Source of the DNA: Prevotella sp.
GTDB lineage: Bacteria; Bacteroidota; Bacteroidia; Bacteroidales; Bacteroidaceae
Direction: 5' to 3'
NCBI GenBank assembly: GCA_024680755.1
Contig: JAILBT010000037.1
Span: 3,768-67,767 of the forward strand
Length of the DNA stretch: 64,000 nucleotides
Shown: piece by piece, positions 1-64,000 of the stretch
Layout: every line of letters starts with the position of its first letter
Numbering within the stretch: the first letter of the stretch is position 1
Translations under genes and position numbers: made by a program
Notes under the pieces: model-generated
Databases searched by the model: none
Told to the model about the DNA's origin: nothing
The model's input: only the letters and a program-made list of their open reading frames with translations

Positions 1-875
1 TAGAAGAACCATGCCGACACGGTGGCCCATATCAGCGCCACCACGCCTTCGGTTATCATGGCGCCATAGAAGAGCGGCCGGCCCATGTGTTCGCTCTTCA
101 CGCAGCGGGCCATCAGCGGGCTCTGTGTGGCGTGGAAGCCCGAGATGGCTCCGCAGGCGATGGTGATGAACAGGGCGGGGAAGATGTTGTCGGTCCATTT
201 GTCGGGCTCCGTGGCCGCACCCATGTTGTAGCAGTCGGTCCACAGCTCGGGCAGCGACGGCCAGTGAAGCACGAGCCACACCATCAGCGCGCCGGCCATG
301 AACAGCAGCGAGACGGCAAACAGCGGATACACCTTGCCGATAATCTTGTCTATGGGCAGCATCGTGGCGATGAAATAATAGCAGAAGATGATACAGATCC
401 ACATCAGCGTGTCGCCGCCGATGGAATGAAGTATCTCGGCCGGCGAATAGACGAACACTGCGCCCACCATGATGAGCAGCAGCACGGTGAACACCAGCAA
501 CACGCTTCTCGTGGCTTTACCCAAATAGTGGCCAACCATCTCGGGCAGTCCCGCTCCATCGTGGCGCATGGAGAGCATACCGGAGAAATAGTCGTGGGTG
601 GCTCCGGCAAAGATACACCCAAACACGATCCACAGGTAGGCCACGGGGCCAAACTTCGCGCCCATGATGGCACCGAAGATGGGGCCGGTGCCGGCGATGT
701 TCAGAAACTGGATCATGAATATCTTCCACCCGGGCAGAACGACATAGTCCAGGCCGTCGGCCTTGCTGACGGCGGGTGTCACGCGGTTGTCTGGGCCAAA
801 CACTCGTTCGACGTAGCGACCGTAGAAGAGATAGCCCAAGAGCAGGGCTACAAGACTTAAAATAAATGAAATCAT
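1..875 (-). CDS. cstA: Carbon starvation protein A family peptide/pyruvate transporter (runs off window start)
   Basis: Hand translation from ATG at 875: MISFILSLVALLLGYLFYGRYVERVFGPD...DGLDYVVLPGWKIFMIQFLNIAGTGPIFGAIMGAKFGP, the CstA N-terminal signature. Missing from the ORF track because its stop is outside the window. Confidence 0.9.
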   Translation of the reverse strand, partial: MISFILSLVALLLGYLFYGRYVERVFGPDNRVTPAVSKADGLDYVVLPGWKIFMIQFLNIAGTGPIFGAIMGAKFGPVAYLWIVFGCIFAGATHDYFSGMLSMRHDGAGLPEMVGHYLGKATRSVLLVFTVLLLIMVGAVFVYSPAEILHSIGGDTLMWICIIFCYYFIATMLPIDKIIGKVYPLFAVSLLFMAGALMVWLVLHWPSLPELWTDCYNMGAATEPDKWTDNIFPALFITIACGAISGFHATQSPLMARCVKSEHMGRPLFYGAMITEGVVALIWATVSAWFF

Positions 876-1080
876 GGCTTTGTTAACTGTAATTGTATAG
901 GCAATATAATACCTTAAACTGAAGAAAACGCTATTTTTCCCGAGCCGCAAAGGTATGCATTTTCTCTTATAGTACAAAAACTATTTCCTTTTTTTTGAAA
1001 ATGCAGGCAAAGCGCTGGCTGATTGGCAGAGGCGATAAGAAATAGACGACGAAAGACTTGGCCGTGTCGTCCCGAATGTG

Positions 1081-1088
1081 TAACTTTG
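1081..1088 (+). promoter_or_regulatory. Bacteroidetes -7 promoter box TAACTTTG for the TetR gene
   Basis: Matches TAnnTTTG; a divergent TACCTTTG on the minus strand near 948-955 serves cstA. Confidence 0.6.
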
Positions 1089-1100
1089 CAGCCAACTACC

Positions 1101-1151
1101 GGTACGCAGGTGTCTCACCTGCGGCAGCCGCGGGTGAGACACCCGCGTACC
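1101..1151. repeat. REP-like inverted doublet
   Basis: GGTACGCAGGTGTCTCACCTGCG-gcagc-CGCGGGTGAGACACCCGCGTACC; two palindromic units in inverted orientation. Confidence 0.75.
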
Positions 1152-1286
1152 AGTGCAAAGCGATGAAATAACCATTAGTTATATAGAAGCAGCAATGAGC
1201 GGTCATGGCGTGTAGCGTCCGCTGAACACGGGCACCATGCGCTGTATATACCTAAAGAAAACGTAGATAGTCTGGGAAGTACAAGC

Positions 1287-1946
1287 ATGAAAGCAAACAG
1301 CATAGTAAGCACAAAGACAAACACAAACACACAGAACGTGACCACAGCCTACCGGCAGGCACTGCGCACGCGCATACTCGACATGGCCATGCAGGAGTTC
1401 TCACGCCACGGCGTGCGCGCTGTGAAGATGGACGACCTAGCACAGGCCCTGAGCATATCCAAACGTACGCTCTATGAGCTGTACAGCAACAAGGAGGACC
1501 TGTTGTTTGAGGGCATTAGGAAATATCATGCCCTGCAGCTGGAAGAACACACGCGCATAGTGGAAAGCTCGGGTAACGTGATGGACACGCTGCTCATGCT
1601 CTACCAACATTCGGTGGCACAGCTGCGCGCGGTCAACCCGCTGTTCTATACCGACCTGGAGCGCTATCCGCGCATTGTGGACTATCTGCGGGCCGAGTCG
1701 CAGCGCAGACTCGACGGCCGCAAGGCTTTCATACGCCGTGGCATGGACGAGGGCTATTTCCGACGTGATGTCAACATCGACCTGGCGCTGCATGTGTTCG
1801 AGATACTCAGCACCCACATGGTGCGCGAGGGTGTCTTCAGCCTGTACAGCATTGACGACATCTACAACAGCGTGGTGTTCCTCATGCTGCGCGGACTGTG
1901 CACCGAGCGCGGCGTGAGGCGTATAGACCAGTTTCTGCACTGCTGA
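1287..1946 (+). CDS. TetR/AcrR family transcriptional regulator
   Basis: N-terminal HTH ILDMAMQEFSRHGVRAVKMDDLAQALSISKRTLYELY. Confidence 0.9.
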   Translation: MKANSIVSTKTNTNTQNVTTAYRQALRTRILDMAMQEFSRHGVRAVKMDDLAQALSISKRTLYELYSNKEDLLFEGIRKYHALQLEEHTRIVESSGNVMDTLLMLYQHSVAQLRAVNPLFYTDLERYPRIVDYLRAESQRRLDGRKAFIRRGMDEGYFRRDVNIDLALHVFEILSTHMVREGVFSLYSIDDIYNSVVFLMLRGLCTERGVRRIDQFLHC

Positions 1947-1960
1947 TGCTCGGGCGCGGC

Positions 1961-1987
1961 AAAAAAACAGGCTGTACGGCCTGTTTG
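1961..1987 (-). terminator. Intrinsic terminator between convergent TetR and waaA
   Basis: AAACAGGC...GCCTGTTT hairpin with an A7 run (U-tail on the minus strand). Confidence 0.65.
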
Positions 1988-1988
1988 C

Positions 1989-3251
1989 TCAGAGGGCAAG
2001 CTCCAGTATCTTCTGTGTGGCGCCGCTGCGTCTGGCCACATAGCGTCCGGCAGCGGCCGCTGCGTCGGCGTATGCCTGCCCGTCGCGGGCGAGGCGGTCC
2101 ATCGTGCGTTCCAGGTCGGCCGTCGTCGTCAGCTCGAAGCCGCCGCCCAGCCGCTTCAGGTCTTGAGCCTCTTGGAAGCGCTGGTTGTTCGGGCCGAAGA
2201 GCACGGGTATGGACCACACCGCAGCCTCGGGCAGGTTGTGTATGCCCACGCCGAAGCCGCCGCCCACCAGTGCCACGCTGCCGTAGCGGTAGATGCTCGA
2301 CAGCAGGCCATAGCAGTTGATGATAAGCACGTCGGCACATGACACCTGGGCACTGTCGCACAGCGCTGCGCCGCGCTCGCTGCTCACCTGGTAGGTGGCC
2401 GAGCTCAGGCCCAGCCCCGTCAGCTGCTGGCGCAGCCGCTGCACACGTTCGTCGCTCACCACATGGGTGGCTATGATGAGGCGCCACTCCTTGTGCCGGG
2501 CGAAGTAGGGCAGATAGACCTGCTCGTCGGCCTCCCACGAGCTGCCCACCACCATCGTGCGCTGGCCGCGGCGCGTGGCATCGGCGGCGAAGGCCTCGCA
2601 TAGCGGCAGCACCTTCGACTCGCGCTTGACCTGCAACACGCGGTCGAAGCGGGTGTCGCCCGTCACGCTTGCGTTGAGCAGACCCAAGCGGGCCAGCAGG
2701 ACGCAGCTCTGCTCGTTCTGCACGAAGAAGTGGGTGAAGCAGTGCAGCACGCGCCCATACTGCCGGCCATACCAGCGGAAGAACACCTGCCCGGGCCGGA
2801 AGATGCTGCTCACGCTATAGACCGGCACGCCGCGGTGCCTCAGTATGTGCAGGTAGTTGTACCAGAACTCATACTTGATGAAAAATGCCATCTCGGGCCT
2901 CACCAGGCTGAGGAAGCGCCGGGCGTTGGCGGCGGTGTCGATGGGCAGGTAGCACACGATGTCAGCACCGGCATAGTTCTTGCGCACCTCATAGCCCGAC
3001 GGCGAGAAGAACGTCAGCAGTATCTTCAGCTCCGGGTGCTGCCGGCGCAGCTCCTCCATCAGGGGGCGTCCCTGCTCAAACTCGCCCAGCGAGGCGGCAT
3101 GGAACCACACATAGCGTGCACCCGGCTCCACACGCCGGCGTAACTCGCCGAAGGCGGCACGCTCGCCACGCCACATCGTGCGAACTTTCTTGCTGAACAG
3201 GCTGGCCACAGCCACACCCAGCTGGTAGAGATATAGTAGGACGTTATACAT
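1989..3251 (-). CDS. waaA: 3-deoxy-D-manno-octulosonic acid (Kdo) transferase
   Basis: WFHAASLGEFEQ, TFFSPSG, YLPID, TGDTRFD, GGGFG...HNLPEAA motifs. Confidence 0.93.
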   Translation of the reverse strand: MYNVLLYLYQLGVAVASLFSKKVRTMWRGERAAFGELRRRVEPGARYVWFHAASLGEFEQGRPLMEELRRQHPELKILLTFFSPSGYEVRKNYAGADIVCYLPIDTAANARRFLSLVRPEMAFFIKYEFWYNYLHILRHRGVPVYSVSSIFRPGQVFFRWYGRQYGRVLHCFTHFFVQNEQSCVLLARLGLLNASVTGDTRFDRVLQVKRESKVLPLCEAFAADATRRGQRTMVVGSSWEADEQVYLPYFARHKEWRLIIATHVVSDERVQRLRQQLTGLGLSSATYQVSSERGAALCDSAQVSCADVLIINCYGLLSSIYRYGSVALVGGGFGVGIHNLPEAAVWSIPVLFGPNNQRFQEAQDLKRLGGGFELTTTADLERTMDRLARDGQAYADAAAAAGRYVARRSGATQKILELAL

Positions 3252-3310
3252 CGGCGCAAGTCCGGCCTGCGCTCTCCGCAGGGGCTTCTTTTAATACAGT
3301 GTGTATAGAC

Positions 3311-3357
3311 GGGCTTAGTCTGTAGTCGCAGGCGACAGACTAAGCCCTGTTTTTTTA
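3311..3357. terminator. Strong hairpin with a plus-strand T-run between gltX and waaA
   Basis: GGGCTTAGTCTGT...ACAGACTAAGCCC followed by TGTTTTTTTT; the U-tail is on the strand opposite to both genes. Confidence 0.5.
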
Positions 3358-3359
3358 TC

Positions 3360-4874
3360 CTATAGATTCTCGATGGCCCGTGCCATACGGCGCAGGGTCT
3401 CTTCCTTGCCCAGCCATGCCGAGATGTCGAACATGCCGGGACCCTTGCCTTCGCCCACCAGACAGAGGCGCCAGGCGTTCATCACGTTGCCCAGCTTGTA
3501 GCCCTTCTGCTCTATCCAGCGCTCCACGGCCTGCTCCTGCGAGGCTATGGAGAAGTCGTCCAGCTCGCGCAGCAGCTCGGCCAGCTCGGTCATCACCTGT
3601 GGCGAGTCGTCTTTCCAGCGCTTCCTGACTGTCTTCTCGTCATACTGTGTGGGGGCCTCGAAGAAGAAGCTGCACAGGGGCCACAGCTCGTGGACGAAGT
3701 TGACGCGGTCTTTCATCATGGCCACCACCTGCTCGATGCGTGCGGCCGGCTCCGTCACGCCGTGCTGCCGGCAGAGGGGCTCGAACAGGGTGCTTATCTC
3801 GTGGGCCGACTTGCGCAGCAGGTATTCGTGGTTGAACCAGATGCCTTTCTCAAAGGCAAACTTGGCTCCGCTCTTCGAACATTTCTGTATGTCGAACGCC
3901 TGGGCCAGCTCGTCCAGGCTGAACATCTCTTGCTCGGTGCCGGGGTTCCAGCCCAGCAGCGCCAGGAAGTTGACCACCGCCTCGGGGAAGTAGCCCTGCT
4001 CGCGGTAGCCGCTGCTCACGGCGCCGCTCTTCGGGTCGTGCCATTCCAGCGGGAACACGGGGAAGCCCAGCCGGTCGCCGTCGCGCTTCGACAGCTTACC
4101 CTTGCCGTCGGGCTTTAGCAGCAGGGGCAGGTGGGCAAACTGCGGCATGGTGTCTTGCCAGCCCAGAGCCTCATAGAGCAGCACATGCAGCGGGGCCGAC
4201 GGCAACCACTCTTCGCCCCTGATGACGTGGGTGATCTCCATCAGGTGGTCGTCGACGATGTTGGCCAGGTGGTAGGTGGGCAGCTCGTCGGCGCTCTTGT
4301 AGAGCACCTTGTCGTCCATGATGTCGGTGCGCACCACCACCAGGCCGCGTATCAGGTCCTTCACATGCACCTCGCGGCCGGGGTCTATCCTGAAGCGCAC
4401 GGTGTACTGTGCGCCCTGGCTGATGAGGCGCTCCGTCTCTGCCGGGCCCAGCGTGAGCGAGTTGCGCATCTGCATGCGCGTAGAGGCATCGTATTGGAAA
4501 TTGTCTTGCTGCTCCCGACGGGCACTGAGCTCCTCGGGCGTGTCAAAGGCTATGTATGCCTTGCCCGTGTCTAAGAGCTGCCGCACATACTGCTTGTAGA
4601 TGTCGCGGCGCTCGCTCTGGCGGTAGGGCCCCTTGTCGCCGCCGAAGCTCACACCCTCGTCAAACTGGATGCCCAGCCAGCGGAACGACTCCAGGATATA
4701 CTCCTCGGCCCCGGGCACGAAGCGCGCGGAGTCGGTGTCTTCTATGCGGAACACCAGGTCGCCGCCGTGCTGGCGGGCAAAGAGGTAGTTGTAGAGGGCG
4801 GTGCGAACGCCGCCGATATGCAGTGGTCCCGTGGGACTGGGTGCAAAGCGCACCCTGACGCGTCTGTCTGTCAT
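3360..4874 (-). CDS. gltX: Glutamate--tRNA ligase
   Basis: [16 protein letters not shown] (HIGH), [19 protein letters not shown] (KMSKS). Start moved to ATG 4874 because a TACCTTTG promoter box lies at 4917-4924. Confidence 0.97.
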
Positions 4875-4972
4875 TGCTTTGATGTTAAGGAATACACTTT
4901 TCTCGGTTTTCGGCTGCAAAGGTAGCTAAACTTAATGACACGGCAAAGAAAACGGTCAAAACTTTGATGCTC

Positions 4973-5008
4973 GCTTGTAGGGACGCGACGTGTCGCGTCC
5001 CTACAAGC
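4973..5008. repeat. GTAG-type REP palindrome
   Basis: GCTTGTAGGGACGCGAC-GT-GTCGCGTCCCTACAAGC, perfect 17-bp arms; relatives near 48008, 49144 and 57074. Confidence 0.85.
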
Positions 5009-5585
5009 CGAAGGATATACCGACGCGCGTGTAGCCCATCGCGGCAAACATCTGCCTGAGCTGCGTGTCGGCTTGCCGGCGTGCCGTCTCTATGTTGTGG
5101 CGCGACATGCCGCGTGCCAGCATGCGGCTGTGGGCGCGGCGGAACAGTGCTTCGCGGTCGGCCGCTGTCCAGCGTCCGCTCTCGTAGAACGACTGTGTGC
5201 GGGCCTCGTCGATGAAGTCGTGGTCCAGCAGCTCTATGTCGGGCACCACCGCCGTCAGGCTGTCGCCCGTGGCCCGCAGCCAGCCGGGCTCGCAGCGCCG
5301 CATGTCTATGCCTAAGCGCATGGTGCCGTAGTAGATGCGGGCCAGGTGGTCGTCGCTGAACAGTCCGCGACGCACCGTATCGACCAGCTCTTCCTGGGCC
5401 ACGCTCAGAAACTCCCATTGCCCCACCTGCCGAATGGCTGTCACCACCTGTGGTGTCGCGTCTATCTGGTTGTCGGCGGCCTCCAGCTCCACCGCGGTGT
5501 GCTTCGGTGCGAACAGCAGCCACCACACGGCGGCCACCACGACCGCCGCCGCCACGCTATATATAATAATGTGTACGCTCTTCAT
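5001..5585 (-). CDS. DUF4230-like membrane-anchored protein
   Basis: N-terminal TM helix, then GTMRLGIDM...DSLTAVVPDIEL and a C-terminal FAAMGYTRVGISF; tandem with a similar gene. Confidence 0.65.
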   Translation of the reverse strand: MKSVHIIIYSVAAAVVVAAVWWLLFAPKHTAVELEAADNQIDATPQVVTAIRQVGQWEFLSVAQEELVDTVRRGLFSDDHLARIYYGTMRLGIDMRRCEPGWLRATGDSLTAVVPDIELLDHDFIDEARTQSFYESGRWTAADREALFRRAHSRMLARGMSRHNIETARRQADTQLRQMFAAMGYTRVGISFGL

Positions 5586-5598
5586 CTCTCGCTATACA

Positions 5599-5785
5599 GT
5601 TTCATGTTCAATGTTTCATGTTTCATGTATAATATATAATGTTTAATGTATAATGTATAATGTTTAATGTATAATGTTTAATGTATAATGTATAATGTTT
5701 AATGTATAATGTATAATGTTTAATGTTTAATGTTTAATGTATAATGTATAATGTATAATGTTTAATGTTTAATGTTTAATGTTCA
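5599..5785. repeat. Heptamer tandem array (TAATGTA/TAATGTT)n, about 26 units
   Basis: Directly visible; fills the intergenic gap and overlaps the stop codon of the upstream gene. Confidence 0.95.
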
Positions 5786-6537
5786 GTGTCTTCCTTCACC
5801 ACAAGTCTCATGTCGTCGCGGAATGTGATGGTGATGTTCTGCTCGCTGAAGCCCATCTGCGTCAGCATTGGCACCAGCAGTCGTGCTGCGCTCTCCTGTG
5901 CTGCCTGTTCGATGCCCAGCGTGGGTATGGCGTTCATCATGGCCTGTCGGCCCTGCCGTGTGTAGTCGGCCATCTCCTCGTCGGTGAAGCGGCTGCGCGT
6001 CAGCGCCACATAGCTCTTGGTTCCCTGCCAGTCCACCTTGCTGCTTGTCAGCACGGCCTCGGGGTTGGGCAGATAGACGGTTATGCGGTCGCCTTGCCGC
6101 CGGACGTTGTCGGCGCTGAAGCCGCCCAGATCGACATAGCCCTTCACCGTGGCGTCCATAGGAATGGCTATCTTACGCTGTCCGGCCGGCAGGCTCACGT
6201 CGAAGCTCTGGCCCAGCAGTTGTCCGCGCAGGCGCAGGTCGTCGTCGTGGGTCACAATCTTGTGCAGGTGCCACTCGGTGGTATGCAGCCTGGAGCAGCG
6301 TCGCACCATCTGCACCACCAGGGCCGTCGTGTCGGCGGGTGTCACCACCGTGGCTGTCGGGGCAGTGCTCTGCCGCTCGTCTGCCGCTTTGCTGCCGCAG
6401 CGCCACGCCAGCACGGCTATGGCAGCCACCGCCACGGCCACCACCGCGCAGCCCAGACGCCTGCGTGGGGTGGGGTGGGAGCTGCGGCCCGGCTCCCGGC
6501 GGGTCCCGTCGGCGGCAGTTATCTGAGTGTTGTCCAT
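5776..6537 (-). CDS. DUF4230-like membrane-anchored protein
   Basis: TM helix, then KIAIPMDATVKGYVDLGGFS...ITVYLPNPE and LTQMGFSEQNITITF. Confidence 0.75.
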   Translation of the reverse strand: MDNTQITAADGTRREPGRSSHPTPRRRLGCAVVAVAVAAIAVLAWRCGSKAADERQSTAPTATVVTPADTTALVVQMVRRCSRLHTTEWHLHKIVTHDDDLRLRGQLLGQSFDVSLPAGQRKIAIPMDATVKGYVDLGGFSADNVRRQGDRITVYLPNPEAVLTSSKVDWQGTKSYVALTRSRFTDEEMADYTRQGRQAMMNAIPTLGIEQAAQESAARLLVPMLTQMGFSEQNITITFRDDMRLVVKEDTEH

Positions 6538-6646
6538 GAGCGTTTCTCTGTGTCTGTTGGTTTATTCATGCTGCAAAAGTATGACAAAAAATGCAGACCG
6601 CAAAAACTTACGTCCGTTTTTTGGGGCATCATAGCCCCACAAATAA

Positions 6647-6763
6647 TGCTTTTGCCCCTACAGGGCGTGGGCTACGCCACCTGCTACCCAGGGCGTTCTT
6701 GCCTTGCAAGCGACCAGAGGTCGAGCGGCCCCGGGCTGTGTGCTCATTGCCCCTTCGGGGCGT
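6647..6763. repeat. REPIN-like composite palindrome (GCCCCTACAGGGC / CCCAGGGC..GCCCCGGG / GCCCCTTCGGGGC)
   Basis: Three short hairpins; the central one is interrupted by a 30-nt insert. Confidence 0.65.
6698..6727 (-). mobile_element. 30-nt two-hairpin mini insertion element, copy 1
   Basis: Minus strand CGCTCG-ACC-TCT-GGT-CG-CTTGC-AAG-GCAAG, between C and AAC. Confidence 0.7.
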
Positions 6764-6789
6764 TAACGGGTGGTTGCGGATAGTCAGAA

Positions 6790-6895
6790 AGCATTTACAA
6801 TGCGATAATAAAGCATTTATCTTTTCGCATTGCAAATGCTGATATTCGGTGCGGTCGGATTGCAAATCCGACCGAGCGACCGAGCGACCGAGCGG
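6790..6895. repeat. GATTTGCAATC-type REP-like element with terminal CGACCGAG triplication
   Basis: AAATGCTGATATTC..TGCGGTCGGATTGCAAATCCGACCGAGCG is shared with about 20081-20125. Confidence 0.75.
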
Positions 6896-7067
6896 GCAAC
6901 ATGATAACCTAAAACCCTTCCGCCCCCAACAAGTTGAGCACTCGCGAAACCTGAACACAATTATTTCTCACAAAAATACCTCCGTCTGGAAATTTATGAC
7001 TACATTTGCACCCTCGCAGACATGAGAGCATATTCGTCATCGCAAACCTATAATACCCACCCAAGCT

Positions 7068-7829
7068 ATGCTTCGCTTTATTTCATGGAATGTCAACGGC
7101 CTCAGGGCCTGTGTCGGCAAGGGCTTTGCCGACAACTTCAACCGGCTTGATGCCGACTTCTTCTGCCTGCAGGAGACAAAGATGCAGCAGGGCCAGCTTG
7201 ACCTGCAGTTTCCGGGCTACGACAGCTACTGGTGCTATGCCGATAAGAAGGGCTACAGCGGCACGGCCGTCTATGTGCGCCATCGTCCGCTGAACGTGAC
7301 GCGCGGCATCGGCATCGACCGGCACGACCACGAAGGCCGTGTGCTGACGTTGGAGATGCCACGCTTCTTCCTCGTGTGTGTATATACGCCCAACTCGCAA
7401 GACGAGCTCCGACGGCTCGACTACCGCATGGAATGGGAGGAGGCCTTCCGCAGCTATCTGCAGCAGCTCGACGCCGTCAAGCCCGTCGTGGTGTGCGGCG
7501 ACATGAACGTGGCCCACGAGGAGATAGACCTGGCCAACCCACGCACCAACCACCAGAACGCCGGCTTCACCGACCAGGAGAGGCAGAAGATGACCGAGCT
7601 GCTCCAGGCCGGCTTTGCCGACACCTACCGCCGGCTGCACCCCGACCAGGTGCAGTATTCGTGGTGGAGCTACCGCATGAGGGCGCGCGAACGCAACGTG
7701 GGCTGGCGCATCGACTACTTCCTTGTCAGCGAGCGTCTCATGCCGGCCGTGGCCTGTGCTGACATACACACCGACATCATGGGCAGCGACCACTGCCCCG
7801 TGGAGCTCTGCCTCAACGACGAGCCGTAG
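7068..7829 (+). CDS. xth: Exodeoxyribonuclease III (AP endonuclease)
   Basis: SWNVNGLRA, CLQETK, KKGYSGTA, CGDMNVAH, GWRIDYF, GSDHCP; TACATTTG promoter box at 7001. Confidence 0.96.
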   Translation: MLRFISWNVNGLRACVGKGFADNFNRLDADFFCLQETKMQQGQLDLQFPGYDSYWCYADKKGYSGTAVYVRHRPLNVTRGIGIDRHDHEGRVLTLEMPRFFLVCVYTPNSQDELRRLDYRMEWEEAFRSYLQQLDAVKPVVVCGDMNVAHEEIDLANPRTNHQNAGFTDQERQKMTELLQAGFADTYRRLHPDQVQYSWWSYRMRARERNVGWRIDYFLVSERLMPAVACADIHTDIMGSDHCPVELCLNDEP

Positions 7830-7963
7830 GCTGACTGACATCGTGGACGGAAAGAACTCTGCCGCGTCCGGCTGCAAGCGGAAGCTGATGTTATCATAGC
7901 CAGGTAAGTACTTGATTTATTTGAACAGGACTGACGGCCTGAATACAACTGTTGTGAACCCGG

Positions 7964-8165
7964 GTACAAAACAGGCCCCACCCAAGTACAAAACAGGCCC
8001 CACCAAGGTACAAAACAGGCCCCGTCAGAGTTTTCGGCTACAGGCGAAAGACCTTTCGCCTGTAGCCGAAAGACCTTTCGCCTGTAGCCGAAAAGCTTTT
8101 CGCCTGTAGCCGAAAACCCTTGGCTTGTTTTGACGCAACCGACAAGTTTGCCCGTAACCGAAAAC
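7964..8165. repeat. Composite ~22-nt-period repeat: GTACAAAACAGGCCCC x3, then CTTTCGCCTGTAGCCGAAA (one inverted, three direct)
   Basis: Directly visible; related composite at 60794-60955. Confidence 0.85.
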
Positions 8166-8283
8166 TCCTTGGCGGTCGCGTACGGTGGTAAGATAGATGA
8201 CAACTGAGTAGTTACTGTCGAATGTCCTAATATTAAAGAAAGTTAAAATATGTATAATGCTAATAATTTTACATGCTTTTTTG

Positions 8284-8291
8284 TAACTTTG
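8284..8291 (+). promoter_or_regulatory. -7 promoter box TAACTTTG at the head of the pilus locus
   Basis: TAnnTTTG consensus after an AT-rich stretch; implies the ORF starts at GTG 8309 rather than ATG 8273. Confidence 0.65.
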
Positions 8292-8308
8292 CAGCCAAAA
8301 CTTACTAC

Positions 8309-9754
8309 GTGAAACTGTCGCTGACCATAGCCCCACGCAGACGCACGCTGATATGCCTGCTACTAAGCACCTTGTGTGTGCAGACCCTGGCTCAGGGGCT
8401 GGATGGCGCGGTCTATCATCAGCTGAAGGATTTCCCGTTCGTCATCGTGTCCGACGACTATGTGGCCACGCCGCCCACGGTGTCCGATTCGCTCTTCGAC
8501 GCTGCCGCCGTAGGCCTGCGCTTCAAGGTCAACCGCACCGAGCTGCAGCCCACCGACCCCTTCATACCGCTCTTCCGCGAGCGGCTGCTGCCCTGGCTAA
8601 AGACGCAGGACATGGAGCTGCGCCAGGTGTATGTCAAGGGTGCCGCCTCGCCCGAGGGACCATACCAGAACAACGTGCGGCTCAGTCGCGGACGCACGGC
8701 CCGCCTCATAGAGTTCATCAGCCGCGAGATGGGCGACAAGCCCGACCTGGCGAACATGGTGAGCGCCTCGAGCGTGACCGAGGACTATGGCCTGCTGGTC
8801 AAGATGATGGGCCAGGCCGGCGATGCCGACTATGACCGCGTGCGCAGGCTGTGGCTCGACTGCCAGGGCGACGAGGCCTGCTGCAAGCGACGGCTGATGG
8901 CGCTCGACGGCGGACGACTGTGGCGACGGCTGCTCAGACAGTATTTCCCGCAGCTCAGACAGGCACGCGTGGTGCTCTGGTTCGCACGCCGGCAGCCGCC
9001 CGTGGCCGTGGTCGTGGCCGAACAGAAACAGGCCACAGGAGCCTTCGCACGCGTGGAGCGCAGACCGGAGGGCGTGTCGCTGACAGTGCACGAAGAACTG
9101 AACCCGACAATCAACATCAGCGTTGCACCGCCGCTGCCGGTATATAGACGCCGACACCTCATCGCTCTGCGCACCAACCTGCTGCACGACCTCTTCTACA
9201 TGCCAAACTTCGGCTTCGCACCGGGCATCAACGCACAGATAGAATACTACCCCCTGCGTGGACACTATACGCTGAACGCGGCCTTCACCTACACCAACCA
9301 CAGGCGGTGGAGCAGCCACAAGTTCTTCCAGTGGCGAGACGCACAGCTGGAGCTCAGACGATATTTCCGCGGCGGGGGCGTCTTCACCGGACCATACCTC
9401 GGACTATATGCGCAGGGCACCGTCTATGGCATCGGCTTCAGCGCCACAAAGGGCTGGCAGGGCGAAGGCGGAGGCGGCGGACTGAGCCTGGGCTATGTCT
9501 GGCCGCTGAACAGGAAAGGTAACCTCCGGCTCGAGCTGAGCGCCAGCGCCGGAGCCTTCGTCACACGCTACGACCCGTACATATATAACCACCCATACGT
9601 CGGACGCGACGACGGACTCTACTACTACGACTACTACGGCAACGCGGCCAACTTCCAGGAACGAAACTACCGCTTCACCTGGTTCGGGCCAACCAACGCC
9701 GGACTGCACCTGACATACGACATAATATACAGGAAGAAGCAGAGGGTGAAATAG
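8309..9754 (+). CDS. DUF3575-like outer-membrane protein with an N-terminal OmpA-like segment (pilus locus head gene)
   Basis: Signal peptide; VKGAASPEGPYQNNVRLSRGR; C-terminal barrel ALRTNLL...LELRRYF...WFGPTNAGLHLTY. Confidence 0.75.
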   Translation: MKLSLTIAPRRRTLICLLLSTLCVQTLAQGLDGAVYHQLKDFPFVIVSDDYVATPPTVSDSLFDAAAVGLRFKVNRTELQPTDPFIPLFRERLLPWLKTQDMELRQVYVKGAASPEGPYQNNVRLSRGRTARLIEFISREMGDKPDLANMVSASSVTEDYGLLVKMMGQAGDADYDRVRRLWLDCQGDEACCKRRLMALDGGRLWRRLLRQYFPQLRQARVVLWFARRQPPVAVVVAEQKQATGAFARVERRPEGVSLTVHEELNPTINISVAPPLPVYRRRHLIALRTNLLHDLFYMPNFGFAPGINAQIEYYPLRGHYTLNAAFTYTNHRRWSSHKFFQWRDAQLELRRYFRGGGVFTGPYLGLYAQGTVYGIGFSATKGWQGEGGGGGLSLGYVWPLNRKGNLRLELSASAGAFVTRYDPYIYNHPYVGRDDGLYYYDYYGNAANFQERNYRFTWFGPTNAGLHLTYDIIYRKKQRVK

Positions 9755-9816
9755 CAAGACCGACACATGACGGCCAACGAAGGACGGACCGCAGAACCAG
9801 TTATACGAATGACGCT

Positions 9817-9903
9817 TTTTTTAAGACAACGAATTAAAACGAATTATATGGACGACACGCATGAAAACCAGAAGGTAAACTTCGTATAGTGTCAGTTCCT
9901 AAG
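9817..9903 (+). repeat. ACGAATT-family intergenic repeat, copy A
   Basis: TTTTTTAAGACAACGAATTAAAACG is identical at 43635; a second 50-nt block is also alignable. Confidence 0.8.
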
Positions 9904-9937
9904 CTCAAAAGAAACCAAACGCGAAGAGAGAAACGCC

Positions 9938-11164
9938 ATGCTGACAAGAACCATCATAGCAGGAATCAGGCAGTGCTGCCACACCATCGGGTGCGGCAGA
10001 AGGTTCGCCATGCTCCGTGCCTCTCTCCTGGCCATCCTCGTCGCGTCGTGCATCGAGCCGCCACTGCACCTGCCCGGACAGGAGGTGCTGACAGAGATGC
10101 CGGTCGTAGAGACACAGCTGAGCGTCGTCTGGAACGTCAACGCCGACTGGGCAGCCGACTGGTACTACGGCTGGGACGAACGCGACGACGAGATATGGGG
10201 CTCCATAGGCTACACCATGCCGTCGAGCTATCAGGTCAGACGCTACTTCACTGGCGAAGACCCTAAGGCACGCCACACCGACATCGACGCCTTCTCCATA
10301 CGCGGAACAAGCTTCCGACGCTACTTCTCCTTCGGCTTCTACGACATACTCTTCTGGAGCAACATCGACTCGAAAGACGGAACGCAAGTGCTCGTCATCT
10401 ACGAGAGTCCCGACTCGGTTGGAGCAACAACCACGGGCACACGCGGACTGTCGCGCAGCGTCAGCCGCATAGTGGCCGGAGCCGCAGAGGTGGTCGATAC
10501 CACAAGCATCATCGGACTGCGTAACCAGCCCGAGATATTCTATGCCGCATACCCGGAAGACATTTATATATCGCGCGACCTGAGCGACTATATCTACGAC
10601 CCCGTGGAGAATATCTACATCAAGAAGATCGAGACCGAACTCCGACCCATGGTCTATATCTACCTGGTGCAGATCGTCCTGCTCAACAACGACGGACGCA
10701 TCAAGGGCATCAACGGCAACGCCGCCATGTCGTCGATGTCGAGCGGTGTGAACGTCATGACGGGACACACATTCAACAGCCCCTCCATCATCTACTTCAA
10801 CATGCGACTGAAACGCAACCTCAGCTCCGACCGCGGACCATGCGACATCATCGGCGGAAAGTTCACCACCTTCGGACTATGCGACATGGAGCCATACACC
10901 CGGCAGGGAACACAGTACCGTGGCTCGCGAGCCGACCTGAACAACTATGTCTTCTTCGACCTGCTCTTCAGCAACGACGGCGTGAAGACCTACTCCGTCG
11001 ATGTGACAGAACAGTGTCAGCGACAGGCACACGGAGGTGTCATCACCGTATATATCGACTGCTCGCAGCTCGAACCGCCCGAAGGACCGGAGCAGGGCAC
11101 AGGCAGCCTCTTCCAGCCAACAGTCGAAGACTATGAGGAGGTTTACTGGGAAATAGAGATGTAA
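9938..11164 (+). CDS. DUF5119-like (FimB/Mfa2-related) lipoprotein
   Basis: Lipobox LVASC-IEPPL (true start may be M of MLRASLL); NQPEIFYAA, LRPMVYIYLVQ, FTTFGLC, DVTEQ...GGVITV, terminal FQPTVEDYEE. Confidence 0.7.
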   Translation: MLTRTIIAGIRQCCHTIGCGRRFAMLRASLLAILVASCIEPPLHLPGQEVLTEMPVVETQLSVVWNVNADWAADWYYGWDERDDEIWGSIGYTMPSSYQVRRYFTGEDPKARHTDIDAFSIRGTSFRRYFSFGFYDILFWSNIDSKDGTQVLVIYESPDSVGATTTGTRGLSRSVSRIVAGAAEVVDTTSIIGLRNQPEIFYAAYPEDIYISRDLSDYIYDPVENIYIKKIETELRPMVYIYLVQIVLLNNDGRIKGINGNAAMSSMSSGVNVMTGHTFNSPSIIYFNMRLKRNLSSDRGPCDIIGGKFTTFGLCDMEPYTRQGTQYRGSRADLNNYVFFDLLFSNDGVKTYSVDVTEQCQRQAHGGVITVYIDCSQLEPPEGPEQGTGSLFQPTVEDYEEVYWEIEM

Positions 11165-11205
11165 GGAGCAAACGCAACAAATAGCAAATCATAAGATCGT
11201 AAATC

Positions 11206-12342
11206 ATGCTGACCATTGCCAATCCCATATACGACACCGTGTTCAAGTACCTCATGGAGGACGAACGCATAGCACGAACCATACTGTCGGCACTGCTGAA
11301 GGAGGACATCGTCAGGGTGGAGATGCGCCCGCACGAATACAGCAACGGGCAGAAGGAGATGATGAGCATCTTCCGCATCGACTTCGGAGCCACCATACGC
11401 AAGGACGACGGGCAGGAGCAACTCGTGCTGATAGAACTGCAGAAATCGTGGCTGCCAACGGAGATACTGCGCTTCAGGCAATACCTCGGTGTGCACTACC
11501 AGAACCCCAAGAACATCGTCGGCGACAGCCCCGACCGCCACGCGCTGCCCATGGTGGCAGTCTATCTGCTGGGGCACGACGTGGGGCAGATAGAGGAGCC
11601 GGTCATCTATGTGCGCAACCAGACGCTCAACTATGACAACATGCCCATCACACGGGGGCTGCCCAACCCCTTCATCGAGAGCCTCAGCCACAACAGCATC
11701 ATTGTGCAGATACCGCGGCTGCACGGAAAGATCAACAACAGGCTGGACAAGGTGCTCAGCATCTTCGACCAGACGCAGGTGAGCCAGGAAAGCCAGCACT
11801 ACCTGAGGCTGGACGACGCTGCCTATGACGCTGCCGACAGCGACATGCAGCCCATACTGCACCGGCTGATGAAGGCAGCACTAAGCGTGGAGATGAGGCA
11901 GGACATGAACGTCGAAGACGAGTATTTCTCTCTCATCAAAGAACAGGAAGGAAAACTCTATGGCCTCGAGCGTGACCTGGAAGACACCATAAGGCAACTG
12001 GCCGAGAAAAAGTCGTTGCTGGCCGAGAAGGACGGACAGCTGGCTGAGAAGGACGGACAGCTGGCCGAGAAGGACGGACAACTGGCCGAGAAGGACGGAC
12101 AGCTGGCCGAGAAGGACGGACAGCTGGCCGAGAAAGACGGACAACTGGCCGAAAAGGACGGACAACTGGCCGAGAAGGACGGACAACTGGCCGAGAAAGA
12201 CGGACAGCTGGCCGAGAAGGACGGACAGCTGCGCCAACTGGTGGGCATGCTGCTGAAGATGGGACAGACCCCGGAAAGCATTGCCGAGCAACTGCACATC
12301 GACGCGGAAAGCATCAAAGCACTTGGCAAGAGCGAGCCATGA
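11206..12342 (+). CDS. Rpn/PD-(D/E)XK nuclease-like protein with a coiled-coil repeat tail
   Basis: IANPIYDTVFKYLMED start, RIDF...LIELQK nuclease motif, C-terminal MGQTPESIAEQLHI helix-turn-helix-like end. Confidence 0.65.
   Translation: MLTIANPIYDTVFKYLMEDERIARTILSALLKEDIVRVEMRPHEYSNGQKEMMSIFRIDFGATIRKDDGQEQLVLIELQKSWLPTEILRFRQYLGVHYQNPKNIVGDSPDRHALPMVAVYLLGHDVGQIEEPVIYVRNQTLNYDNMPITRGLPNPFIESLSHNSIIVQIPRLHGKINNRLDKVLSIFDQTQVSQESQHYLRLDDAAYDAADSDMQPILHRLMKAALSVEMRQDMNVEDEYFSLIKEQEGKLYGLERDLEDTIRQLAEKKSLLAEKDGQLAEKDGQLAEKDGQLAEKDGQLAEKDGQLAEKDGQLAEKDGQLAEKDGQLAEKDGQLAEKDGQLRQLVGMLLKMGQTPESIAEQLHIDAESIKALGKSEP
12019..12228 (+). repeat. 21-nt coding tandem repeat x10 (LAEKDGQ)
   Basis: Ten units counted, differing only at synonymous positions. 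Confidence 0.97.
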
Positions 12343-12404
12343 CACCTGACGCAGACATCAACAAACAGAAAAAAATCTATTTTTAATTTTTTACCTAAAC
12401 CATT

Positions 12405-14300
12405 ATGAACAAAAGTTTAATTTTCGCCCTCGCTGCAGCCGCCACACTGGCCGCGTGCAGCACCGACGAACTGGTCAACGAGCAGATCGACGCCAGGCAC
12501 ACAGGGCAGGTGCCCATCGAATTCAGCGTCGAAAAGCAGAACATCACACGAGCTGCAAACCTCGAGACCGTCAAGCACTACAACTTCGGCGTCTGGGCAT
12601 GGAAACGCGACGGCAAGAACGGCCTTGACGATGCCGAGGTGATGAACAACTACCTCGTGGGCTGGTCGGACAATGCGGGCAAGGGCTACAAGGTCGGCTC
12701 TCTGACCACCACGTACAACACAAAGCCTGGAACCCTGCAGGATCATGTCTCACCTTGGTACTATGAGGGGCTGGGAACGGCCGAGTATCTCAACACCGAA
12801 ACGAGCGCATGGGGCTACTACACCAAGGACAGCACCGCCTACACGTCGAACAACGCCAACCAGTACCTCCGCTATTGGGACCTGGCTTACAATCAGACCA
12901 ACTTCTACTGCTACGCCCCGTATGTGCATAACGGAAGCACCGCCGCTACCAAGGTGACGTTCGATCATGTCAAAAACGGCAACAGCACAATGACCTTTGG
13001 CGCTCAGGTGATACGCGACGGTTACGACGTGCCGGAGAACAAGACATACTACAAAGACTACAGCCGCACCCTCGGTGAGTTTATGTATGCCGGCGTGAAG
13101 GGTGTCAATGCCAACCTGAACGACATCACCGTGCCATTCAAGCACATGGGCGCACAGCTCTTCATCCGCTTCTATGAGGACATTCCCGGCTACAAGGTGG
13201 AAATCATCGACCTCTGCGCCGACAATGGCACCACCGGTGCCACCGGTGACCAGACGCGTGGCATCCAGGCCACACCGTCTATTGAGACCACACCACCGGT
13301 GTATTACACTCTCTCAACAGCCGAGGCTTATAACCAGCTCCTGCCTGGCGCATGGACTCTCCAGATGGTGAAAACACCTGCCGTGTATTATACCGCAGAG
13401 GAGGCAGCAGCATACAATAGTGAAAATAACTATAATGAAGGTGATGCCGGCTATGTTACAACAAGCACTGTGAAGACAGCTGCTGTGTACTACACAAATC
13501 AAGAGTGCTATGACCATAACAAGACCCTGCCAGGTGCCAAGATTATCGGCCAGATAAAGGACCCGGGTGTTTACAATAACGGAACGTATTACACCACGCA
13601 GGGAGCTACCGTCACATTCGCTGAGGCTACCGCAGTGCCCACCTATCAGGCCGTATGGACCAACAGCACCACGAAGACAAACGACAGTCCGCTGATGTTC
13701 CAGATACCGAGGACAGGAACTGCCTATGAAACTTATTCTGTTGCTCCAGGCAATTTGACAGCCTGGAACGGACACAATGTCATCAAGGAGGCTGTGATCA
13801 CCGGTGCCCAGCAGTATAGCTATTCACCCACCATCTACTACCCCGTGTCACAGCCCACCAAGGATAACAACAATACCGAGTGGACCAACACTACCGGCAC
13901 TGGCTTCACATTCCACGTCTCCTATCGCATCATTGCTGAGGACAACAAGGAGCAAATAACCGTGCACAACGCCACCGTGCATGTGCCCTGCAAGGGTGCG
14001 GTCAAGACGGGAGCGGAAGGTGCAAGCGAGGGCGAGTCCACCACTGATGCCAACACTTGGATCACCGTCTGGCAGCCCAACGTGAAATATACCTACACGT
14101 TCAAGATCACACGCAACTCTAACGGTAGCACCAACCCCGGTAAGAATATCGACCCGACCGACCCCAGCGTCAGCGACGAGGTGGCATTGTATCCCATCGT
14201 GTTCGACAAGGCCGACATCGAGGACTACACCACCAACTACTCTGTTTACGAGTTGACCGAAGACACTGACACCCAGTATCACGAATACCCCCAACAGTAA
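12405..14300 (+). CDS. Type V pilin/fimbrillin-like lipoprotein 1 (candidate major shaft subunit)
   Basis: Lipobox LAAC, ITRA processing site, LRYWD, FYCYAPY, VPFKH, WQPNVKYTYTFKI; first pilin, followed by a strong hairpin. Confidence 0.8.
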   Translation: MNKSLIFALAAAATLAACSTDELVNEQIDARHTGQVPIEFSVEKQNITRAANLETVKHYNFGVWAWKRDGKNGLDDAEVMNNYLVGWSDNAGKGYKVGSLTTTYNTKPGTLQDHVSPWYYEGLGTAEYLNTETSAWGYYTKDSTAYTSNNANQYLRYWDLAYNQTNFYCYAPYVHNGSTAATKVTFDHVKNGNSTMTFGAQVIRDGYDVPENKTYYKDYSRTLGEFMYAGVKGVNANLNDITVPFKHMGAQLFIRFYEDIPGYKVEIIDLCADNGTTGATGDQTRGIQATPSIETTPPVYYTLSTAEAYNQLLPGAWTLQMVKTPAVYYTAEEAAAYNSENNYNEGDAGYVTTSTVKTAAVYYTNQECYDHNKTLPGAKIIGQIKDPGVYNNGTYYTTQGATVTFAEATAVPTYQAVWTNSTTKTNDSPLMFQIPRTGTAYETYSVAPGNLTAWNGHNVIKEAVITGAQQYSYSPTIYYPVSQPTKDNNNTEWTNTTGTGFTFHVSYRIIAEDNKEQITVHNATVHVPCKGAVKTGAEGASEGESTTDANTWITVWQPNVKYTYTFKITRNSNGSTNPGKNIDPTDPSVSDEVALYPIVFDKADIEDYTTNYSVYELTEDTDTQYHEYPQQ

Positions 14301-14313
14301 TATCTGACACTGC

Positions 14314-14345
14314 TGTCCGCAGCGGGTACACGCCCGCTGCGGACA
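14314..14345 (+). terminator. 13-bp GC-rich hairpin after pilin 1 (no U-tail; partial terminator or mRNA stabiliser)
   Basis: TGTCCGCAGCGGG-TACACG-CCCGCTGCGGACA. Confidence 0.55.
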
Positions 14346-14453
14346 ACACCCACTCCACGTCAGGCACGACCTGTCATTCTGTTATCCCATAATTCCACAA
14401 TCCCGTCGTTCCGAACCTCGTAATCCCGTACTCCCGCGAAAGAACAGATTGTC

Positions 14454-15746
14454 TTGACAAACAACAACAACATACTGCTCACCTTGGCCGCGCTGCTTGC
14501 AGCCTGCTCCTCAGACACCGCGCTCGAGGACGCACAGCACGTCGACCTCAGACAGCCCATGCGCTTCGGACTGTCAACAGCCGACACACCGGCAGAACAG
14601 GCCGTGACCCGAGCCGCACTGGAGAACACCTACCAGGACTTCAAGGTGAGCGCATGGAAATACTTCGGCGACGACGGTCAGCAACAGAACGTCATGGACG
14701 GGTACAAGGTGGAATACTCCGCCACACCCTTCAACGACTACGGCGACGGATACAACTGGCACTACGAGAACATCAACGAACAACTGCTGCGCTACTGGGA
14801 TCTCGCGGCCTTCCCCTACGAGTTCCGCGCCGTGTCGCCATACAACACCACGGCCGCCATCACAACCGACGGACTCAACGTCGCAGCCGACTTCAAGAGC
14901 CATGTGCTCTACAACGACGCCTACTACCACACATACACCTCTGAAGAGGTGAACACACCCTGCACCAAGGCCGACGGCGAACCCTGCGTCGTGGCTAACG
15001 TGAGCCGCGCCAAACGCATTAACGACGACGGCAACCAATATGTCGATACCGACAAGATCAAGGACACCCCGATCAACGAGGCGGGAAAAGCCAACGCCAC
15101 ACGCGAGGTACACCTGCCCTTCCACCACCTGATGTCGAAGGTGGGCTTCAAGATATTCATCGACAACCCGCAGCCATTCGACATGCAATTCGACGACGGA
15201 AAAGGCGATGAGTACGGCGTGTGGATAGACAACATACGCATCACAGCCAAGGCCGACGACCCGGGCTTCGTCACTGCCGCCAACGGATATACCGCCACCG
15301 GCCAGCAGGGACTGCTCGAAGGCCAATTCACCGGAACCACCACACAGAGCGGAGAGTACACTCTGCTCTTCCACAACGCATACAACTCCATAGCAGACCA
15401 GAACCTGCACTACCACTTGAGCCGAGAGACGGCCTACAGCCTGACCAAGAAGAACGGCGCCCTCGACGACCTGCACCAGTTGCCACAGCAGAACGTGAGG
15501 CTGCACGTCGTCATGGACATCCACACCAACCATGTGGAGCCGGACGACCAGCAGTTCCACTACGACTCGTGGCTCAGCCTCGACAAGAACAACACCGAGG
15601 GCGACCGCTTCACCTGGCTGCCCGACCATAAATACATATATGTGTTACGCATTCCCAACCTCCACGGCCACGAGATAAACCTCCACACCTGCGAGGTGCT
15701 GCCATGGGACGACGTGCAGACCACCGACATCGACGTGGTACTGTGA
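14454..15746 (+). CDS. Fimbrillin-like lipoprotein 2 (TTG start)
   Basis: LAAC lipobox, VTRA, LLRYWD, LPFHHLMSKVGF, WLPDHKYIYVL, terminal VLPWDDV. Confidence 0.8.
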   Translation: MTNNNNILLTLAALLAACSSDTALEDAQHVDLRQPMRFGLSTADTPAEQAVTRAALENTYQDFKVSAWKYFGDDGQQQNVMDGYKVEYSATPFNDYGDGYNWHYENINEQLLRYWDLAAFPYEFRAVSPYNTTAAITTDGLNVAADFKSHVLYNDAYYHTYTSEEVNTPCTKADGEPCVVANVSRAKRINDDGNQYVDTDKIKDTPINEAGKANATREVHLPFHHLMSKVGFKIFIDNPQPFDMQFDDGKGDEYGVWIDNIRITAKADDPGFVTAANGYTATGQQGLLEGQFTGTTTQSGEYTLLFHNAYNSIADQNLHYHLSRETAYSLTKKNGALDDLHQLPQQNVRLHVVMDIHTNHVEPDDQQFHYDSWLSLDKNNTEGDRFTWLPDHKYIYVLRIPNLHGHEINLHTCEVLPWDDVQTTDIDVVL

Positions 15747-15844
15747 AGAGTGATGAGTTTGCTGCCGCCCGGCATAGAAATTGAGAAACAAAAAATATCG
15801 TAGATCGAGAATAAACAGTAAAACCGTAAATAGTAAATAACACA

Positions 15845-17455
15845 GTGGGTACATACATCAACAAGGGAAACATAGCCTTCCAGAGCAGTCGCAACAGCGA
15901 ATATGTTGACAAGTCGAGGCTGATAGCCGTTGTCAACCAGACGCTGTTTACCCGACAGCGCTTCAGTTGCGTCAGCCGCTGCCGCCGCTTCGGCAAGTCG
16001 ATGGCGGCAGAGATGCTCTGTGCCTACTACGACAAGTCGTGCCAGTCGCGCCACCTCTTCCAAGACTTGAAGATAGTGGACGACCCGTCGTTCGAACAAC
16101 ACCTGAACAAATATGCCGTCGTCTATGTCGACATGACGAGTTTCATCACTCGCTACCATGACGATACCATCGTAGAGCATATCAACGACGAGGTGATGGC
16201 CGACGTTCACAAGGCATACCCCGACGTGCCACGGCAGGACGGCGACGACCTGATGGCCCTGCTCATACGCATCAACGAAGACACCAGCGAGCAGTTCTTC
16301 TTCATCGCAGACGAGTGGGATGCCATCTGTCGCGAGTTCAAGCCAGGCACAAAAGCCATGGGGGACTATCTGAACTGGCTGCGCCGTATGTTCAAAAGCA
16401 ATGAGGGGCTGACAGTGTTTGCCGGAGCCTACCTCACGGGCATATTGCCCATCAAGAAATACCAGACGCAGTCGGCCATGAACCGCTCGGCCCAAAGGGA
16501 CGCTTGCCTAAGCAAGAACTTCCAGGAGTACTCTATGATAGACCCCATGAACATGGCCGGTCTCTTCGGCTTTACTGAAGACGAGGTAAAGACCTTGGCC
16601 GACAAGCACGGCATGGACTATGGCGAACTGGAGAAATGGTACGATGGCTATCAGATAGGCGACGAGAACCATATCTTTAATCCGAATTCTGTGATGACGG
16701 CATTAAGAAGCAGAAGATGCCGCAACTACTGGGCCAAGACAGCCGCATACGAAACGGTGTCGCACTACATCTCGCTGAACTTTGAAGGGCTGAAGGACGA
16801 CATTCTGAAACTGCTTGCAGGGGAATCGGTCAGGGTGAACACCACAAAATTCCAAAACGACCTGTCCATAGTCAAGAGCAAGGACGACGTGCTCACCGTA
16901 CTTATCCACTTGGGCTACCTTGCCTATGATGATGAGCGCAAGCACTGCTACGTTCCTAACTACGAAGTAGCAGGCGAACTGTCGAATGCCATTGAGGATA
17001 CAAACTGGACACAGGTAGTAAAGTCATTACAACAGTCAGAGGAGTTACTGCAAAACACACTCGCCGGCAATAGTCAGGCCGTGGCACGGGGCATCGATCT
17101 GGCACACGACGAGAACACCAGCATCCTCGCCTACAACGACGAAAACTCGATGGCCTGCGTGCTCTCGATAGCCTACTATGCCGCCCGCGACAAATACATC
17201 GTTCACCGCGAATACCAGAGCGGCAAGGGCTTTGCCGATCTGGTGCTGATACCCCGCAAGCATACAGACTCGCCCGCCGTCATCATAGAGCTGAAATACG
17301 ACCATACCGTCGATACCGCCATCAGCCAGATACTGCGCAAGCAGTACCCGGCAAAGGTAGCCGAATATGCCGACCGACTGCTCTTGGTAGGCATCAGCTA
17401 CGACCGGGAGAGCAAGCGGCATGAATGCAAGATTACAGAATACAAGAAAGAATAG
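15845..17455 (+). CDS. AAA-ATPase-like + C-terminal PD-(D/E)XK nuclease protein, subfamily a, copy 1 (GTG start)
   Basis: YVDKS, Walker A SRCRRFGKS, Walker B FIADEWD, LTGILP, FGFT, WYDGY, GFADL...IIELK. Confidence 0.88.
   Translation: MGTYINKGNIAFQSSRNSEYVDKSRLIAVVNQTLFTRQRFSCVSRCRRFGKSMAAEMLCAYYDKSCQSRHLFQDLKIVDDPSFEQHLNKYAVVYVDMTSFITRYHDDTIVEHINDEVMADVHKAYPDVPRQDGDDLMALLIRINEDTSEQFFFIADEWDAICREFKPGTKAMGDYLNWLRRMFKSNEGLTVFAGAYLTGILPIKKYQTQSAMNRSAQRDACLSKNFQEYSMIDPMNMAGLFGFTEDEVKTLADKHGMDYGELEKWYDGYQIGDENHIFNPNSVMTALRSRRCRNYWAKTAAYETVSHYISLNFEGLKDDILKLLAGESVRVNTTKFQNDLSIVKSKDDVLTVLIHLGYLAYDDERKHCYVPNYEVAGELSNAIEDTNWTQVVKSLQQSEELLQNTLAGNSQAVARGIDLAHDENTSILAYNDENSMACVLSIAYYAARDKYIVHREYQSGKGFADLVLIPRKHTDSPAVIIELKYDHTVDTAISQILRKQYPAKVAEYADRLLLVGISYDRESKRHECKITEYKKE
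16484..16516 (+). mobile_element. 33-nt two-hairpin mini element, in frame (RSAQRDACLSK), copy 2
   Basis: CGCTCG-GCCC-AAA-GGGA-CG-CTTGC-CTAA-GCAAG between AAC and AAC codons. Confidence 0.75.
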
Positions 17456-17479
17456 AATAAACAAAAAAATAACAAAGAT

Positions 17480-19999
17480 ATGAAAAAAGTATTCAAGTAC
17501 ACATGGGCAGCCCTCGCACTCATTGCGCTGGCAGCCTGTTCAGACGACACCACTGAAAGCGTCAGCAATAATACGACGCCTACCGACCCTACACCCACGA
17601 CGGGGAAGGAGGTGATTGCGTTCTCGCCAGAAGGTAGCGGAACGACACGTGCCGTCGACGACCCCACAGGTTTCACTAGTAGTACCAAGGTGGTGATGCG
17701 AATCAAGGCGCAGAACGGTACGGAAACGGACTGGGACGATTATCGCTATACGCAGGCCATCATGACAGCTGCAGCACAAGTGAGCAGCGACGCCTGCAAT
17801 ACAGATTGGGGACTTACGGGAGCACACTCGCATCTGTCGTATTTAGAGATGCCTACCAACTATACCCGCTATTGGGACGATGCCTTCGGACGCAATTCGA
17901 AGCTTACCATCTATGCTTTGGCCATTCCTAACCTGTCGAATCCCACAACACTTAACAACAACATCCTTGACCACACCATTGACGGTACAAAAATCAAGAA
18001 GGTGGATGATACAACCAATCCAAACTGGTACACTATCAACTCGTCTGCTACGGAGAACACCAAAGTCATGTGGACTGTTCCTAAGGTTCAAGACGGTACA
18101 ACTTTCACTACTTACGACCTTGCCTATAGCAACAATATCCGTTCGGACGTTGGTACAACCGATGTCAAAATGAAAGGCCGCTACAAGCAGACCTATTCCT
18201 CAAGCACTTGGAGCAAGTCTATGGACTGGGGGCGTCTGGAATGGGAAGCACAAACGGGTAGCTCTACTGTTGGTAAGTTCGACCAGGGACATCTGGTGTT
18301 CCAGCATGCCCTTACTTATCTGGAAATCAACCTGACAGAGGGTGCAGGCTTCGACGATACTGCTAACACGGATTTTGTTTGGACCAGCAAGCCTTCTGGC
18401 TCTAAGCAGGCATTTAAGATGATAGGTTTCCCGATAACTGGCCAGCTCGACCTCACCAAGGCACTCAATGCAGAGGGTATGTGGACTCCCACAACGCCTA
18501 CAGCAGGTACCGACGATATCATCCAGCTGAAAGAGACCCGTTCGCAGGACAATGTAACCACCTTCAAGCTTGAAGGCTATGTTATTCCAGGAACCAACCT
18601 CGACGAGAACAACAGCAACCTGTTTGAATTTGAGATTGACAATGCCAAATACTATGTCACCGGCGAACAGATAGCAACGGCTATTTTAGCTCATACGAAT
18701 ACTAACACCGACGAGGCTACAAAGACTATGGCTGGCAAGCATTATGTCATTAACCTGACGGTAGGAAAGACGAAGGTTACGAATATCACTGCCGCCATCC
18801 TTCCTTGGGAAGATGTGAATACGGCACAGACTGATGCTGTCAATACCCACTTCTCTTTCATATTTGAGGATCGTGGCACACAGCTTAATGGCACTACGGG
18901 TAATGCCGACAAGTTCGACCTCTATCGTGCAGCTCGAGATGCAGGTAGCTTCATCGACAATATCACGACGGATGGTACACCAGCCACCACAACTACGTAT
19001 GATTACAACTGGGGAACTGGATATACGGAAGGGGCCGCCCCCAACAAAGCCACAAAAACTTACAACTCCACAACCAGCCGTTGGGAGGCTACCAACTGGT
19101 TCTGGAAGGACAACAAGACGTGGTATCATTTCCGTGCAGCAGGAAGAGGTGAGAGCACTTCGGGTGAAGTTACAGTTTCTAAAGATGCCACTAATGGCGA
19201 CTACTATACTATCCAAAATGGTCCAATAGACGGTAGTGGAACGTATAAGGATTGGGTATGGGGTGCTCCGTTCACAAAGAAGGACAATACATATAAGATA
19301 ACTTATACTTCCACAAATGGTTTCGACAACAACCAGCCTGAAACTACCACCAAGCAGATTGCACCCGCTATCGGAGCCACCACAGATGTCATTAACATGC
19401 TGCTGTTCCACATGACCAGCCAGATTACCGTGAACCTGACCACAACTTCTGGCGACGATAAGGTTGTGCTGCAGGATGGAGACACAAAGACTCAGGTGAA
19501 GATTGTGAGATTCCTGCCTACGGGTAAGGTGCGCATGGGTACTGGAAAAGTGGAGGCTGATGGCACCAGGGACACAGGAACTGGTGTGGCTATGACAGAT
19601 GCTGCAACTTCCCATACAGCGGCCACTGCTGGAGTCGCTGAGAAATTAGGGAACTTTACTTATGGTATGGTTCCTCAGCCGTTGACAGGATGGGGTGATG
19701 CTATCGGACTGGAAATCACCACACCCGATAACAATACATACTATGTGAGAGACCTGAGCACCATTACGGCAAAGGTGTCCGCTACGGATCCGTACAGCCT
19801 GAAAGAGACAAATCTGAAGAATCCGTACACCCTTGCAACTGGGTCGACAACAGATTATGTTATCAACGAGTGGTTCCCCCACTACAAGTATGTCTACAAC
19901 ATCACTCTGAAGAAGAAAGGCATCCTCGATATCACCGCTGCCATCCTGCCTTGGGAGGTTGTTGTGGGCAACAACATCGACATCGACCTGGAGAACTAA
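17480..19999 (+). CDS. Double-length fimbrillin-like lipoprotein 3
   Basis: LAAC, TTRA, YWDD, FQHALT; ITAAILPWE occurs both mid-protein and at the C-terminus. Confidence 0.8.
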   Translation: MKKVFKYTWAALALIALAACSDDTTESVSNNTTPTDPTPTTGKEVIAFSPEGSGTTRAVDDPTGFTSSTKVVMRIKAQNGTETDWDDYRYTQAIMTAAAQVSSDACNTDWGLTGAHSHLSYLEMPTNYTRYWDDAFGRNSKLTIYALAIPNLSNPTTLNNNILDHTIDGTKIKKVDDTTNPNWYTINSSATENTKVMWTVPKVQDGTTFTTYDLAYSNNIRSDVGTTDVKMKGRYKQTYSSSTWSKSMDWGRLEWEAQTGSSTVGKFDQGHLVFQHALTYLEINLTEGAGFDDTANTDFVWTSKPSGSKQAFKMIGFPITGQLDLTKALNAEGMWTPTTPTAGTDDIIQLKETRSQDNVTTFKLEGYVIPGTNLDENNSNLFEFEIDNAKYYVTGEQIATAILAHTNTNTDEATKTMAGKHYVINLTVGKTKVTNITAAILPWEDVNTAQTDAVNTHFSFIFEDRGTQLNGTTGNADKFDLYRAARDAGSFIDNITTDGTPATTTTYDYNWGTGYTEGAAPNKATKTYNSTTSRWEATNWFWKDNKTWYHFRAAGRGESTSGEVTVSKDATNGDYYTIQNGPIDGSGTYKDWVWGAPFTKKDNTYKITYTSTNGFDNNQPETTTKQIAPAIGATTDVINMLLFHMTSQITVNLTTTSGDDKVVLQDGDTKTQVKIVRFLPTGKVRMGTGKVEADGTRDTGTGVAMTDAATSHTAATAGVAEKLGNFTYGMVPQPLTGWGDAIGLEITTPDNNTYYVRDLSTITAKVSATDPYSLKETNLKNPYTLATGSTTDYVINEWFPHYKYVYNITLKKKGILDITAAILPWEVVVGNNIDIDLEN

Positions 20000-20005
20000 A
20001 GGCAC

Positions 20006-20126
20006 CTGCTCGACGGGATTTGCAATCCCGTCGCAGTGAGTATCGGGATTTTCAATCCTCTCACGCTAAGAGCGCATTATAAATGCTGATATTCACTGCG
20101 GTCGGATTGCAAATCCGACCGAGCGG
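20006..20126. repeat. GATTTGCAATC-type REP doublet
   Basis: GCTCGACGGGATTTGCAATCCCGTCGC ... GCGGTCGGATTGCAAATCCGACCGAGC as an inverted pair. Confidence 0.8.
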
Positions 20127-20306
20127 CGAACTAAAGAAAGCTGATGTCTGAAGGCTGAAGGCTGAATGAACGTTAAAAAAGCAAAAAGAAAGGAACCGAA
20201 AAGCGATATTTATACAGAATTTATTAAATTTGTAGCGAGACCTTCCGCAAAGGCGGATACTCGCAAATAAATAGTAAATCGTAAATCCGTAAATAGTAAA
20301 TAACAT

Positions 20307-21911
20307 TTGGGTACATACATCAACAAAGGAAACTTCGCGTTCCAGGGCACAAGAAACAGCGAGTACGTTGACAAGTCGGAGCTGATAGCCATTGTCAACA
20401 AGACACTGCTGACACGCCAGCGTTACAGCTGTGTGTCGCGCAGCCGCCGTTTCGGCAAGTCGATGGCGGCTGAGATGCTGTGTGCCTACTACGACAAGTC
20501 GTGCGACTCGCGCCATCTGTTCCAAGACCTGAAGATAGCCAGCCATCCGTCGTTCGAACAGCACCTGAACAAGTATCCTGTCATCTATGTGGATATGACC
20601 AATTTCGTAACGGATGCGTGCGATGATATTGTTGATTGGCTTGATAATGCACTTGTCAGTGACATCATCAAGGCATATCCTCAGGTGCCAACGGAGGGAA
20701 CACGTAAACTGATGGATTACCTGATGCGCGTCAACGATGCTACCACAGACCAGTTCATCTTCATCATCGACGAGTGGGATGCCATCTGCCGTGAATACGC
20801 TTCTAAGCCGGAAGTGGTTGACCGTTATGTTGGTTGGCTGCGACGCATGTTCAAGAGTGTCGACGGCTTCAAGGTGTTTGCTGGGGTCTATCTCACAGGC
20901 ATACTACCGATAAAAAAATACAGCACACAGTCGGCCATGAACCGCTCGGCCCAAAGGGACGCTTGCCTAAGCAAGAACTTCCAGGAATACTCTATGGTGG
21001 AACCCAGAAGCATGGCTCCCTACTTCGGATTCACCAAGGACGAAGTGAAGTCGTTAGCCGAAAAGCATGGCATGGACTTCAGCGAGTTGGAGAAATGGTA
21101 CGACGGCTATCAGATAGGCGATGACCAGCATATCTTCAATCCTAACTCGGTGATGCAGGCCATAGACACCCGTCGCTGTCGTAGCTTCTGGGCATCGACA
21201 GGGGCTTTCGACACTGCTGCCCACTATATCAGCATGAACTTCGAGGGACTGAAGGACGACATCGTGAAGATGCTGGCTGGCGGCCGCTGTTCTGTTGACC
21301 CAACGGGATTCCAGAATGACCTTTCGGTCATACACTTTAAAGACGACGTGCTGACCGTGCTCATCCATCTGGGATACCTCTCTTACGACTGGAAAGCCAA
21401 CGAGTGTTATATACCCAACCACGAAGTGGCAGGCGAAATGGTCAATGCTGTCAGGAAAAACAACTGGACACAAGTGTATCATGCCATCGAGAAATCGGCA
21501 AATCTCCTCGAAGCCACCCTCCGTGGCGACGAAGAGGCTGTGGCCCGCGGCATAGACGCGGCGCACGACGAAAACACAAGCATACTATCGTACAACGATG
21601 AAAACTCCATGGCCTGCGTTTTGGCAATAGCTTACTATGCGGCTCGCGACAAGTACATCGTACACCGCGAGTATGCGTCGGGCAAAGGCTTTGCCGACTT
21701 GGTGCTGATACCTCGTAAGCATGTCGATTCGCCCGCCGTCATCGTGGAACTGAAGTATAACAAGGATGCCGACACCGCCATCAGCCAGATACTACACAAG
21801 CAGTATCCTGCAAAAGTGGCTGAGTATGCCGACAATCTGCTCTTGGTAGGCATCAGCTACGACAAGGAGAGCAAACGGCACGAATGTAAAATTGAAAAGG
21901 TGAAAAATTGA
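20307..21911 (+). CDS. AAA-ATPase-like + PD-(D/E)XK protein, subfamily a, copy 2 (TTG start)
   Basis: Collinear paralog of 15845-17455; SRSRRFGKS, IIDEWD, GFADL...IVELK. Confidence 0.88.
   Translation: MGTYINKGNFAFQGTRNSEYVDKSELIAIVNKTLLTRQRYSCVSRSRRFGKSMAAEMLCAYYDKSCDSRHLFQDLKIASHPSFEQHLNKYPVIYVDMTNFVTDACDDIVDWLDNALVSDIIKAYPQVPTEGTRKLMDYLMRVNDATTDQFIFIIDEWDAICREYASKPEVVDRYVGWLRRMFKSVDGFKVFAGVYLTGILPIKKYSTQSAMNRSAQRDACLSKNFQEYSMVEPRSMAPYFGFTKDEVKSLAEKHGMDFSELEKWYDGYQIGDDQHIFNPNSVMQAIDTRRCRSFWASTGAFDTAAHYISMNFEGLKDDIVKMLAGGRCSVDPTGFQNDLSVIHFKDDVLTVLIHLGYLSYDWKANECYIPNHEVAGEMVNAVRKNNWTQVYHAIEKSANLLEATLRGDEEAVARGIDAAHDENTSILSYNDENSMACVLAIAYYAARDKYIVHREYASGKGFADLVLIPRKHVDSPAVIVELKYNKDADTAISQILHKQYPAKVAEYADNLLLVGISYDKESKRHECKIEKVKN
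20943..20975 (+). mobile_element. 33-nt mini element, in frame, copy 3
   Basis: Identical to 16484-16516 and at the homologous position. Confidence 0.75.
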
Positions 21912-21992
21912 AAAATAAATAGGACTCGCTTCAGCGCTTTTATAAAGCGTAGCGACTAAAAGAAATCGTAAATCCGTAAATAGTAAATAGCC

Positions 21993-23588
21993 ATGCGTTA
22001 TCCGATAGGCATACAGAGCTTCGAGAAAATCCGCAAGGGTGGATTTGTCTATGTGGACAAGACCGACTTGGTGTACAAGCTGGCCCAGGGCAGCGTGTAC
22101 TTCCTCGCACGTCCGCGCCGATTCGGAAAGAGCCTGCTCATCGACACACTGCGCTGCTACTTTGAAGGACGGCGCGACTTGTTCGACGGGCTTAAGATGC
22201 CGGAGCTGGAGACAGAATGGCAGCAGTAGCCCGTGGTGAGTTTCGACTTCAACCCAGGTCACAAGCGAACAAACTCAGGGCTAAACGAATACATCCTTGG
22301 GGTCATAGCAAAAAATGAAAAGAAGTATAACATAAAGCCTTTCACTGAGGAAGGTACGAGAAAGCCTTCCCTCGATGCAAGCCTGCGCTTCAACCACCTC
22401 ATAGAAGAGCTGCACGGAAAGACAGGACAGCAGGTGGTGGTGCTCATCGACGAATACGACAAACCGCTACTCGACCTCTTAGGAACAGACAAACCTGCCG
22501 ACAATGAGCAACTCAAGGCCAACCGCGAGTTGCTGAGGAATTTCTTCTCAACGTTTAAGGCTACTGACCAGCACTTGCGCTTCGTTATGCTGACAGGGGT
22601 GACGAAATTCTCGCAAGTCACCATGTTCAGCGGATTTAATCAGCCTGACGACATCTCGCTCGACCAGGACTACGACACATTGCTCGGCATCACCGAGGAA
22701 GAACTGTACAGCACCTTTGCAGACGGCATCAGCGAACTGGCAGCAGCAGAAAACAAGACCGAGGAACAGACCAAGGAGCGTATGAAAATGCGATACGACG
22801 GCTACCACTTCAGCGAGAGGATGAAAGATGTCTATAACCCGTTCAGCATACTCAACGCACTAAAGAAGAAAAAACAACGTGACTACTGGTTCGACTCGGG
22901 CACACCTGAATATGTGGTCAGGCTGATGGCCAGTACTCATGAGAACGTGATGAAATACACCAACGAAGAGCATCAACTCGACGAATTCATGAAGTATAAG
23001 GCAGATACGGCGCGCCCCCTGCCCATGCTCTTTCAGGCAGGCTATCTCACCATCAAAGGCTATGACCCAGACTGGGACACCTACCGTCTCGACTTCCCCA
23101 ACCAGGAGGTGAAGCGAGGTTTTATCACCCTGTTAGCCAACGATTATCTTGAGCCAAAAGAGAATGCCGAAGGATGGGTAAAGAAAATGTTGAAAGCCAT
23201 GCAGACTGGCGACACCGAGCTGGTGCGCCGCCTCTTTACCAGTTTCTTAGCAGAGACACCCTACTCGATGCGCCCGAAGAAAGACCTGAAGGACCGCGAG
23301 CTGTACTTCCACTACACGTTCTACCTGCTGATGCGCCTCATATCCTGCTATACCGTATATACGGAGAAGCAGCTCTCGGAGGGCCGTGCCGACTGCATCG
23401 TGGAGACGCCAAAGTACATCTACATCTTCGAATTTAAGCTGGACGGTACGGCTGCCGAGGCCCTGCAGCAGATAGAGGACCGAGGCTACGCCAAAGCATA
23501 CGAGTCCGATGGGCGCATGATATATAAGATAGGTGCCTCCTTCTCGAGCAAGACAGGAACCGTAGAGGAATGGGAGGTTATACATTGA
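21993..23588 (+). pseudogene. AAA-ATPase-like + PD-(D/E)XK protein, subfamily b, copy 1; single in-frame TAG at 22227-22229
   Basis: ORFs 21993-22229 and 22233-23588 are in the same frame; the paralog at 26080 has CAG TAC CCC where this has CAG TAG CCC. Confidence 0.85.
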
Positions 23589-23631
23589 ACACTGAACATT
23601 GAACATTGAACAGATTGAAAATAAAAGCAAG

Positions 23632-26025
23632 ATGTTAAAAACGAACAATACGATATACCGGATACTACAGGCCGTGCCCCTGTTAGCCGCCTGCCTGCTG
23701 ACACTCTCAGCATGCAGCAAGGACAGCACACTGTCTGCCTCCGACTCCGACCAGCAGCAAGACAAGACTCCCATCGAACTGACGGTGGGAATTGCGGGGG
23801 AAGGCGGTGCTGAGACGCGCGGGGTGACGCGGACGGTAACAAATGCAACCCGATACGGCAAAACAGCAGCAGCATTCAAAGATAACACCAGTCTTTATAT
23901 GGTGATGAAGAGCGAAAAAACGACCACTCCAACAAGCACCAGATATACCCGGACGATGGGAACCGTGACGGGGCAGGCTACAGGTACGGAGAGTGCTGTC
24001 AACTTTACCGACGGCTATAAGCGCTACTACGAGGATGCCTGTACGGCCAGTGCCCGCGATGGCAAGCTTTCCATCTATGCCGCCTGTGTCCCTGGTCAGG
24101 CTAACGCTTTAAGCATCAATGGCTCTACAATCTATAATAGCAACATTTGGTCGGAAACTGTTGAGAACACCACTATTGCATGGCCACTCAGCGGTTCGGT
24201 AACCACTCAGGATGCAAACTTCATTGCCCAGCAGGATCTCTGCTTCAGCAACAATATCTCGAATCTTGAAAGTACAGAAAACCGCATTGCGTTTAACACC
24301 AAAACCAATAAGTTTACCACAGACCAAAGCGAAACGGGTAACAACCCAGAACGTGGTGGCAGGATGATATTCTATCACGCCCTGACAAAGGTGACCTTCA
24401 AAATTAGCAAGGGTAACGGCTTTGACGAGACTACTCCTTTTAAATTCCCTGATGCCAACAACGATAATATTGACGATACCAACATTATTCTTAATGGTTT
24501 TAATACCACAGGTACGTTTAATATAGTTGATGGCAAGTTTACTGCAGTACAAAGTACTACTTCGGTTAATAAATTTGCAGAAGAAGCAAAAAACACAGCT
24601 GCCACAAATGACGAACCCGGTTACGCCTACGTTCTAACAGCTTTGTTAGTGCCAGGCACCGATCTTTATGGGTCCGACAAGGAGTCTTTGGAAAATATCA
24701 GGTTTACCATTGACAACAACGAGTATCACCTGACCAAAGCTCAATTGTGTACAGCTTTGGCAAGTGCGAAACTAAGCGACGGATCAACACCAGCATTAGA
24801 AACCCCAACTAGTACAGAACAACAGCTGATGCGAGCAGGTGTTCACTACATTTTTAAAATGACTGTTGGAAAGACCAAGGTTGACCAACTGACTGCTGCT
24901 GTAGTGGACTGGGAGAAAGTCAGCGCGACGGTCAATCCCTCAAATGCGAGAGTAAATGTAAGCTTGTTAGATGCATCAGGAATGACCGGTAGTGAGAGAA
25001 TAACGGGCACTCCTGCAACATTTGACCTTTACAAATCTAAAGTGTCATCACCTGCTATTGCAGATAATTCTTTCGAGAACTACGTATGGGCAACGGGATA
25101 TACCAACGAGGGCAACAAAGCTGTGCTAACGTGGGTGCCCGATAATGACGCGACAGATGGCGACGACTCTCACTATACAACCAATTGGTTGTGGGACAAC
25201 AACACTGAATTCTTCCATTTCCGTGCTGTCTCGCCAAAAACAACAGAAGAATGGAAAATAACCACAACAGAATCGAAAGACTACATTTCTCTGACTTCAG
25301 GGACAAGCTACACTGATGTACAATGGGGCGCACCGTTCTTAGCAACAACTGGTAAACTGACATATTCAACAAACACCGGTTTCGACAACGAACAGAATCA
25401 TGGGCAGGCCAATGAGAGCCACCAGATTTACAAAGCCATTGGTGCCACCAATGATGTCATCAAACTGGTGATGTTCCACATGATGAGCGACGTGACTATC
25501 GAAATCAAAACTACAAGCGGAAGTGACGCTGTGACACTGAAGGACGAAACGAATCCTTCGAATCCTAAGTACACAACACTCTCGCTGACAAACATCCACC
25601 CAACAGGAACGGTGCAGATGGGTGACGGATTAGTGACACCCACAGGAACAGCTACCACAGTGAATAGCGGCAATATCGAAACTTATGATGATACTGAAAA
25701 GAAATACACGTGGCACTACGGCTTCGTTCCGCAGTCGCTAAAAGGAAGTAACGACAATGCTACTACAGACGATGTGATGCTGACCATCACGACTCCCGAC
25801 AACAACCAATACATTATCGATATGAAGAATATTGTAGCCAGCACCGTTGGCAACAATCTGATTGCCAATCCGTATGGTAACAGCAAAATCGTCAACCGCT
25901 GGTATCCGAACTACAAGTACACCTACACCTTCACGCTGAAAAAAACAGGAATTGCAAATATTACCGCCACCCTCGCCGACTGGGAAACGGTGACGGCAGG
26001 CGACGACAACGTACAGATAAAATAA
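23632..26025 (+). CDS. Double-length fimbrillin-like lipoprotein 4
   Basis: LSAC lipobox, TRGVTRT, FYHALT, LTAAVVDWE mid and ITATLADWE end. ATG 23632 preferred because TTG 23599 lies inside a heptamer repeat. Confidence 0.8.
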   Translation: MLKTNNTIYRILQAVPLLAACLLTLSACSKDSTLSASDSDQQQDKTPIELTVGIAGEGGAETRGVTRTVTNATRYGKTAAAFKDNTSLYMVMKSEKTTTPTSTRYTRTMGTVTGQATGTESAVNFTDGYKRYYEDACTASARDGKLSIYAACVPGQANALSINGSTIYNSNIWSETVENTTIAWPLSGSVTTQDANFIAQQDLCFSNNISNLESTENRIAFNTKTNKFTTDQSETGNNPERGGRMIFYHALTKVTFKISKGNGFDETTPFKFPDANNDNIDDTNIILNGFNTTGTFNIVDGKFTAVQSTTSVNKFAEEAKNTAATNDEPGYAYVLTALLVPGTDLYGSDKESLENIRFTIDNNEYHLTKAQLCTALASAKLSDGSTPALETPTSTEQQLMRAGVHYIFKMTVGKTKVDQLTAAVVDWEKVSATVNPSNARVNVSLLDASGMTGSERITGTPATFDLYKSKVSSPAIADNSFENYVWATGYTNEGNKAVLTWVPDNDATDGDDSHYTTNWLWDNNTEFFHFRAVSPKTTEEWKITTTESKDYISLTSGTSYTDVQWGAPFLATTGKLTYSTNTGFDNEQNHGQANESHQIYKAIGATNDVIKLVMFHMMSDVTIEIKTTSGSDAVTLKDETNPSNPKYTTLSLTNIHPTGTVQMGDGLVTPTGTATTVNSGNIETYDDTEKKYTWHYGFVPQSLKGSNDNATTDDVMLTITTPDNNQYIIDMKNIVASTVGNNLIANPYGNSKIVNRWYPNYKYTYTFTLKKTGIANITATLADWETVTAGDDNVQIK

Positions 26026-26079
26026 ATAGTGAAATAACACAATAGTAAATAAATCGTAAATCGTCAAATCGTAAATACA

Positions 26080-27702
26080 TTGCGTTATCCGATAGGCATA
26101 CAGAGCTTCGAGAAAATCCGCAAGGGTGGATTTGTCTATGTGGACAAGACCGACTTGGTGTACAAGCTGGCCCAGGGCAGCGTGTACTTCCTGGCCCGTC
26201 CGCGCCGATTCGGAAAGAGCCTGCTCATCGACACGCTGCGCTGCTACTTTGAAGGACGGCGCGACTTGTTCGATGGGCTGAAGATAGCGGAGCTGGAAAC
26301 GGAATGGTGGCAGTACCCCGTAATATACTTCGACTTCAACGTGGGTAACAAGCGGACTGCCACAGGGCTGAACGAATACATTCTGGGAGTGATATCCAAA
26401 TATGAGAACATGTATGGCATCGTTCCCTTCATAGAAGAAGGTACGGGTAAACCATCGCTCGATGCTACCCTGCGCTTCAACCACCTGCTTGAACAGCTGT
26501 ACGAAAAGACAGGCCGCCAGGTTGTAGTACTCATCGACGAATACGACAAAGCCCTGCTCGACCTTATAGAGACAGGAAACCCCGCAGACGAACAGCAGCT
26601 CAGCGACAACCGTGAACTGCTGAAAGGATTGTTTTCTGTATTCAAGGCTACCGACCGCTATCTGCGCTTCGTCATGCTGACAGGCATCACCAAATTCTCG
26701 CAGGTCTCGATGTTCAGCGGGTTCAACCAGCCCGACGACATAACGCTCTCCCCACGCTTTGACACGCTGCTTGGCATCACAGAGGAAGAACTGCACAGGG
26801 TGTTCGCCGAGCCCATCAGCGAAATGGCCGACGGGATGGGACTGACGGAGGACGAGGTGAAGGAACAACTGAAGCAACGCTACGACGGCTACCACTTTAG
26901 TAGCAGGCTGATTGATGTCTATAACCCCTTCAGCATTATCAACGTGATGGCCAATGAGGAGATGAGCGACTATTGGTTCAGCACCGGTACACCGTCGTAC
27001 ATGGAGCGACTGCTGTCAAAGTGTCAGGAAGAGGTGATGGCCTACACAGGACAATACTACGCCAGACAAACCTTCATCGACTACAAGGCCGACACGGAAA
27101 TGCCACTACCGATGATATTCCAGAGCGGCTACCTGACTATCAAGGATGTGAACCGCGAGTTTAACTCCTATCTGTTGGACTACCCCAACAACGAGGTGAA
27201 GCAGGGTATGGTAACACTGCTGGCCAACAACTACCTGCAGCCCAAACAGGACACCAAGGCATGGGTAAACGATATGGTACAAGCCATGCGCAAGGGCGAC
27301 ACCGAGCTGGTGCGCCGCCTCTTTACCAGTTTCCTGGCAGAGACACCCTACTCCATGCGTCCGAAGAAAGACCAGAAGGACCGCGAGCTGTACTTCCACT
27401 ATACGTTCTACCTGCTGATGCGCCTCATATCCTGCTATACCGTATATACGGAGAAGCAGCTCTCGGAGGGCCGTGCCGACTGCATCGTCGAGACGCCAAA
27501 GTACATCTACATCTTCGAATTTAAGCTCGACGGAACGGCTGCCGAGGCCCTGCAGCAGATAGAGGACCGAGGCTACGCCAAGGCCTACGAGGCTGACACG
27601 CGTGCGTTATATAAAATAGGTGCTTCGTTCTCCAGCAAAACGGACACCGTGGAGGAGTGGGAGTTGAGAGTGAAGAATGAAGAATTGAAAATAACCAAAT
27701 AA
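26080..27702 (+). CDS. AAA-ATPase-like + PD-(D/E)XK protein, subfamily b, copy 2 (TTG start)
   Basis: YPIGIQSF, YVDKT, ARPRRFGKS, LIDEYDK, YDGYHF, GRADC...IFEFK, ALQQI...GY. Confidence 0.9.
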   Translation: MRYPIGIQSFEKIRKGGFVYVDKTDLVYKLAQGSVYFLARPRRFGKSLLIDTLRCYFEGRRDLFDGLKIAELETEWWQYPVIYFDFNVGNKRTATGLNEYILGVISKYENMYGIVPFIEEGTGKPSLDATLRFNHLLEQLYEKTGRQVVVLIDEYDKALLDLIETGNPADEQQLSDNRELLKGLFSVFKATDRYLRFVMLTGITKFSQVSMFSGFNQPDDITLSPRFDTLLGITEEELHRVFAEPISEMADGMGLTEDEVKEQLKQRYDGYHFSSRLIDVYNPFSIINVMANEEMSDYWFSTGTPSYMERLLSKCQEEVMAYTGQYYARQTFIDYKADTEMPLPMIFQSGYLTIKDVNREFNSYLLDYPNNEVKQGMVTLLANNYLQPKQDTKAWVNDMVQAMRKGDTELVRRLFTSFLAETPYSMRPKKDQKDRELYFHYTFYLLMRLISCYTVYTEKQLSEGRADCIVETPKYIYIFEFKLDGTAAEALQQIEDRGYAKAYEADTRALYKIGASFSSKTDTVEEWELRVKNEELKITK

Positions 27703-27798
27703 TACAGAATAGTAAATAAATCGTATATAATAAATCGAAAATCGAAAATATAACAAGGAAACAAGAATCTTTGAACAAGTAAAAAAAGGAATAAGGAT

Positions 27799-30000
27799 AT
27801 GAGGTTTATACATTATTTATATATGGTTCCGCTGGCCCTGTTCACTGCCTGCAACAGCAAGGAGGAACTCGTATCCAATGCCATAGAGCATCCCAACGGA
27901 GAGATACAACTCTCCGCAGGCATCGTGGAGGGCGGCAGTGCTGCGGTGACGAGGGCAGGGGCGGAGGATAACCACGGCAACCATCTCACCCTCACTGAGC
28001 ACACTAAGCTTGCTTTGCAGGTGAGTGGCACATGGACGGGGCATACTCCTTCGCCTGTTGTGCAAACCACTACCGCCACTGTCGGAAGTGAGACATCTAC
28101 AGGCAGCAAGCACAACAACCTCTCCTGCTCTCCCGTGCTATATTGGGATGACTATGGAACTGCTGACCACACAAATGCTTCGACTGGTCGTACGGAAGGT
28201 CTTACCATCTATGGCGTGGCTATTGATGGATATAAGAATGGAGAGGATTTCGAACTGCCATCTTCTCTTACCAATATTAGCAATTGGGAAGCCCTTGATT
28301 GGACTTTAACTGCAGACCAAACTAGCGGTGAAAATATTCCTGCAAAGAAAGACTTGTTGGTATCCAATAATGTGACTGGTGAAAATGCGGACGCAGATGA
28401 CCAACTTGATCACGGGCGGTATCTGTTTGAGAAACGTACGGTAGGTAAACTCTTAGAGTTCAAACATGCGTTGAGCAAGATAACCGTCAACCTGACGGCA
28501 GGAGAGGGCTTCCCTGCAAGCGGCTTTGAAAAAACCGAAGTGAAGCTGGTTAATAAGGAAGGGACTACGACGGAGACTGATAGCTGGGCCTACACTCAAG
28601 GTACGGTGAATATACATACAGGTGGAGTAACAAAGACGGATGCTACAAACAAAGTCATTACTATGTATGGCGGTTCATCTACTGGTGGGACTACAGCACA
28701 GCACGTAGCATTGGTAATTCCAGGCAGCGCGTTTGCCAGCGACAATGCTGTCATCGCCAAAATCAAAGCCGACGGGAACATCTACTACGTCAAGGCGAAG
28801 GAGATACGCACGGCCATCGACGGCGTGAACCATGACTCAGGTGGAGCCTACCCCACCGAGGCAGGCAAGAACTATGTGCTGAAGATCATCGTCAACAAGA
28901 CCGACATTCAGGTGACGGCCACCGTCACCAACTGGGTGGATGTCAATGCCGTCGAGGAGGAACCGGTCATCAACGTCAATGCCGATTGGGGCGCTTCGGG
29001 CGACCCCACCACGAATACCTTCAGCTTCTACCGCAGCACGTCGGTCAACAACGGTTACAGCACAGGGCTGAAGACGGGCGACTACTATCCGTACGAAAGC
29101 ACCGTCAGCAAGGTAGGCGATGGGTGGACCATGTCCTCGCGACTCTATTGGCCTACGCACGACACCCACTACCAGTTCCGTGGCGTGTGGCCCGCCACCG
29201 TGACGACTGCTGGCGAAGGAGTCCTCACGAGTCCGCGTGTGGAAGATGCTACTCACGACGAGGTTTATCAGGTCATCAAGGTCAAGAACGTGCCCTATGT
29301 GGCAGGCACGTTCCCCAGCGACCTGATGATAGGCCGGCCCGAGTTTGAGAAAGATGGGAGCGGCCACTATCCCACTTGTAACAACAGCGACCATTCGCCG
29401 ACCGACCTCTACAACGAAGGCATCTGCGCCACCGAGGGCAAGATCAACCTCAACTTCCGCTACATGATGTCGCAGGTGGAGGTGCGCCTCACCACCTCCG
29501 GTTCGACGGCTTCCGACCGAGTCAACTTGTCTGGCGCCGTGGTGGAAATCGTCAACGTATTCAACACAGGCGATGTGAAACTGGGCGATCGAGAGGTGCT
29601 GACCACAGGCGACAAGGGCAACTACACACTGGACGCAGTTGCCAATGTGCCAGACGACCCAGCCACTCTGGATGTGGACGAAAGTGTGGACAACTCGAAC
29701 AAACGCTGGAGCGCCATCGTGCCCCAGTCGCTCGCTTACACCTCGTCGCAGCACGAGAACAACATGAAGTTCAAGATCACCATCACCAATGCCGATAGTT
29801 CTACGGATGTCTACTATGCCGACATCCAGCCCATCCCCGTGCTGGAGGAAGACGCAGAGGGTCCAGCCGCCCCAACGACCCACTGGGTTTCGGGCAAGCA
29901 CTACATCTACACCCTCCACCTGACGAAGACCGAGGTGCAGGTCACTGCCACGCTGACCGACTGGAAGAAGGTGGAGGCCAGCCAGAACGTCTGGTTCTAA
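27799..30000 (+). CDS. Double-length fimbrillin-like lipoprotein 5
   Basis: FTAC, VTRA, LYWDD, FKHALSKI, VTATVTNW mid and VTATLTDW end. Confidence 0.8.
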   Translation: MRFIHYLYMVPLALFTACNSKEELVSNAIEHPNGEIQLSAGIVEGGSAAVTRAGAEDNHGNHLTLTEHTKLALQVSGTWTGHTPSPVVQTTTATVGSETSTGSKHNNLSCSPVLYWDDYGTADHTNASTGRTEGLTIYGVAIDGYKNGEDFELPSSLTNISNWEALDWTLTADQTSGENIPAKKDLLVSNNVTGENADADDQLDHGRYLFEKRTVGKLLEFKHALSKITVNLTAGEGFPASGFEKTEVKLVNKEGTTTETDSWAYTQGTVNIHTGGVTKTDATNKVITMYGGSSTGGTTAQHVALVIPGSAFASDNAVIAKIKADGNIYYVKAKEIRTAIDGVNHDSGGAYPTEAGKNYVLKIIVNKTDIQVTATVTNWVDVNAVEEEPVINVNADWGASGDPTTNTFSFYRSTSVNNGYSTGLKTGDYYPYESTVSKVGDGWTMSSRLYWPTHDTHYQFRGVWPATVTTAGEGVLTSPRVEDATHDEVYQVIKVKNVPYVAGTFPSDLMIGRPEFEKDGSGHYPTCNNSDHSPTDLYNEGICATEGKINLNFRYMMSQVEVRLTTSGSTASDRVNLSGAVVEIVNVFNTGDVKLGDREVLTTGDKGNYTLDAVANVPDDPATLDVDESVDNSNKRWSAIVPQSLAYTSSQHENNMKFKITITNADSSTDVYYADIQPIPVLEEDAEGPAAPTTHWVSGKHYIYTLHLTKTEVQVTATLTDWKKVEASQNVWF

Positions 30001-30030
30001 TTTCACTGTTAAAACGACCACACAGGAAAG

Positions 30031-32247
30031 ATGAACAGAATACTGAAAGCATTTTACGCTGGCGCAACCCTGCTGATACTGGGATGCGCCGCCGAAGACA
30101 AACTCAGCGACAACACCTTGCCGGGCGAAGAGAAGACGCCGCTGCGCGTCGAGGCCACACTTGCCGCAGACAACGCCCTGACACGCGCCGAAGGGAAGCA
30201 GTTTGAGGCGGGCGACGTGCTGCTGGCATACCTGCGGCACACCACGGGAGGCAGCAAGGGAGGCTATACCACCACCGCCGCCGACAAGGCGCCGCTGCTG
30301 GCGGCCTTCAAGAAGGGCTCCGCGACGATGGCCGGTGACGCCACCAAGCTGGAGACGGCAGACCTCACCTCGGTGCTGCCCAACGACCCGACGACACCCG
30401 CCCCACTCTATTGGGACGACTTCAGCAACTCCGCCACCACCGCCACCTACCTGCGCACCTCCGGCCACGGGCTGCAGTCCTTCTACGGCTATTGCTTCAA
30501 TGGCGGCGCCACGTCGACCGACGGGTCCGCCACAGGCGGAAACCTCACCACCGCCCTTGACCCCGCCGCCGGCACCCTCGGCTGGACGCTCCCCACGACG
30601 CAGAACACCGCCGCCATCGTCAAGGGCTCCGACCTGCTGTGGTCGGCAGAACAGGAGACCGTGGTCTACAACCACAACACGACGCAGGCCGCCGACCACA
30701 GCACGCTGACCATCCCTTACACCCACGCCATGAGTCAGGTGACGGTGACCATTATAGCCAACGATGGATTCAGTACTACTACCAACCCATTGGCTTCCAC
30801 TACGCTCACGCTGAACGCCATGAACACCGTGGCATCCCTGACGGCTCCCACAGGCGGCTATAGCAGCACTACGCCAGCAGCTGTGACAATGTATCGCGCT
30901 GACAACTCGTACAAAAAGGAAGGTGAGGATGTGTACAGGCGTGACTTCACAGCCATCGTGGCTCCCGGCACCAAGCTGACGGCGGGCACTAAGCTGCTTG
31001 ACATCACGAATGTTGAAGACAACAACTACAAGCTGAACATCACCGCTGCCATATTGGCTGCGGGAGCAGGCAAATGGCTCAGCCAGCTTAATGAAAAGAC
31101 CGACGCCGGCACTTACTACGAAACAAAGCCCGGCGTGAACTACCATCTCGACGTCACCGTAAACAAGACGAAGATAGAGGTGGTGGCTACCATTCAGGAC
31201 TGGACTACTGTCAATGCTACGGGTACGGGCGAGATACAGTTCGACAACGACATCGTGACACTCGACGTAACGGGCAACAGCTTTGCCGACAACTCTTCTT
31301 TCAGTCTCTTTCAGCGCGGAAGTACCGTAACGGGAACGACGAACGACAACTATGCCTTCACCACCGTTTCTGAATACAGCGCAACAGAGACGAAGTGGAC
31401 GAACAGCCACACCATCTACTGGCCCAACAAGAGCACCAGCTACTTCTTCCGTGCACTGGCTAAGTTAGACGGTACGGACGCTAATAAGATAATAAGCGTT
31501 GGAACCTATGACACTGATAAGGGCACTGCCGTGACTCAGGGCACCATCGCCGATGGCCATGATATCCTTTGGGCAACGACACCGGCACACAACCGGCACG
31601 GAGAAGAAGGGTCCTACACATACGACTACGATCGTGGTGCAGCTATCGCTCCGCGCACAGGCAACGTGCCCCTGGCTTTCGAGCACGCCATGAGTAAGGT
31701 GACGTTTATCCTTGAGACCTCGGGTGCAGAGGATGATACTGCTACACCCGAGTATGCCCCGGTGGACGATAACAACGCCAAGGTGGACCTCCGCAATGCT
31801 ACCATCAGCATCAGCAACCTCTATACCGGTGGAAACATCAGCATCGACGACGGCTCCATCGCCCCGAGTGACAACAACACGGACGATGGTGACGGACCTG
31901 CTGACGGCAGAACTGTAGCTGCCATCTCAAGAACGGCCACGAGCGACAACCTGGTGAAACGTCTCACGGTCATCGACCAGTACATAGTGATTCCCCAGAA
32001 CATAGGCAACGATGCTGTCATTACTATTACGCTGAAGGACCAGAGCGATAACGTGACCGCTACCTACAAGCTGAATCTGAACGAGTGTCTGGTGAGTGGC
32101 AGCACGACCTCCATCACCCAGTGGCAGCGCGGTCAACACTACATCTACACCATCCACATCGAGAAGGAGCAGATTACCTTCCGCGTCCTCATCAAGGAAT
32201 GGGAGGAAAAGCAGGGCAGCGGCAACGCCAACCTGGAGTGGGACTGA
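30031..32247 (+). CDS. Double-length fimbrillin-like lipoprotein 6
   Basis: ILGC, LTRA, LYWDD, HAMSQV and HAMSKV (two modules), ATIQDW mid and LIKEW end. Confidence 0.8.
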   Translation: MNRILKAFYAGATLLILGCAAEDKLSDNTLPGEEKTPLRVEATLAADNALTRAEGKQFEAGDVLLAYLRHTTGGSKGGYTTTAADKAPLLAAFKKGSATMAGDATKLETADLTSVLPNDPTTPAPLYWDDFSNSATTATYLRTSGHGLQSFYGYCFNGGATSTDGSATGGNLTTALDPAAGTLGWTLPTTQNTAAIVKGSDLLWSAEQETVVYNHNTTQAADHSTLTIPYTHAMSQVTVTIIANDGFSTTTNPLASTTLTLNAMNTVASLTAPTGGYSSTTPAAVTMYRADNSYKKEGEDVYRRDFTAIVAPGTKLTAGTKLLDITNVEDNNYKLNITAAILAAGAGKWLSQLNEKTDAGTYYETKPGVNYHLDVTVNKTKIEVVATIQDWTTVNATGTGEIQFDNDIVTLDVTGNSFADNSSFSLFQRGSTVTGTTNDNYAFTTVSEYSATETKWTNSHTIYWPNKSTSYFFRALAKLDGTDANKIISVGTYDTDKGTAVTQGTIADGHDILWATTPAHNRHGEEGSYTYDYDRGAAIAPRTGNVPLAFEHAMSKVTFILETSGAEDDTATPEYAPVDDNNAKVDLRNATISISNLYTGGNISIDDGSIAPSDNNTDDGDGPADGRTVAAISRTATSDNLVKRLTVIDQYIVIPQNIGNDAVITITLKDQSDNVTATYKLNLNECLVSGSTTSITQWQRGQHYIYTIHIEKEQITFRVLIKEWEEKQGSGNANLEWD

Positions 32248-32289
32248 TGGAGTTGAGAGTTGATAGTTGACAGTTAAAGAATTGAAGAA

Positions 32290-33852
32290 TTGAAGACGAT
32301 TAATGACATATTGCTTATTGGTGTGGTGATGCTTTTGGCAGGTTGCACGGACGATGTCACCCTGACGAATGAGCATCAGGGGGCGGGTACCACAGAGCTG
32401 ACAGGCCAGCCCGTGCTGTTCTCGTCGGGCAGCGAGCAGCCGTCGCTGACGCGCGCCGGCGTGCCCTACATGGCCAAGGACGGGCGCTTCGTCTGCACCA
32501 TGTACTACCACGCCAAGTCCTCCGACACAGATGAAAGTCCCTTTGATATCGGCGACGTCAGCGACGGTGGAACGATGACCACCTCGTGGCTCAGGGTGAA
32601 CAACAACGTGGGCAACTCCGTTTACCGAAAGCCTGGTTTCACAGAGCCGGAAGCCGAAGCCACCGACGACTACGGTTTTGACAAGGGAGCCACCATATTC
32701 TACTGGCAGAACCGTCTGCCGCATGCTTTCCTTGCCCTGGCCGACTACCATCAGCTGAAAACGAACGACGGCGCGGCAACCACTCAGGGGAAGCTGAAGC
32801 TCTATCCCGACTGGGACAAAGATTTCTCCGCATTGCCCGTCGCGCCTGAAGAGGCCACCGAAGCGCAGTTGGCCGCCTACGCTAACACAGCTGCCAATGG
32901 TCGCTATGCCAACACCTACGATCTGACCCGGGGTGGCGAATGGGCCGTGAAAGACAAGCTGGACGGCGAAGGCCAACCCGTAAAAGATGCCAACGGCAAA
33001 ACGGTGAAGGAACTCTACCAAAAGGAGTCTTATACGCTCAACGCGTTCAATGCCCAGCCCGACCCCATCCTTGCCCTGACCATCATGAAGCCTGAGGGCT
33101 CCACGCAGGAGGCCAACCGCGTACGCCTCTATTTCAAGCACCAGTTCTCGCAGATACAGGTCAATGTCAAGTCAGCCGAGGACAACGCCATCAGTGCCGA
33201 CAAGATTGAGAGGGTCGAGCTTTTAGGCGTATCGACAGAAGGCTACGTCTGCTGCCGCCTTAATGCCAACGGCACGGTAGGCATAGGCACCAAGCCGCTC
33301 GGCAACACCCTAAAGGACGCTCAAAATAATACTGTCAAGAACGATCAGGGCGAGGATGTCCTGGACGAAGACATCATGCTCGGCTCCGCCTCGGCAAAGG
33401 CTGTTAACCTTGAGGACTATGATGACGACTACCTGGCGTTCAACGAGTGGGGCACCTCCTTCGAGATGTTCGATATGGCCGGCGGCGATGAAGACGGCAA
33501 CGGCGTTGCCGACGGCACCGATGCCTATACCGTTGGCTATCTCCGGTCGTTCAATGCCATCGCCTTCGGTCATCTGATGGCCATCCGCGTCACCTGGCGC
33601 GAGGGCGATACTGCTGAGAATCCCGTCGTGAGGCATGTCTGCACATACAAGGTGCCTGAGGACAATAGCAAGCTCCCGGGCATGGAGAACAGCGACCGCC
33701 CCATTGTGAAGCTGCAGGAGCTCCAGAGCAGCATGAAGTACATCTACAATCTGGAGCTGCGCAGTGGCACCTTGGCCGTTATCCGCACAACGGTCATCCC
33801 CTGGGAGCAGAAGGATGAGCTGGTGTATGACCAGAAGGGAACCATCCAATGA
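32290..33852 (+). CDS. Fimbrillin-like lipoprotein 7 (TTG start)
   Basis: LAGC, LTRA, FYWQN, LYFKHQFSQI, KYIYNLEL, VIPWEQ. Confidence 0.75.
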   Translation: MKTINDILLIGVVMLLAGCTDDVTLTNEHQGAGTTELTGQPVLFSSGSEQPSLTRAGVPYMAKDGRFVCTMYYHAKSSDTDESPFDIGDVSDGGTMTTSWLRVNNNVGNSVYRKPGFTEPEAEATDDYGFDKGATIFYWQNRLPHAFLALADYHQLKTNDGAATTQGKLKLYPDWDKDFSALPVAPEEATEAQLAAYANTAANGRYANTYDLTRGGEWAVKDKLDGEGQPVKDANGKTVKELYQKESYTLNAFNAQPDPILALTIMKPEGSTQEANRVRLYFKHQFSQIQVNVKSAEDNAISADKIERVELLGVSTEGYVCCRLNANGTVGIGTKPLGNTLKDAQNNTVKNDQGEDVLDEDIMLGSASAKAVNLEDYDDDYLAFNEWGTSFEMFDMAGGDEDGNGVADGTDAYTVGYLRSFNAIAFGHLMAIRVTWREGDTAENPVVRHVCTYKVPEDNSKLPGMENSDRPIVKLQELQSSMKYIYNLELRSGTLAVIRTTVIPWEQKDELVYDQKGTIQ

Positions 33853-33880
33853 AATGTAAAACATTTGCTATCATCGCAGA

Positions 33881-36800
33881 ATGAAGAGAATGACATACAT
33901 ACTGACTTGGCTCATCGTCGTGGCACTTGCTGTGGCGGGCTGCAAGGAGGACACGCTGCTGTCGCCCTATTCCGGTGGCGACGACATCCAGGCCGGCGAG
34001 GCCGTGCTGTTCTCCACCTACTTGCCCGGCAAAGCCCAGACAAGAGCTTCGGCTGAGGAGACTGCCTTCGGAAACAGAATGAACAGCTACAAGGCTGTGG
34101 CCGACGACTATGAGTTCACCGTCGAGATGTTTGAGCAAGGCATCACCCCCGCCCTGGGCAGCAGCGTTTATCTGCCCACTGCCGATGCTGAGTCTTCTAC
34201 CGGCTATGCTGCCGACGGTACGCTGACGGTGAAAGAAGGCGTAGCGCCGCTCTATTGGCCGAGCACGAAGAAGGCATACGGTTTCCATGCCGTGGCAGGG
34301 AATGTCACGTTAGACACCGACCAGACAACAGCCAAGAAAGTGTTTCAGCAAGACCGTGTAGAGGGTTACGGCTTCGTCCCCGTCTGGAACAGTGAGGCAA
34401 CACCCGAGGCACCCAAATATGAGGAGGAGGCCATCAACTACCTGACACCCAAAGAGTGGAAGGACGCCAACGTGAGTTTAGGCCTTGCGTCGGCCACAGA
34501 CTATAAGAAGATACCCCTCTACCTGCGCCACCAGCGTTCAAAGATTACCATAATCCTCAAGGCCGGCGAGGGTGTCAGGCGTTCGGACCTGTCCTTTGCC
34601 ACTGCCGCCAGCAATATCCACACAAAGATTAACAGCTATGCCGTGGTAGAGGGCCAAAAGGTGAAGACAGAGATACAGCCCTTTGCCGAGGAGCATATCA
34701 TCAATTACGGTACGGCTGAAGAGCCCGACAACGTAAGCTCCACCAAATACACTGCCATCGTGGAGCCTTGGGACTTTCTTACGGGCGCCACCGATGATGT
34801 CATAGCCGACATACGCCTGTCAAGCCAGCACTTCACGTTCTATGCCAGCAACGACAGCGAGTATGGCCATTACAACATCTCGCCGGTTCCTGCTTCCGGG
34901 CAGGAGGGCTACGATACATACGAGACAGCCAGGGTCAAGATGGAGGGCTACAACCTCTTGCCCGGTCGTCACCTTACCATCATTGCCACCCTGAGCCGAG
35001 ATACGCGCAAGATAGTCATCACCGCCTACGTCGAGGACTGGGACGAGACCATCACCACCAGTATCGTCGACGACTATGGGCAGACAGGCAATCCGAAAGC
35101 CATCAACTCGCGTGCAGCCCTTATAGCCTTCCTCAATAGCGACGAGAACCGGCCGGGTAATGTGGCCATCATCGTCCCCAATTCCATCGACCTGGAAAAG
35201 ACAGACGAAGGAGTCGCCGACCCTTGGACAGGCACCTACATTCAGCCGCTCAACTGTACATTGAACATGGCCGGCGCCACGTTCTTCACCAATCATCAGG
35301 TGTTCTCCAGCATCACCGGGTTTGGCAACCTGGTCAACGGAACCATCTGCGTAGGCGACGACACGGCTGCCCCCGTTACAGCGTCGTTGGCCGCGAGCAA
35401 CTACGGCACCGTGGAGCGCATCGACGTGGTACCTAAGGACGCTAATGGATACCATTCCGACGGTTATGCCACACGCGCCGGCCTGGTGGTGGAAAACTAT
35501 GGCACCATCACCGACTGCACGTCGGAGCTGCCTGTCAAAGGGCCGGCCGACTTCAACGGCTTTGTGGGAGGCATAGCGGCCCGCTCCACTTACTACATAC
35601 CTGAAGACAATACCAAGACAGCCAAGATGCCCGTCATCGACGGCTGTACGGTCAACGCCAGTGTTGATGGCGGTGAGTCGACAAAAGGCGGCGGCATCGT
35701 GGGCGAAGCCCTCGGGCGTGTCACCAACAACACCTTCGTCTATGGCATCACCCTCTTGCAGGATCATGACGATTTTGAGAACATCGTGCAGTCGAAGGCC
35801 TCTCAAGCTGGTTATGGCCTCCGCGCATACGGCAATGCGTGGCCTACGAAGGCCACCAATGCCCTGGACGGCGATACGCCCAATGCCAACACCACCCCCG
35901 CGGCCGACCGCTATGATGCCGTGATAGACCGCCAGGCAGAATTGGCGGCTTTGCTTGGAAATTCTACCGATGGATATGGTAACAATGCCATTGATAAGGT
36001 TTACCGCTTGTCGAACAGTTTTGAAGTGACGGGATGGAATTACGGCACGAAGCAAGACGTGTTTAATGAGTCTGGCGGCAATGTTCTGTTCAAGCTCGAC
36101 GGCAACAACCACACCATCACCACCGACGGCATGCTCTTCAGCAACATTCTGAACGATATGAGCAACCTGACCGTAGAATTGAGCCGCGACCTGATAGCCA
36201 CCCCTGATGGCGGTTACGATGCTGTGGCTGCCCTTGCCTATGCTGTTTGTGGCAGGAAGAGCGGAGAGACCATCACTCCGGTGAGAATCAGCAATATTCA
36301 GGTGAAGGGAGGCAATCACCGCATGCAGGCTGCCACCGTTGGCGGTATAGTGGTGTGGGCTTTCAACCAGGCAGTCATTGACAACTGCAAGTGCAAGGCC
36401 AGTCTGCAGGTGTGGCAGCAGGGCGAGCTTGCCACAGGTGTACGTAGCTACTCTGGCGGCATCGTTGCCTGTGCCATCGATGCGACAATAACGCGCTGCC
36501 AGTTCTATTCCTACGAAGTGGGTGCTCACAACGACAATTACACCCTCTTCAGGAATAAGGCCGAGACGTATAATGCCCAATATGTGGTGCCTGAAACGAC
36601 TGCTTCTACCAGAATCTACTATGGAGGCATCGTAGGCGGTACGACCACCAAGTCGACTGTCAGCCAGACACCACCATCCGTGCTGATAACCGACTGCTCC
36701 AGTTGGTACGCCACCACGCTGAACAACAAAGACCTGTACAATGGCAACTACCAGGGGGCGATTGTGGGCTTTGCACAGTATGCCACTGACACCGAAGGCA

Positions 36801-36988
36801 GTGCCTTTGCCAACGGACTGCGAGAGGGCTGCGAGGGCAACTGGTGGCCCACGGCAAGCGACGGCATAGGTACGCATATTAATGGCAAGAGCATAGAGCA
36901 GCTGCTTGGTAAGCCCAACAGCGTCACGCCGTCGGAGGACAGGACCTACGACCCCGTCAGCAGTGTGAATTGGATAAGCAGCAACTGA
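33881..36988 (+). CDS. Large pilin-like lipoprotein 8 with C-terminal GLUG/beta-helix-like adhesin region
   Basis: VAGC, QTRA, LYWP, LRHQRSKI, AYVEDWDE, then repeated GGIVG/GGIAA motifs. Confidence 0.7.
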   Translation: MKRMTYILTWLIVVALAVAGCKEDTLLSPYSGGDDIQAGEAVLFSTYLPGKAQTRASAEETAFGNRMNSYKAVADDYEFTVEMFEQGITPALGSSVYLPTADAESSTGYAADGTLTVKEGVAPLYWPSTKKAYGFHAVAGNVTLDTDQTTAKKVFQQDRVEGYGFVPVWNSEATPEAPKYEEEAINYLTPKEWKDANVSLGLASATDYKKIPLYLRHQRSKITIILKAGEGVRRSDLSFATAASNIHTKINSYAVVEGQKVKTEIQPFAEEHIINYGTAEEPDNVSSTKYTAIVEPWDFLTGATDDVIADIRLSSQHFTFYASNDSEYGHYNISPVPASGQEGYDTYETARVKMEGYNLLPGRHLTIIATLSRDTRKIVITAYVEDWDETITTSIVDDYGQTGNPKAINSRAALIAFLNSDENRPGNVAIIVPNSIDLEKTDEGVADPWTGTYIQPLNCTLNMAGATFFTNHQVFSSITGFGNLVNGTICVGDDTAAPVTASLAASNYGTVERIDVVPKDANGYHSDGYATRAGLVVENYGTITDCTSELPVKGPADFNGFVGGIAARSTYYIPEDNTKTAKMPVIDGCTVNASVDGGESTKGGGIVGEALGRVTNNTFVYGITLLQDHDDFENIVQSKASQAGYGLRAYGNAWPTKATNALDGDTPNANTTPAADRYDAVIDRQAELAALLGNSTDGYGNNAIDKVYRLSNSFEVTGWNYGTKQDVFNESGGNVLFKLDGNNHTITTDGMLFSNILNDMSNLTVELSRDLIATPDGGYDAVAALAYAVCGRKSGETITPVRISNIQVKGGNHRMQAATVGGIVVWAFNQAVIDNCKCKASLQVWQQGELATGVRSYSGGIVACAIDATITRCQFYSYEVGAHNDNYTLFRNKAETYNAQYVVPETTASTRIYYGGIVGGTTTKSTVSQTPPSVLITDCSSWYATTLNNKDLYNGNYQGAIVGFAQYATDTEGSAFANGLREGCEGNWWPTASDGIGTHINGKSIEQLLGKPNSVTPSEDRTYDPVSSVNWISSN

Positions 36989-37006
36989 CAACAGAAGTAA
37001 AGAACG

Positions 37007-39694
37007 ATGAAAAAGTATATACCGTCTATTTACATGATACCCTTAGCGTGGCTGTGCCTGACCGCCTGTCAGGACACGGAGGACACGCTGAACGGTGCTG
37101 CCGGTGCAGCCGTCGGCACGGACATCCGTGTGGGTGGTGTCAGCACCGACCAGCTCGTGGCCCATGCTGCCGTGACCAGAGCCGACGGCGACGAGGCGGA
37201 GGAGGTGCAGCGCGACGACGCAGAGAACATACCGTGGCTCAGAGGCCCGCTGAAGAACGGACTGGCCATCACCTACGGCAAGACGATCGACGGCGTGAAG
37301 CGGTCGAAGGTGGCCATTCTTACTTTGCTGACCAATGTTGACGGCAGCATCAAGTATGCCGAAGATGACGAATTCGACGGCGGACAAGCGGCCGAGTACA
37401 GCTTCTTCTATAAATATAAGGACCGAGGAAACAGTGATGAGGCCGAGGCCACGCCCAGTGTCACTGCCCAGTGGTTTGACAACGGTGCCCACTTCTTCGA
37501 GGGTCTGCATGTGCCCGACCGCATCGTGACAGGAGCCACCGGCTTCCCCACCGACCTGACCACCGACCAGCATGGCGATGGCGACGGCGAGTCGGACGGC
37601 GGCACCTTCAGCGAGGCCGACATGGGCAACTACACACTGTTGTCGCACTATCTGAGTATGCCCTCCAACTATACCATCAATGCCACGGTGAAGCGCATCA
37701 AGCTGCCATTCCGCCACCGTCTGGCACGTGTGCTGGCCTATATACTGATAGACCCCACGATGGTCCACAGCGACAAGACGCGAGTGAAGATTGCGGGCTA
37801 CATGAAGGACAAGGATGGAAACGCCACGGCTAAGGAAGACCCCTCGACCTCTGAAATCAAGTTCTGCAACGTCAAGGTGCTCGACTATGTGGCCAACAAC
37901 GGCAACCAGGACCAGCCCTACCAGCCACGGTGGACTAAGGTGCGAAAGGCCATTCCACACTTCGTGGGCGAGCGTGGCAGCTATGATGACTCGAAGAATC
38001 AGTACCCTAACGACGCAGTGAAGAACGATTTCATAGCCTATTACAGCGTTGCCGACAAGACATATATCTATCCCACCGATAAAGACTGGGCAACGGCGCA
38101 TGGCAAGATCTACGATCCCACAACCAATCTCTCGTCCGACGGGAAATATGAGCGTACCAGCTACGGCACGGTGCCTGTCTATGACCTGATTGTGCGTCCC
38201 ACCTACACGACGCTCGGCAGGGTGATGTACGACGAGGACACCAGCACTAAAAGCCGCCAGGACTACATGGACGAAGAAAACCAGATAGAGTTTGAAATCA
38301 CGCTCGACAACGGGCTGAAGTATTCAAAGGTGTTCAACTTCGACCTCGATGCCAACTACCAGACGGTGGTCTATCTGCATATCAGCCACGAGCGGGTGGA
38401 TTATGACAACTCTGGCAGCGAGCTGTGGGTTGAGACCACCGGCTACGACGACTGGTATGGTGTGAACAACCAGAACGGCAACAATCTCTCCTTTGCCGGC
38501 AGCGGCTGGCAGCGCGCCTATACCTGCGGCAAGACGTTCACTGACAGGGTGACCGACGGCCATTACTACTATCAGGACGGCGAAGACCTTTACGCCCAGT
38601 ACGTCGATGATGCCACCTGGATAGAAATGTTCAGAGAGGCATACAAGGGCGGCAATCATCATGGCGACTACTTCATCCTGGAGCACGACATCAGCATACC
38701 GGCCGCCGCACTGCCTGATGGCTTTGTCTTCACCGGCCATCTTGACGGACTGGACCATACCATCACGCTCACCGACGGCACCTACACCCCGGCCTACGAC
38801 AGCTACGAAACGCCATACGGCAACGCCGCAGACACGAAGTATGTACGGTCGGGCGACACATGGACGGAGTTCACTCCCGCTGCCGGCGTGACCTATTACC
38901 AGAAGACCAACGACGGCACGGCCGATGTCTATACCGCCATCGCCGACATGAAGAGCTATGCCGGCGCAGTGGCCTACACCAAGGAGACCGTCACTACTTA
39001 CACCTACACATTAGCCACCGTCGCAGCCGTAAAGGCCGCCGCCGCTGCTGATGGGGCCACCTACTACCGGAAGGACGGTGAGAGCTATACTGCGATTAGC
39101 AACATAGAATATTATATCAGCGACGTCATTGCCACCATCTACACAAAAAATGGCGAAGACGAGTATTCGTCAGTCACAAGTGTAGCAGACCTTGATGACA
39201 GCGAGACGTATTACACCCATGAGAATGAGACCTATTCTCCTATCGCCAATCTTGCAGCCTATATCGGCATCTACACCCGCTCTTCCGATGAGACTGACGT
39301 TTACACCCCGATAGTATTCTACAAGAAAGTACACCACAAAGGAGTGTCGGGAGCTGGCTCCGCTTCGTCGGGCGCACATCTGTTCTCCGGTCTGAACGGA
39401 CACTACACCACTGCCCAGGAGGGGGACGCCTACACAGGGACGTGGGAGGCCAACGTGCACAAGGAGAGTGGCAAGTGGGTGCCTTACAAGTCGGCCACTG
39501 ACGGCTGGCGCGCAGAAATCATCAACACCAATATTGAGGGCGGCACCGTGTTCCCCGCCACCGCTGTCTATGGCACTGACATTACCGGCTATGTACACAA
39601 CTGCTGGGAAGGAGCTACCTACGACGGCGTCACCAACAGGTGGAGCGGCGGCAACAAGGTCACAGAGTACACACCGTCACTGCCGGAATACTGA
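37007..39694 (+). CDS. Large pilin-like lipoprotein 9 with C-terminal extension and Tyr/Thr-rich repeats
   Basis: LTAC, VTRA, LPFRHRLARV, YFILEHDI...FTGHLDGLDHTI. Confidence 0.7.
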   Translation: MKKYIPSIYMIPLAWLCLTACQDTEDTLNGAAGAAVGTDIRVGGVSTDQLVAHAAVTRADGDEAEEVQRDDAENIPWLRGPLKNGLAITYGKTIDGVKRSKVAILTLLTNVDGSIKYAEDDEFDGGQAAEYSFFYKYKDRGNSDEAEATPSVTAQWFDNGAHFFEGLHVPDRIVTGATGFPTDLTTDQHGDGDGESDGGTFSEADMGNYTLLSHYLSMPSNYTINATVKRIKLPFRHRLARVLAYILIDPTMVHSDKTRVKIAGYMKDKDGNATAKEDPSTSEIKFCNVKVLDYVANNGNQDQPYQPRWTKVRKAIPHFVGERGSYDDSKNQYPNDAVKNDFIAYYSVADKTYIYPTDKDWATAHGKIYDPTTNLSSDGKYERTSYGTVPVYDLIVRPTYTTLGRVMYDEDTSTKSRQDYMDEENQIEFEITLDNGLKYSKVFNFDLDANYQTVVYLHISHERVDYDNSGSELWVETTGYDDWYGVNNQNGNNLSFAGSGWQRAYTCGKTFTDRVTDGHYYYQDGEDLYAQYVDDATWIEMFREAYKGGNHHGDYFILEHDISIPAAALPDGFVFTGHLDGLDHTITLTDGTYTPAYDSYETPYGNAADTKYVRSGDTWTEFTPAAGVTYYQKTNDGTADVYTAIADMKSYAGAVAYTKETVTTYTYTLATVAAVKAAAAADGATYYRKDGESYTAISNIEYYISDVIATIYTKNGEDEYSSVTSVADLDDSETYYTHENETYSPIANLAAYIGIYTRSSDETDVYTPIVFYKKVHHKGVSGAGSASSGAHLFSGLNGHYTTAQEGDAYTGTWEANVHKESGKWVPYKSATDGWRAEIINTNIEGGTVFPATAVYGTDITGYVHNCWEGATYDGVTNRWSGGNKVTEYTPSLPEY

Positions 39695-42460
39695 TTGAAA
39701 CGAAGAATGAAGATTTTGCTACCGCATATATATTATATGAATATAAATCGTTTATTATACATCGGCATAGCGCTGCTCTTAGCAGGTTGCATTGACGACA
39801 CGGACACCATGCAACCTCAGGCGTTGCGCTACGACCTCTTAGGACGCGGCGTGTGCTTCAACGCCTCGCATGCTGAGCCGTTCACTACCCGGGTGACAAC
39901 CTCTCGTCACGACGGTAGCTTCAACGAGGGCGACCTGCTGACCATCTACCGGCAGTATTCATATAACAACGGCCTTTCCTTTGATGAAGTAGAAAGCCAC
40001 ACGGCCTATCGTGTCTATTGGCTGCAGACGAAGTATGCCCCCGGGACGACCACCGTCTCCTTGGGCGACGAGTGGATACCGAAACCCGGCGAGACGGGCT
40101 ATGACCCCGACAAAGACCCGAAGACATTCACTCAGACGAAGGCCGACTCGCTGACCTGGGACAACGGCAACACGGTGCGCTTCCGGGCGTGGTCGCGCAG
40201 CAATCTTGCCGCCGCCATCCCCAACAGCAAGGGGAAAGACAACAAGCACCGCTACTATCCTGACTACAGCGTGTCAGACTGGGTCACCGTGTCAGGACCC
40301 ACCGACGATGTGTCGCTGTCGATGAAGCACCTGGGCTGCCGCATAGGCATCGTCCCAAAGGCGGGCAATGAGCTATGGAGAGCGGAGATCTGTACCGAGG
40401 TGGAAGACTATATGTGGCCCGACAACTCCACCGACTATGCCCACGACGAGTCGCCAGACGAACATGGGAAGACGCTGGCCGAGGCTACAGAAGAACTCAA
40501 TGCCGTGCTGGCCGTATATAACCAGATGTGCATGCCTGCCGGTGTGGACATCCAGACCTCGCTGCTCACCACCATGACCAAGGCCAAATATGAGGCCGTG
40601 GAAACAGACCTCTCGACGATTCATACAGAAACGGATGGTATTGTTAACTTTGGGACGAAGACTGCTGAAGAGATTAGCACCGACGTGCAGCGCCCGCTGT
40701 TCTGCTCAAACGACGGCCGGCTGTACATGGTCACCATCCCTTACATCATGAGCAACGAAGCTGACCATAAGGGCGAGGCACTGACGTTGCCCGCCTGCAC
40801 GCGCTTCAGGGTGTGGCTCTACGACGTGAACGACGGCGACAAGGGCACCAACCACGAAGAGTCAAACTACCATATCCTGACGCTGGGCGATGTGAGGCGC
40901 GTGAACAGCAACGAACCCATGTTTCCCAACGGACTGGAGCTAAGGGCAGGCTACAGCTACCTCTTCAGCGTGGGCTATCACTACGACAAGTTCACCATCA
41001 CCCCGGCCGACGATTTCCGGTGGGTGGACACACCGGCCGTTTCGACCGACGGCTCAGACCAGAGCGTCAGCGAAGGGCCGTCGCCTAATTACGAATGGTG
41101 GACATCGGCCATCGCCCAGGCTGTCAACTTGGCCAAGACCGACAACACCGTAGGCTACAACCCTGTGTTTGAGATTGACACGCGAGAGGAATTCCTGGAG
41201 TTCATCAAACTGGTCAACGGCACTGCGGCCACCAAGACCAGCGGGCTGACGCGGGTGACAAAGACGGTGAAAGACCCTGACACGGACAAGGATATAGAGG
41301 TAGTAGAGTGGTATAAAGACACCGACATGGAGGACGGAAAGCCCAAGAAGGGAGCTACCCCTATAGACAAGAACAGTGAGGAGGCCGAGGGCTACATCTT
41401 CTACGAGCACTACTACCCCGCCAATGCCGACCAGAAAGCCTATTCCGTAGAGGACTATGTCCGCGGCCCCTACAGCTTCTATGACGAGAACCTCAACACC
41501 CACTTCACCGTCAAGCTAACGGCCGACATCGACCTGGCCGACTGGGAACTGGACCCTATAGGCGATGAGGACAGCAAGGTGGCTTTCCGTGGCGTGTTCG
41601 ACGGTTGCCACGAGGTCATCGATGGCTCCGGCAAGCGAACAGCCGATGTTGTCTATACGCTTAGGAACGTCAATGTGAAGGGTGGCTATCTGTTTGAGTA
41701 CTGCATGGATGTGGCCATCCGCAACCTGAAGATCGAGACCACCCACGACTTCAAGCTGCTCAAGACGGCCGAGGCCCATAACGAGTTGGGCTACGGTGCC
41801 TACATCGTGGGCATCAGCATCAAGGCACCGTCTGCCGGCAACCCCATCGCCACAACGCTCAAGGGCAGCAGCTATGTCGTGGCCTGCATATACCAGGGCA
41901 GGGCCACCGGCGCCATGATTGGCTCGGCCGACAACCTGAACATGTATGGCTGCATGATGGCGGCCGAGGGACTGGCACCGGGCACCGGCGCACTCCTGGG
42001 CGAATACATAGGCAGCGACCAGTTCTTCGCCCCGCAGACATCGAAGACCATCACCTGGGGACGCTTCATGGTGAACTATTACGACACTGGACTCTCGCCA
42101 GGCACCAATGCCGTGGGCAACATCGCTGATGCCTACAAACCCCAGCAGTATATCCGTGGCTCCTACTCCTACATTCTGAAAGCCAAGAACGACAACCTGA
42201 TAGACGACGAGGTGGACTGGAACAAACAGCTGACAGACGAAATGAAGAGGGGCTACTACGGTCTGGCTCCGTGGAAGGCACTGAACTATGCCATCTGGAG
42301 CTACAACAAAGTGGGCGATGCCGTGGCCATTCCGCAGAACAGTATGCTCCACTTCGAGAACAACAGCGACGGCTATGTGCACCGCTATCCCGAGCTGGTG
42401 GCCGGCGCACCCACGGAAGAGTATGTGGCAGACTGGAACGTGCTGGAACAGAATAACTGA
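39695..42460 (+). CDS. Large pilin-like lipoprotein 10 (start may be ATG 39707 or 39737)
   Basis: LAGC, TTRV, LSMKHLGCRI, VKLTADIDL...PIG...FRGVFDG. Confidence 0.7.
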   Translation: MKRRMKILLPHIYYMNINRLLYIGIALLLAGCIDDTDTMQPQALRYDLLGRGVCFNASHAEPFTTRVTTSRHDGSFNEGDLLTIYRQYSYNNGLSFDEVESHTAYRVYWLQTKYAPGTTTVSLGDEWIPKPGETGYDPDKDPKTFTQTKADSLTWDNGNTVRFRAWSRSNLAAAIPNSKGKDNKHRYYPDYSVSDWVTVSGPTDDVSLSMKHLGCRIGIVPKAGNELWRAEICTEVEDYMWPDNSTDYAHDESPDEHGKTLAEATEELNAVLAVYNQMCMPAGVDIQTSLLTTMTKAKYEAVETDLSTIHTETDGIVNFGTKTAEEISTDVQRPLFCSNDGRLYMVTIPYIMSNEADHKGEALTLPACTRFRVWLYDVNDGDKGTNHEESNYHILTLGDVRRVNSNEPMFPNGLELRAGYSYLFSVGYHYDKFTITPADDFRWVDTPAVSTDGSDQSVSEGPSPNYEWWTSAIAQAVNLAKTDNTVGYNPVFEIDTREEFLEFIKLVNGTAATKTSGLTRVTKTVKDPDTDKDIEVVEWYKDTDMEDGKPKKGATPIDKNSEEAEGYIFYEHYYPANADQKAYSVEDYVRGPYSFYDENLNTHFTVKLTADIDLADWELDPIGDEDSKVAFRGVFDGCHEVIDGSGKRTADVVYTLRNVNVKGGYLFEYCMDVAIRNLKIETTHDFKLLKTAEAHNELGYGAYIVGISIKAPSAGNPIATTLKGSSYVVACIYQGRATGAMIGSADNLNMYGCMMAAEGLAPGTGALLGEYIGSDQFFAPQTSKTITWGRFMVNYYDTGLSPGTNAVGNIADAYKPQQYIRGSYSYILKAKNDNLIDDEVDWNKQLTDEMKRGYYGLAPWKALNYAIWSYNKVGDAVAIPQNSMLHFENNSDGYVHRYPELVAGAPTEEYVADWNVLEQNN

Positions 42461-42462
42461 TA

Positions 42463-43605
42463 ATGCAAAACAGAAAAATGAAGGCAATGAAAAGAGCATT
42501 ATACATAGGTCTGACGGCGTTGCTCACGGCCTGTTCGGCCGACGACACCGACTTGCAGCAGACGGAGCAGCCACGAGGCCTCCGTCTCACCACGTCGGTG
42601 AACGACTTCGACGGTGAGGACGGCAGCCCAGTTACCCGCACCGACGTTGCGGGCACGGCCTTTACCGATGGCGACTGGATGAAGCTGAAAATCATCTGTC
42701 CATACAGCTCGCATACCGAGTTCTGCGAAACTACCTACGGTAACACCTACGACGCGATGTGGCTGTTCAAGTGGCAGGGCACGGACTGGACTGCGCTCAC
42801 CGCCGCCGACAAGGTTGACGTGGGCGGCAACTATAGGTTTACTGACTCTTACAACCTGCTCGGCCGGTACGAGGCGCAGCAGACACCCTACGTCTATACC
42901 GCCTCGACGTGGAACGAGAACGTGATATTTCTGGCCAACGGCACCAGATACTCGCAGTACAGCTATATCTTCGAGGCCGACCAGACCACACTGAAAAACT
43001 ATGTTAAGTCCGACCTGCTCTGGGCGCAGACCTACATGCAGACCGGCTCGTACAACGTTCATCTGGCCTTCAACCACGTCATGGCCTGCCTGAAAATCAG
43101 TGTCGCGGGAGCCGCACTGTCTGACAAGGCCGTCGTCACTGTCGAAGGCATGCCCGACATCGACCAGCGCGAGGTGGTGGTGGGCAACTATTATGCCGCG
43201 CGCAGCAAGGTAAACTCCGGCTACGGCTACCAGCAGAAGCACTGCTGCACGAAGGCCAACAACGGCAAGGTGCTCGGAGCAGTGTATATCAACGAAGCGG
43301 CTAACAGAGCAGAGGTACACCCCATGTCGGGCAACCCCGTCAATGAGCCGACGACGGTCGATTTCAACAACTCTTTCAAGACGCATCCCGGCAACCAGTT
43401 CGCCGAGATTCCCAACACAGGCACCTATACGGCCTATCGAGACGGCGCTACCAACGACTTCTATCTCATCGTGCCCCCCTGCACTCTGCCCGCCGGCAAG
43501 GGCGTCGTCTGGATTCGCGACGGAGCCAGCCGCCACAGCTACGAGCTGACCACGAAGACACTGGAACAGGGAAAGCGCTACACCATCAACATCAACCTAC
43601 CTTAG
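42463..43605 (+). CDS. Short fimbrillin-like lipoprotein 11 lacking the C-terminal W-strand (candidate anchor)
   Basis: LTAC, VTRT, SDLLWA, LAFNHVMACL; ends GKRYTININLP. Confidence 0.75.
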   Translation: MQNRKMKAMKRALYIGLTALLTACSADDTDLQQTEQPRGLRLTTSVNDFDGEDGSPVTRTDVAGTAFTDGDWMKLKIICPYSSHTEFCETTYGNTYDAMWLFKWQGTDWTALTAADKVDVGGNYRFTDSYNLLGRYEAQQTPYVYTASTWNENVIFLANGTRYSQYSYIFEADQTTLKNYVKSDLLWAQTYMQTGSYNVHLAFNHVMACLKISVAGAALSDKAVVTVEGMPDIDQREVVVGNYYAARSKVNSGYGYQQKHCCTKANNGKVLGAVYINEAANRAEVHPMSGNPVNEPTTVDFNNSFKTHPGNQFAEIPNTGTYTAYRDGATNDFYLIVPPCTLPAGKGVVWIRDGASRHSYELTTKTLEQGKRYTININLP

Positions 43606-43634
43606 GAACAAGTACTATATACAGTTTACAATCA

Positions 43635-43778
43635 TTTTTTAAGACAACGAATTAAAACGTATTACACGAATTACACAAATTAAGGTGGATAACACGAATA
43701 AAAATGAAATATACAAGTTAAAACGAATGACACGAATGAAGACAAAAGTACAAACTTTATTTAGTGTCAGTTTCTTAG
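43635..43778 (+). repeat. ACGAATT-family intergenic repeat, copy B
   Basis: Direct repeat of 9817-9903 with extra ACACGAAT-like units between the two shared blocks. Confidence 0.8.
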
Positions 43779-43790
43779 TAAGACCTTGAC

Positions 43791-46322
43791 ATGACAACAA
43801 ACAGAATATGTTGCTTTATGGCCCTGCTGGCTGTTGCCCTGCTGTCGGCTTGCTCTGAGACCGGGGAGGAGGCAGCAAGCACCACTGCGGACAGTGGCAA
43901 CGCCCGCAAACTGCAAGGCATAAAGACACTTATCGATGGGGGGACGATGACACGGGCCGCCTACACCCCTCTGGCCGACTATGTGGGCCGGCGCGACTTC
44001 AATAAGGACGACATCATCATGTTTACCAAGATCTGCCGTACAACGCCCGCCCCCATCGCCGCCTTCACCTATCCGCAGCTCAGTGGCACCACGCCGCTCT
44101 ATGAAGGCGTAGAGTTCCTGGCCGAGACAAAAGGCGGAGGATGGGCACGCACCAAACGCTTCAAGGCTCAGGGCGAGCCGGAGGATATTTACTGGTCAGA
44201 CGCCGAGAGCCCCCACACCTTCGAGGCTTACGGCATACCCAGCGACGTGACCGTGACCGGCACTGGCGACGACGCCATCACCACCAACCATTTCGACTGG
44301 AAAAGGGGAACCGCAATCATCGACGACAAGACCGCCACGTTCTACATGGGTTCGATAGGCAACCCGCGAGTGACCGACGGCGACATCATCGACTATACCC
44401 TGACCGCCGAGGAACAGGAAGCCAACAGCCAGGAGATAAAGGACAATAAGAACAACGTGATAGGCTACGACTACTACAATCCGAAACTGGAGAAAGAAGA
44501 CCTGCTGATAGCATACGACACACAGATGCAGGCAGAGCCGGGCGGCAGCGTGGCACTGGTGAAGTTCCATCACGCCCTGAGCAGCGTGCGCGTGGTGGTG
44601 AAGCTCAGCGGCTTCAGCTCTACCGATGCCGACAACAAGACGACGGTCAGCGACATGTATCTGCTGCATCAGCCCACCATGTATGTGTGGATGATGGACC
44701 AGTGGCAGACACAGCCGTTGCGCGCACATAACGACGGGTCGTCGGTGACCAACGACCAGCCACTGGTCAACAGTGCATGGGCTGGCGAGGCCACGATACC
44801 CTCCTTCGACCAGCGCAAGGACATGAAGCTCTGGATACCCAAGCCTGAAGGCTCCAACCCGGGCAAGAGCGACAACGAGTTCACCTTCTATGGCATCACC
44901 ACGCCGCAACCATCTACCTATATCAGCACGGTTTCCAACGAAACCTATAAGAAGACGCAACTCCGCTTCACCGTCACCTATCCCAACCCGCTGAAGCCCT
45001 CCGATATGGTACCCCATACCTACACTGCTGAACTGGACGATGTCTATTTCGAGCCGGGCTTCAACACCACCATCAACATCCAGCTGAACCACGAGGACGA
45101 GGAAATAACGGTCGGCGCAGAGTATGAGAGCTGGGAGTATATTGCCACGCCCGACCAGGGCGTGCTGAAGAAGAACTCCACCTTCCTGCAGGACACCAGC
45201 CACGACGGCACCGATTCAAGCTTAGAACACCCATACGTGACCATCGTCGGCGACGCGAAGGCTACCGCCGACGATGCCACCTGGCTGTATGAGTCGGCCG
45301 CAGACCACAAAATCTACGACATCTACGGCCACGACGGCTCTTCCGAGGCTCAGGCCTACCAGATTAGCACCGCCTTCCAGCTGGTGTCGTTTGCCTACGA
45401 GGTGAAAGGGGGCAGGGACTTCACCGGCAAGTATGTGCGTCTCGACGCCGACCTCACGCTGCAAAAAGAACCCGACAAGACGAAGTCGGAGATAGTGACT
45501 ACTTACGACGATCAGGGCAACATTAGCAACCAGAAAGAGATAGACGAAGCCCCCGACGCCATCAGCTGGATAGGCATAGGCGATGCCTCCAACCCCTTCA
45601 ACGGCACCTTCCTCGGCGGCCACCGCTTCATCCACCGCCTGAGCGGGCAGCCGCTGTTTGCCGCCCTCGGCCCCAATGCCAAGGTGAAGCAACTTCAGCT
45701 GAGTGCCATCAGCATTGGCAACGGCACAGGCAGTGCCGTCACTGGCGGCGGCATCTTCGCCGAGGTGAGCGCAGGCCGTATCAGCGGCTGCCGCGTGGTG
45801 GGCGACGTGACGTTGAGCGGCAGCACCGGTGGCTATGCCGGAGCCTTCGTGGGGCAGAACTTCATTGGCACGGATCTGGGGGCTCTCTACGCCAGCTATC
45901 ATGTCGGCAATACGAAAAGCACCGGCTCCACCACCCATGTGGGAGGACTGGTGGGCAACAACGGCAACGGCATAATCTCCGGTTGCTTCCAGGCGGGTGT
46001 GGTATCAGGCGGTTCAAGCTACAACATGGGCATAGCCGGCGACAACAGTGGCGACAATATCTATAACACCTACTTCAACAGCTCGCTCTTTACCTACAGT
46101 AGTTCCTCGGCACACGTTCAGCCCAAGACTACCGCCGAGATGACCAAACAGCAGTTTGTTGACGAACTGAACCAAGGCATCACAATATGGCGCACTGCCA
46201 CGACGGATGTGGCTGTGGATAACGAAGGCACTGAAAACGACGTTTATGGCCTTGGCCACACCGACTACGACGACTATAGGTACATATACCAGCCCGCGGG
46301 CTATCCATACCTGTCACAGTAG
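43791..46322 (+). CDS. Large pilin-like lipoprotein 12 with GLUG-like C-terminal region (candidate tip adhesin)
   Basis: LSAC, MTRA, YWSD, FHHALSSV, YQISTAFQL...RLDADL, FNGTFLGG, VGGLVG. Confidence 0.72.
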   Translation: MTTNRICCFMALLAVALLSACSETGEEAASTTADSGNARKLQGIKTLIDGGTMTRAAYTPLADYVGRRDFNKDDIIMFTKICRTTPAPIAAFTYPQLSGTTPLYEGVEFLAETKGGGWARTKRFKAQGEPEDIYWSDAESPHTFEAYGIPSDVTVTGTGDDAITTNHFDWKRGTAIIDDKTATFYMGSIGNPRVTDGDIIDYTLTAEEQEANSQEIKDNKNNVIGYDYYNPKLEKEDLLIAYDTQMQAEPGGSVALVKFHHALSSVRVVVKLSGFSSTDADNKTTVSDMYLLHQPTMYVWMMDQWQTQPLRAHNDGSSVTNDQPLVNSAWAGEATIPSFDQRKDMKLWIPKPEGSNPGKSDNEFTFYGITTPQPSTYISTVSNETYKKTQLRFTVTYPNPLKPSDMVPHTYTAELDDVYFEPGFNTTINIQLNHEDEEITVGAEYESWEYIATPDQGVLKKNSTFLQDTSHDGTDSSLEHPYVTIVGDAKATADDATWLYESAADHKIYDIYGHDGSSEAQAYQISTAFQLVSFAYEVKGGRDFTGKYVRLDADLTLQKEPDKTKSEIVTTYDDQGNISNQKEIDEAPDAISWIGIGDASNPFNGTFLGGHRFIHRLSGQPLFAALGPNAKVKQLQLSAISIGNGTGSAVTGGGIFAEVSAGRISGCRVVGDVTLSGSTGGYAGAFVGQNFIGTDLGALYASYHVGNTKSTGSTTHVGGLVGNNGNGIISGCFQAGVVSGGSSYNMGIAGDNSGDNIYNTYFNSSLFTYSSSSAHVQPKTTAEMTKQQFVDELNQGITIWRTATTDVAVDNEGTENDVYGLGHTDYDDYRYIYQPAGYPYLSQ

Positions 46323-46359
46323 CGGCGCGGACATCATTCCTGTGTGCTTATTTCGCAAT

Positions 46360-46397
46360 GCAGGCTTCCTGCCCTCCGTTGAGGGCAGGAAGCCTGC
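46360..46397. terminator. 17-bp hairpin closing the pilus locus
   Basis: GCAGGCTTCCTGCCCTC-CGTT-GAGGGCAGGAAGCCTGC; no immediate U-tail. Confidence 0.6.
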
Positions 46398-46605
46398 GCC
46401 CGTATGTGGGGTGGGCTCGCTTTATTTCTTTATATTTCCGAAACCGCCATTTCCGAAACCGTCATTTCTGATGCAAAGGTAACAACATTACACGACCTAT
46501 GCAAATGTTTTTAGCGCAAATATGCGAAAAAGCCAGAAAACAGGTGCCCTTTGGACACCTGTTTCTTCGCCCCCCTCTTGAGAGTGGTCTCTTTCAGCGT
46601 TCATG

Positions 46606-47745
46606 TCAGGGCTGCCAGCTTTCCTGCCATCTGACGACGGGCTTGCCCTCTGCGTCGAAGCTGATGGGCAGCCAGATATAGCGGGCGTCGATGGGGTGGC
46701 GCGGGCGCCAGATGTCTGCCATGAAGATATACTGCCTGCCTGTCTGCAGCACATACGTGCTTTGTCCGCCGAAGGTCTTCTCCGCCCCGGGACCCACGCA
46801 GGGGTTGGGATGCTGCGTCCACGGGCCCCAGATGCTCGGCGCAGAGAACATGCGCGCCTCGTTGGGCTCCCAGCCCGTGCACCCAGAGGTGATCATCCAG
46901 TAGGTTCCGTCGTGCTTGAACAGGGCCGGTGCCTCGTTGTGGCCGGCGGGGGCCACACGCGTGTAGCGGCCGTTGTGGTGGAGGTAGTCGGCTGTCAGCT
47001 GGGCTATGTGCAGCGTCAGGTTGTCTTCCGACGAGTAGATGTGGTATGCCTGTCCGTCGTCGTCGACGTAGAGCTGCATGTCGCGCGACATCTGGCCCGT
47101 GGCGAAGTCGCGCTTGACGAAGAGCCCGTCGGCCACGGCCTGGTGCCAGGCCGGTGTCCACCACTGTTGGAAATGTTCGGCCTGCATAGTGTCTAGCCGG
47201 GCTGTCTGCTCCTTGCCAAACTCTATTGGCCATGTGGCGGCGTTGGCGCGCGACGAGTAGAGATAGCGGTAGGGTCCGGCGGGGCTGTCGCTCACGGCCA
47301 CGCCATAGCGGGCGGCATCGTAGCCCCGGCCCTTCAGCTCCAGATGGAACCACATGCAGAAGCGGCCCGTCGCCTTGTTGTATATCACCTTGGGGCGCTC
47401 CAGCACGCAGCCACGCTCGATGTCGCTGCCCGGCTGGTCGCTCACGCTGAGTGCCACACCGCGGTAGTGCCAGTTGAGCAGGTCGGTCGAGCTGTAGCAT
47501 GTCACGCCCACCAGAGCGCTCGACGTGCGCTCGGCCTTATGCTCGCCAAACCAGTAGTAGGTGCCCTCGTGCTGCAGTATGCCGCCGCCGTGGGCGTTGA
47601 TGTGTCGGCCGTTGTCGTCGGGCCACAGCTCGCCGCTCCTGATGGCGCTGCGTCGGGCCGGTTCGGTTTCGCCTGCCGCAAGGGGCAGGACTGTCGCGCC
47701 GCTCAGCAGGGCAAGCAGCGCAGGTGTGAGTAGTCTTGTTTTCAT
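46606..47745 (-). CDS. Glycoside hydrolase family 43 (GH43_24-like), secreted
   Basis: Signal peptide; HINAHGGGI, YYWFGE, LERPKVIYN, SRDMQLYVDDDG, NEAPALFK, SGCTGW. Confidence 0.88.
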   Translation of the reverse strand: MKTRLLTPALLALLSGATVLPLAAGETEPARRSAIRSGELWPDDNGRHINAHGGGILQHEGTYYWFGEHKAERTSSALVGVTCYSSTDLLNWHYRGVALSVSDQPGSDIERGCVLERPKVIYNKATGRFCMWFHLELKGRGYDAARYGVAVSDSPAGPYRYLYSSRANAATWPIEFGKEQTARLDTMQAEHFQQWWTPAWHQAVADGLFVKRDFATGQMSRDMQLYVDDDGQAYHIYSSEDNLTLHIAQLTADYLHHNGRYTRVAPAGHNEAPALFKHDGTYWMITSGCTGWEPNEARMFSAPSIWGPWTQHPNPCVGPGAEKTFGGQSTYVLQTGRQYIFMADIWRPRHPIDARYIWLPISFDAEGKPVVRWQESWQP

Positions 47746-47805
47746 ATTGGTGCTTGTTTGGATTCTATGTTTCTATATAACTGATGGTTATTTCACTGCT
47801 TTGCA

Positions 47806-47873
47806 GTAGGAGGCGACGTATCTCACGTCGCAGCAGTCAGCTGGTTTGCGACGTGGGACACGTCGCCTCCTGC
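47806..47873. repeat. GTAG-type REP doublet in the GH43 5' leader
   Basis: GTAGGAGGCGACGTATCTCACGTCGC...GCGACGTGGGACACGTCGCCTCCTGC. Confidence 0.8.
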
Positions 47874-48075
47874 TTGTCGGCTGCAAATATAGTCAGAAAT
47901 CTCGAATTGTTGCTATTTCGGGACAAAAATAATTCGTGCTGCAAGGTGAATGTCTGCCAGAGTAGTGGTGTTGTCTATATGGCGTCCGAAACATCTGTTA
48001 GTGACAGACGCGACACGTCGCGTCCCTACTGTTATGAAGCAACTCTGATATTGATACGCAGAATTTTAATTGAGC

Positions 48076-48290
48076 TTTCCCACCCTTTTCTTTTCAACAA
48101 CGAATTAAGACGAATTTCACGAATTGTACGAATTATAACTAATTTCAAGTTTTTGAGTTTCTGAGTTTTTGAGTTTCTGAGTTTCTGAGTTTCTGAGTTT
48201 CTGCTTAATTCGCAGCGCTTATGTTCATTGGTGTAATTCGTGAAATTAGTCTTAATTCGTTGTTCTTAAAAGGTTTTAGAGGGTGGAAAA
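48076..48290. repeat. Imperfect ~50-nt inverted repeats enclosing seven GAGTTTCT-type octamers (MITE-like)
   Basis: AACAACGAATTAAGACGAATTTCACGAATT left versus AATTCGTGAAATTAGTCTTAATTCGTTGTT right; CCACCCT/AGGGTGG outer match. Confidence 0.75.
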
Positions 48291-48397
48291 CTTGAGATTT
48301 TAATTAGAAATTATTCGGTTATACATACATGTTTCTTATATAAATTTTATGTAGAGATGTGGAAGAATGATTATTTTTGTATAACTTTGCAGCGCAC

Positions 48398-48434
48398 CAT
48401 CAGGAGGCGACGTGTCTCACGTCGCCTCCTGATG
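48398..48434. repeat. REP palindrome just after promoter box 48382-48389
   Basis: CATCAGGAGGCGACGTG-TCT-CACGTCGCCTCCTGATG, perfect 17-bp arms. Confidence 0.85.
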
Positions 48435-48507
48435 AAAAGCTGTTTAGTAGGCAACCGCAGTTGAGAAATGATAATATTTAGTTACTAACCTTTTAATACT
48501 TACAGAG

Positions 48508-49080
48508 ATGAAAAGATTCCTATTGTTTGTTCTTGCAGCTATTGCCTGCATGGGTGCCAAGGCACAGGGTGTTAATTTTATGGTACAGTCTGACGGGTCA
48601 TTCTTGACAGCAGACGGAAAAAAGTATGTTGAACTGGACTACCCTCAATATACTCAGGCCGAACTCTATTATGCCTTTCTTGTAACCATTGAGCATAAAT
48701 GTGTTACTTCCGGTGTGCAATTCTCTACCGTGGGCAACAAGTGTATCAATGTCTATTCCTACGAGAAGTATTTCTCCAGTTGGGGAGTATGGAGTGGAGG
48801 ATTTGAAGGATACCTGTACTACAAGTTTATGTTTCAGTTCAAGGATGGTAAGGTGAGGGTTGACGACCCCATCGTTGATCACTTAGGCAATGGTGCCAAG
48901 AACACGCTCTATATGAAGTTTGCTGAGATGCTTCATCAGCGCACCCGACCATTGTTTAATGCCGATGGTTCTGTGGTGGAAAAACGTGCAGACGATGTGG
49001 CCAGTCTGAACCGCGAACTAAATATGGCGCTGGATGATATCATTCAGACGGCAAATTCTATATTGGAGTGGCAACATTAG
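48508..49080 (+). CDS. Exported hypothetical protein (DUF4468-like), low GC
   Basis: Signal peptide ending AKAQ; FQFKDGKVRV motif; AT-rich codon usage; own promoter box. Confidence 0.6.
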   Translation: MKRFLLFVLAAIACMGAKAQGVNFMVQSDGSFLTADGKKYVELDYPQYTQAELYYAFLVTIEHKCVTSGVQFSTVGNKCINVYSYEKYFSSWGVWSGGFEGYLYYKFMFQFKDGKVRVDDPIVDHLGNGAKNTLYMKFAEMLHQRTRPLFNADGSVVEKRADDVASLNRELNMALDDIIQTANSILEWQH

Positions 49081-49311
49081 TTTTGCTTGTTCGTAGCGGA
49101 GCGACATGGCGCGTCCGCACACGGCAGTAGATAAATGCCCCTCGTAGGGACGCGACTTGTCTCGTCCCTACATCGAGGCGGCAAAACCGGCGCGGTTATC
49201 AGAACAGTCAATTATTAGTACGCGCAAACACAGAGATAATTGCCCATTATTTTTGTTATCTCGTGAAAAAATGCTACTTTTGCGCCGCAATGTCAAAACA
49301 CTATCAACGCA

Positions 49312-50457
49312 ATGACATCACCATCAGACCTGCAGACGGTCGCGCCGTCGCTTGACGGGGTGCGCGGTCGGCGTGTGGCCCTGCTGCTCAGCGGCGGGGT
49401 TGACAGCGCCGTGGCGCTGGCCTTGCTGCATCGTGAGGGCATACACCCCGACTGCTTCTACATAAAGATAGGTCCCGAGGACGACGGCAGCCAATGGAGC
49501 TGCTCGGCCGAGGAAGACCTTGAGCTGGCCACGGCCCTGGCCGACAGGTATGGCTGCCGCCTGGAGGTGACAGACTGCCACGAGGAGTATTTCCGGCAAG
49601 TGACGCGCTACACGATGGAGCATGTGTGTCGCGGGCTGACACCCAATCCCGACGTGATGTGCAACAGGCTGATAAAGTTTGGCGCCTTCGATGCGAAGCG
49701 CGGCCACGACTACGATTTCATTGCCACCGGCCATTATGCGCGGACGCTTACCGACACCACCGACGGGCATGGCGGCTGGTGCTGGCTGTGCACCTGCCCC
49801 GACGTGGTGAAGGATCAGACCGACTTTCTCTCGCAGCTCTACCCCTGGCAGCTGCAGAAGGCTCTCTTCCCCATTGGCCACCTGACGAAGGACGCCGTGC
49901 GGCGGCTGGCCGAGCAGGAGCACCTGATCAACGCCCATCGCAAGGACTCGCAGGGCATCTGCTTTCTGGGAAAGATAGACTATACGGAATATGTGCGGCG
50001 TCATCTGGGCGAACGGCCCGGCGACGTGGTGGAGCGCGACACGGGCCGCGTGATAGGCCGTCATCGCGGCCACTGGTTCTACACCATCGGTCAGCGTAAG
50101 GGACTGGGCTTCGGCGGCGGACCCTGGTTCATCGTGAGCAAGGACGTGGAAAGCAACACTCTCTATGTGGCTCACGGCTATGCCCCGGACGAGGTGTACA
50201 GCAGCGTGCTCCGCTTCCACGGTTTCCACTCGCTCATGCCCCCGGGCATGGAGTTGCCCCGCAACATAACGTTCAAGATACGCCACACGGCAGCATGGCA
50301 GCCGGCCACGCTCACGCCCGAGGCAGCCGGCATCTATAGGGTAGAGGCCCGTGAGCCTGTGCACGGCGTGGCCCCAGGGCAGTTCTGCGTCATCTATGAC
50401 GACAGACACGAACGCTGCCTCGGCAGCGGAGAACTGATGGAAAAACTGAAAAACTGA
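49312..50457 (+). CDS. mnmA: tRNA 2-thiouridylase
   Basis: LLSGGVDS, TPNPDVMCNRLIKF, ATGHYA, KDQTDFL, DSQGICF, YTIGQRKG, APGQ. Confidence 0.96.
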   Translation: MTSPSDLQTVAPSLDGVRGRRVALLLSGGVDSAVALALLHREGIHPDCFYIKIGPEDDGSQWSCSAEEDLELATALADRYGCRLEVTDCHEEYFRQVTRYTMEHVCRGLTPNPDVMCNRLIKFGAFDAKRGHDYDFIATGHYARTLTDTTDGHGGWCWLCTCPDVVKDQTDFLSQLYPWQLQKALFPIGHLTKDAVRRLAEQEHLINAHRKDSQGICFLGKIDYTEYVRRHLGERPGDVVERDTGRVIGRHRGHWFYTIGQRKGLGFGGGPWFIVSKDVESNTLYVAHGYAPDEVYSSVLRFHGFHSLMPPGMELPRNITFKIRHTAAWQPATLTPEAAGIYRVEAREPVHGVAPGQFCVIYDDRHERCLGSGELMEKLKN

Positions 50458-50541
50458 ACAGACGCAGAGGAACGGAGAAATTGAAAAGTAAAGAGATGAT
50501 ATACGTAGGAACAGTAAATCGTGAAATGGTAAGATAAAGAT

Positions 50542-52797
50542 ATGTCTGAGCTTTCCCCCCTGATAAAAGACCTGGCGCTTATACTGATGGTGGCCGGTGT
50601 GGTCACACTGGTGTTCCGGCGGCTGAAGCAGCCTCTCGTGCTGGGGTATATCATGGCCGGCTTCCTGGTCAGTCCCCACATGCCATACACCGCGTCGGTG
50701 GTAGATCTGGACGACATCCACACCTGGGCCGACATAGGCGTGATGTTCCTGCTCTTCTCGCTGGGTCTCGACTTCTCGTTCAAGAAGATAATGAAGATGG
50801 GTGCTTCGCCCGTCATCACTACATGCAGCATCGTCTTTGCCATGATGACGCTGGGCATCTGCGTGGGCCATGCCTTTGGCTGGAAGAGCATGGACAGCCT
50901 CTTCCTTGGCGGTATGCTGGCCATGAGCAGCACCACCATCATATATAAGGCGTTCGACGACCTGGGCCTGCGCCAGCAGCAGTTTGCTCAGATGGTGATG
51001 AGCGTCCTCATTCTCGAAGACATCCTGGCCATTGTGATGATGGTTATGCTGTCGGCCATTGCCCAGGGCAGTGCCGACGGTGGCCAGATGCTTGGCGCGG
51101 TGGTGAAGATAGTGTTCTTTCTCGTGCTGTGGTTCGTGGTTGGCATCTTTGCCATCCCGCTGCTGCTGAAGGGTGTGCGCCGGCTGATGAACCAGGAGGT
51201 GCTCCTGATTGTGGCCCTGGGCCTGTGTTGCGCCATGGCCGTGTTCTCATCAGAGGTTGGCTTCAGCTCGGCTTTCGGCGCATTCGTCATGGGCAGTATC
51301 CTGGCCGAGACCCTCGAGGCCGAGAAGATAGAGCGTCTCGTGGAGCCGGTGAAGAACCTGTTCGGTGCCATCTTCTTCGTGTCGGTGGGTATGCTGGTCG
51401 ATCCGCAGATACTGGCCGACTATGCCGTGCCCATCGTTCTGCTGGTGCTGACCATCCTGGCGGGACAGGCCACGCTGGGCTCTGCCAGCTTCATGCTGGG
51501 CGGCGAGGGTCTGAAATCGGCCGTCCGCTGCGGCTTCTCTATGGCGCAGATAGGCGAGTTCTCGTTCATCATAGCCTCGCTGGGACTCTCGCTTGGCGTG
51601 GTCAGCGACTTCCTCTACCCTGTGGTGGTGGCCGTGTCGGTCACAACCACCTTCCTCACCCCCTACATGATACGCGCTGCCGTGCCGGCCTACGGTCTGC
51701 TGGAGCGCCGGCTGCCATCGCGCCTTGTCGGGCAGCTGAACCGCATGGCCACATCGCGCCACGATGCCAGCAACAGTGGCCTGTGGCACCGGCTGCTCGT
51801 GCCTATGGCTATGAACACTCTGATATACAGCACGCTGTCGTCGGCCACGGTGTTCCTGATGTTTGTCTTCGTGCTGCCCTTGGTCAGCAGCCTGCCCATG
51901 ATGGAGGGACGCTGGTGGGCCAACGCCATCGTCGGCGTGGCCACCGTGGTGCTGATAGCACCATTCCTGCGGGCCATGATGATAAAGAAGAACAAGAGCC
52001 CTGAGTGGCGTCAGCTCTGGGCCGAGAGTCCGCGCAACCATCTGCCGCTGCTCTTCACGGTGATGGTCCGAATGGTGATAGCCCTGAGCTATGTGTTCTA
52101 TGTCATTGACCGCCTGTTCCATTTCTCGCTGGCCGTAATGCTTACGGCAGGCATCGTGCTGATAGTGCTGATGATACGCTCGCGCTACGTCAAGAGCAAC
52201 AGCATACTGCTGGAGCGCATGTTTAAGCAGAACCTCAACGCCCACGAGATAGAAGAGCAGTTGCACGGCGCGCGTCGTCCGCTGTTCGAGCGTCGTCTGC
52301 TGGACCGCAACGTTCATATAGCCGACTTCGACGTGCCCGACGCATCGCTGTGGGCTGGCCAGACGCTCAAGCAGCTGCGCCTGGGCCAGCGCTACGGTGT
52401 CCATGTGTGCAGCATATTGCGTGGTGGCCGCCGTCTGAACATTCCCGACGGCGACACGCGTGTATATCCCGGCGACCGCCTGCAGATGATAGGCAACGAC
52501 GAGCAGCTGGCCCGCCTGCACGCTGCCCTTGGCCGCGAGGTGGCCCCCGAGGACCCGGCTGCCGCTGCCGACCGGCTGATGCAGCTCATGTCGGTGTCGC
52601 TGCCCGAGGGACATCCCTTCGTGGGCCACACCATGCAAGAGGCCGGCATACGCGACAGCTATGGCTGCATGGTGGTGGGCATGGAGGAGGGCAAGGAGCA
52701 ACTGTCACAGGTGTCGCCACAGTATCGTTTCCGCGCGGGCGACGTGGTGTGGCTGGTGGGCGAGCAGCCGAACCTGGACCGCCTGAAGCAGCATTGA
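50542..52797 (+). CDS. CPA2 cation:proton antiporter with two C-terminal TrkA-C/RCK-C domains
   Basis: Many TM helices, LAMSSTTII, LILEDI, FFVSVGM, MAQIGEFSFII; GQTLKQLRL...GDRL. Confidence 0.9.
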   Translation: MSELSPLIKDLALILMVAGVVTLVFRRLKQPLVLGYIMAGFLVSPHMPYTASVVDLDDIHTWADIGVMFLLFSLGLDFSFKKIMKMGASPVITTCSIVFAMMTLGICVGHAFGWKSMDSLFLGGMLAMSSTTIIYKAFDDLGLRQQQFAQMVMSVLILEDILAIVMMVMLSAIAQGSADGGQMLGAVVKIVFFLVLWFVVGIFAIPLLLKGVRRLMNQEVLLIVALGLCCAMAVFSSEVGFSSAFGAFVMGSILAETLEAEKIERLVEPVKNLFGAIFFVSVGMLVDPQILADYAVPIVLLVLTILAGQATLGSASFMLGGEGLKSAVRCGFSMAQIGEFSFIIASLGLSLGVVSDFLYPVVVAVSVTTTFLTPYMIRAAVPAYGLLERRLPSRLVGQLNRMATSRHDASNSGLWHRLLVPMAMNTLIYSTLSSATVFLMFVFVLPLVSSLPMMEGRWWANAIVGVATVVLIAPFLRAMMIKKNKSPEWRQLWAESPRNHLPLLFTVMVRMVIALSYVFYVIDRLFHFSLAVMLTAGIVLIVLMIRSRYVKSNSILLERMFKQNLNAHEIEEQLHGARRPLFERRLLDRNVHIADFDVPDASLWAGQTLKQLRLGQRYGVHVCSILRGGRRLNIPDGDTRVYPGDRLQMIGNDEQLARLHAALGREVAPEDPAAAADRLMQLMSVSLPEGHPFVGHTMQEAGIRDSYGCMVVGMEEGKEQLSQVSPQYRFRAGDVVWLVGEQPNLDRLKQH

Positions 52798-52858
52798 GAC
52801 CGCGTGACACAGAGACTAATAACGACAACCGACATAAAAATCAACAACACAGAGACAC

Positions 52859-53716
52859 ATGGAACAGTTACGAATAGCCGTGCAGTCGAAAGGCCGGCTG
52901 TATGAAGACACGATGCACCTGCTGGCCGAGGCCGACATCAAGGTGGGTGCCTCAAAGCGCACGCTGCTTGTCGCGGCCAGCGGCTTCCCCTTAGAGGTGC
53001 TCTACCTGCGCGACGACGATATCCCGCAGAGCGTGGCCACCGGCGTGGCCGACATCGGTGTGGTGGGCGAGAACGAGTTCTGCGAGCGGGGCGAGGATGC
53101 CGAGGTGGTCGAGCGTCTGGGCTTCAGCCGCTGCCGGCTGTCGCTGGCCCTGCCCAAGGAGACCGACTATCAGGGGCCGCAGTGGTTCGAGGGCCGCAAG
53201 ATAGCCACCAGCTATCCCAACATTCTGCGCCGCTATCTGGACGAGCGCGGCATCAAGGCCGAGATACACGTCATCACGGGCAGCGTGGAGATAAGTCCGG
53301 GCATAGGGTTGGCCGACGCCATCTTCGACATCGTGTCGTCGGGCTCGACCCTGGTCAGCAACAATCTGCGCGAGGTGGAGACGGTCATGCAGAGCGAGGC
53401 CCTGCTGATAGGCCACAAGGGCATGAGCGTTGCCAAGCGCGAGCTGCTGGCGCAGCTGCTCTTCCGCTTTGAGGCTGTGCGCCAGGCCGAGGATAAGAAA
53501 TATGTGCGTATGAACGTGCCGCGCAGCAGGCTGGAGCAGATTGTCAGCGTGTTACCGGGTCTGAAGAGTCCCACCGTCATACCGCTGGCCGACGACGACT
53601 GGTGCTCTGTCCACACCGTGCTTGAGGGCCACCGCTTCTGGGAAATCATCGGCCAGCTCAAGCAGCTGGGTGCCCAGGGCATATTGGTCACACCTATCGA
53701 GAAGATGATACTCTGA
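52859..53716 (+). CDS. hisG: ATP phosphoribosyltransferase (long form)
   Basis: IAVQSKGRL, LRDDDIP, IATSYP, GSVEI...ADAIFDIVSSGSTL, PGLKSPTV. Confidence 0.97.
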   Translation: MEQLRIAVQSKGRLYEDTMHLLAEADIKVGASKRTLLVAASGFPLEVLYLRDDDIPQSVATGVADIGVVGENEFCERGEDAEVVERLGFSRCRLSLALPKETDYQGPQWFEGRKIATSYPNILRRYLDERGIKAEIHVITGSVEISPGIGLADAIFDIVSSGSTLVSNNLREVETVMQSEALLIGHKGMSVAKRELLAQLLFRFEAVRQAEDKKYVRMNVPRSRLEQIVSVLPGLKSPTVIPLADDDWCSVHTVLEGHRFWEIIGQLKQLGAQGILVTPIEKMIL

Positions 53717-55070
53717 GCGGCTCTGCCGTGGTCTGTGCGGCCGGCGGCAGCACCTCTGACACGACCTGCCCGTCGGCCAGCAGCGTCAGCAGCACGTCGC
53801 CGGCCCTGAGCTGGGCGGCCGAGCGCAAGGCTCGGCCGCCCAGCGTCGTTATGCTGTAGCCGCGCCGCAGCATCAGCCTGGGGTCGAGTGCCGCCACGCG
53901 CTGTTGCATCAGTTCGAGGCGGTGCTGTTGGGCCGTCAGGCTGCCTGCGACGAGCAGCGGCAGCCGCACCGACAGCTTGTCTGTGCGGCCGCGCTCGGTC
54001 TGCACTCGCGCAGCCGCGGCCGCGGCCAGACGCTGTCCCAGCAGCTCCAGCATGTTGTGGTGGCGCGTGGTGGCAAGGGCGCACAGGGCGGGCAGACGCT
54101 CGGCCGCACGCTGCAGGCGCAGCCGCTCGGTGTCCATGCGCCGCTGCACTGACAGCGTGACGCGGTGTTGACAGTCGTCGAGGCGGAGGGCCACCTGGTG
54201 CAGATGGTCGATAAGGTGGGCGGCAGCGGCCGTGGGTGTCTTGACCCGCAGGTGTGACACCATGTCCAGCACACACTCGTCGCGGTCGTGGCCTATGCCC
54301 GTTATGACAGGCAGGGGGAAGTTGGCCACATTCTCGGCCAGGGCCAGGGTGTCGAAGCCCGACATGTCGCTCGTGGCTCCGCCGCCGCGTATGATGACCA
54401 CGCAGTCGAAGGGACACGGCTGTCCCGCCGCCGCCGCCCGTTCCATGATGTCGTAGATGGCGTTCAGGGCGGCTATGATGCTCTGTTCCACCTGTTCGCC
54501 CTGCATGACGGCCGGAAACAGCTGCGGAGCAAAGAAATAGCCATGCTCGTTGTTCAGCAGCTGCTGGCAGAAGTCGCCGTAGCCGGCCGCTCCCGCGCTG
54601 GAGATGACGGCCACATGCTGGCAGAACAGCGGCAGCACCAGCTCGCGCTGCAGGTCGAAGATACCCTCGCGGCGCAGCTGATCTACTATCTCCTGGCGGC
54701 GCCGCGCCATGTCGCCCAGCGTGAATGTGGGGTCCACGTCGGCCACTATCCAGGCGAAGCCGTATGCCTCGTGAAACTGCGCTCGCACCAGCAGCCTCAC
54801 CTTCAGTCCGGCACGCATGGGCTGCCCTGCCTCGCGCAGAAACTTGGCCCCCACCACCGCCCATGTGCCGGCCCAGCAGCGCGCTTGGGCCCGGGCCACG
54901 GGCGTGTTCATTCCCTCGACCCGTTGCACCAGGTCCATATAGCAGTGGCCGCGACTCTCGCGCAGCTCGCTCAGCTCGGCCTCAACCCAGTAGGCATCGT
55001 AAAGCGTCAGCTCCAGTGTCTGGCGCACCAGATGGTTCAGCTCGTAGAGGGTCAGTGTTTGTTGTGTCAT
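53694..55070 (-). CDS. xseA: Exodeoxyribonuclease VII large subunit
   Basis: WVEAELS...GHCY, IIRGGG, PVITGIGHDRD, TPTAAA, LRRGYSI. Start trimmed to ATG 55070 because the upstream extension is REP-derived. Confidence 0.95.
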   Translation of the reverse strand: MTQQTLTLYELNHLVRQTLELTLYDAYWVEAELSELRESRGHCYMDLVQRVEGMNTPVARAQARCWAGTWAVVGAKFLREAGQPMRAGLKVRLLVRAQFHEAYGFAWIVADVDPTFTLGDMARRRQEIVDQLRREGIFDLQRELVLPLFCQHVAVISSAGAAGYGDFCQQLLNNEHGYFFAPQLFPAVMQGEQVEQSIIAALNAIYDIMERAAAAGQPCPFDCVVIIRGGGATSDMSGFDTLALAENVANFPLPVITGIGHDRDECVLDMVSHLRVKTPTAAAAHLIDHLHQVALRLDDCQHRVTLSVQRRMDTERLRLQRAAERLPALCALATTRHHNMLELLGQRLAAAAAARVQTERGRTDKLSVRLPLLVAGSLTAQQHRLELMQQRVAALDPRLMLRRGYSITTLGGRALRSAAQLRAGDVLLTLLADGQVVSEVLPPAAQTTAEPLRVSSSR

Positions 55071-55106
55071 GGGCTGTTGTGTCGTTCCGTGGGATGTGTC
55101 TTTGTT

Positions 55107-55209
55107 GTAGGAGGCGACGTGTCCCACGTCGCAATCCAGCAGACTGTTTCGACGTGAGACACGTCGCAATCCAGCAGACTGTTTCGACGTGAGACACGTC
55201 GCCTCCTAC
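55107..55209. repeat. GTAG-type REP triplet with a duplicated internal unit in the xseA leader
   Basis: GTAGGAGGCGACGTGTCCCACGTCGC, then AATCCAGCAGACTGTTTCGACGTGAGACACGTCGC twice, then CTCCTAC. Confidence 0.85.
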
Positions 55210-55394
55210 TTGCGCGCTGCAAAGTTACGCTTTTTTCGTCGAAACAGGCGTGGTGAGGCTTTCTTTTTGCTGTGAGATAAAAATAATGCACAAAAAATTT
55301 GCTGGTGTGCAGATAAAACTGTACTTTTGCACAAAATTTTCCAAAACGTGCAATTATATTAGTATAACAGCTGTTATTTCAACATTATAAGTAA

Positions 55395-57056
55395 ATGGAA
55401 CAAATACCGAGTTTCTGCGGGCTCATCGAGAAGAGCATCATAGACAACTGGAATCAGGACGCGCTGACCGACTATAAGGGTGCCACCCTGCAGTATCACG
55501 ACGTGGCGCGCAAGATAGAGAAGCTACATATTCTGTTTGAGAACAGCGGCGTGCAGCAGGGCGACAAGATAGCCCTCTGCGGCCGCAACAGCAGCCAGTG
55601 GGCCGTGGCTTTCCTTGCCGCGCTGACCTACGGTGCCGTGGCTGTGCCGCTGCTGCATGAGTTCACGGCCGACCAGATACACCACACCGTGAACCACAGC
55701 GAGGCCAAGCTGCTCTTCGTGGGCGACCATGTGGCCACCATCATCCACCCCGACGAGATGCCGGGCCTGGAGGGTATCATCAGCAATGTGGACTATCAGC
55801 TCATCGTCTCGCGCACCGACAAGCTGACATACGCCCGCGAGCATCTGAACGAGCTCTACGGCAGGAAATATCCAAAGAATTTCCGTAAGGAGCATGTCCA
55901 CTACCGTCGCGAGCAGAGCCCGGACGAGCTGGCGCTGATCAACTACACCAGCGGCACCACGGGCTTCTCAAAGGGCGTGATGGTGCCCTATCGCGCGCTG
56001 TGGAGCAACTTCGACTTTGCCGTCAGCGTCCTGGGCAAGCAGCTCAAGAAGGGCGACAACGTCATATCCATACTACCCATGGCCCACATGTATGGCATGG
56101 CCTTCGAGTTCATCTTCGAGTTCCTCTACGGCCTGCATGTGTTCTACCTCAACCGTGTGCCCTCGCCCGCCATCATCGCCCAGGCCTTTGCCGACGTGAA
56201 GCCGTCGATCATCATCGCCGTGCCACTGGTCATAGAGAAGATAATCCGCAAGAAGGTGTTCCCCAAGATACAGAACAACCGTATGCGGCTGCTGCTGTCC
56301 ATGCCCGTGCTGAACAAGCGCGTCAAGCAGCTCATCTGCCAGGAGGTGATAAAGGCTTTCGGCGAGAAGATGTATGAGGTCATCATCGGCGGTGCCGCCC
56401 TGAACCAGGAGGTGGAGCAGTTCCTCAAGTCGATTGACTTCCCCTACACCGTGGGCTATGGTGCCACCGAGTGTGCCCCCATCATCTGTTATGCCGACTG
56501 GCACAGCTTCGCCCCGGGCTCTTGCGGACGCGCCGCCCTGCACATGGAGGTGAAGATCGACAGCCCTGATCCGGTCAACCAGCCCGGCGAGATACTGGCG
56601 CGCGGGCTGAACGTCATGCTGGGCTACTACAAGAACGAGCAGGCCACACGGGAGACACTCGACAAAGACGGATGGTATCACACCGGCGACCTGGGAACGA
56701 TGGACAGCCTTGGCAACGTCTATATCAACGGACGCTCGAAGAACATGCTGCTCGGCCCCAGCGGACAGAACATCTATCCCGAGGAGATAGAAGACAAGCT
56801 CAACTCCATGCCGCTCGTGATGGAAAGCGTGGTGGTGCAGCGCGACACCAAGCTCGTGGCACTGGTCCACCCCGACATGGACGAGGTCAGGCAGATGGGC
56901 TTCACACAAGACGACCTGCAGAACGTGATGGACCAGAACCTGAAGGGGCTGAACCAGACCATACCCGTCTATGAGAAGATAACGGCCATCGAGATACGCG
57001 AAGACGAGTTTGAGAAAACACCAAAGAAGAGCATAAAGCGCTACCTGTACAAATAG
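55395..57056 (+). CDS. Long-chain fatty acid--CoA ligase (AMP-binding family)
   Basis: YTSGTTGFSKG, GYGATE, GWYHTGDLG, GQNIYPEEIE. Confidence 0.92.
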   Translation: MEQIPSFCGLIEKSIIDNWNQDALTDYKGATLQYHDVARKIEKLHILFENSGVQQGDKIALCGRNSSQWAVAFLAALTYGAVAVPLLHEFTADQIHHTVNHSEAKLLFVGDHVATIIHPDEMPGLEGIISNVDYQLIVSRTDKLTYAREHLNELYGRKYPKNFRKEHVHYRREQSPDELALINYTSGTTGFSKGVMVPYRALWSNFDFAVSVLGKQLKKGDNVISILPMAHMYGMAFEFIFEFLYGLHVFYLNRVPSPAIIAQAFADVKPSIIIAVPLVIEKIIRKKVFPKIQNNRMRLLLSMPVLNKRVKQLICQEVIKAFGEKMYEVIIGGAALNQEVEQFLKSIDFPYTVGYGATECAPIICYADWHSFAPGSCGRAALHMEVKIDSPDPVNQPGEILARGLNVMLGYYKNEQATRETLDKDGWYHTGDLGTMDSLGNVYINGRSKNMLLGPSGQNIYPEEIEDKLNSMPLVMESVVVQRDTKLVALVHPDMDEVRQMGFTQDDLQNVMDQNLKGLNQTIPVYEKITAIEIREDEFEKTPKKSIKRYLYK

Positions 57057-57073
57057 CTGCTACACACTGCCTT

Positions 57074-57105
57074 GTGGGGACGCGACACGTCGCGTCCCTT
57101 TTCTT
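57074..57105 (+). terminator. REP palindrome with T-tail after the CoA ligase gene
   Basis: GGGACGCGAC-AC-GTCGCGTCCC-TTTTCTT. Confidence 0.65.
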
Positions 57106-57246
57106 ATGCCGAGTATATCCAATAACATCTTTCTGGAAGTACTCATCAAGGTCATCTATACCACAAGAAAAATGCTCGCACTCAGCGAGCACTTCTTCCG
57201 TCAATTCTGTGAACGTAAAACCGTTCAAAAGTTCTTCAACTGTCAT
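57099..57246 (-). pseudogene. Truncated GNAT acetyltransferase (toxin-like), N-terminus only
   Basis: FTELTEEVLAECEHFSCGIDDLDEYF matches the F.CG..DL..F/Y start of GNAT toxins; the frame then runs into the REP. Confidence 0.6.
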
Positions 57247-57410
57247 AGCGGCATTCCCGACCTTTTCATCATTTCAATATAAGCACGCTCTTCTTTCTCG
57301 TTAAATATAACGATATTGCGTGGGTTGCGCTCACGCTCTTCTGCACGCTCTATGAATGTCCTTGCGGCTTCACCGTGCAATGTTGGGATAATCTTTACTG
57401 GTGTTGCCAT
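57243..57410 (-). CDS. Small antitoxin-like protein (55 aa) coupled to the GNAT gene
   Basis: MATPVKIIPTLHGEAARTFIERAE; ATGA stop/start overlap; TAATTTTG promoter box just upstream. Confidence 0.6.
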   Translation of the reverse strand: MATPVKIIPTLHGEAARTFIERAEERERNPRNIVIFNEKEERAYIEMMKRSGMPL

Positions 57411-57509
57411 ATTATAAACTCCATCTGATTTCTGCTGCAAAATTAGTCAAAAATCTCCAAAGTTGCAAGGATTTGGCTATATTTCAACAAAAAAGAACCG
57501 AAAATAGAG

Positions 57510-57721
57510 GAAATTCATCTGAAGAAAGTCCGCTACGTAGTTTCTCGACCTCACTTGCAGTTTGTATGTACCCAGTGCCCTGTCCTGTCCTACACGTCTT
57601 TTCAGACTGGCAATGTCCTTATCGAATGCGCCCAGCAGAGTCTCGTATTCACTGCCGAAACCTTGATAGGCATTCTTTGCAAGCAAAGCGTCGCAAGCGC
57701 CGAGCGGCGCACCATCTTTGC
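57510..57721 (-). pseudogene. Fragment of a Bacteroidales tyrosine integrase (SAM-like region)
   Basis: After removing the 32-nt insert it reads AKMVR-NAYQGFGSEYETLLGAFDKDIASLKRRVGQDRALGTYK; recognised from memory of this family. Confidence 0.65.
57675..57706 (-). mobile_element. 32-nt two-hairpin mini element, copy 4 (frameshifts the integrase relic)
   Basis: CGCTCG-GCGC-TT-GCGA-CG-CTTTGC-TT-GCAAAG between CGC and AAT codons. Confidence 0.75.
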
Positions 57722-58218
57722 TGGCGAAAATGAGAAAGACTGCATGACAGAACTCAACGAATTGGTCAGAGGCATATATATGCCTTTTTTAAGGGAAGCC
57801 GATTCTGTTGATACCTCAATATATGCTGCCACTAATGAATTCAGTGAGTAGTCGCAGGGACAACGTGACAGCACATCGTCATCTGCGTGAATGGCGACAA
57901 CACCTTGCATAATATCAAGAGCGACGAGGAGCATTGGAAGGCTGCGTTTGAGCGGGGGGACAGAGTGATGCTGGCATCCGCTCTGAGGAAAATGCCGACC
58001 TGAGCTCTCTCAGTGCAGGGGCTGGCACAGGGCCTGCCCCTACGCTGAGAGAGCAAGCGCACAGCATATAAAAATCTTAATTTTCTGCCAAAAAATTAGG
58101 CAGTTAATTTTTTTTTGCCTAACTTTGCCCCCACGTTGCAGGCCGAGCCCGCGGGTGAGGCCGTGTGGCGTATGCGAACAATTTACTTACCCATGTAATA
58201 ACTAAAACAGTTAACACA

Positions 58219-60279
58219 ATGGACTCTCAAGATCAAGCCCTGAAAGCACAGCAGGGCACACCCGAAGAAGTGAGCAACGAGCAGCAGCCCGTAGCCGAAA
58301 CCGCTGCCGCCGAGCAGCCCGCCACGCCCGCCGCCGAGACCGCCGTCGAGCAGCCTGCCGCCCCCGTAGAAGAGGCTGCAGCAGCCGAGCCAGACCCCGC
58401 CGAGCAGCCTGCCGCCCCCGCTGAGGAGCCTGCCCCGCGCCAGTATCAAACCAAGCAGGAGGTGCTGGAGCGCATGCGCGAGATAGCGCAGGGCGAAGAG
58501 GCACCACAGAAAGACGAGGTGGAGGCACTCAAGGCCGTGTTCTACCGCATGCACCTGGCTGAGCGCGAGGCAGCACAGAAAGCCTACATCGACGCCGGTG
58601 GCGACCCCGAGACATATCAGGTCATGCCCGACGAGACAGAAGAGGCCTTCAAGCGTGAGCTGCAGGTGGTCAAGGAGCGCCGACAGCTGCTCTTCAAGGA
58701 GCAGGAACAGGAGAAAGCCGACAACCTGGAGAAGAAGCTGGCCATCATCGAGAAGATAAAGGGCATGGTGACGTCGCCCGACGAGGCCGGCAAGAGCTTC
58801 GCCGAACTGAAGGCCCTGCAGCAGCAGTGGCGCGAGATAGGCGCCGTGCCACCAGAGCGAGCCACCGAGCTGTGGCGCAACTACCAGCTCTATGTCGAGC
58901 AATACTACGACCTGCTGAAGCTGAACAACGAGGCACGCGAATACGACTTCAAGAAGAATCTTGAGAAGAAACAGCAGCTGTGCGAGGCCGCCGAGCGGCT
59001 GGCCGACGAGGAAGACATCATCAGTGCCTTCCATCAGCTGCAGAAACTGCACCAGGAATACCGTGAGACCGGCCCCGTGGCCAAGGACCTGCGCGAAGAG
59101 ATATGGACACGCTTCAAGGCAGCCTCGACCGTCATCAACAAGCGCCACCAGCAGCACTTTGAGGAGTTGCGCTCGCGCGAGGAAGAGAACCTGCAGAAGA
59201 AAACAGAGCTCTGCGAGCGGGCCGAGCAGATAGCTGCCGAGGAGAATAAGGGCAGCGCCGACTGGGAACGACATACGCAGGCCATGATAGCCCTGCAGCA
59301 GGAGTGGAAGCAGATAGGCTTCGCTCCGCAGAAGATGAACGTCAAGATCTTCGAGCGCTTCCGCACGGTGTGCGATGCCTTCTTCCAGAAGAAGACAGAG
59401 CATTTCCGCCAACTGAAGGAGACCTTCCGCGAGAACGCCGACAAGAAGCGCGCTCTGGTGGAACAGGCGCGGGCCCTGCAGGACAGCACCGACTGGAAGC
59501 AGACCGCCGACAAGCTGGTGCAGCTGCAGAAGGAATGGAAGCAGATAGGCATGGTGTCGAAGCGCGTGGGCGACCAGCTGTGGGCCGATTTCCAGGCTGC
59601 CTGCAACCACTTCTTCGACCAGCGCAACGCGGCCGGCAGCGGACAGCGACAGGAAGAGCGCGACAACCTGGCCAAGAAGCGCGAGATAGTGGAGCAGCTG
59701 CGCGCCGTGGCCGTTGAAGCAGGCGACGACGTGGAGCAGAAGGTGCAGCAGCTCGTGGCCCGCTTCAACGAGATTGGACATGTGCCATTCCGCGACAAGG
59801 ACAAGCTCTACGACGAATATCACGGACTGCTCGACGAGCTGCGCCGCAACATGAACGTGCGCGTGGCCGGACGACGGCTCAACCAGTTTAAGGACAACAT
59901 ACGCCGTGTGGCAGAGCGCGGACAGGAGGCACTCGGAGGCGAGCGCGCCAAGCTGCAGCGCCAGCTGGAACAGCTGCAGAGAGACCTGCAGACATACGAG
60001 AACAACCTGGGCTTCCTCTCTGCCTCAAGCAAGAAAGGAAACTCGCTGGTTGACGAGATGAACCGCCGTGCGGATAAGATTCGGCAGGAGATACAGCTGG
60101 TGCGCGAGAAGATAAAGGCGCTGGCCAACGCAAAGAAAGAGGCTGCAGAGGCTCCTGCCGCCGAAGCTCCTGCCGCCGAAGCTCCTGTCGCCGAAGCTCC
60201 TGCCGCCGAAGCACCCGTTGCCGAGGCTCCCGTTGCCGAGGCTCCCGCAGCTGAGGAACCGGCAAAAGCTGAAGAGTAG
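58219..60279 (+). CDS. DUF349 domain protein
   Basis: Repeated LQQ(E/Q)W(K/R)-IG-VP...LW-RF...C--FF helical units; ATG 58219 chosen, downstream of promoter box 58120-58127. Confidence 0.88.
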   Translation: MDSQDQALKAQQGTPEEVSNEQQPVAETAAAEQPATPAAETAVEQPAAPVEEAAAAEPDPAEQPAAPAEEPAPRQYQTKQEVLERMREIAQGEEAPQKDEVEALKAVFYRMHLAEREAAQKAYIDAGGDPETYQVMPDETEEAFKRELQVVKERRQLLFKEQEQEKADNLEKKLAIIEKIKGMVTSPDEAGKSFAELKALQQQWREIGAVPPERATELWRNYQLYVEQYYDLLKLNNEAREYDFKKNLEKKQQLCEAAERLADEEDIISAFHQLQKLHQEYRETGPVAKDLREEIWTRFKAASTVINKRHQQHFEELRSREEENLQKKTELCERAEQIAAEENKGSADWERHTQAMIALQQEWKQIGFAPQKMNVKIFERFRTVCDAFFQKKTEHFRQLKETFRENADKKRALVEQARALQDSTDWKQTADKLVQLQKEWKQIGMVSKRVGDQLWADFQAACNHFFDQRNAAGSGQRQEERDNLAKKREIVEQLRAVAVEAGDDVEQKVQQLVARFNEIGHVPFRDKDKLYDEYHGLLDELRRNMNVRVAGRRLNQFKDNIRRVAERGQEALGGERAKLQRQLEQLQRDLQTYENNLGFLSASSKKGNSLVDEMNRRADKIRQEIQLVREKIKALANAKKEAAEAPAAEAPAAEAPVAEAPAAEAPVAEAPVAEAPAAEEPAKAEE
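60145..60249 (+). repeat. 15-nt coding repeat x7 (AEAPA/AEAPV)
   Basis: Visible at the C-terminus of the DUF349 gene. Confidence 0.9.
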
Positions 60280-60793
60280 GAGAGGGCAGACATCGCACAA
60301 TGATGTCATACAGGGCTCGGCGAATTTTTGAGTGGGTGATACCGCCAGTGTAGGGGCAGGCCCCACAATTACTGGCAAAACCTCATACAGAAGACCAGGC
60401 GAGACATGTGAAAACCAATTGAAGCATTGGTTTTTGCATGTCTTGCCTGTTTTGTGCCGGTTTCGTGAATAGAGGGCCGGGCGAAATCCACCTCCATGCC
60501 ATCCCCCCGGGGATGCAAGCTGCTGACAACTCTTTGCCGCTGCACAACAGAAATGTCGTTGAGTCAGAATGGCGGTGTGTGCTGCATAATGTTACATGCT
60601 GTGCGGTCGCATTTCCGGTGTAGGGGCAGACCCTGTGCCGGCCCGATTGCCTGAAAGGGCAAGTTTAGCGAGGTGGGCAACGGTGTTTGGCCCCAAAAAA
60701 CACGGAAATCTCACGAGTGAAGACAACGAAAACAGAACCGACAGCTCAACCCCACAGCACGCAACATTATTGTGGGCGCGGTCAAACGGGATA

Positions 60794-60955
60794 ACCTTTG
60801 CGGTACAACAGAGGCCTTATTGCGGTACGAAACGGGCCCCGTTACAGCTTTCGCCTGTAAGCGAAAAGCCTTTCGCCTGTAGGCAAAACCCTTTTCGCCT
60901 GTAAGCGAAAAGCCTTTCGCCTGTAGGCAAAAACCTTTTCGCCAGTAGGCAAAAA
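60794..60955. repeat. Composite ~22-nt-period repeat (GCGGTAC...GGCC x2, then TTTCGCCTGTA x5)
   Basis: Same two motif families in the same order as 7964-8165. Confidence 0.8.
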
Positions 60956-60979
60956 CCAAAGTCTCCCCCCGAACAGGAC

Positions 60980-61025
60980 AAAAAAAACGGGCCGCAGCCC
61001 TCCGTGACAGGGGGCTGCGGCCCGT
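60980..61025 (-). terminator. Intrinsic terminator of tRNA-Arg
   Basis: ACGGGCCGCAGCCC hairpin followed by T8 on the minus strand. Confidence 0.8.
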
Positions 61026-61071
61026 CATTCACTGCCGTAGAAACGCAGGCAAGGCTGCCGCGCGTGCAGGG

Positions 61072-61145
61072 TGATTCCGCCGGGGCTCGAACCCGGGACC
61101 CACAGCTTAGAAGGCTGTTGCTCTATCCAACTGAGCTACGGAACC
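61072..61145 (-). tRNA. tRNA-Arg (anticodon UCU)
   Basis: GGTTCCGTAGCTCAGTTGGATAGAGCAACAGCCTTCTAAGCTGTGGGTCCCGGGTTCGAGCCCCGGCGGAATCA folds as a cloverleaf; own promoter box and terminator. Confidence 0.96.
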
Positions 61146-61269
61146 GCCTAAATCGGGCGCAAAGGTAGCAAGAATTTTGCTATGTGCCAAATAAATAACA
61201 CAAAAATTTGGCCTTTTCAGTAGATTGTAGTAATTTTGCGCGCTGAAATGTGAACAGACGAAACCAAAC

Positions 61270-62592
61270 GTGATGAAAAAACATATAGTTGCAGCGGCTG
61301 TGATGATGGCCTTCTGCGCGAGTGCAGCCGGACAGAGCGGAACCAACTCTCCATATTCGCAGTATGGGCTGGGCCTCATGGCCGACGGTGCCACCGGCTT
61401 CAACAAGGGCATGGGAGGCATAGGTACCGCCCTGAGCCACAGCGGGTATGTGAACACGCTCAACCCCGCGTCGTATGCCACCATCGACTCACTGACATTC
61501 ATCTTCGACATTGGCCTGTCCGGTCAGCTGACCAACTTCAAGGAGGGCAACACCCGCCTGAACGCGCGTAACGCCAACATCGAATACATCGCAGGAGCCT
61601 TCCGCCTGATGAAGCATGTGGGCATGAGCTTCGGTGTCATGCCATACAGCAACATAGGCTACAACTATTCCAGTTCGATGAAGCTGGACCATAACGGCAT
61701 AACGACCGTCACCGAGACCTACAAAGGCGAGGGCGGCCTGCACCGGGCATATCTGGGGGCCGGTTGGGAGCTGACCAACATGCACATAGGCCGTCTGAAG
61801 CTGGGCCACCTGCGCTTAGGTGCCAACGCGGCATACGTCTGGGGCAGCTATACGCGCTCCGTGACGAGCAGCAGCTCTACGACCCAGGCCATCAACTCCA
61901 TAGCAAAGACATACGCCGGCGTGGTCAACTCATACGCCGTGGATTTCGGACTGCAGTGGCAGCTGCCAATGACAGCCACCGACGAGCTGACCATAGGCGG
62001 GACAGTGGGCCTGGGGCATAAGCTGGGCACAGACCCCACATGCACCATCACCAACACCAACTCTGTGACAGGCGAGGTTGACGACTCCGTCTATACCGCC
62101 AGCAACGCCCTGGCCACACCCATGACATACGCCGTGGGACTGTCGTGGAACCACGGACAGCAATGGCTCGTGGGAGCTGACCTTGAGCTGCAGCAGTGGG
62201 GAAAGGTGGATGTGCCGCAATACGACCAGCTGCGTGGGGTCTATGAAGCCAGGAGCGGACTGCTGCGCAACAGCAGGCGGGTGCGCCTGGGTGCCGAGTG
62301 GCAGCCGTCGGCCCAGAGCCGCAACTACCTGAAACGAATACGCTACAGGGTAGGGGGCAGCTATGCCACATCCTATTTCAACATAAAGGGCAAGGAAGGC
62401 CCGAGCGAGCTGGCGCTGACCCTGGGCTTCGGACTGCCCATACAGAACGTGTGGGGCGGACGCTCCACGCTGAATATCAGCGGCGCATTCGTGCACAGCT
62501 CGGCCAAGGACATGATAACGGAGAACAGCTTCCGCCTGAACCTTGGCATCACGTTCAATGAGAGGTGGTTCCAGAAATGGAAGGTTCAATAG
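61270..62592 (+). CDS. Outer-membrane beta-barrel protein (FadL-like fold)
   Basis: Signal peptide, NSPYSQYGLG, GMGG...NPAS, amphipathic strands, terminal GITFNERWF. Confidence 0.7.
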   Translation: MMKKHIVAAAVMMAFCASAAGQSGTNSPYSQYGLGLMADGATGFNKGMGGIGTALSHSGYVNTLNPASYATIDSLTFIFDIGLSGQLTNFKEGNTRLNARNANIEYIAGAFRLMKHVGMSFGVMPYSNIGYNYSSSMKLDHNGITTVTETYKGEGGLHRAYLGAGWELTNMHIGRLKLGHLRLGANAAYVWGSYTRSVTSSSSTTQAINSIAKTYAGVVNSYAVDFGLQWQLPMTATDELTIGGTVGLGHKLGTDPTCTITNTNSVTGEVDDSVYTASNALATPMTYAVGLSWNHGQQWLVGADLELQQWGKVDVPQYDQLRGVYEARSGLLRNSRRVRLGAEWQPSAQSRNYLKRIRYRVGGSYATSYFNIKGKEGPSELALTLGFGLPIQNVWGGRSTLNISGAFVHSSAKDMITENSFRLNLGITFNERWFQKWKVQ

Positions 62593-63248
62593 GCGAAAGA
62601 TGTCGGGCCGCAGTCGTGGCCGCTGTTGCGACATGGGCGCTCATGGCCTGTCAGGGCAACACCGAACACATGGCACCGGCCATAGACGAGCGCGACTCGG
62701 TGGCCATGATGGTGACATGGGGCGTCAACACGCTTATAAGCGACTCTGGCGTGATAAAATATCGCATCGTGACCGAAGAGTGGGTGGTCAACACCGTCAA
62801 GCAGCCACAGCGCTGGGAGTTTATGAAGGGCGTGTTCTTCGAACAGTTTGACGAGAAACTGCTTGTCGAGGGCTATATCCAGGCTGACACCGCATGGTAT
62901 TTCGACCAGCTGAAGCTGTGGCACCTGCGCGGTCGCGTGCGCATACGCAATCAGAAAGGACTTGTCTATACCAGCGAGGAGCTGTTCTGGGACGGCCTGC
63001 GACACGAGTTCTACAGCCATGTGTTCTCGCGCGTTGTCACCCCAGAGCGAACTATCGAGGGCACCGAGTTTCTCAGCGACGAACACATGGAACACTACCG
63101 CGTGAGCAACTCGGTGGGCTCGTTTGTCAGGGACGCGGCAGACCAGAGCGGTAGCGGCGCTCTGCAGGCGGGGCAAGAAGCAGCCGACGACAGTCTCGCA
63201 CAGCAGACCATACGCCCCGCAGCACAAAAACACGGCAAGAATAGATGA
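62565..63248 (+). CDS. lptC: LPS export periplasmic protein LptC-like lipoprotein
   Basis: LMAC lipobox, LISDSG..KYRI, IQADTAWY, LWHLRGRV, SEELFWD; start uncertain. Confidence 0.75.
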   Translation: MVPEMEGSIGERCRAAVVAAVATWALMACQGNTEHMAPAIDERDSVAMMVTWGVNTLISDSGVIKYRIVTEEWVVNTVKQPQRWEFMKGVFFEQFDEKLLVEGYIQADTAWYFDQLKLWHLRGRVRIRNQKGLVYTSEELFWDGLRHEFYSHVFSRVVTPERTIEGTEFLSDEHMEHYRVSNSVGSFVRDAADQSGSGALQAGQEAADDSLAQQTIRPAAQKHGKNR

Positions 63249-64000
63249 CTGGACTTATCATAGCCTTACTGGTCACCATGACCTTCTCGGCCTTCTTCTC
63301 TGGCATGGAGATAGCCTTCGTGTCGAGCAATAGGCTGCTGGCCGAGGTGGACCGCGAGAAGAATGGACTCGCGCAGCGGGTCATCGCCTTCTTCTACCGT
63401 CACCCGGGCGAGTTTGTCAGCACCATGCTCGTGGGCAACAATATCGCCCTGGTCGTGTATGGCATTCTCTTTGCCGACATCTTCGACCAGACGCTCTTCG
63501 CCAACCTGTCTGATGGCGTCCGGGTCACGGCAGACACCATACTGTCAACGCTGGTGGTGCTCTTCACCGGCGAGTTCCTGCCGAAGACCATCTTCAAGAG
63601 CAGTCCCAACGCATGGCTCACGGCCTTTGCCCTTCCCGCGTACATTATTTATATTGTGCTGTGGCCGGTCAGCCGCTTCTCGGCCGCACTGTCGCGTGGC
63701 ATCATGCGACTGTTCGGCGCCAGGGTCGATCCCCATGCCGCGGAGCAGGCCTTCACCAAGGTCGATCTCGACTATCTCGTGCAGAGCTCAATAGACAATG
63801 CCGAGAGCGACGATCAGGAGATAGACCAGGAGGTGAAGCTGTTCCACAACGCGCTCGACTTCAGCCAGACAAAGGTGCGCGACTGCATGGTGCCACGCAC
63901 GGAGATAGACGCCGTGCCAGTGGAGAACACCACGCTCGGACAACTGCGCTCGCGCTTCACCGACAGCGGACACAGCAAGATGATCGTCTATAGCGACAAC
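63245..64000 (+). CDS. Hemolysin-family CNNM (DUF21) + CBS protein (runs off window end)
   Basis: Hand translation MTGLIIALLVTMTFSAFFSGMEIAFVSSN...TMLVGNNI...GEFLPK...VRDCMVPRTEI...SGHSK. Confidence 0.9.
   Translation, partial: MTGLIIALLVTMTFSAFFSGMEIAFVSSNRLLAEVDREKNGLAQRVIAFFYRHPGEFVSTMLVGNNIALVVYGILFADIFDQTLFANLSDGVRVTADTILSTLVVLFTGEFLPKTIFKSSPNAWLTAFALPAYIIYIVLWPVSRFSAALSRGIMRLFGARVDPHAAEQAFTKVDLDYLVQSSIDNAESDDQEIDQEVKLFHNALDFSQTKVRDCMVPRTEIDAVPVENTTLGQLRSRFTDSGHSKMIVYSDN

Follow-up and report, generated by a model that had tools for sequence, protein, structure and literature searches.

A family of very small double-hairpin elements inserted before AA without target duplication in Prevotella genomes and phages

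Introduction

A 64,000-nt stretch of a Prevotella sp. contig (JAILBT010000037.1, positions 3,768 to 67,767; assembly GCA_024680755.1), hereafter called the window, contains several similar sequences of about 30 nt, each of which folds into two hairpins. This raises the question of whether they represent a family of mobile elements and, if so, which machinery inserts pieces of DNA that are this small. The movement of gene-less DNA pieces of fewer than 50 bases has been an open problem since SDRs and double-hairpin elements were described. A sequence-only reading of the window had proposed a non-autonomous element with a fixed C^AA target, mobilized by an enzyme of the IS200/IS605 or RAYT type.

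Results

The window contains five copies of the element

A loose pattern matched exactly four times in the window (0.05 expected; none of 100 shuffles reached four), which confirms the four copies of the sequence-only reading in position and strand; a fifth copy with a different head, GACT, had been missed. All window copies consist of two abutting hairpins, and the one at 57675 folds weakly (z +0.87).

Copy 1 (6698-6727, minus strand; 30 nt, CGCT head) sits inside the loop (AAC) of a REP-like palindrome within a host cluster of such repeats (6648-6762, minus strand); this host repeat also lies on either side of a Y1 transposase gene on contig C55. Copy 2 (16484-16516, plus strand; 33 nt) lies in frame in an AAA-ATPase_like/PDDEXK_9 gene (15845-17455), to which it contributes the peptide RSAQRDACLSK. 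Copy 3 (20943-20975, plus strand) is identical to copy 2 in sequence and occupies the same codon of the paralogue at 20307-21911; the two copies probably go back to a single event. Removal of these copies had been thought to restore the reading frames, but since both are 33 nt long, both frames stay open in their presence and nothing needs restoring. Copy 4 (57675-57706, minus strand; 32 nt) lies in the remnant of a tyrosine-integrase gene (about 57474-57727), a short match of only about 72 aa and not an intact gene.

The additional copy 5 (21923-21962, plus strand; 40 nt, GACT head, long hairpin 2) is inserted in an array of TAAATCG/TAAATAG heptamers (21913-21989), where it replaces one T. 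The unfilled form of this array (20265-20303, plus strand) carries a T, at 20275, where copy 5 would stand; this junction was taken from direct reading of both arrays, as MAFFT set the gap differently. The hairpin 2 of copy 5 is of a type found under CGCT heads as well, and the copy reaches an E value of only 4.3 on a covariance model of the short form.

The region 15845-23588 contains fimbrillin-like genes in alternation with three AAA-ATPase_like/PDDEXK_9 paralogues, two of which have the same heptamer array in front of them. A different multi-palindrome repeat, distinct from the double-hairpin family, is located at 19996-20127 and has a high read depth in gut runs.

The two hairpins are maintained by covariation

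The element begins with a 4-base head ending in T (NNNT), followed by hairpin 1, closed by CG..CG, and directly thereafter by hairpin 2, closed by CTT..AAG. Besides CGCT, the heads GACT, GATT, TAAT, TGCT and TCAT occur. Copies are 27-47 nt long, and nested composites exceed 100 nt. Across the 297 copies of all loci examined there are 96 forms of hairpin 1 and 116 forms of hairpin 2 in 211 combinations. Pairing of hairpin 2 is built into the copy filter. For hairpin 1, pair 4 is Watson-Crick in 85 of 92 forms versus 56 in shuffles, a difference that is partly built in, since the filter demanded three pairs. The covariation score of a 50-copy alignment was reached by none of 500 shuffles, which bears out the proposal of two hairpins with covarying stems and shows that the double-hairpin structure is maintained by covariation. 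The stem 1 variants given before (CCC/GGG, CGC/GCG) do covary, but this description omitted the many copies with a mismatch at the third pair, which is A-T, G-C or a G.A/A.G mismatch; the latter accounts for 25 of 28 internal mismatches. DNA folding energy together with this mismatch favours the CGCT strand in 101 of 108 cases; DNA and RNA folding energies disagree on which strand is functional. Rfam gave no match on five copy-rich loci.

The family is abundant in relatives of gut Prevotella

In the source genome (G000; 2.53 Mb, 80% complete), a structure-aware scan found 29 CGCT-headed matches, one of which is probably due to chance, while two simulated genomes gave 1 and 0. The covariance-model scan suggested in the sequence-only reading was run with a model of 50 copies (150 of 2905 candidates scored) and gave at least 38 matches, at least 33 of them below E 1e-5. 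Of 200 genomes of the same genus, 95 had a match, 41 of them with 10-107 copies, and 105 had none (reversed-pattern control: 0-3). A scan covering 1/64 of the genome collection yielded 122 loci, of which 61 passed the structure filter; five of these resemble chance matches, and 52 of the 56 others are labelled Prevotellaceae, Bacteroidaceae or Bacteroidales, so that the host is likely to be a relative of gut Prevotella. At the level of the order (300 genomes) and of the phylum (400 genomes), counts were near background, except in one family (f30). One cultured host with a copy is Xylanibacter ruminicola Ga6B6 (L328). Phage contigs carry one to four copies each.

A variant copy occurs twice in a Gastranaerophilales genome (L371, L372), and records labelled Lachnospiraceae (L312) and Akkermansia (L326) contain copies inside REP-like palindromes; binning errors are possible in each of these cases.

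Copies are inserted before AA with subfamily-dependent head junctions

The target was tallied in 87 copies from three genomes (G000, G136, G005), which were searched without requiring AA. In 85 of them AA follows directly 3' of the copy (AAC 54, AAT 15, AAG 11, AAA 5), so that on the opposite strand these copies come right after TT. The base 5' of the copy is C in 42 cases, G in 23, T in 19 and A in 3. The fixed C^AA target assumed before is thus incorrect and has to be replaced by N^AA, mostly AAC. At phage loci, AA follows 34 of 43 matches; some of the remaining matches are due to chance. An element carrying its own AA was considered and dropped, because exact AA-bearing empty sites exist.

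As an empty-site test we used an exact match of the 11+11-nt flanks elsewhere, which 35 of the 297 copies had. The counterpart was cleanly empty for 29 of 30 CGCT-headed sites (many in arrays) and for one TAAT site, whereas the empties of GACT/GATT-headed copies had one extra T in four of four cases; copy 5 follows the same rule. CGCT-headed copies insert cleanly and GACT/GATT-headed ones replace one target T. From this we conclude that the AA end is fixed and that the head end follows rules which depend on the subfamily.

The absence of target duplication, as originally proposed, was borne out by the empty alleles and by flank comparison. At 9 of the 87 sites a 7-base repeat looks like a duplication, but its length equals the period of the heptamer arrays, and it was not taken for a target duplication.

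The elements were recently mobile and prefer loops and arrays

Empty alleles, nesting and the numbers of copies all speak for a very small, non-autonomous element that moved recently and without target duplication. One of two near-identical phages has an additional 39-nt copy in a C^AATT context, 100 nt away from an almost identical copy that both possess; a clean empty site was also evident in a second pair of phages. At site 16484, all 54 aligned homologues (61 fetched) are empty, two of them being 99% identical (best 99.3%), and contigs from the read runs X1 and X5 skip copy 2. The near-identical empty allele has a T just before the site, the window and the filled paralogue a C, which gives a hint of conversion between the paralogues. 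Copies also nest in one another in either orientation, and the outer copy is canonical once the inner one is removed. Other small structured inserts inside copies (L416:4171, L420:9650, L417:359) suggest sibling families of mini-elements.

In the complete genome G136, 14 of 38 copies lie within 2 kb of another (1.6 expected). Hairpin-loop sites hold 25 of 239 copies, compared with 59 of 2534 (2.3%) neighbouring AAY sites, and tandem-array sites hold 69 of 239, compared with 169 of 2534 (6.7%); part of this enrichment may be due to tolerance of inserts at such sites. Among the REP-like palindromes of G000, the AAC loop is filled in six of seven, and ATC, AGC or ACC loops are filled in none of 16 rows. 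The six REP-loop copies are identical in sequence and may represent one insertion spread by the host repeat. A later spread with the host repeat or by gene conversion is likely both for these six and for the two copies in the ATPase paralogues.

In ORFs of at least 200 codons (mechanically called frames), 32 of 38 copies have a length that is a multiple of three, compared with 103 of 192 overall. This excess of in-frame lengths argues that the inserts are kept as peptides and are not spliced out. Integrase relics with one to three copies each, at shared and separate sites, were observed on four contigs of G000 (C8, C111, C129, C136).

No screened gene family is common to all high-copy genomes

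We compared 40 high-copy genomes (G000 and 39 of the 41 with 10-107 copies) with 40 hand-picked zero-match genomes (at least 97% complete); kinship confounds all of these screens. Matches were found in high-copy versus zero-copy genomes as follows: Y1_Tnp in 28 versus 14, four-helix IVP in 34 versus 28, GxxExxY in 34 versus 19, DUF559 in 31 versus 15 and RVT_1 in 21 versus 32 of 40 each. Hence, the families of small repeat-flanked genes are all commoner in high-copy genomes, and reverse transcriptases (RTs) are rarer there. Each family is missing from some high-copy genomes and was rejected as a required mobilizer. Y1_Tnp is absent from 12 of the 40, including G197 (99 copies), G160, G156 and G087, the last of which (98% complete, 35 copies) has no Y1, RT, four-helix or GxxExxY match at all. 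A long-Y1 subgroup is strong in about 11 of 40 high-copy and in none of 40 zero-copy genomes.

The sequence-only reading had suggested looking for a Y1/RAYT gene flanked by the element's hairpins, but none was found among 31 Y1 loci scanned, and the Y1 genes read are flanked by their own, different repeats. Likewise, no head and tail pair enclosing a gene, which would represent an autonomous form, held up in 6.0 Mb, clustering revealed no shared gene among ORFs adjoining copies, and Pfam detected no HUH family in the 132 ORFs of phage G242 and in three other phages. Y2_Tnp (IS91) was found in none of five genomes, where the controls were equally silent. At L001 (G000:C55:17815-18520), beside the only unfilled AAC-loop REP, part of a Y1 transposase is joined to the beginning of a reading frame that resembles a type I methyltransferase.

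A UG26-type RT (PADLOC E 1e-161; L494, L642, L643, L645-L648, and also G231:C21) occurs in eight of the 40 high-copy genomes and is absent from the zero-copy set as far as score and length indicate. At L494, L642, L643 and L645-L648, the RT is preceded by a conserved structured region of about 150 nt, which a long terminal stem closes, and by a conserved ORF; these loci contain no template for the double-hairpin element. A UG27 RT with an RTas346 part was seen in a 122-kb phage, and DGR-like RTs in a 130-kb phage and in two genomes (L612:12208-13821; L602:14260-15570; L496; L498).

With respect to replication, a hand count in the complete genome G249 placed the TT-led strand of 26 of 33 copies on the G-rich (lagging-template) side; many of the G249 copies lie in one host repeat and are not independent. 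In G136, the replichores split 17 versus 17 with four unassigned.

Discussion

How could the copies be inserted?

Our best guess for the mobilizer is an HUH enzyme of some kind. We tentatively favour, at somewhat less than even chances, that the element is copied into a single-stranded target by a rolling-circle-like nick-and-join enzyme of the HUH type, supplied in trans. The observations behind this are the lack of duplication, the one-sided ^AA target, the retained older copy, the nesting and the spread into phages. The local clustering of copies and the orientation of most G249 copies relative to replication also count in its favour. Read on the opposite strand, a copy would start right after (G)TT, the polarity used by HUH transposases. 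The AA-side end, with its constant AAG, would correspond to a fixed 'ori'-like end, and the variable head (CGCT, GACT, GATT, TAAT, TCAT or TGCT) to a looser 'ter'-like end, while hairpin loops and slipped arrays could provide the single-stranded target; both the retained neighbouring copy and the loop preference fit single-strand copying. Several points speak against the HUH explanation. The G.A/A.G mismatch and the DNA folding energy favour the CGCT strand, which is not the active strand of the model, and plain HUH strand transfer does not explain the lost target base. Moreover, replichore bias is absent in G136 and drawn from non-independent copies in G249, and neither an enzyme nor an autonomous form emerged from the screens described above.

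The precise AA end, the variable head, the one-base loss and the retained donor would be explained equally well if a transcript were reverse-transcribed at a nick, the target TT priming on the AA 3' of the donor copy in a SINE-like manner. An RNA route was also proposed for the double-hairpin elements of Allomyces for want of duplications (accessible text of PMC2800124), and of three phages inspected, two carry an RT gene. We nevertheless regard it as unlikely, since RVT_1 is rarer in high-copy genomes and gave no match in G000 (divergent RTs may escape), the complete G136 has just a weak DGR-type match, and the UG26 loci read lack an element template. The connection to IS200/IS605 or RAYT made in the sequence-only reading implies that a Y1 transposase excises a PATE/REPIN-like mini-element as a single-strand circle and re-inserts it. 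Hairpins, one-sided target, absent duplication and conserved mismatch would suit this route, as would the frequent residence of copies in RAYT-associated REPs and the higher frequency of Y1_Tnp in high-copy genomes. It was not supported by our results and appears improbable: 12 of 40 high-copy genomes lack Y1_Tnp, the long-Y1 subgroup is restricted to about 11, Y1 genes bear other repeats, and the loss of a target base in one subfamily is not expected from IS608-type excision and rejoining.

A dedicated transposase might be dispensable if a core host enzyme (a type I topoisomerase, or repair or integrase-like 3'-OH joining) captured the folded oligonucleotide. None of the mobile-gene families screened is required, and G087 carries its 35 copies without four of them; still, the sharp on/off distribution within the genus (105 of 200 genomes with none, 41 with at least 10) and the focus in family f30 better fit a patchy factor, and we consider a core enzyme distinctly improbable. 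Least probable is that the element has no mobility of its own and spreads only via gene conversion, duplication and hitchhiking in host repeats, as could be suspected from the six identical REP-loop copies, from the identical copies at one codon of two paralogues, whose preceding base matches the other paralogue rather than the empty allele, and from recurring contexts in G136, G197 and G249. Hundreds of unrelated flanks with AA alone in common, nesting in either orientation and the new copy at an unrelated site in the near-identical phage pair largely refute this as the sole cause, and it remains as a secondary route.

Beyond the HUH explanation, it is conceivable, if rather doubtful, that the copies live as parasites on a single-strand insertion system which has yet to be described, belongs neither to Y1/RAYT nor to the known RTs, and writes short structured DNA scarlessly before AA in looped-out DNA; the same machinery may then drive heptamer arrays and cyanobacterial SDRs. 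If such a system exists, the family would be the first defined substrate for finding its machinery. In contrast to the SDRs and double-hairpin elements described earlier, the family offers natural variants by the hundred, a target that is defined, pairs of empty and filled sites of recent origin, subfamilies that differ in their junction rules and a cultured host. By adding peptides of 10-15 residues to host and phage proteins and by breaking mobile genes, it shapes the genomes of gut Prevotella and their phages, and an enzyme capable of scarless insertion of short DNA would be interesting both for its mechanism and for practical use.

Comparison with known systems

The family is real and recently active, and it is apparently undescribed: we found no description of it in the accessible literature, including the available text of PMC3733652, PMC3184786, PMC4755523, PMC4478555, PMC4679880 and PMC11417382. 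On the features tested, membership in IS200/IS605, REPIN, IS91 or MITEs was rejected. Of the MITE features, neither terminal inverted repeats nor target duplication is present.

As for IS200/IS605-derived PATEs, insertion 3' of the target on the active strand, as stated for IS608 in the accessible text of PMC5027513, is found here without duplication on the opposite strand, with 2-3 fixed nt instead of the 4-5 of IS608. Junctions that keep all target bases are seen for CGCT heads but not for GACT/GATT heads, and ends shared with an autonomous tnpA element were not found (31 Y1 loci, 6.0 Mb). With REP/REPIN-RAYT systems and PATEs, in the portions available, the family shares a tetranucleotide at the foot of an imperfect hairpin, the non-autonomous nature and a single-strand logic. 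However, the empty alleles define its unit as one head with two unlike hairpins and not as an inverted REP doublet, copies do not lie beside Y1 genes but insert into REPs and coding genes, and a cognate RAYT gene flanked by and co-occurring with the repeats was not found. The REP heads are GTAG/CGTC rather than CGCT, which has no occurrence in the available text of PMC3733652. Rickettsia palindromic elements (RPE), as far as the source text extends, are likewise in-frame inserts that add peptides, comparable to the 32 of 38 copies in long ORFs here, but differ in architecture and lineage; they were compared by description only.

IS91/ISCR and Helitron-like elements resemble the family in the lack of duplication, the one-sided target, the unequal palindromic ends and the imprecise ter end; IS91 has a fixed ori end, and HLE2 inserts at TT (accessible text of PMC13181058 and PMC11417382). 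In contrast, the IS91/ISCR target is GTTC/CTTG, whereas the target of the double-hairpin family is cut right after (G)TT, with 2-3 nt fixed and the next target base free. No transposase or autonomous form was found for the family, and it is far smaller than the rolling-circle derivatives described in the available parts of these papers.

Two kinds of elements come closest to the family. The double-hairpin elements of Allomyces mitochondria (Paquin et al. 2000) share two hairpins, mobility and the absence of a flanking duplication, according to the accessible text of PMC2800124, and the mobilizer of neither is named; they differ in being organellar, with an RNA route proposed, and were compared by description only. 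Further resemblance is found in the small structure, precise insertion, nesting and heptamer arrays of the small dispersed repeats (SDRs) of Nostocaceae (Elhai et al. 2008, PMID 18599681). SDRs are reported to have a common fold preserved through compensatory changes, to occur within heptamer arrays and to nest in one another. Nostocaceae belong to another phylum, and SDR5 targets HIP1 where the double-hairpin family targets ^AA; this comparison, too, is by description and not by sequence. In the accessible portions of PMC5861425, PMC4390886, PMC2884548 and PMC3116915, SDRs are very small, precisely inserting, gene-less repeats with an unknown mobilizer, and none is reported outside Nostocaceae among HIP1-rich cyanobacteria. 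We conclude that the family is of a known but unexplained kind and works like an SDR or a rolling-circle mini-element.

What the first reader, a model, noticed from the sequence alone, without database searches (positions are those of the whole stretch)
8309..46322. 38-kb type V pilus-like locus with 12 pilins interleaved with five nuclease-domain passenger genes
Seen: 19 co-directional genes behind one clear promoter box. All 12 pilin-like genes have a lipobox and a Thr-Arg site; one Rpn-like and four AAA + PD-(D/E)XK genes sit between them, confined to the first half. Known: type V pilins are lipoprotein precursors cleaved after Arg/Lys and polymerised by donor-strand exchange; the characterised Porphyromonas fim and mfa loci have about five genes; this AAA family has no established function that I know of. 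Inference: a surface-variation locus in which ATPase-nuclease genes act as recombination scaffolds or catalysts, or as co-expressed defence genes for a phage-receptor locus.
Basis: partly seen in the sequence, partly recalled or inferred. Interest (0 to 1): 0.85.

Follow-up and report, generated by a model that had tools for sequence, protein, structure and literature searches.

The report
Nuclease cassettes lodged in pilus operon
A gut Prevotella's long, conserved gene cluster for a predicted surface fibre (type V pilus) carries five extra nuclease-type genes that most related clusters lack; they likely ride on the pilus promoter as defence-type cargo and swap DNA among themselves, and are probably not what drives variation of the pilus subunits.

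Summary
Observation confirmed, with two corrections: one of the four ATPase-nuclease (DUF1703) genes has an internal stop, and a second promoter-like box precedes another. The barrel-anchor-12-pilin backbone is not a local expansion: its order is unchanged in 31 of 31 complete related loci, none holding a DUF1703 gene, and first-half pilin alleles are shuffled there anyway. A scaffold or catalyst role in pilin variation is therefore not supported. The link is still more than chance. Three close lineages carry the same DUF1703 sub-lineages at shifting junctions, often as end-preserving deletion stubs. In a second Prevotella pilus family, 8 of 45 genomes have one inside the locus (10 matches, 1-2 expected). 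Embedded copies are co-directional, mostly lack their own promoter box (3 of 21 have one, against 47 of 67 elsewhere) and match between genomes only within gene ends. Best reading: single-gene, STAND-like nuclease cassettes, likely defensive, resident in a recombination-prone operon; function untested. The scan found the operon and DUF1703 mosaicism before on other DNA; I found no note or paper on their association.

The parts
8284..8291 (+). Bacteroidota -7 promoter-like box (TAnnTTTG, consensus recalled) before the first gene
8309..9754 (+). DUF3575 outer-membrane barrel protein, first backbone gene
   Evidence: Pfam E 1e-16; GTG at 8309; directly before the anchor in related loci
9938..11164 (+). 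anchor-like lipoprotein (weak DUF5119), no early Thr-Arg
11206..12342 (+). Rpn-like PD-(D/E)XK passenger with 21-nt tandem repeats in its C-terminal part; no match in the related loci
12405..14300 (+). pilin p1 (likely stalk; duplicated in some relatives)
14454..15746 (+). pilin p2
15845..17455 (+). AAA1, DUF1703 type A, intact
16484..16516 (+). 33-nt in-frame mini-element in AAA1, identical to the copy in AAA2
17480..19999 (+). pilin p3, a recently exchanged allele (83-85% nt to AAA-free loci)
20008..20124 (.). REP-like inverted repeat, dispersed (another copy near 6829)
20225..20232 (+). second promoter-like box, before AAA2
20307..21911 (+). AAA2, DUF1703 type A, intact; mini-element at 20943-20975
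21993..23588 (+). AAA3, DUF1703 type B, with an internal TAG at 22227-22229
23599..26025 (+). pilin p4 (paralog of p3, copy number varies among relatives)
26080..27702 (+). AAA4, DUF1703 type B, intact; both ends 93-100% identical to AAA3, middle 50-80%
27799..30000 (+). pilin p5
30031..32247 (+). pilin p6
32290..33852 (+). pilin p7, first gene of the co-inherited block p7-p12
33881..36988 (+). pilin p8 with a C-terminal extension (weak GLUG)
37007..39694 (+). p9, lipobox + Thr-Arg lipoprotein; pilin fold not shown
39695..42460 (+). p10, predicted type V pilin domains plus a beta-rich C-terminal domain
42463..43605 (+). pilin p11
43791..46322 (+). p12, last backbone gene
46360..46397 (+). perfect 17-bp hairpin behind p12, possible terminator
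   Evidence: read from the sequence printed

Best explanation
The locus is a conserved 14-gene operon for a predicted type V pilus whose recombination-prone first half carries single-gene DUF1703 ATPase-nuclease cassettes and an Rpn-like gene, likely defence-type cargo that is likely transcribed with the pilus and is not needed to build or vary it. Shown: fixed backbone order without the cassettes; the same two DUF1703 sub-lineages at different junctions in related lineages; segment exchange between copies; deletions that leave both gene ends; co-directional copies that mostly lack a promoter box. Inferred: a copy of each sub-lineage entered once, was kept only where co-directional and non-polar, lost its own promoter, spread to other junctions and other pilus loci by recombination between conserved gene ends, and is purged when not useful, the stubs probably serving as landing sites for re-entry. 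Predicted, untested: the protein is a STAND-like switch that cuts DNA when it senses an invader.
For: Backbone order monotonic in 31 of 31 complete loci; 0 of 108 PF09820 matches of those genomes lie inside (about 1 expected). Cassettes or stubs in G429, G432 and L151 at junctions p1|p2 to p4|p5, absent from six close contigs L145-L150. The five full type-A copies from three lineages and four junctions form one clade, SH-aLRT 99, apart from the own-genome outside paralogs of G000 and G432 and 60 database hits (quick tree); 11 of 17 rows of the type-B clade are pilus-embedded (FastTree). Stubs fuse a 5' end to a 3' end. AAA3/AAA4 third-position identity is 0.91 and 0.86 at the ends, 0.50 in the middle; a lineage-specific 33-nt insert is identical in AAA1 and AAA2 and absent from 119 of 119 other top homologs. 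The same mosaicism occurs in DUF1703 arrays outside pilus loci and was published for Cardinium (PMC6387759). Between genomes, 75-84% nt matches end at or within about 130 nt of the AAA gene ends and do not carry the pilins. Own promoter box: 3 of 21 embedded, 47 of 67 other copies. The same junctions hold HigB/HigA-like, PIN, four-helix-bundle, KilA-N, ORF6N and PDDEXK_3 genes in other genomes. Model closest to archaeal ATPases and STAND/NLR proteins (Z 16.3, rmsd 4.2, 286 aligned; Avs5 Z 12.1, rmsd 4.4, 252 aligned).
Against: No PADLOC or NCBIfam model names these proteins as defence genes. The first step, entry at a junction without a homologous stub, has no identified mechanism. The enrichment in the second pilus family (10 matches against 1.2-2.4) and long residence of one sub-lineage could equally reflect selection for linkage to the pilus. 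Promoter loss fits both. Kin are not independent, so the p-values overstate. No RNA evidence of co-transcription was obtained.
Confidence: 0.58

Rival explanations
1. Pilus-coupled guard: the promoterless DUF1703 sub-lineages are selected to be expressed exactly when the pilus is, because the pilus or cell contact exposes the cell to phages or mobile DNA.
For: 8 of 45 anchor-bearing genomes of a second pilus family have a copy or stubs inside the locus, among them G211 (its only match) and G344 (3 of 4 matches on the pilus contig); promoter loss; intact Walker A/B and nuclease motifs and purifying selection; Rpn proteins are anti-phage toxin-antitoxin systems in E. coli (PMC10400941, abstract).
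Against: 31 of 31 complete loci of this operon's own family lack them, though 18 of those genomes have PF09820 matches (up to 21; three have a single match, one of them weak); 264 of 274 matches in the 45 genomes lie elsewhere; copies are often deleted or broken; 6 of 17 type-B clade rows lie outside pilus loci with their own promoter box.
Confidence: 0.2
2. Selfish self-mobilising gene: the nuclease cuts empty junctions or stubs and repair copies the gene in, as homing or minimal transposition; it offers the host nothing.
For: Copy number from 0 to 46 per genome, tandem arrays, movement as a single gene, frequent inactivation by deletion; TnsC and Cdc6/Orc1 appear among the fold matches at Z about 10-11.
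Against: No shared terminal repeat or target duplication was visible at filled versus empty junctions (by eye); copies diversify in blocks instead of staying alike; STAND/archaeal ATPases score higher than TnsC.
Confidence: 0.13
3. One reading: AAA copies bracket pilins (AAA1-p3-AAA2, AAA3-p4-AAA4) and provide the homology or the cuts that swap them.
For: p3 and p4 are each flanked by a same-type pair; p3 is a recently exchanged allele, and a strain about 99.5% identical fits the window from 19999 onward but not in the 87 letters before (record 9); that strain also has a 10-SNP tract in 72 nt of AAA2.
Against: First-half shuffling is strong in AAA-free loci (rank correlation with p10 0.34-0.51 for p1-p6 against 0.71-0.81 for p7-p12); the p3 allele is shared with AAA-free loci and similarity starts at 17457-17660 and ends at 19999-20000, p3's own ends; cross-genome AAA matches do not extend into pilins.
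Confidence: 0.07
4. Assembly artefact from collapsed or misplaced repeats.
For: A metagenome-assembled genome with repeated genes; the TAG in AAA3 was not covered by a listed read piece.
Against: Copies are only 73-78% identical; contigs of another strain bridge AAA3-p4 and AAA2-spacer; G429, G432 and L151 have homologs at the same junctions.
Confidence: 0.02

Closest known systems
Porphyromonas gingivalis Mfa and Fim type V pili (PMC13655056, passages read)
   Same: Lipobox lipoproteins with an Arg about 30 residues behind the Cys (Mfa1 Cys20/Arg49), anchor subunit without that site, two-domain beta-sandwich fold.
   Different: 12 subunits instead of about 5, several of 700-1035 aa with extra domains; DUF3575 barrel in front; cytoplasmic nuclease genes inside; never characterised by experiment as far as my searches show.
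DUF1703 family, PF09820 + PF08011 (Knizewski 2007, PMC1913061; Siozios 2019, PMC6387759; passages read)
   Same: Domain order, RxRRFGKS Walker A, nuclease motif, multi-copy expansion, recombination between paralogs, unknown function.
   Different: Sub-lineages resident in type V pilus operons, mostly without own promoter box, at shifting junctions, with end-preserving deletion stubs; the passages read report none of this.
Rpn toxin-antitoxin anti-phage genes (PMC10400941, abstract and introduction read)
   Same: N-terminal PD-(D/E)XK domain and a C-terminal helix with variable short repeats.
   Different: Seven-residue repeats here against four; no Pfam PDDEXK_2 match for this copy; internal antitoxin start not testable.
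STAND/Avs sensor-nucleases
   Same: Predicted NTPase-helical-winged-helix core with a nuclease domain.
   Different: 534 aa, no repeat-type sensor domain, nuclease C-terminal; no PADLOC match; activity untested.
DGR-diversified type V pilins of Bacteroides (bioRxiv 10.1101/2024.11.15.621889, passages read)
   Same: Non-structural genes inside pilus operons; pilus variation and horizontal transfer.
   Different: No reverse transcriptase among the ORFs scanned in the window; variation here is allele exchange.

Membership tests
Type V pilus locus | Subunits are lipoprotein precursors with a lipobox | tested here: met
   12 of 12 plus the anchor
Type V pilus locus | Arg/Lys cleavage site about 30 residues behind the Cys; anchor lacks it | tested here: met
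   Thr-Arg at +30 to +36 in 12 of 12; none in the anchor-like protein. Motif only; cleavage not shown.
Type V pilus locus | Two-domain beta-sandwich pilin fold | tested here: met
   Mfa_like_1 for 9 of 12, p12 by 16 of 30 members, p10 model matches solved type V pilins, best E 6.5e-10
Type V pilus locus | Pilin fold of p9 | tested here: inconclusive
   0 of 32 members match Pfam; only a short C-terminal match to p12; not folded
Type V pilus locus | Donor-strand exchange and filament formation | not testable with these tools
   needs experiment
DUF1703 | PF09820 N-terminal and PF08011 C-terminal, with Walker A/B and PD-ExK motifs | tested here: met
   4 of 4 genes; AAA3 interrupted by a stop
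Described anti-phage system (PADLOC 2.0) | Match to a system model | tested here: not met
   0 of 5 proteins; only weak Cas4_II hits, E 0.001-0.007
STAND/Avs | STAND-like NTPase core | tested here: inconclusive
   archaeal ATPases Z 16.3 and 15.0, NLR/Avs Z 11-13.7, Cdc6/Orc1 Z about 11; fold does not separate these or show function
STAND/Avs | Phage-triggered activation of the effector | not testable with these tools
   needs phage challenge
Rpn toxin-antitoxin | Rpn-family PD-(D/E)XK domain | tested here: inconclusive
   no Pfam match; Atlas neighbours named Rpn/PD-(D/E)XK transposase, score 0.97-0.98
Rpn toxin-antitoxin | Internally translated antitoxin | not testable with these tools
   needs ribosome profiling
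Insertion sequence or integron cassette | Shared terminal repeats, target duplication or att sites; dedicated recombinase | tested here: not met
   none seen by eye at filled and empty junctions; only short heptamer repeats upstream; no integrase among ORFs scanned

The most novel reading that the evidence does not exclude
Prevotella type V pilus operons host a dedicated, promoterless lineage of STAND-like ATPase-nucleases that is switched on with the pilus and guards the cell against phages or mobile DNA entering through it; gene-end stubs act as reloadable slots, so each junction can be emptied and refilled with a new specificity allele.
Probability: 0.18. Interest if true: 0.8.

Novelty: new variant of a known kind. 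Interest (0 to 1): 0.45.

Why it matters
DUF1703 is a large family of unknown function with up to 46 matches per Prevotella genome here. Copies that sit without a promoter inside one operon, with natural full, stub and empty alleles at the same junctions, give a direct way to test what the family does and how it spreads. Cultured Xylanibacter strains (records behind L021, L022) carry the AAA-free form of the operon and could serve as hosts. If the guard reading held, it would be a case of defence wired to the expression of a surface organelle in dominant rumen bacteria.

Tried and rejected
Local gene expansion of pilins: rejected, order conserved. One promoter for all: not shown; the sigma-70 scans use the wrong consensus for this phylum and were not used. 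PDB sequence searches with AAA4 and p6 found nothing. Rfam: 0 matches in 7000-47000. Viral contigs: 6 pattern hits, none a relative of AAA4; plasmids: 68 records, the 15 listed at 33-41% identity, so no carrier was identified. The sheep RNA run X10 held only 41-61-nt pieces and says nothing on transcription. Joints that skip between AAA copies or skip AAA4 have short sides and probably come from other organisms; not used. Low cover of p3 in runs X1-X3 is a hole and is not counted; only the unfitting 87 letters of record 9 are. The 10-SNP tract in AAA2 of the close strain does not come from AAA1 (4 of 10 match); donor unknown. G430, G431, G451 and G467 could not be judged: their loci break early and p4/p10 were not found with these queries except one p3/p4-like match in G467. 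L277, L278 and L280 end just behind the anchor but stay in the count of 45. G464 carries a divergent AAA_35/PDDEXK_3-like gene at p4|p5, counted as another passenger. Twenty further loci of the second pilus family were not read as sequence; they were judged from PF09820 coordinates only. No complex prediction was run. Literature searches that found no paper linking DUF1703 to pilus loci or describing this operon: (listings only); supplements of the papers read were not opened and Table S4 of PMC6387759 may bear on the recombination comparison.
Full report
Observation. The window is from a gut Prevotella-group genome bin (G000, 2.53 Mb, 80% complete; genus inferred from the names of homologs). 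Between 8309 and 46322 lie 19 genes on the + strand: a DUF3575 barrel, a weak DUF5119 lipoprotein, an Rpn-like gene, twelve pilin-like lipoproteins (p1-p12) and four PF09820+PF08011 (DUF1703) genes. All twelve have a lipobox and a Thr-Arg 30-36 residues behind the Cys; the anchor-like protein has none. This matches the Mfa1 layout (Cys20, Arg49; PMC13655056, passages). Nine match Mfa_like_1, p12 does through 16 of 30 members, the p10 model matches solved type V pilins (E 6.5e-10), and p9 is unplaced. Two corrections: AAA3 has a TAG at codon 79, and a second promoter-like box lies before AAA2. Contigs of a strain about 99.5% identical run from AAA3 into p4, so the order is real.

The backbone is conserved and does not need the passengers. 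The anchor alignment gave 79 loci; I extended 32 of them and G229 and added seven metagenome contigs found with p3. Of these, 31 are complete from anchor to p12. All 31 keep the order (p3/p4 and p1 vary in number), and none holds a DUF1703 gene or stub by tblastn or profile search. Those genomes have 108 PF09820 matches in all, about 1 expected inside by length, 0 seen; 13 have none. In 30 of these AAA-free loci the p7-p12 block is inherited together (rank correlation with p10 0.71-0.81) while p1-p6 are shuffled (0.34-0.51); G444 and G446 are 85-88% identical in p1 and p5 but 48-49% in p2 and p3, with one weak and no PF09820 match. Large insertions also fall mostly at junctions up to p6. The first half is thus the variable part with or without AAA genes, which explains where the passengers sit. 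Other cargo uses the same junctions: HigB/HigA-like, four-helix-bundle and a divergent ATPase here; PIN, ORF6N, KilA-N and PDDEXK_3 in the second family.

Where the AAA genes do occur. Three close lineages (G429, G432, L151) have full copies or stubs at p1|p2, p2|p3, p3|p4 or p4|p5; six close contigs (L145-L150) have none at the junctions they cover. Stubs are 5' ends fused to 3' ends, twice with the same 5' breakpoint. The five full type-A copies form one clade (SH-aLRT 99) apart from outside paralogs and 60 of the 119 best database hits used (quick tree; recombination makes it approximate). Searching 400 Prevotella genomes with AAA4 DNA showed that its closest relatives often lie in a second, distant pilus family; in the tree 11 of 17 rows of that clade are embedded among pilins or Thr-Arg lipoproteins, in 9 genomes, and 6 lie elsewhere (for G421 and G087 the label rests on lipoprotein arrays without an anchor match). 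Type A is less exclusive: 10 of 40 rows; I read the context of 12 of its top matches, not all. For an anchor-chosen count I took 45 of the 61 anchor-bearing genomes, leaving out mainly those whose anchor lies near a contig end and those already counted: 8 have PF09820 inside the locus (7 full-length, read as sequence; G201 two 5' stubs, from coordinates only), 10 of 274 matches against 1.2-2.4 expected. Kin are not independent. Most DUF1703 genes lie elsewhere: capsule loci, housekeeping junctions, tandem arrays.

How they behave. AAA3 and AAA4 are 93-100% identical over both ends and 50-80% in the middle, with third-position identity 0.91, 0.50 and 0.86. AAA1 and AAA2 share a 59-nt identical run holding a 33-nt in-frame insert absent from 119 of 119 homologs, so DNA was copied across p3 without removing it. 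The close strain has 10 SNPs in 72 nt of AAA2. The same block mosaicism occurs in arrays outside pilus loci, and recombination among DUF1703 paralogs is published for Cardinium (PMC6387759, passages). Between genomes, AAA matches of 75-84% stop at or near the gene ends and carry no pilin: the gene moves alone. Free-standing copies mostly have their own TAnnTTTG box (47 of 67; many of the rest are downstream members of arrays), embedded ones mostly do not (3 of 21; two copies with under 150 nt of upstream DNA were dropped), and every embedded copy seen is co-directional.

Test of the scaffold idea. p3 is the one traceable recent exchange: 83-85% nt to L145-L150, whose anchors (where present) are 72% and whose p2 and p4 are 42-55% aa. 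Similarity begins at 17457-17660 and ends at 19999-20000, p3's own ends, and the partner loci have no AAA gene. The close strain seems to carry another p3 allele ending at the same point (record 9). Crossovers inside AAA genes between strains of one species remain possible as with any flanking DNA, but they are not required.

What the protein likely is. The AAA2 model (pLDDT 86.7) is closest to archaeal Walker-type ATPases (Z 16.3, rmsd 4.2, 286 aligned), then NLR, BrxC and Avs proteins, then Cdc6/Orc1 and TnsC; Walker and nuclease motifs are intact (family definition in PMC1913061, passages). No PADLOC or NCBIfam model fits. PMC10952713 lists PF09820 as a domain hit in RADAR, PARIS and Old-tin proteins (one table passage), a weak lead. 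Patchy presence, block diversification, frequent loss and toxin-like neighbours are what defence genes usually show (general knowledge), and Rpn proteins are anti-phage in E. coli (PMC10400941, abstract). Defence is inferred, not shown.

Verdict. Both components are known kinds, and the scan had noted each before (read after my own tests). What is new is their recurrent association: promoterless DUF1703 sub-lineages living at the junctions of type V pilus operons, with stub, full and empty alleles. Cargo in a recombination-prone operon is the best reading (0.58); a pilus-coupled guard is the boldest one not excluded (about 0.2). Interest 0.45; new variant of a known kind.

Noticed in passing
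window 16484-16516 and 20943-20975; L290, L291, L293, L294: A 33-nt hairpin mini-element inserts in frame into unrelated proteins, always in the same frame (11 residues) and before an AA-starting codon: 4 of 7 copies in five other Prevotella genomes lie in long ORFs; many more 93-100% matches. It resembles Rickettsia palindromic elements (recalled); one search showed no paper on it in Prevotella.
   Followed up: partly
G450, G461, G462, G465, junction p5|p6: A 1381-1401 aa secreted non-lipoprotein sits between p5 and p6 in 4 of 31 complete loci.
   Followed up: no
L232-L289: A second Prevotella pilus family: DUF3575, anchor, one to four p1-like pilins, a p2-like pilin, one more lipoprotein, then a giant protein of up to about 4200 aa.
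   Followed up: partly
L236 (G237:C5): Five DUF1703-type genes among three p1-like pilins within 16 kb, the densest case seen.
   Followed up: partly
window 11176-11212, 15803-15839, 20266-20302, 21953-21989, 26041-26077: Heptamer-repeat spacers precede all five passengers; 4 of 10 genome copies of the core motif precede the AAA genes, the others ordinary genes. Role unknown.
   Followed up: partly
L153, L154, L157 (G457) and L152 (G429): Tandem DUF1703 arrays with blocks 100% identical alternating with blocks about 50% identical.
   Followed up: partly
window 5558-5809, 7964-8143, 48140-48211: Other intergenic short tandem and palindromic repeats, one shared in inverted form with 60781-60960.
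   Followed up: no
G453 and G458, junction p5|p6 (L113:617-2149, L121:17371-18840): ORFs of about 500 aa with no Pfam match; the N-terminal part resembles REP-associated tyrosine transposases by recall only.
   Followed up: no
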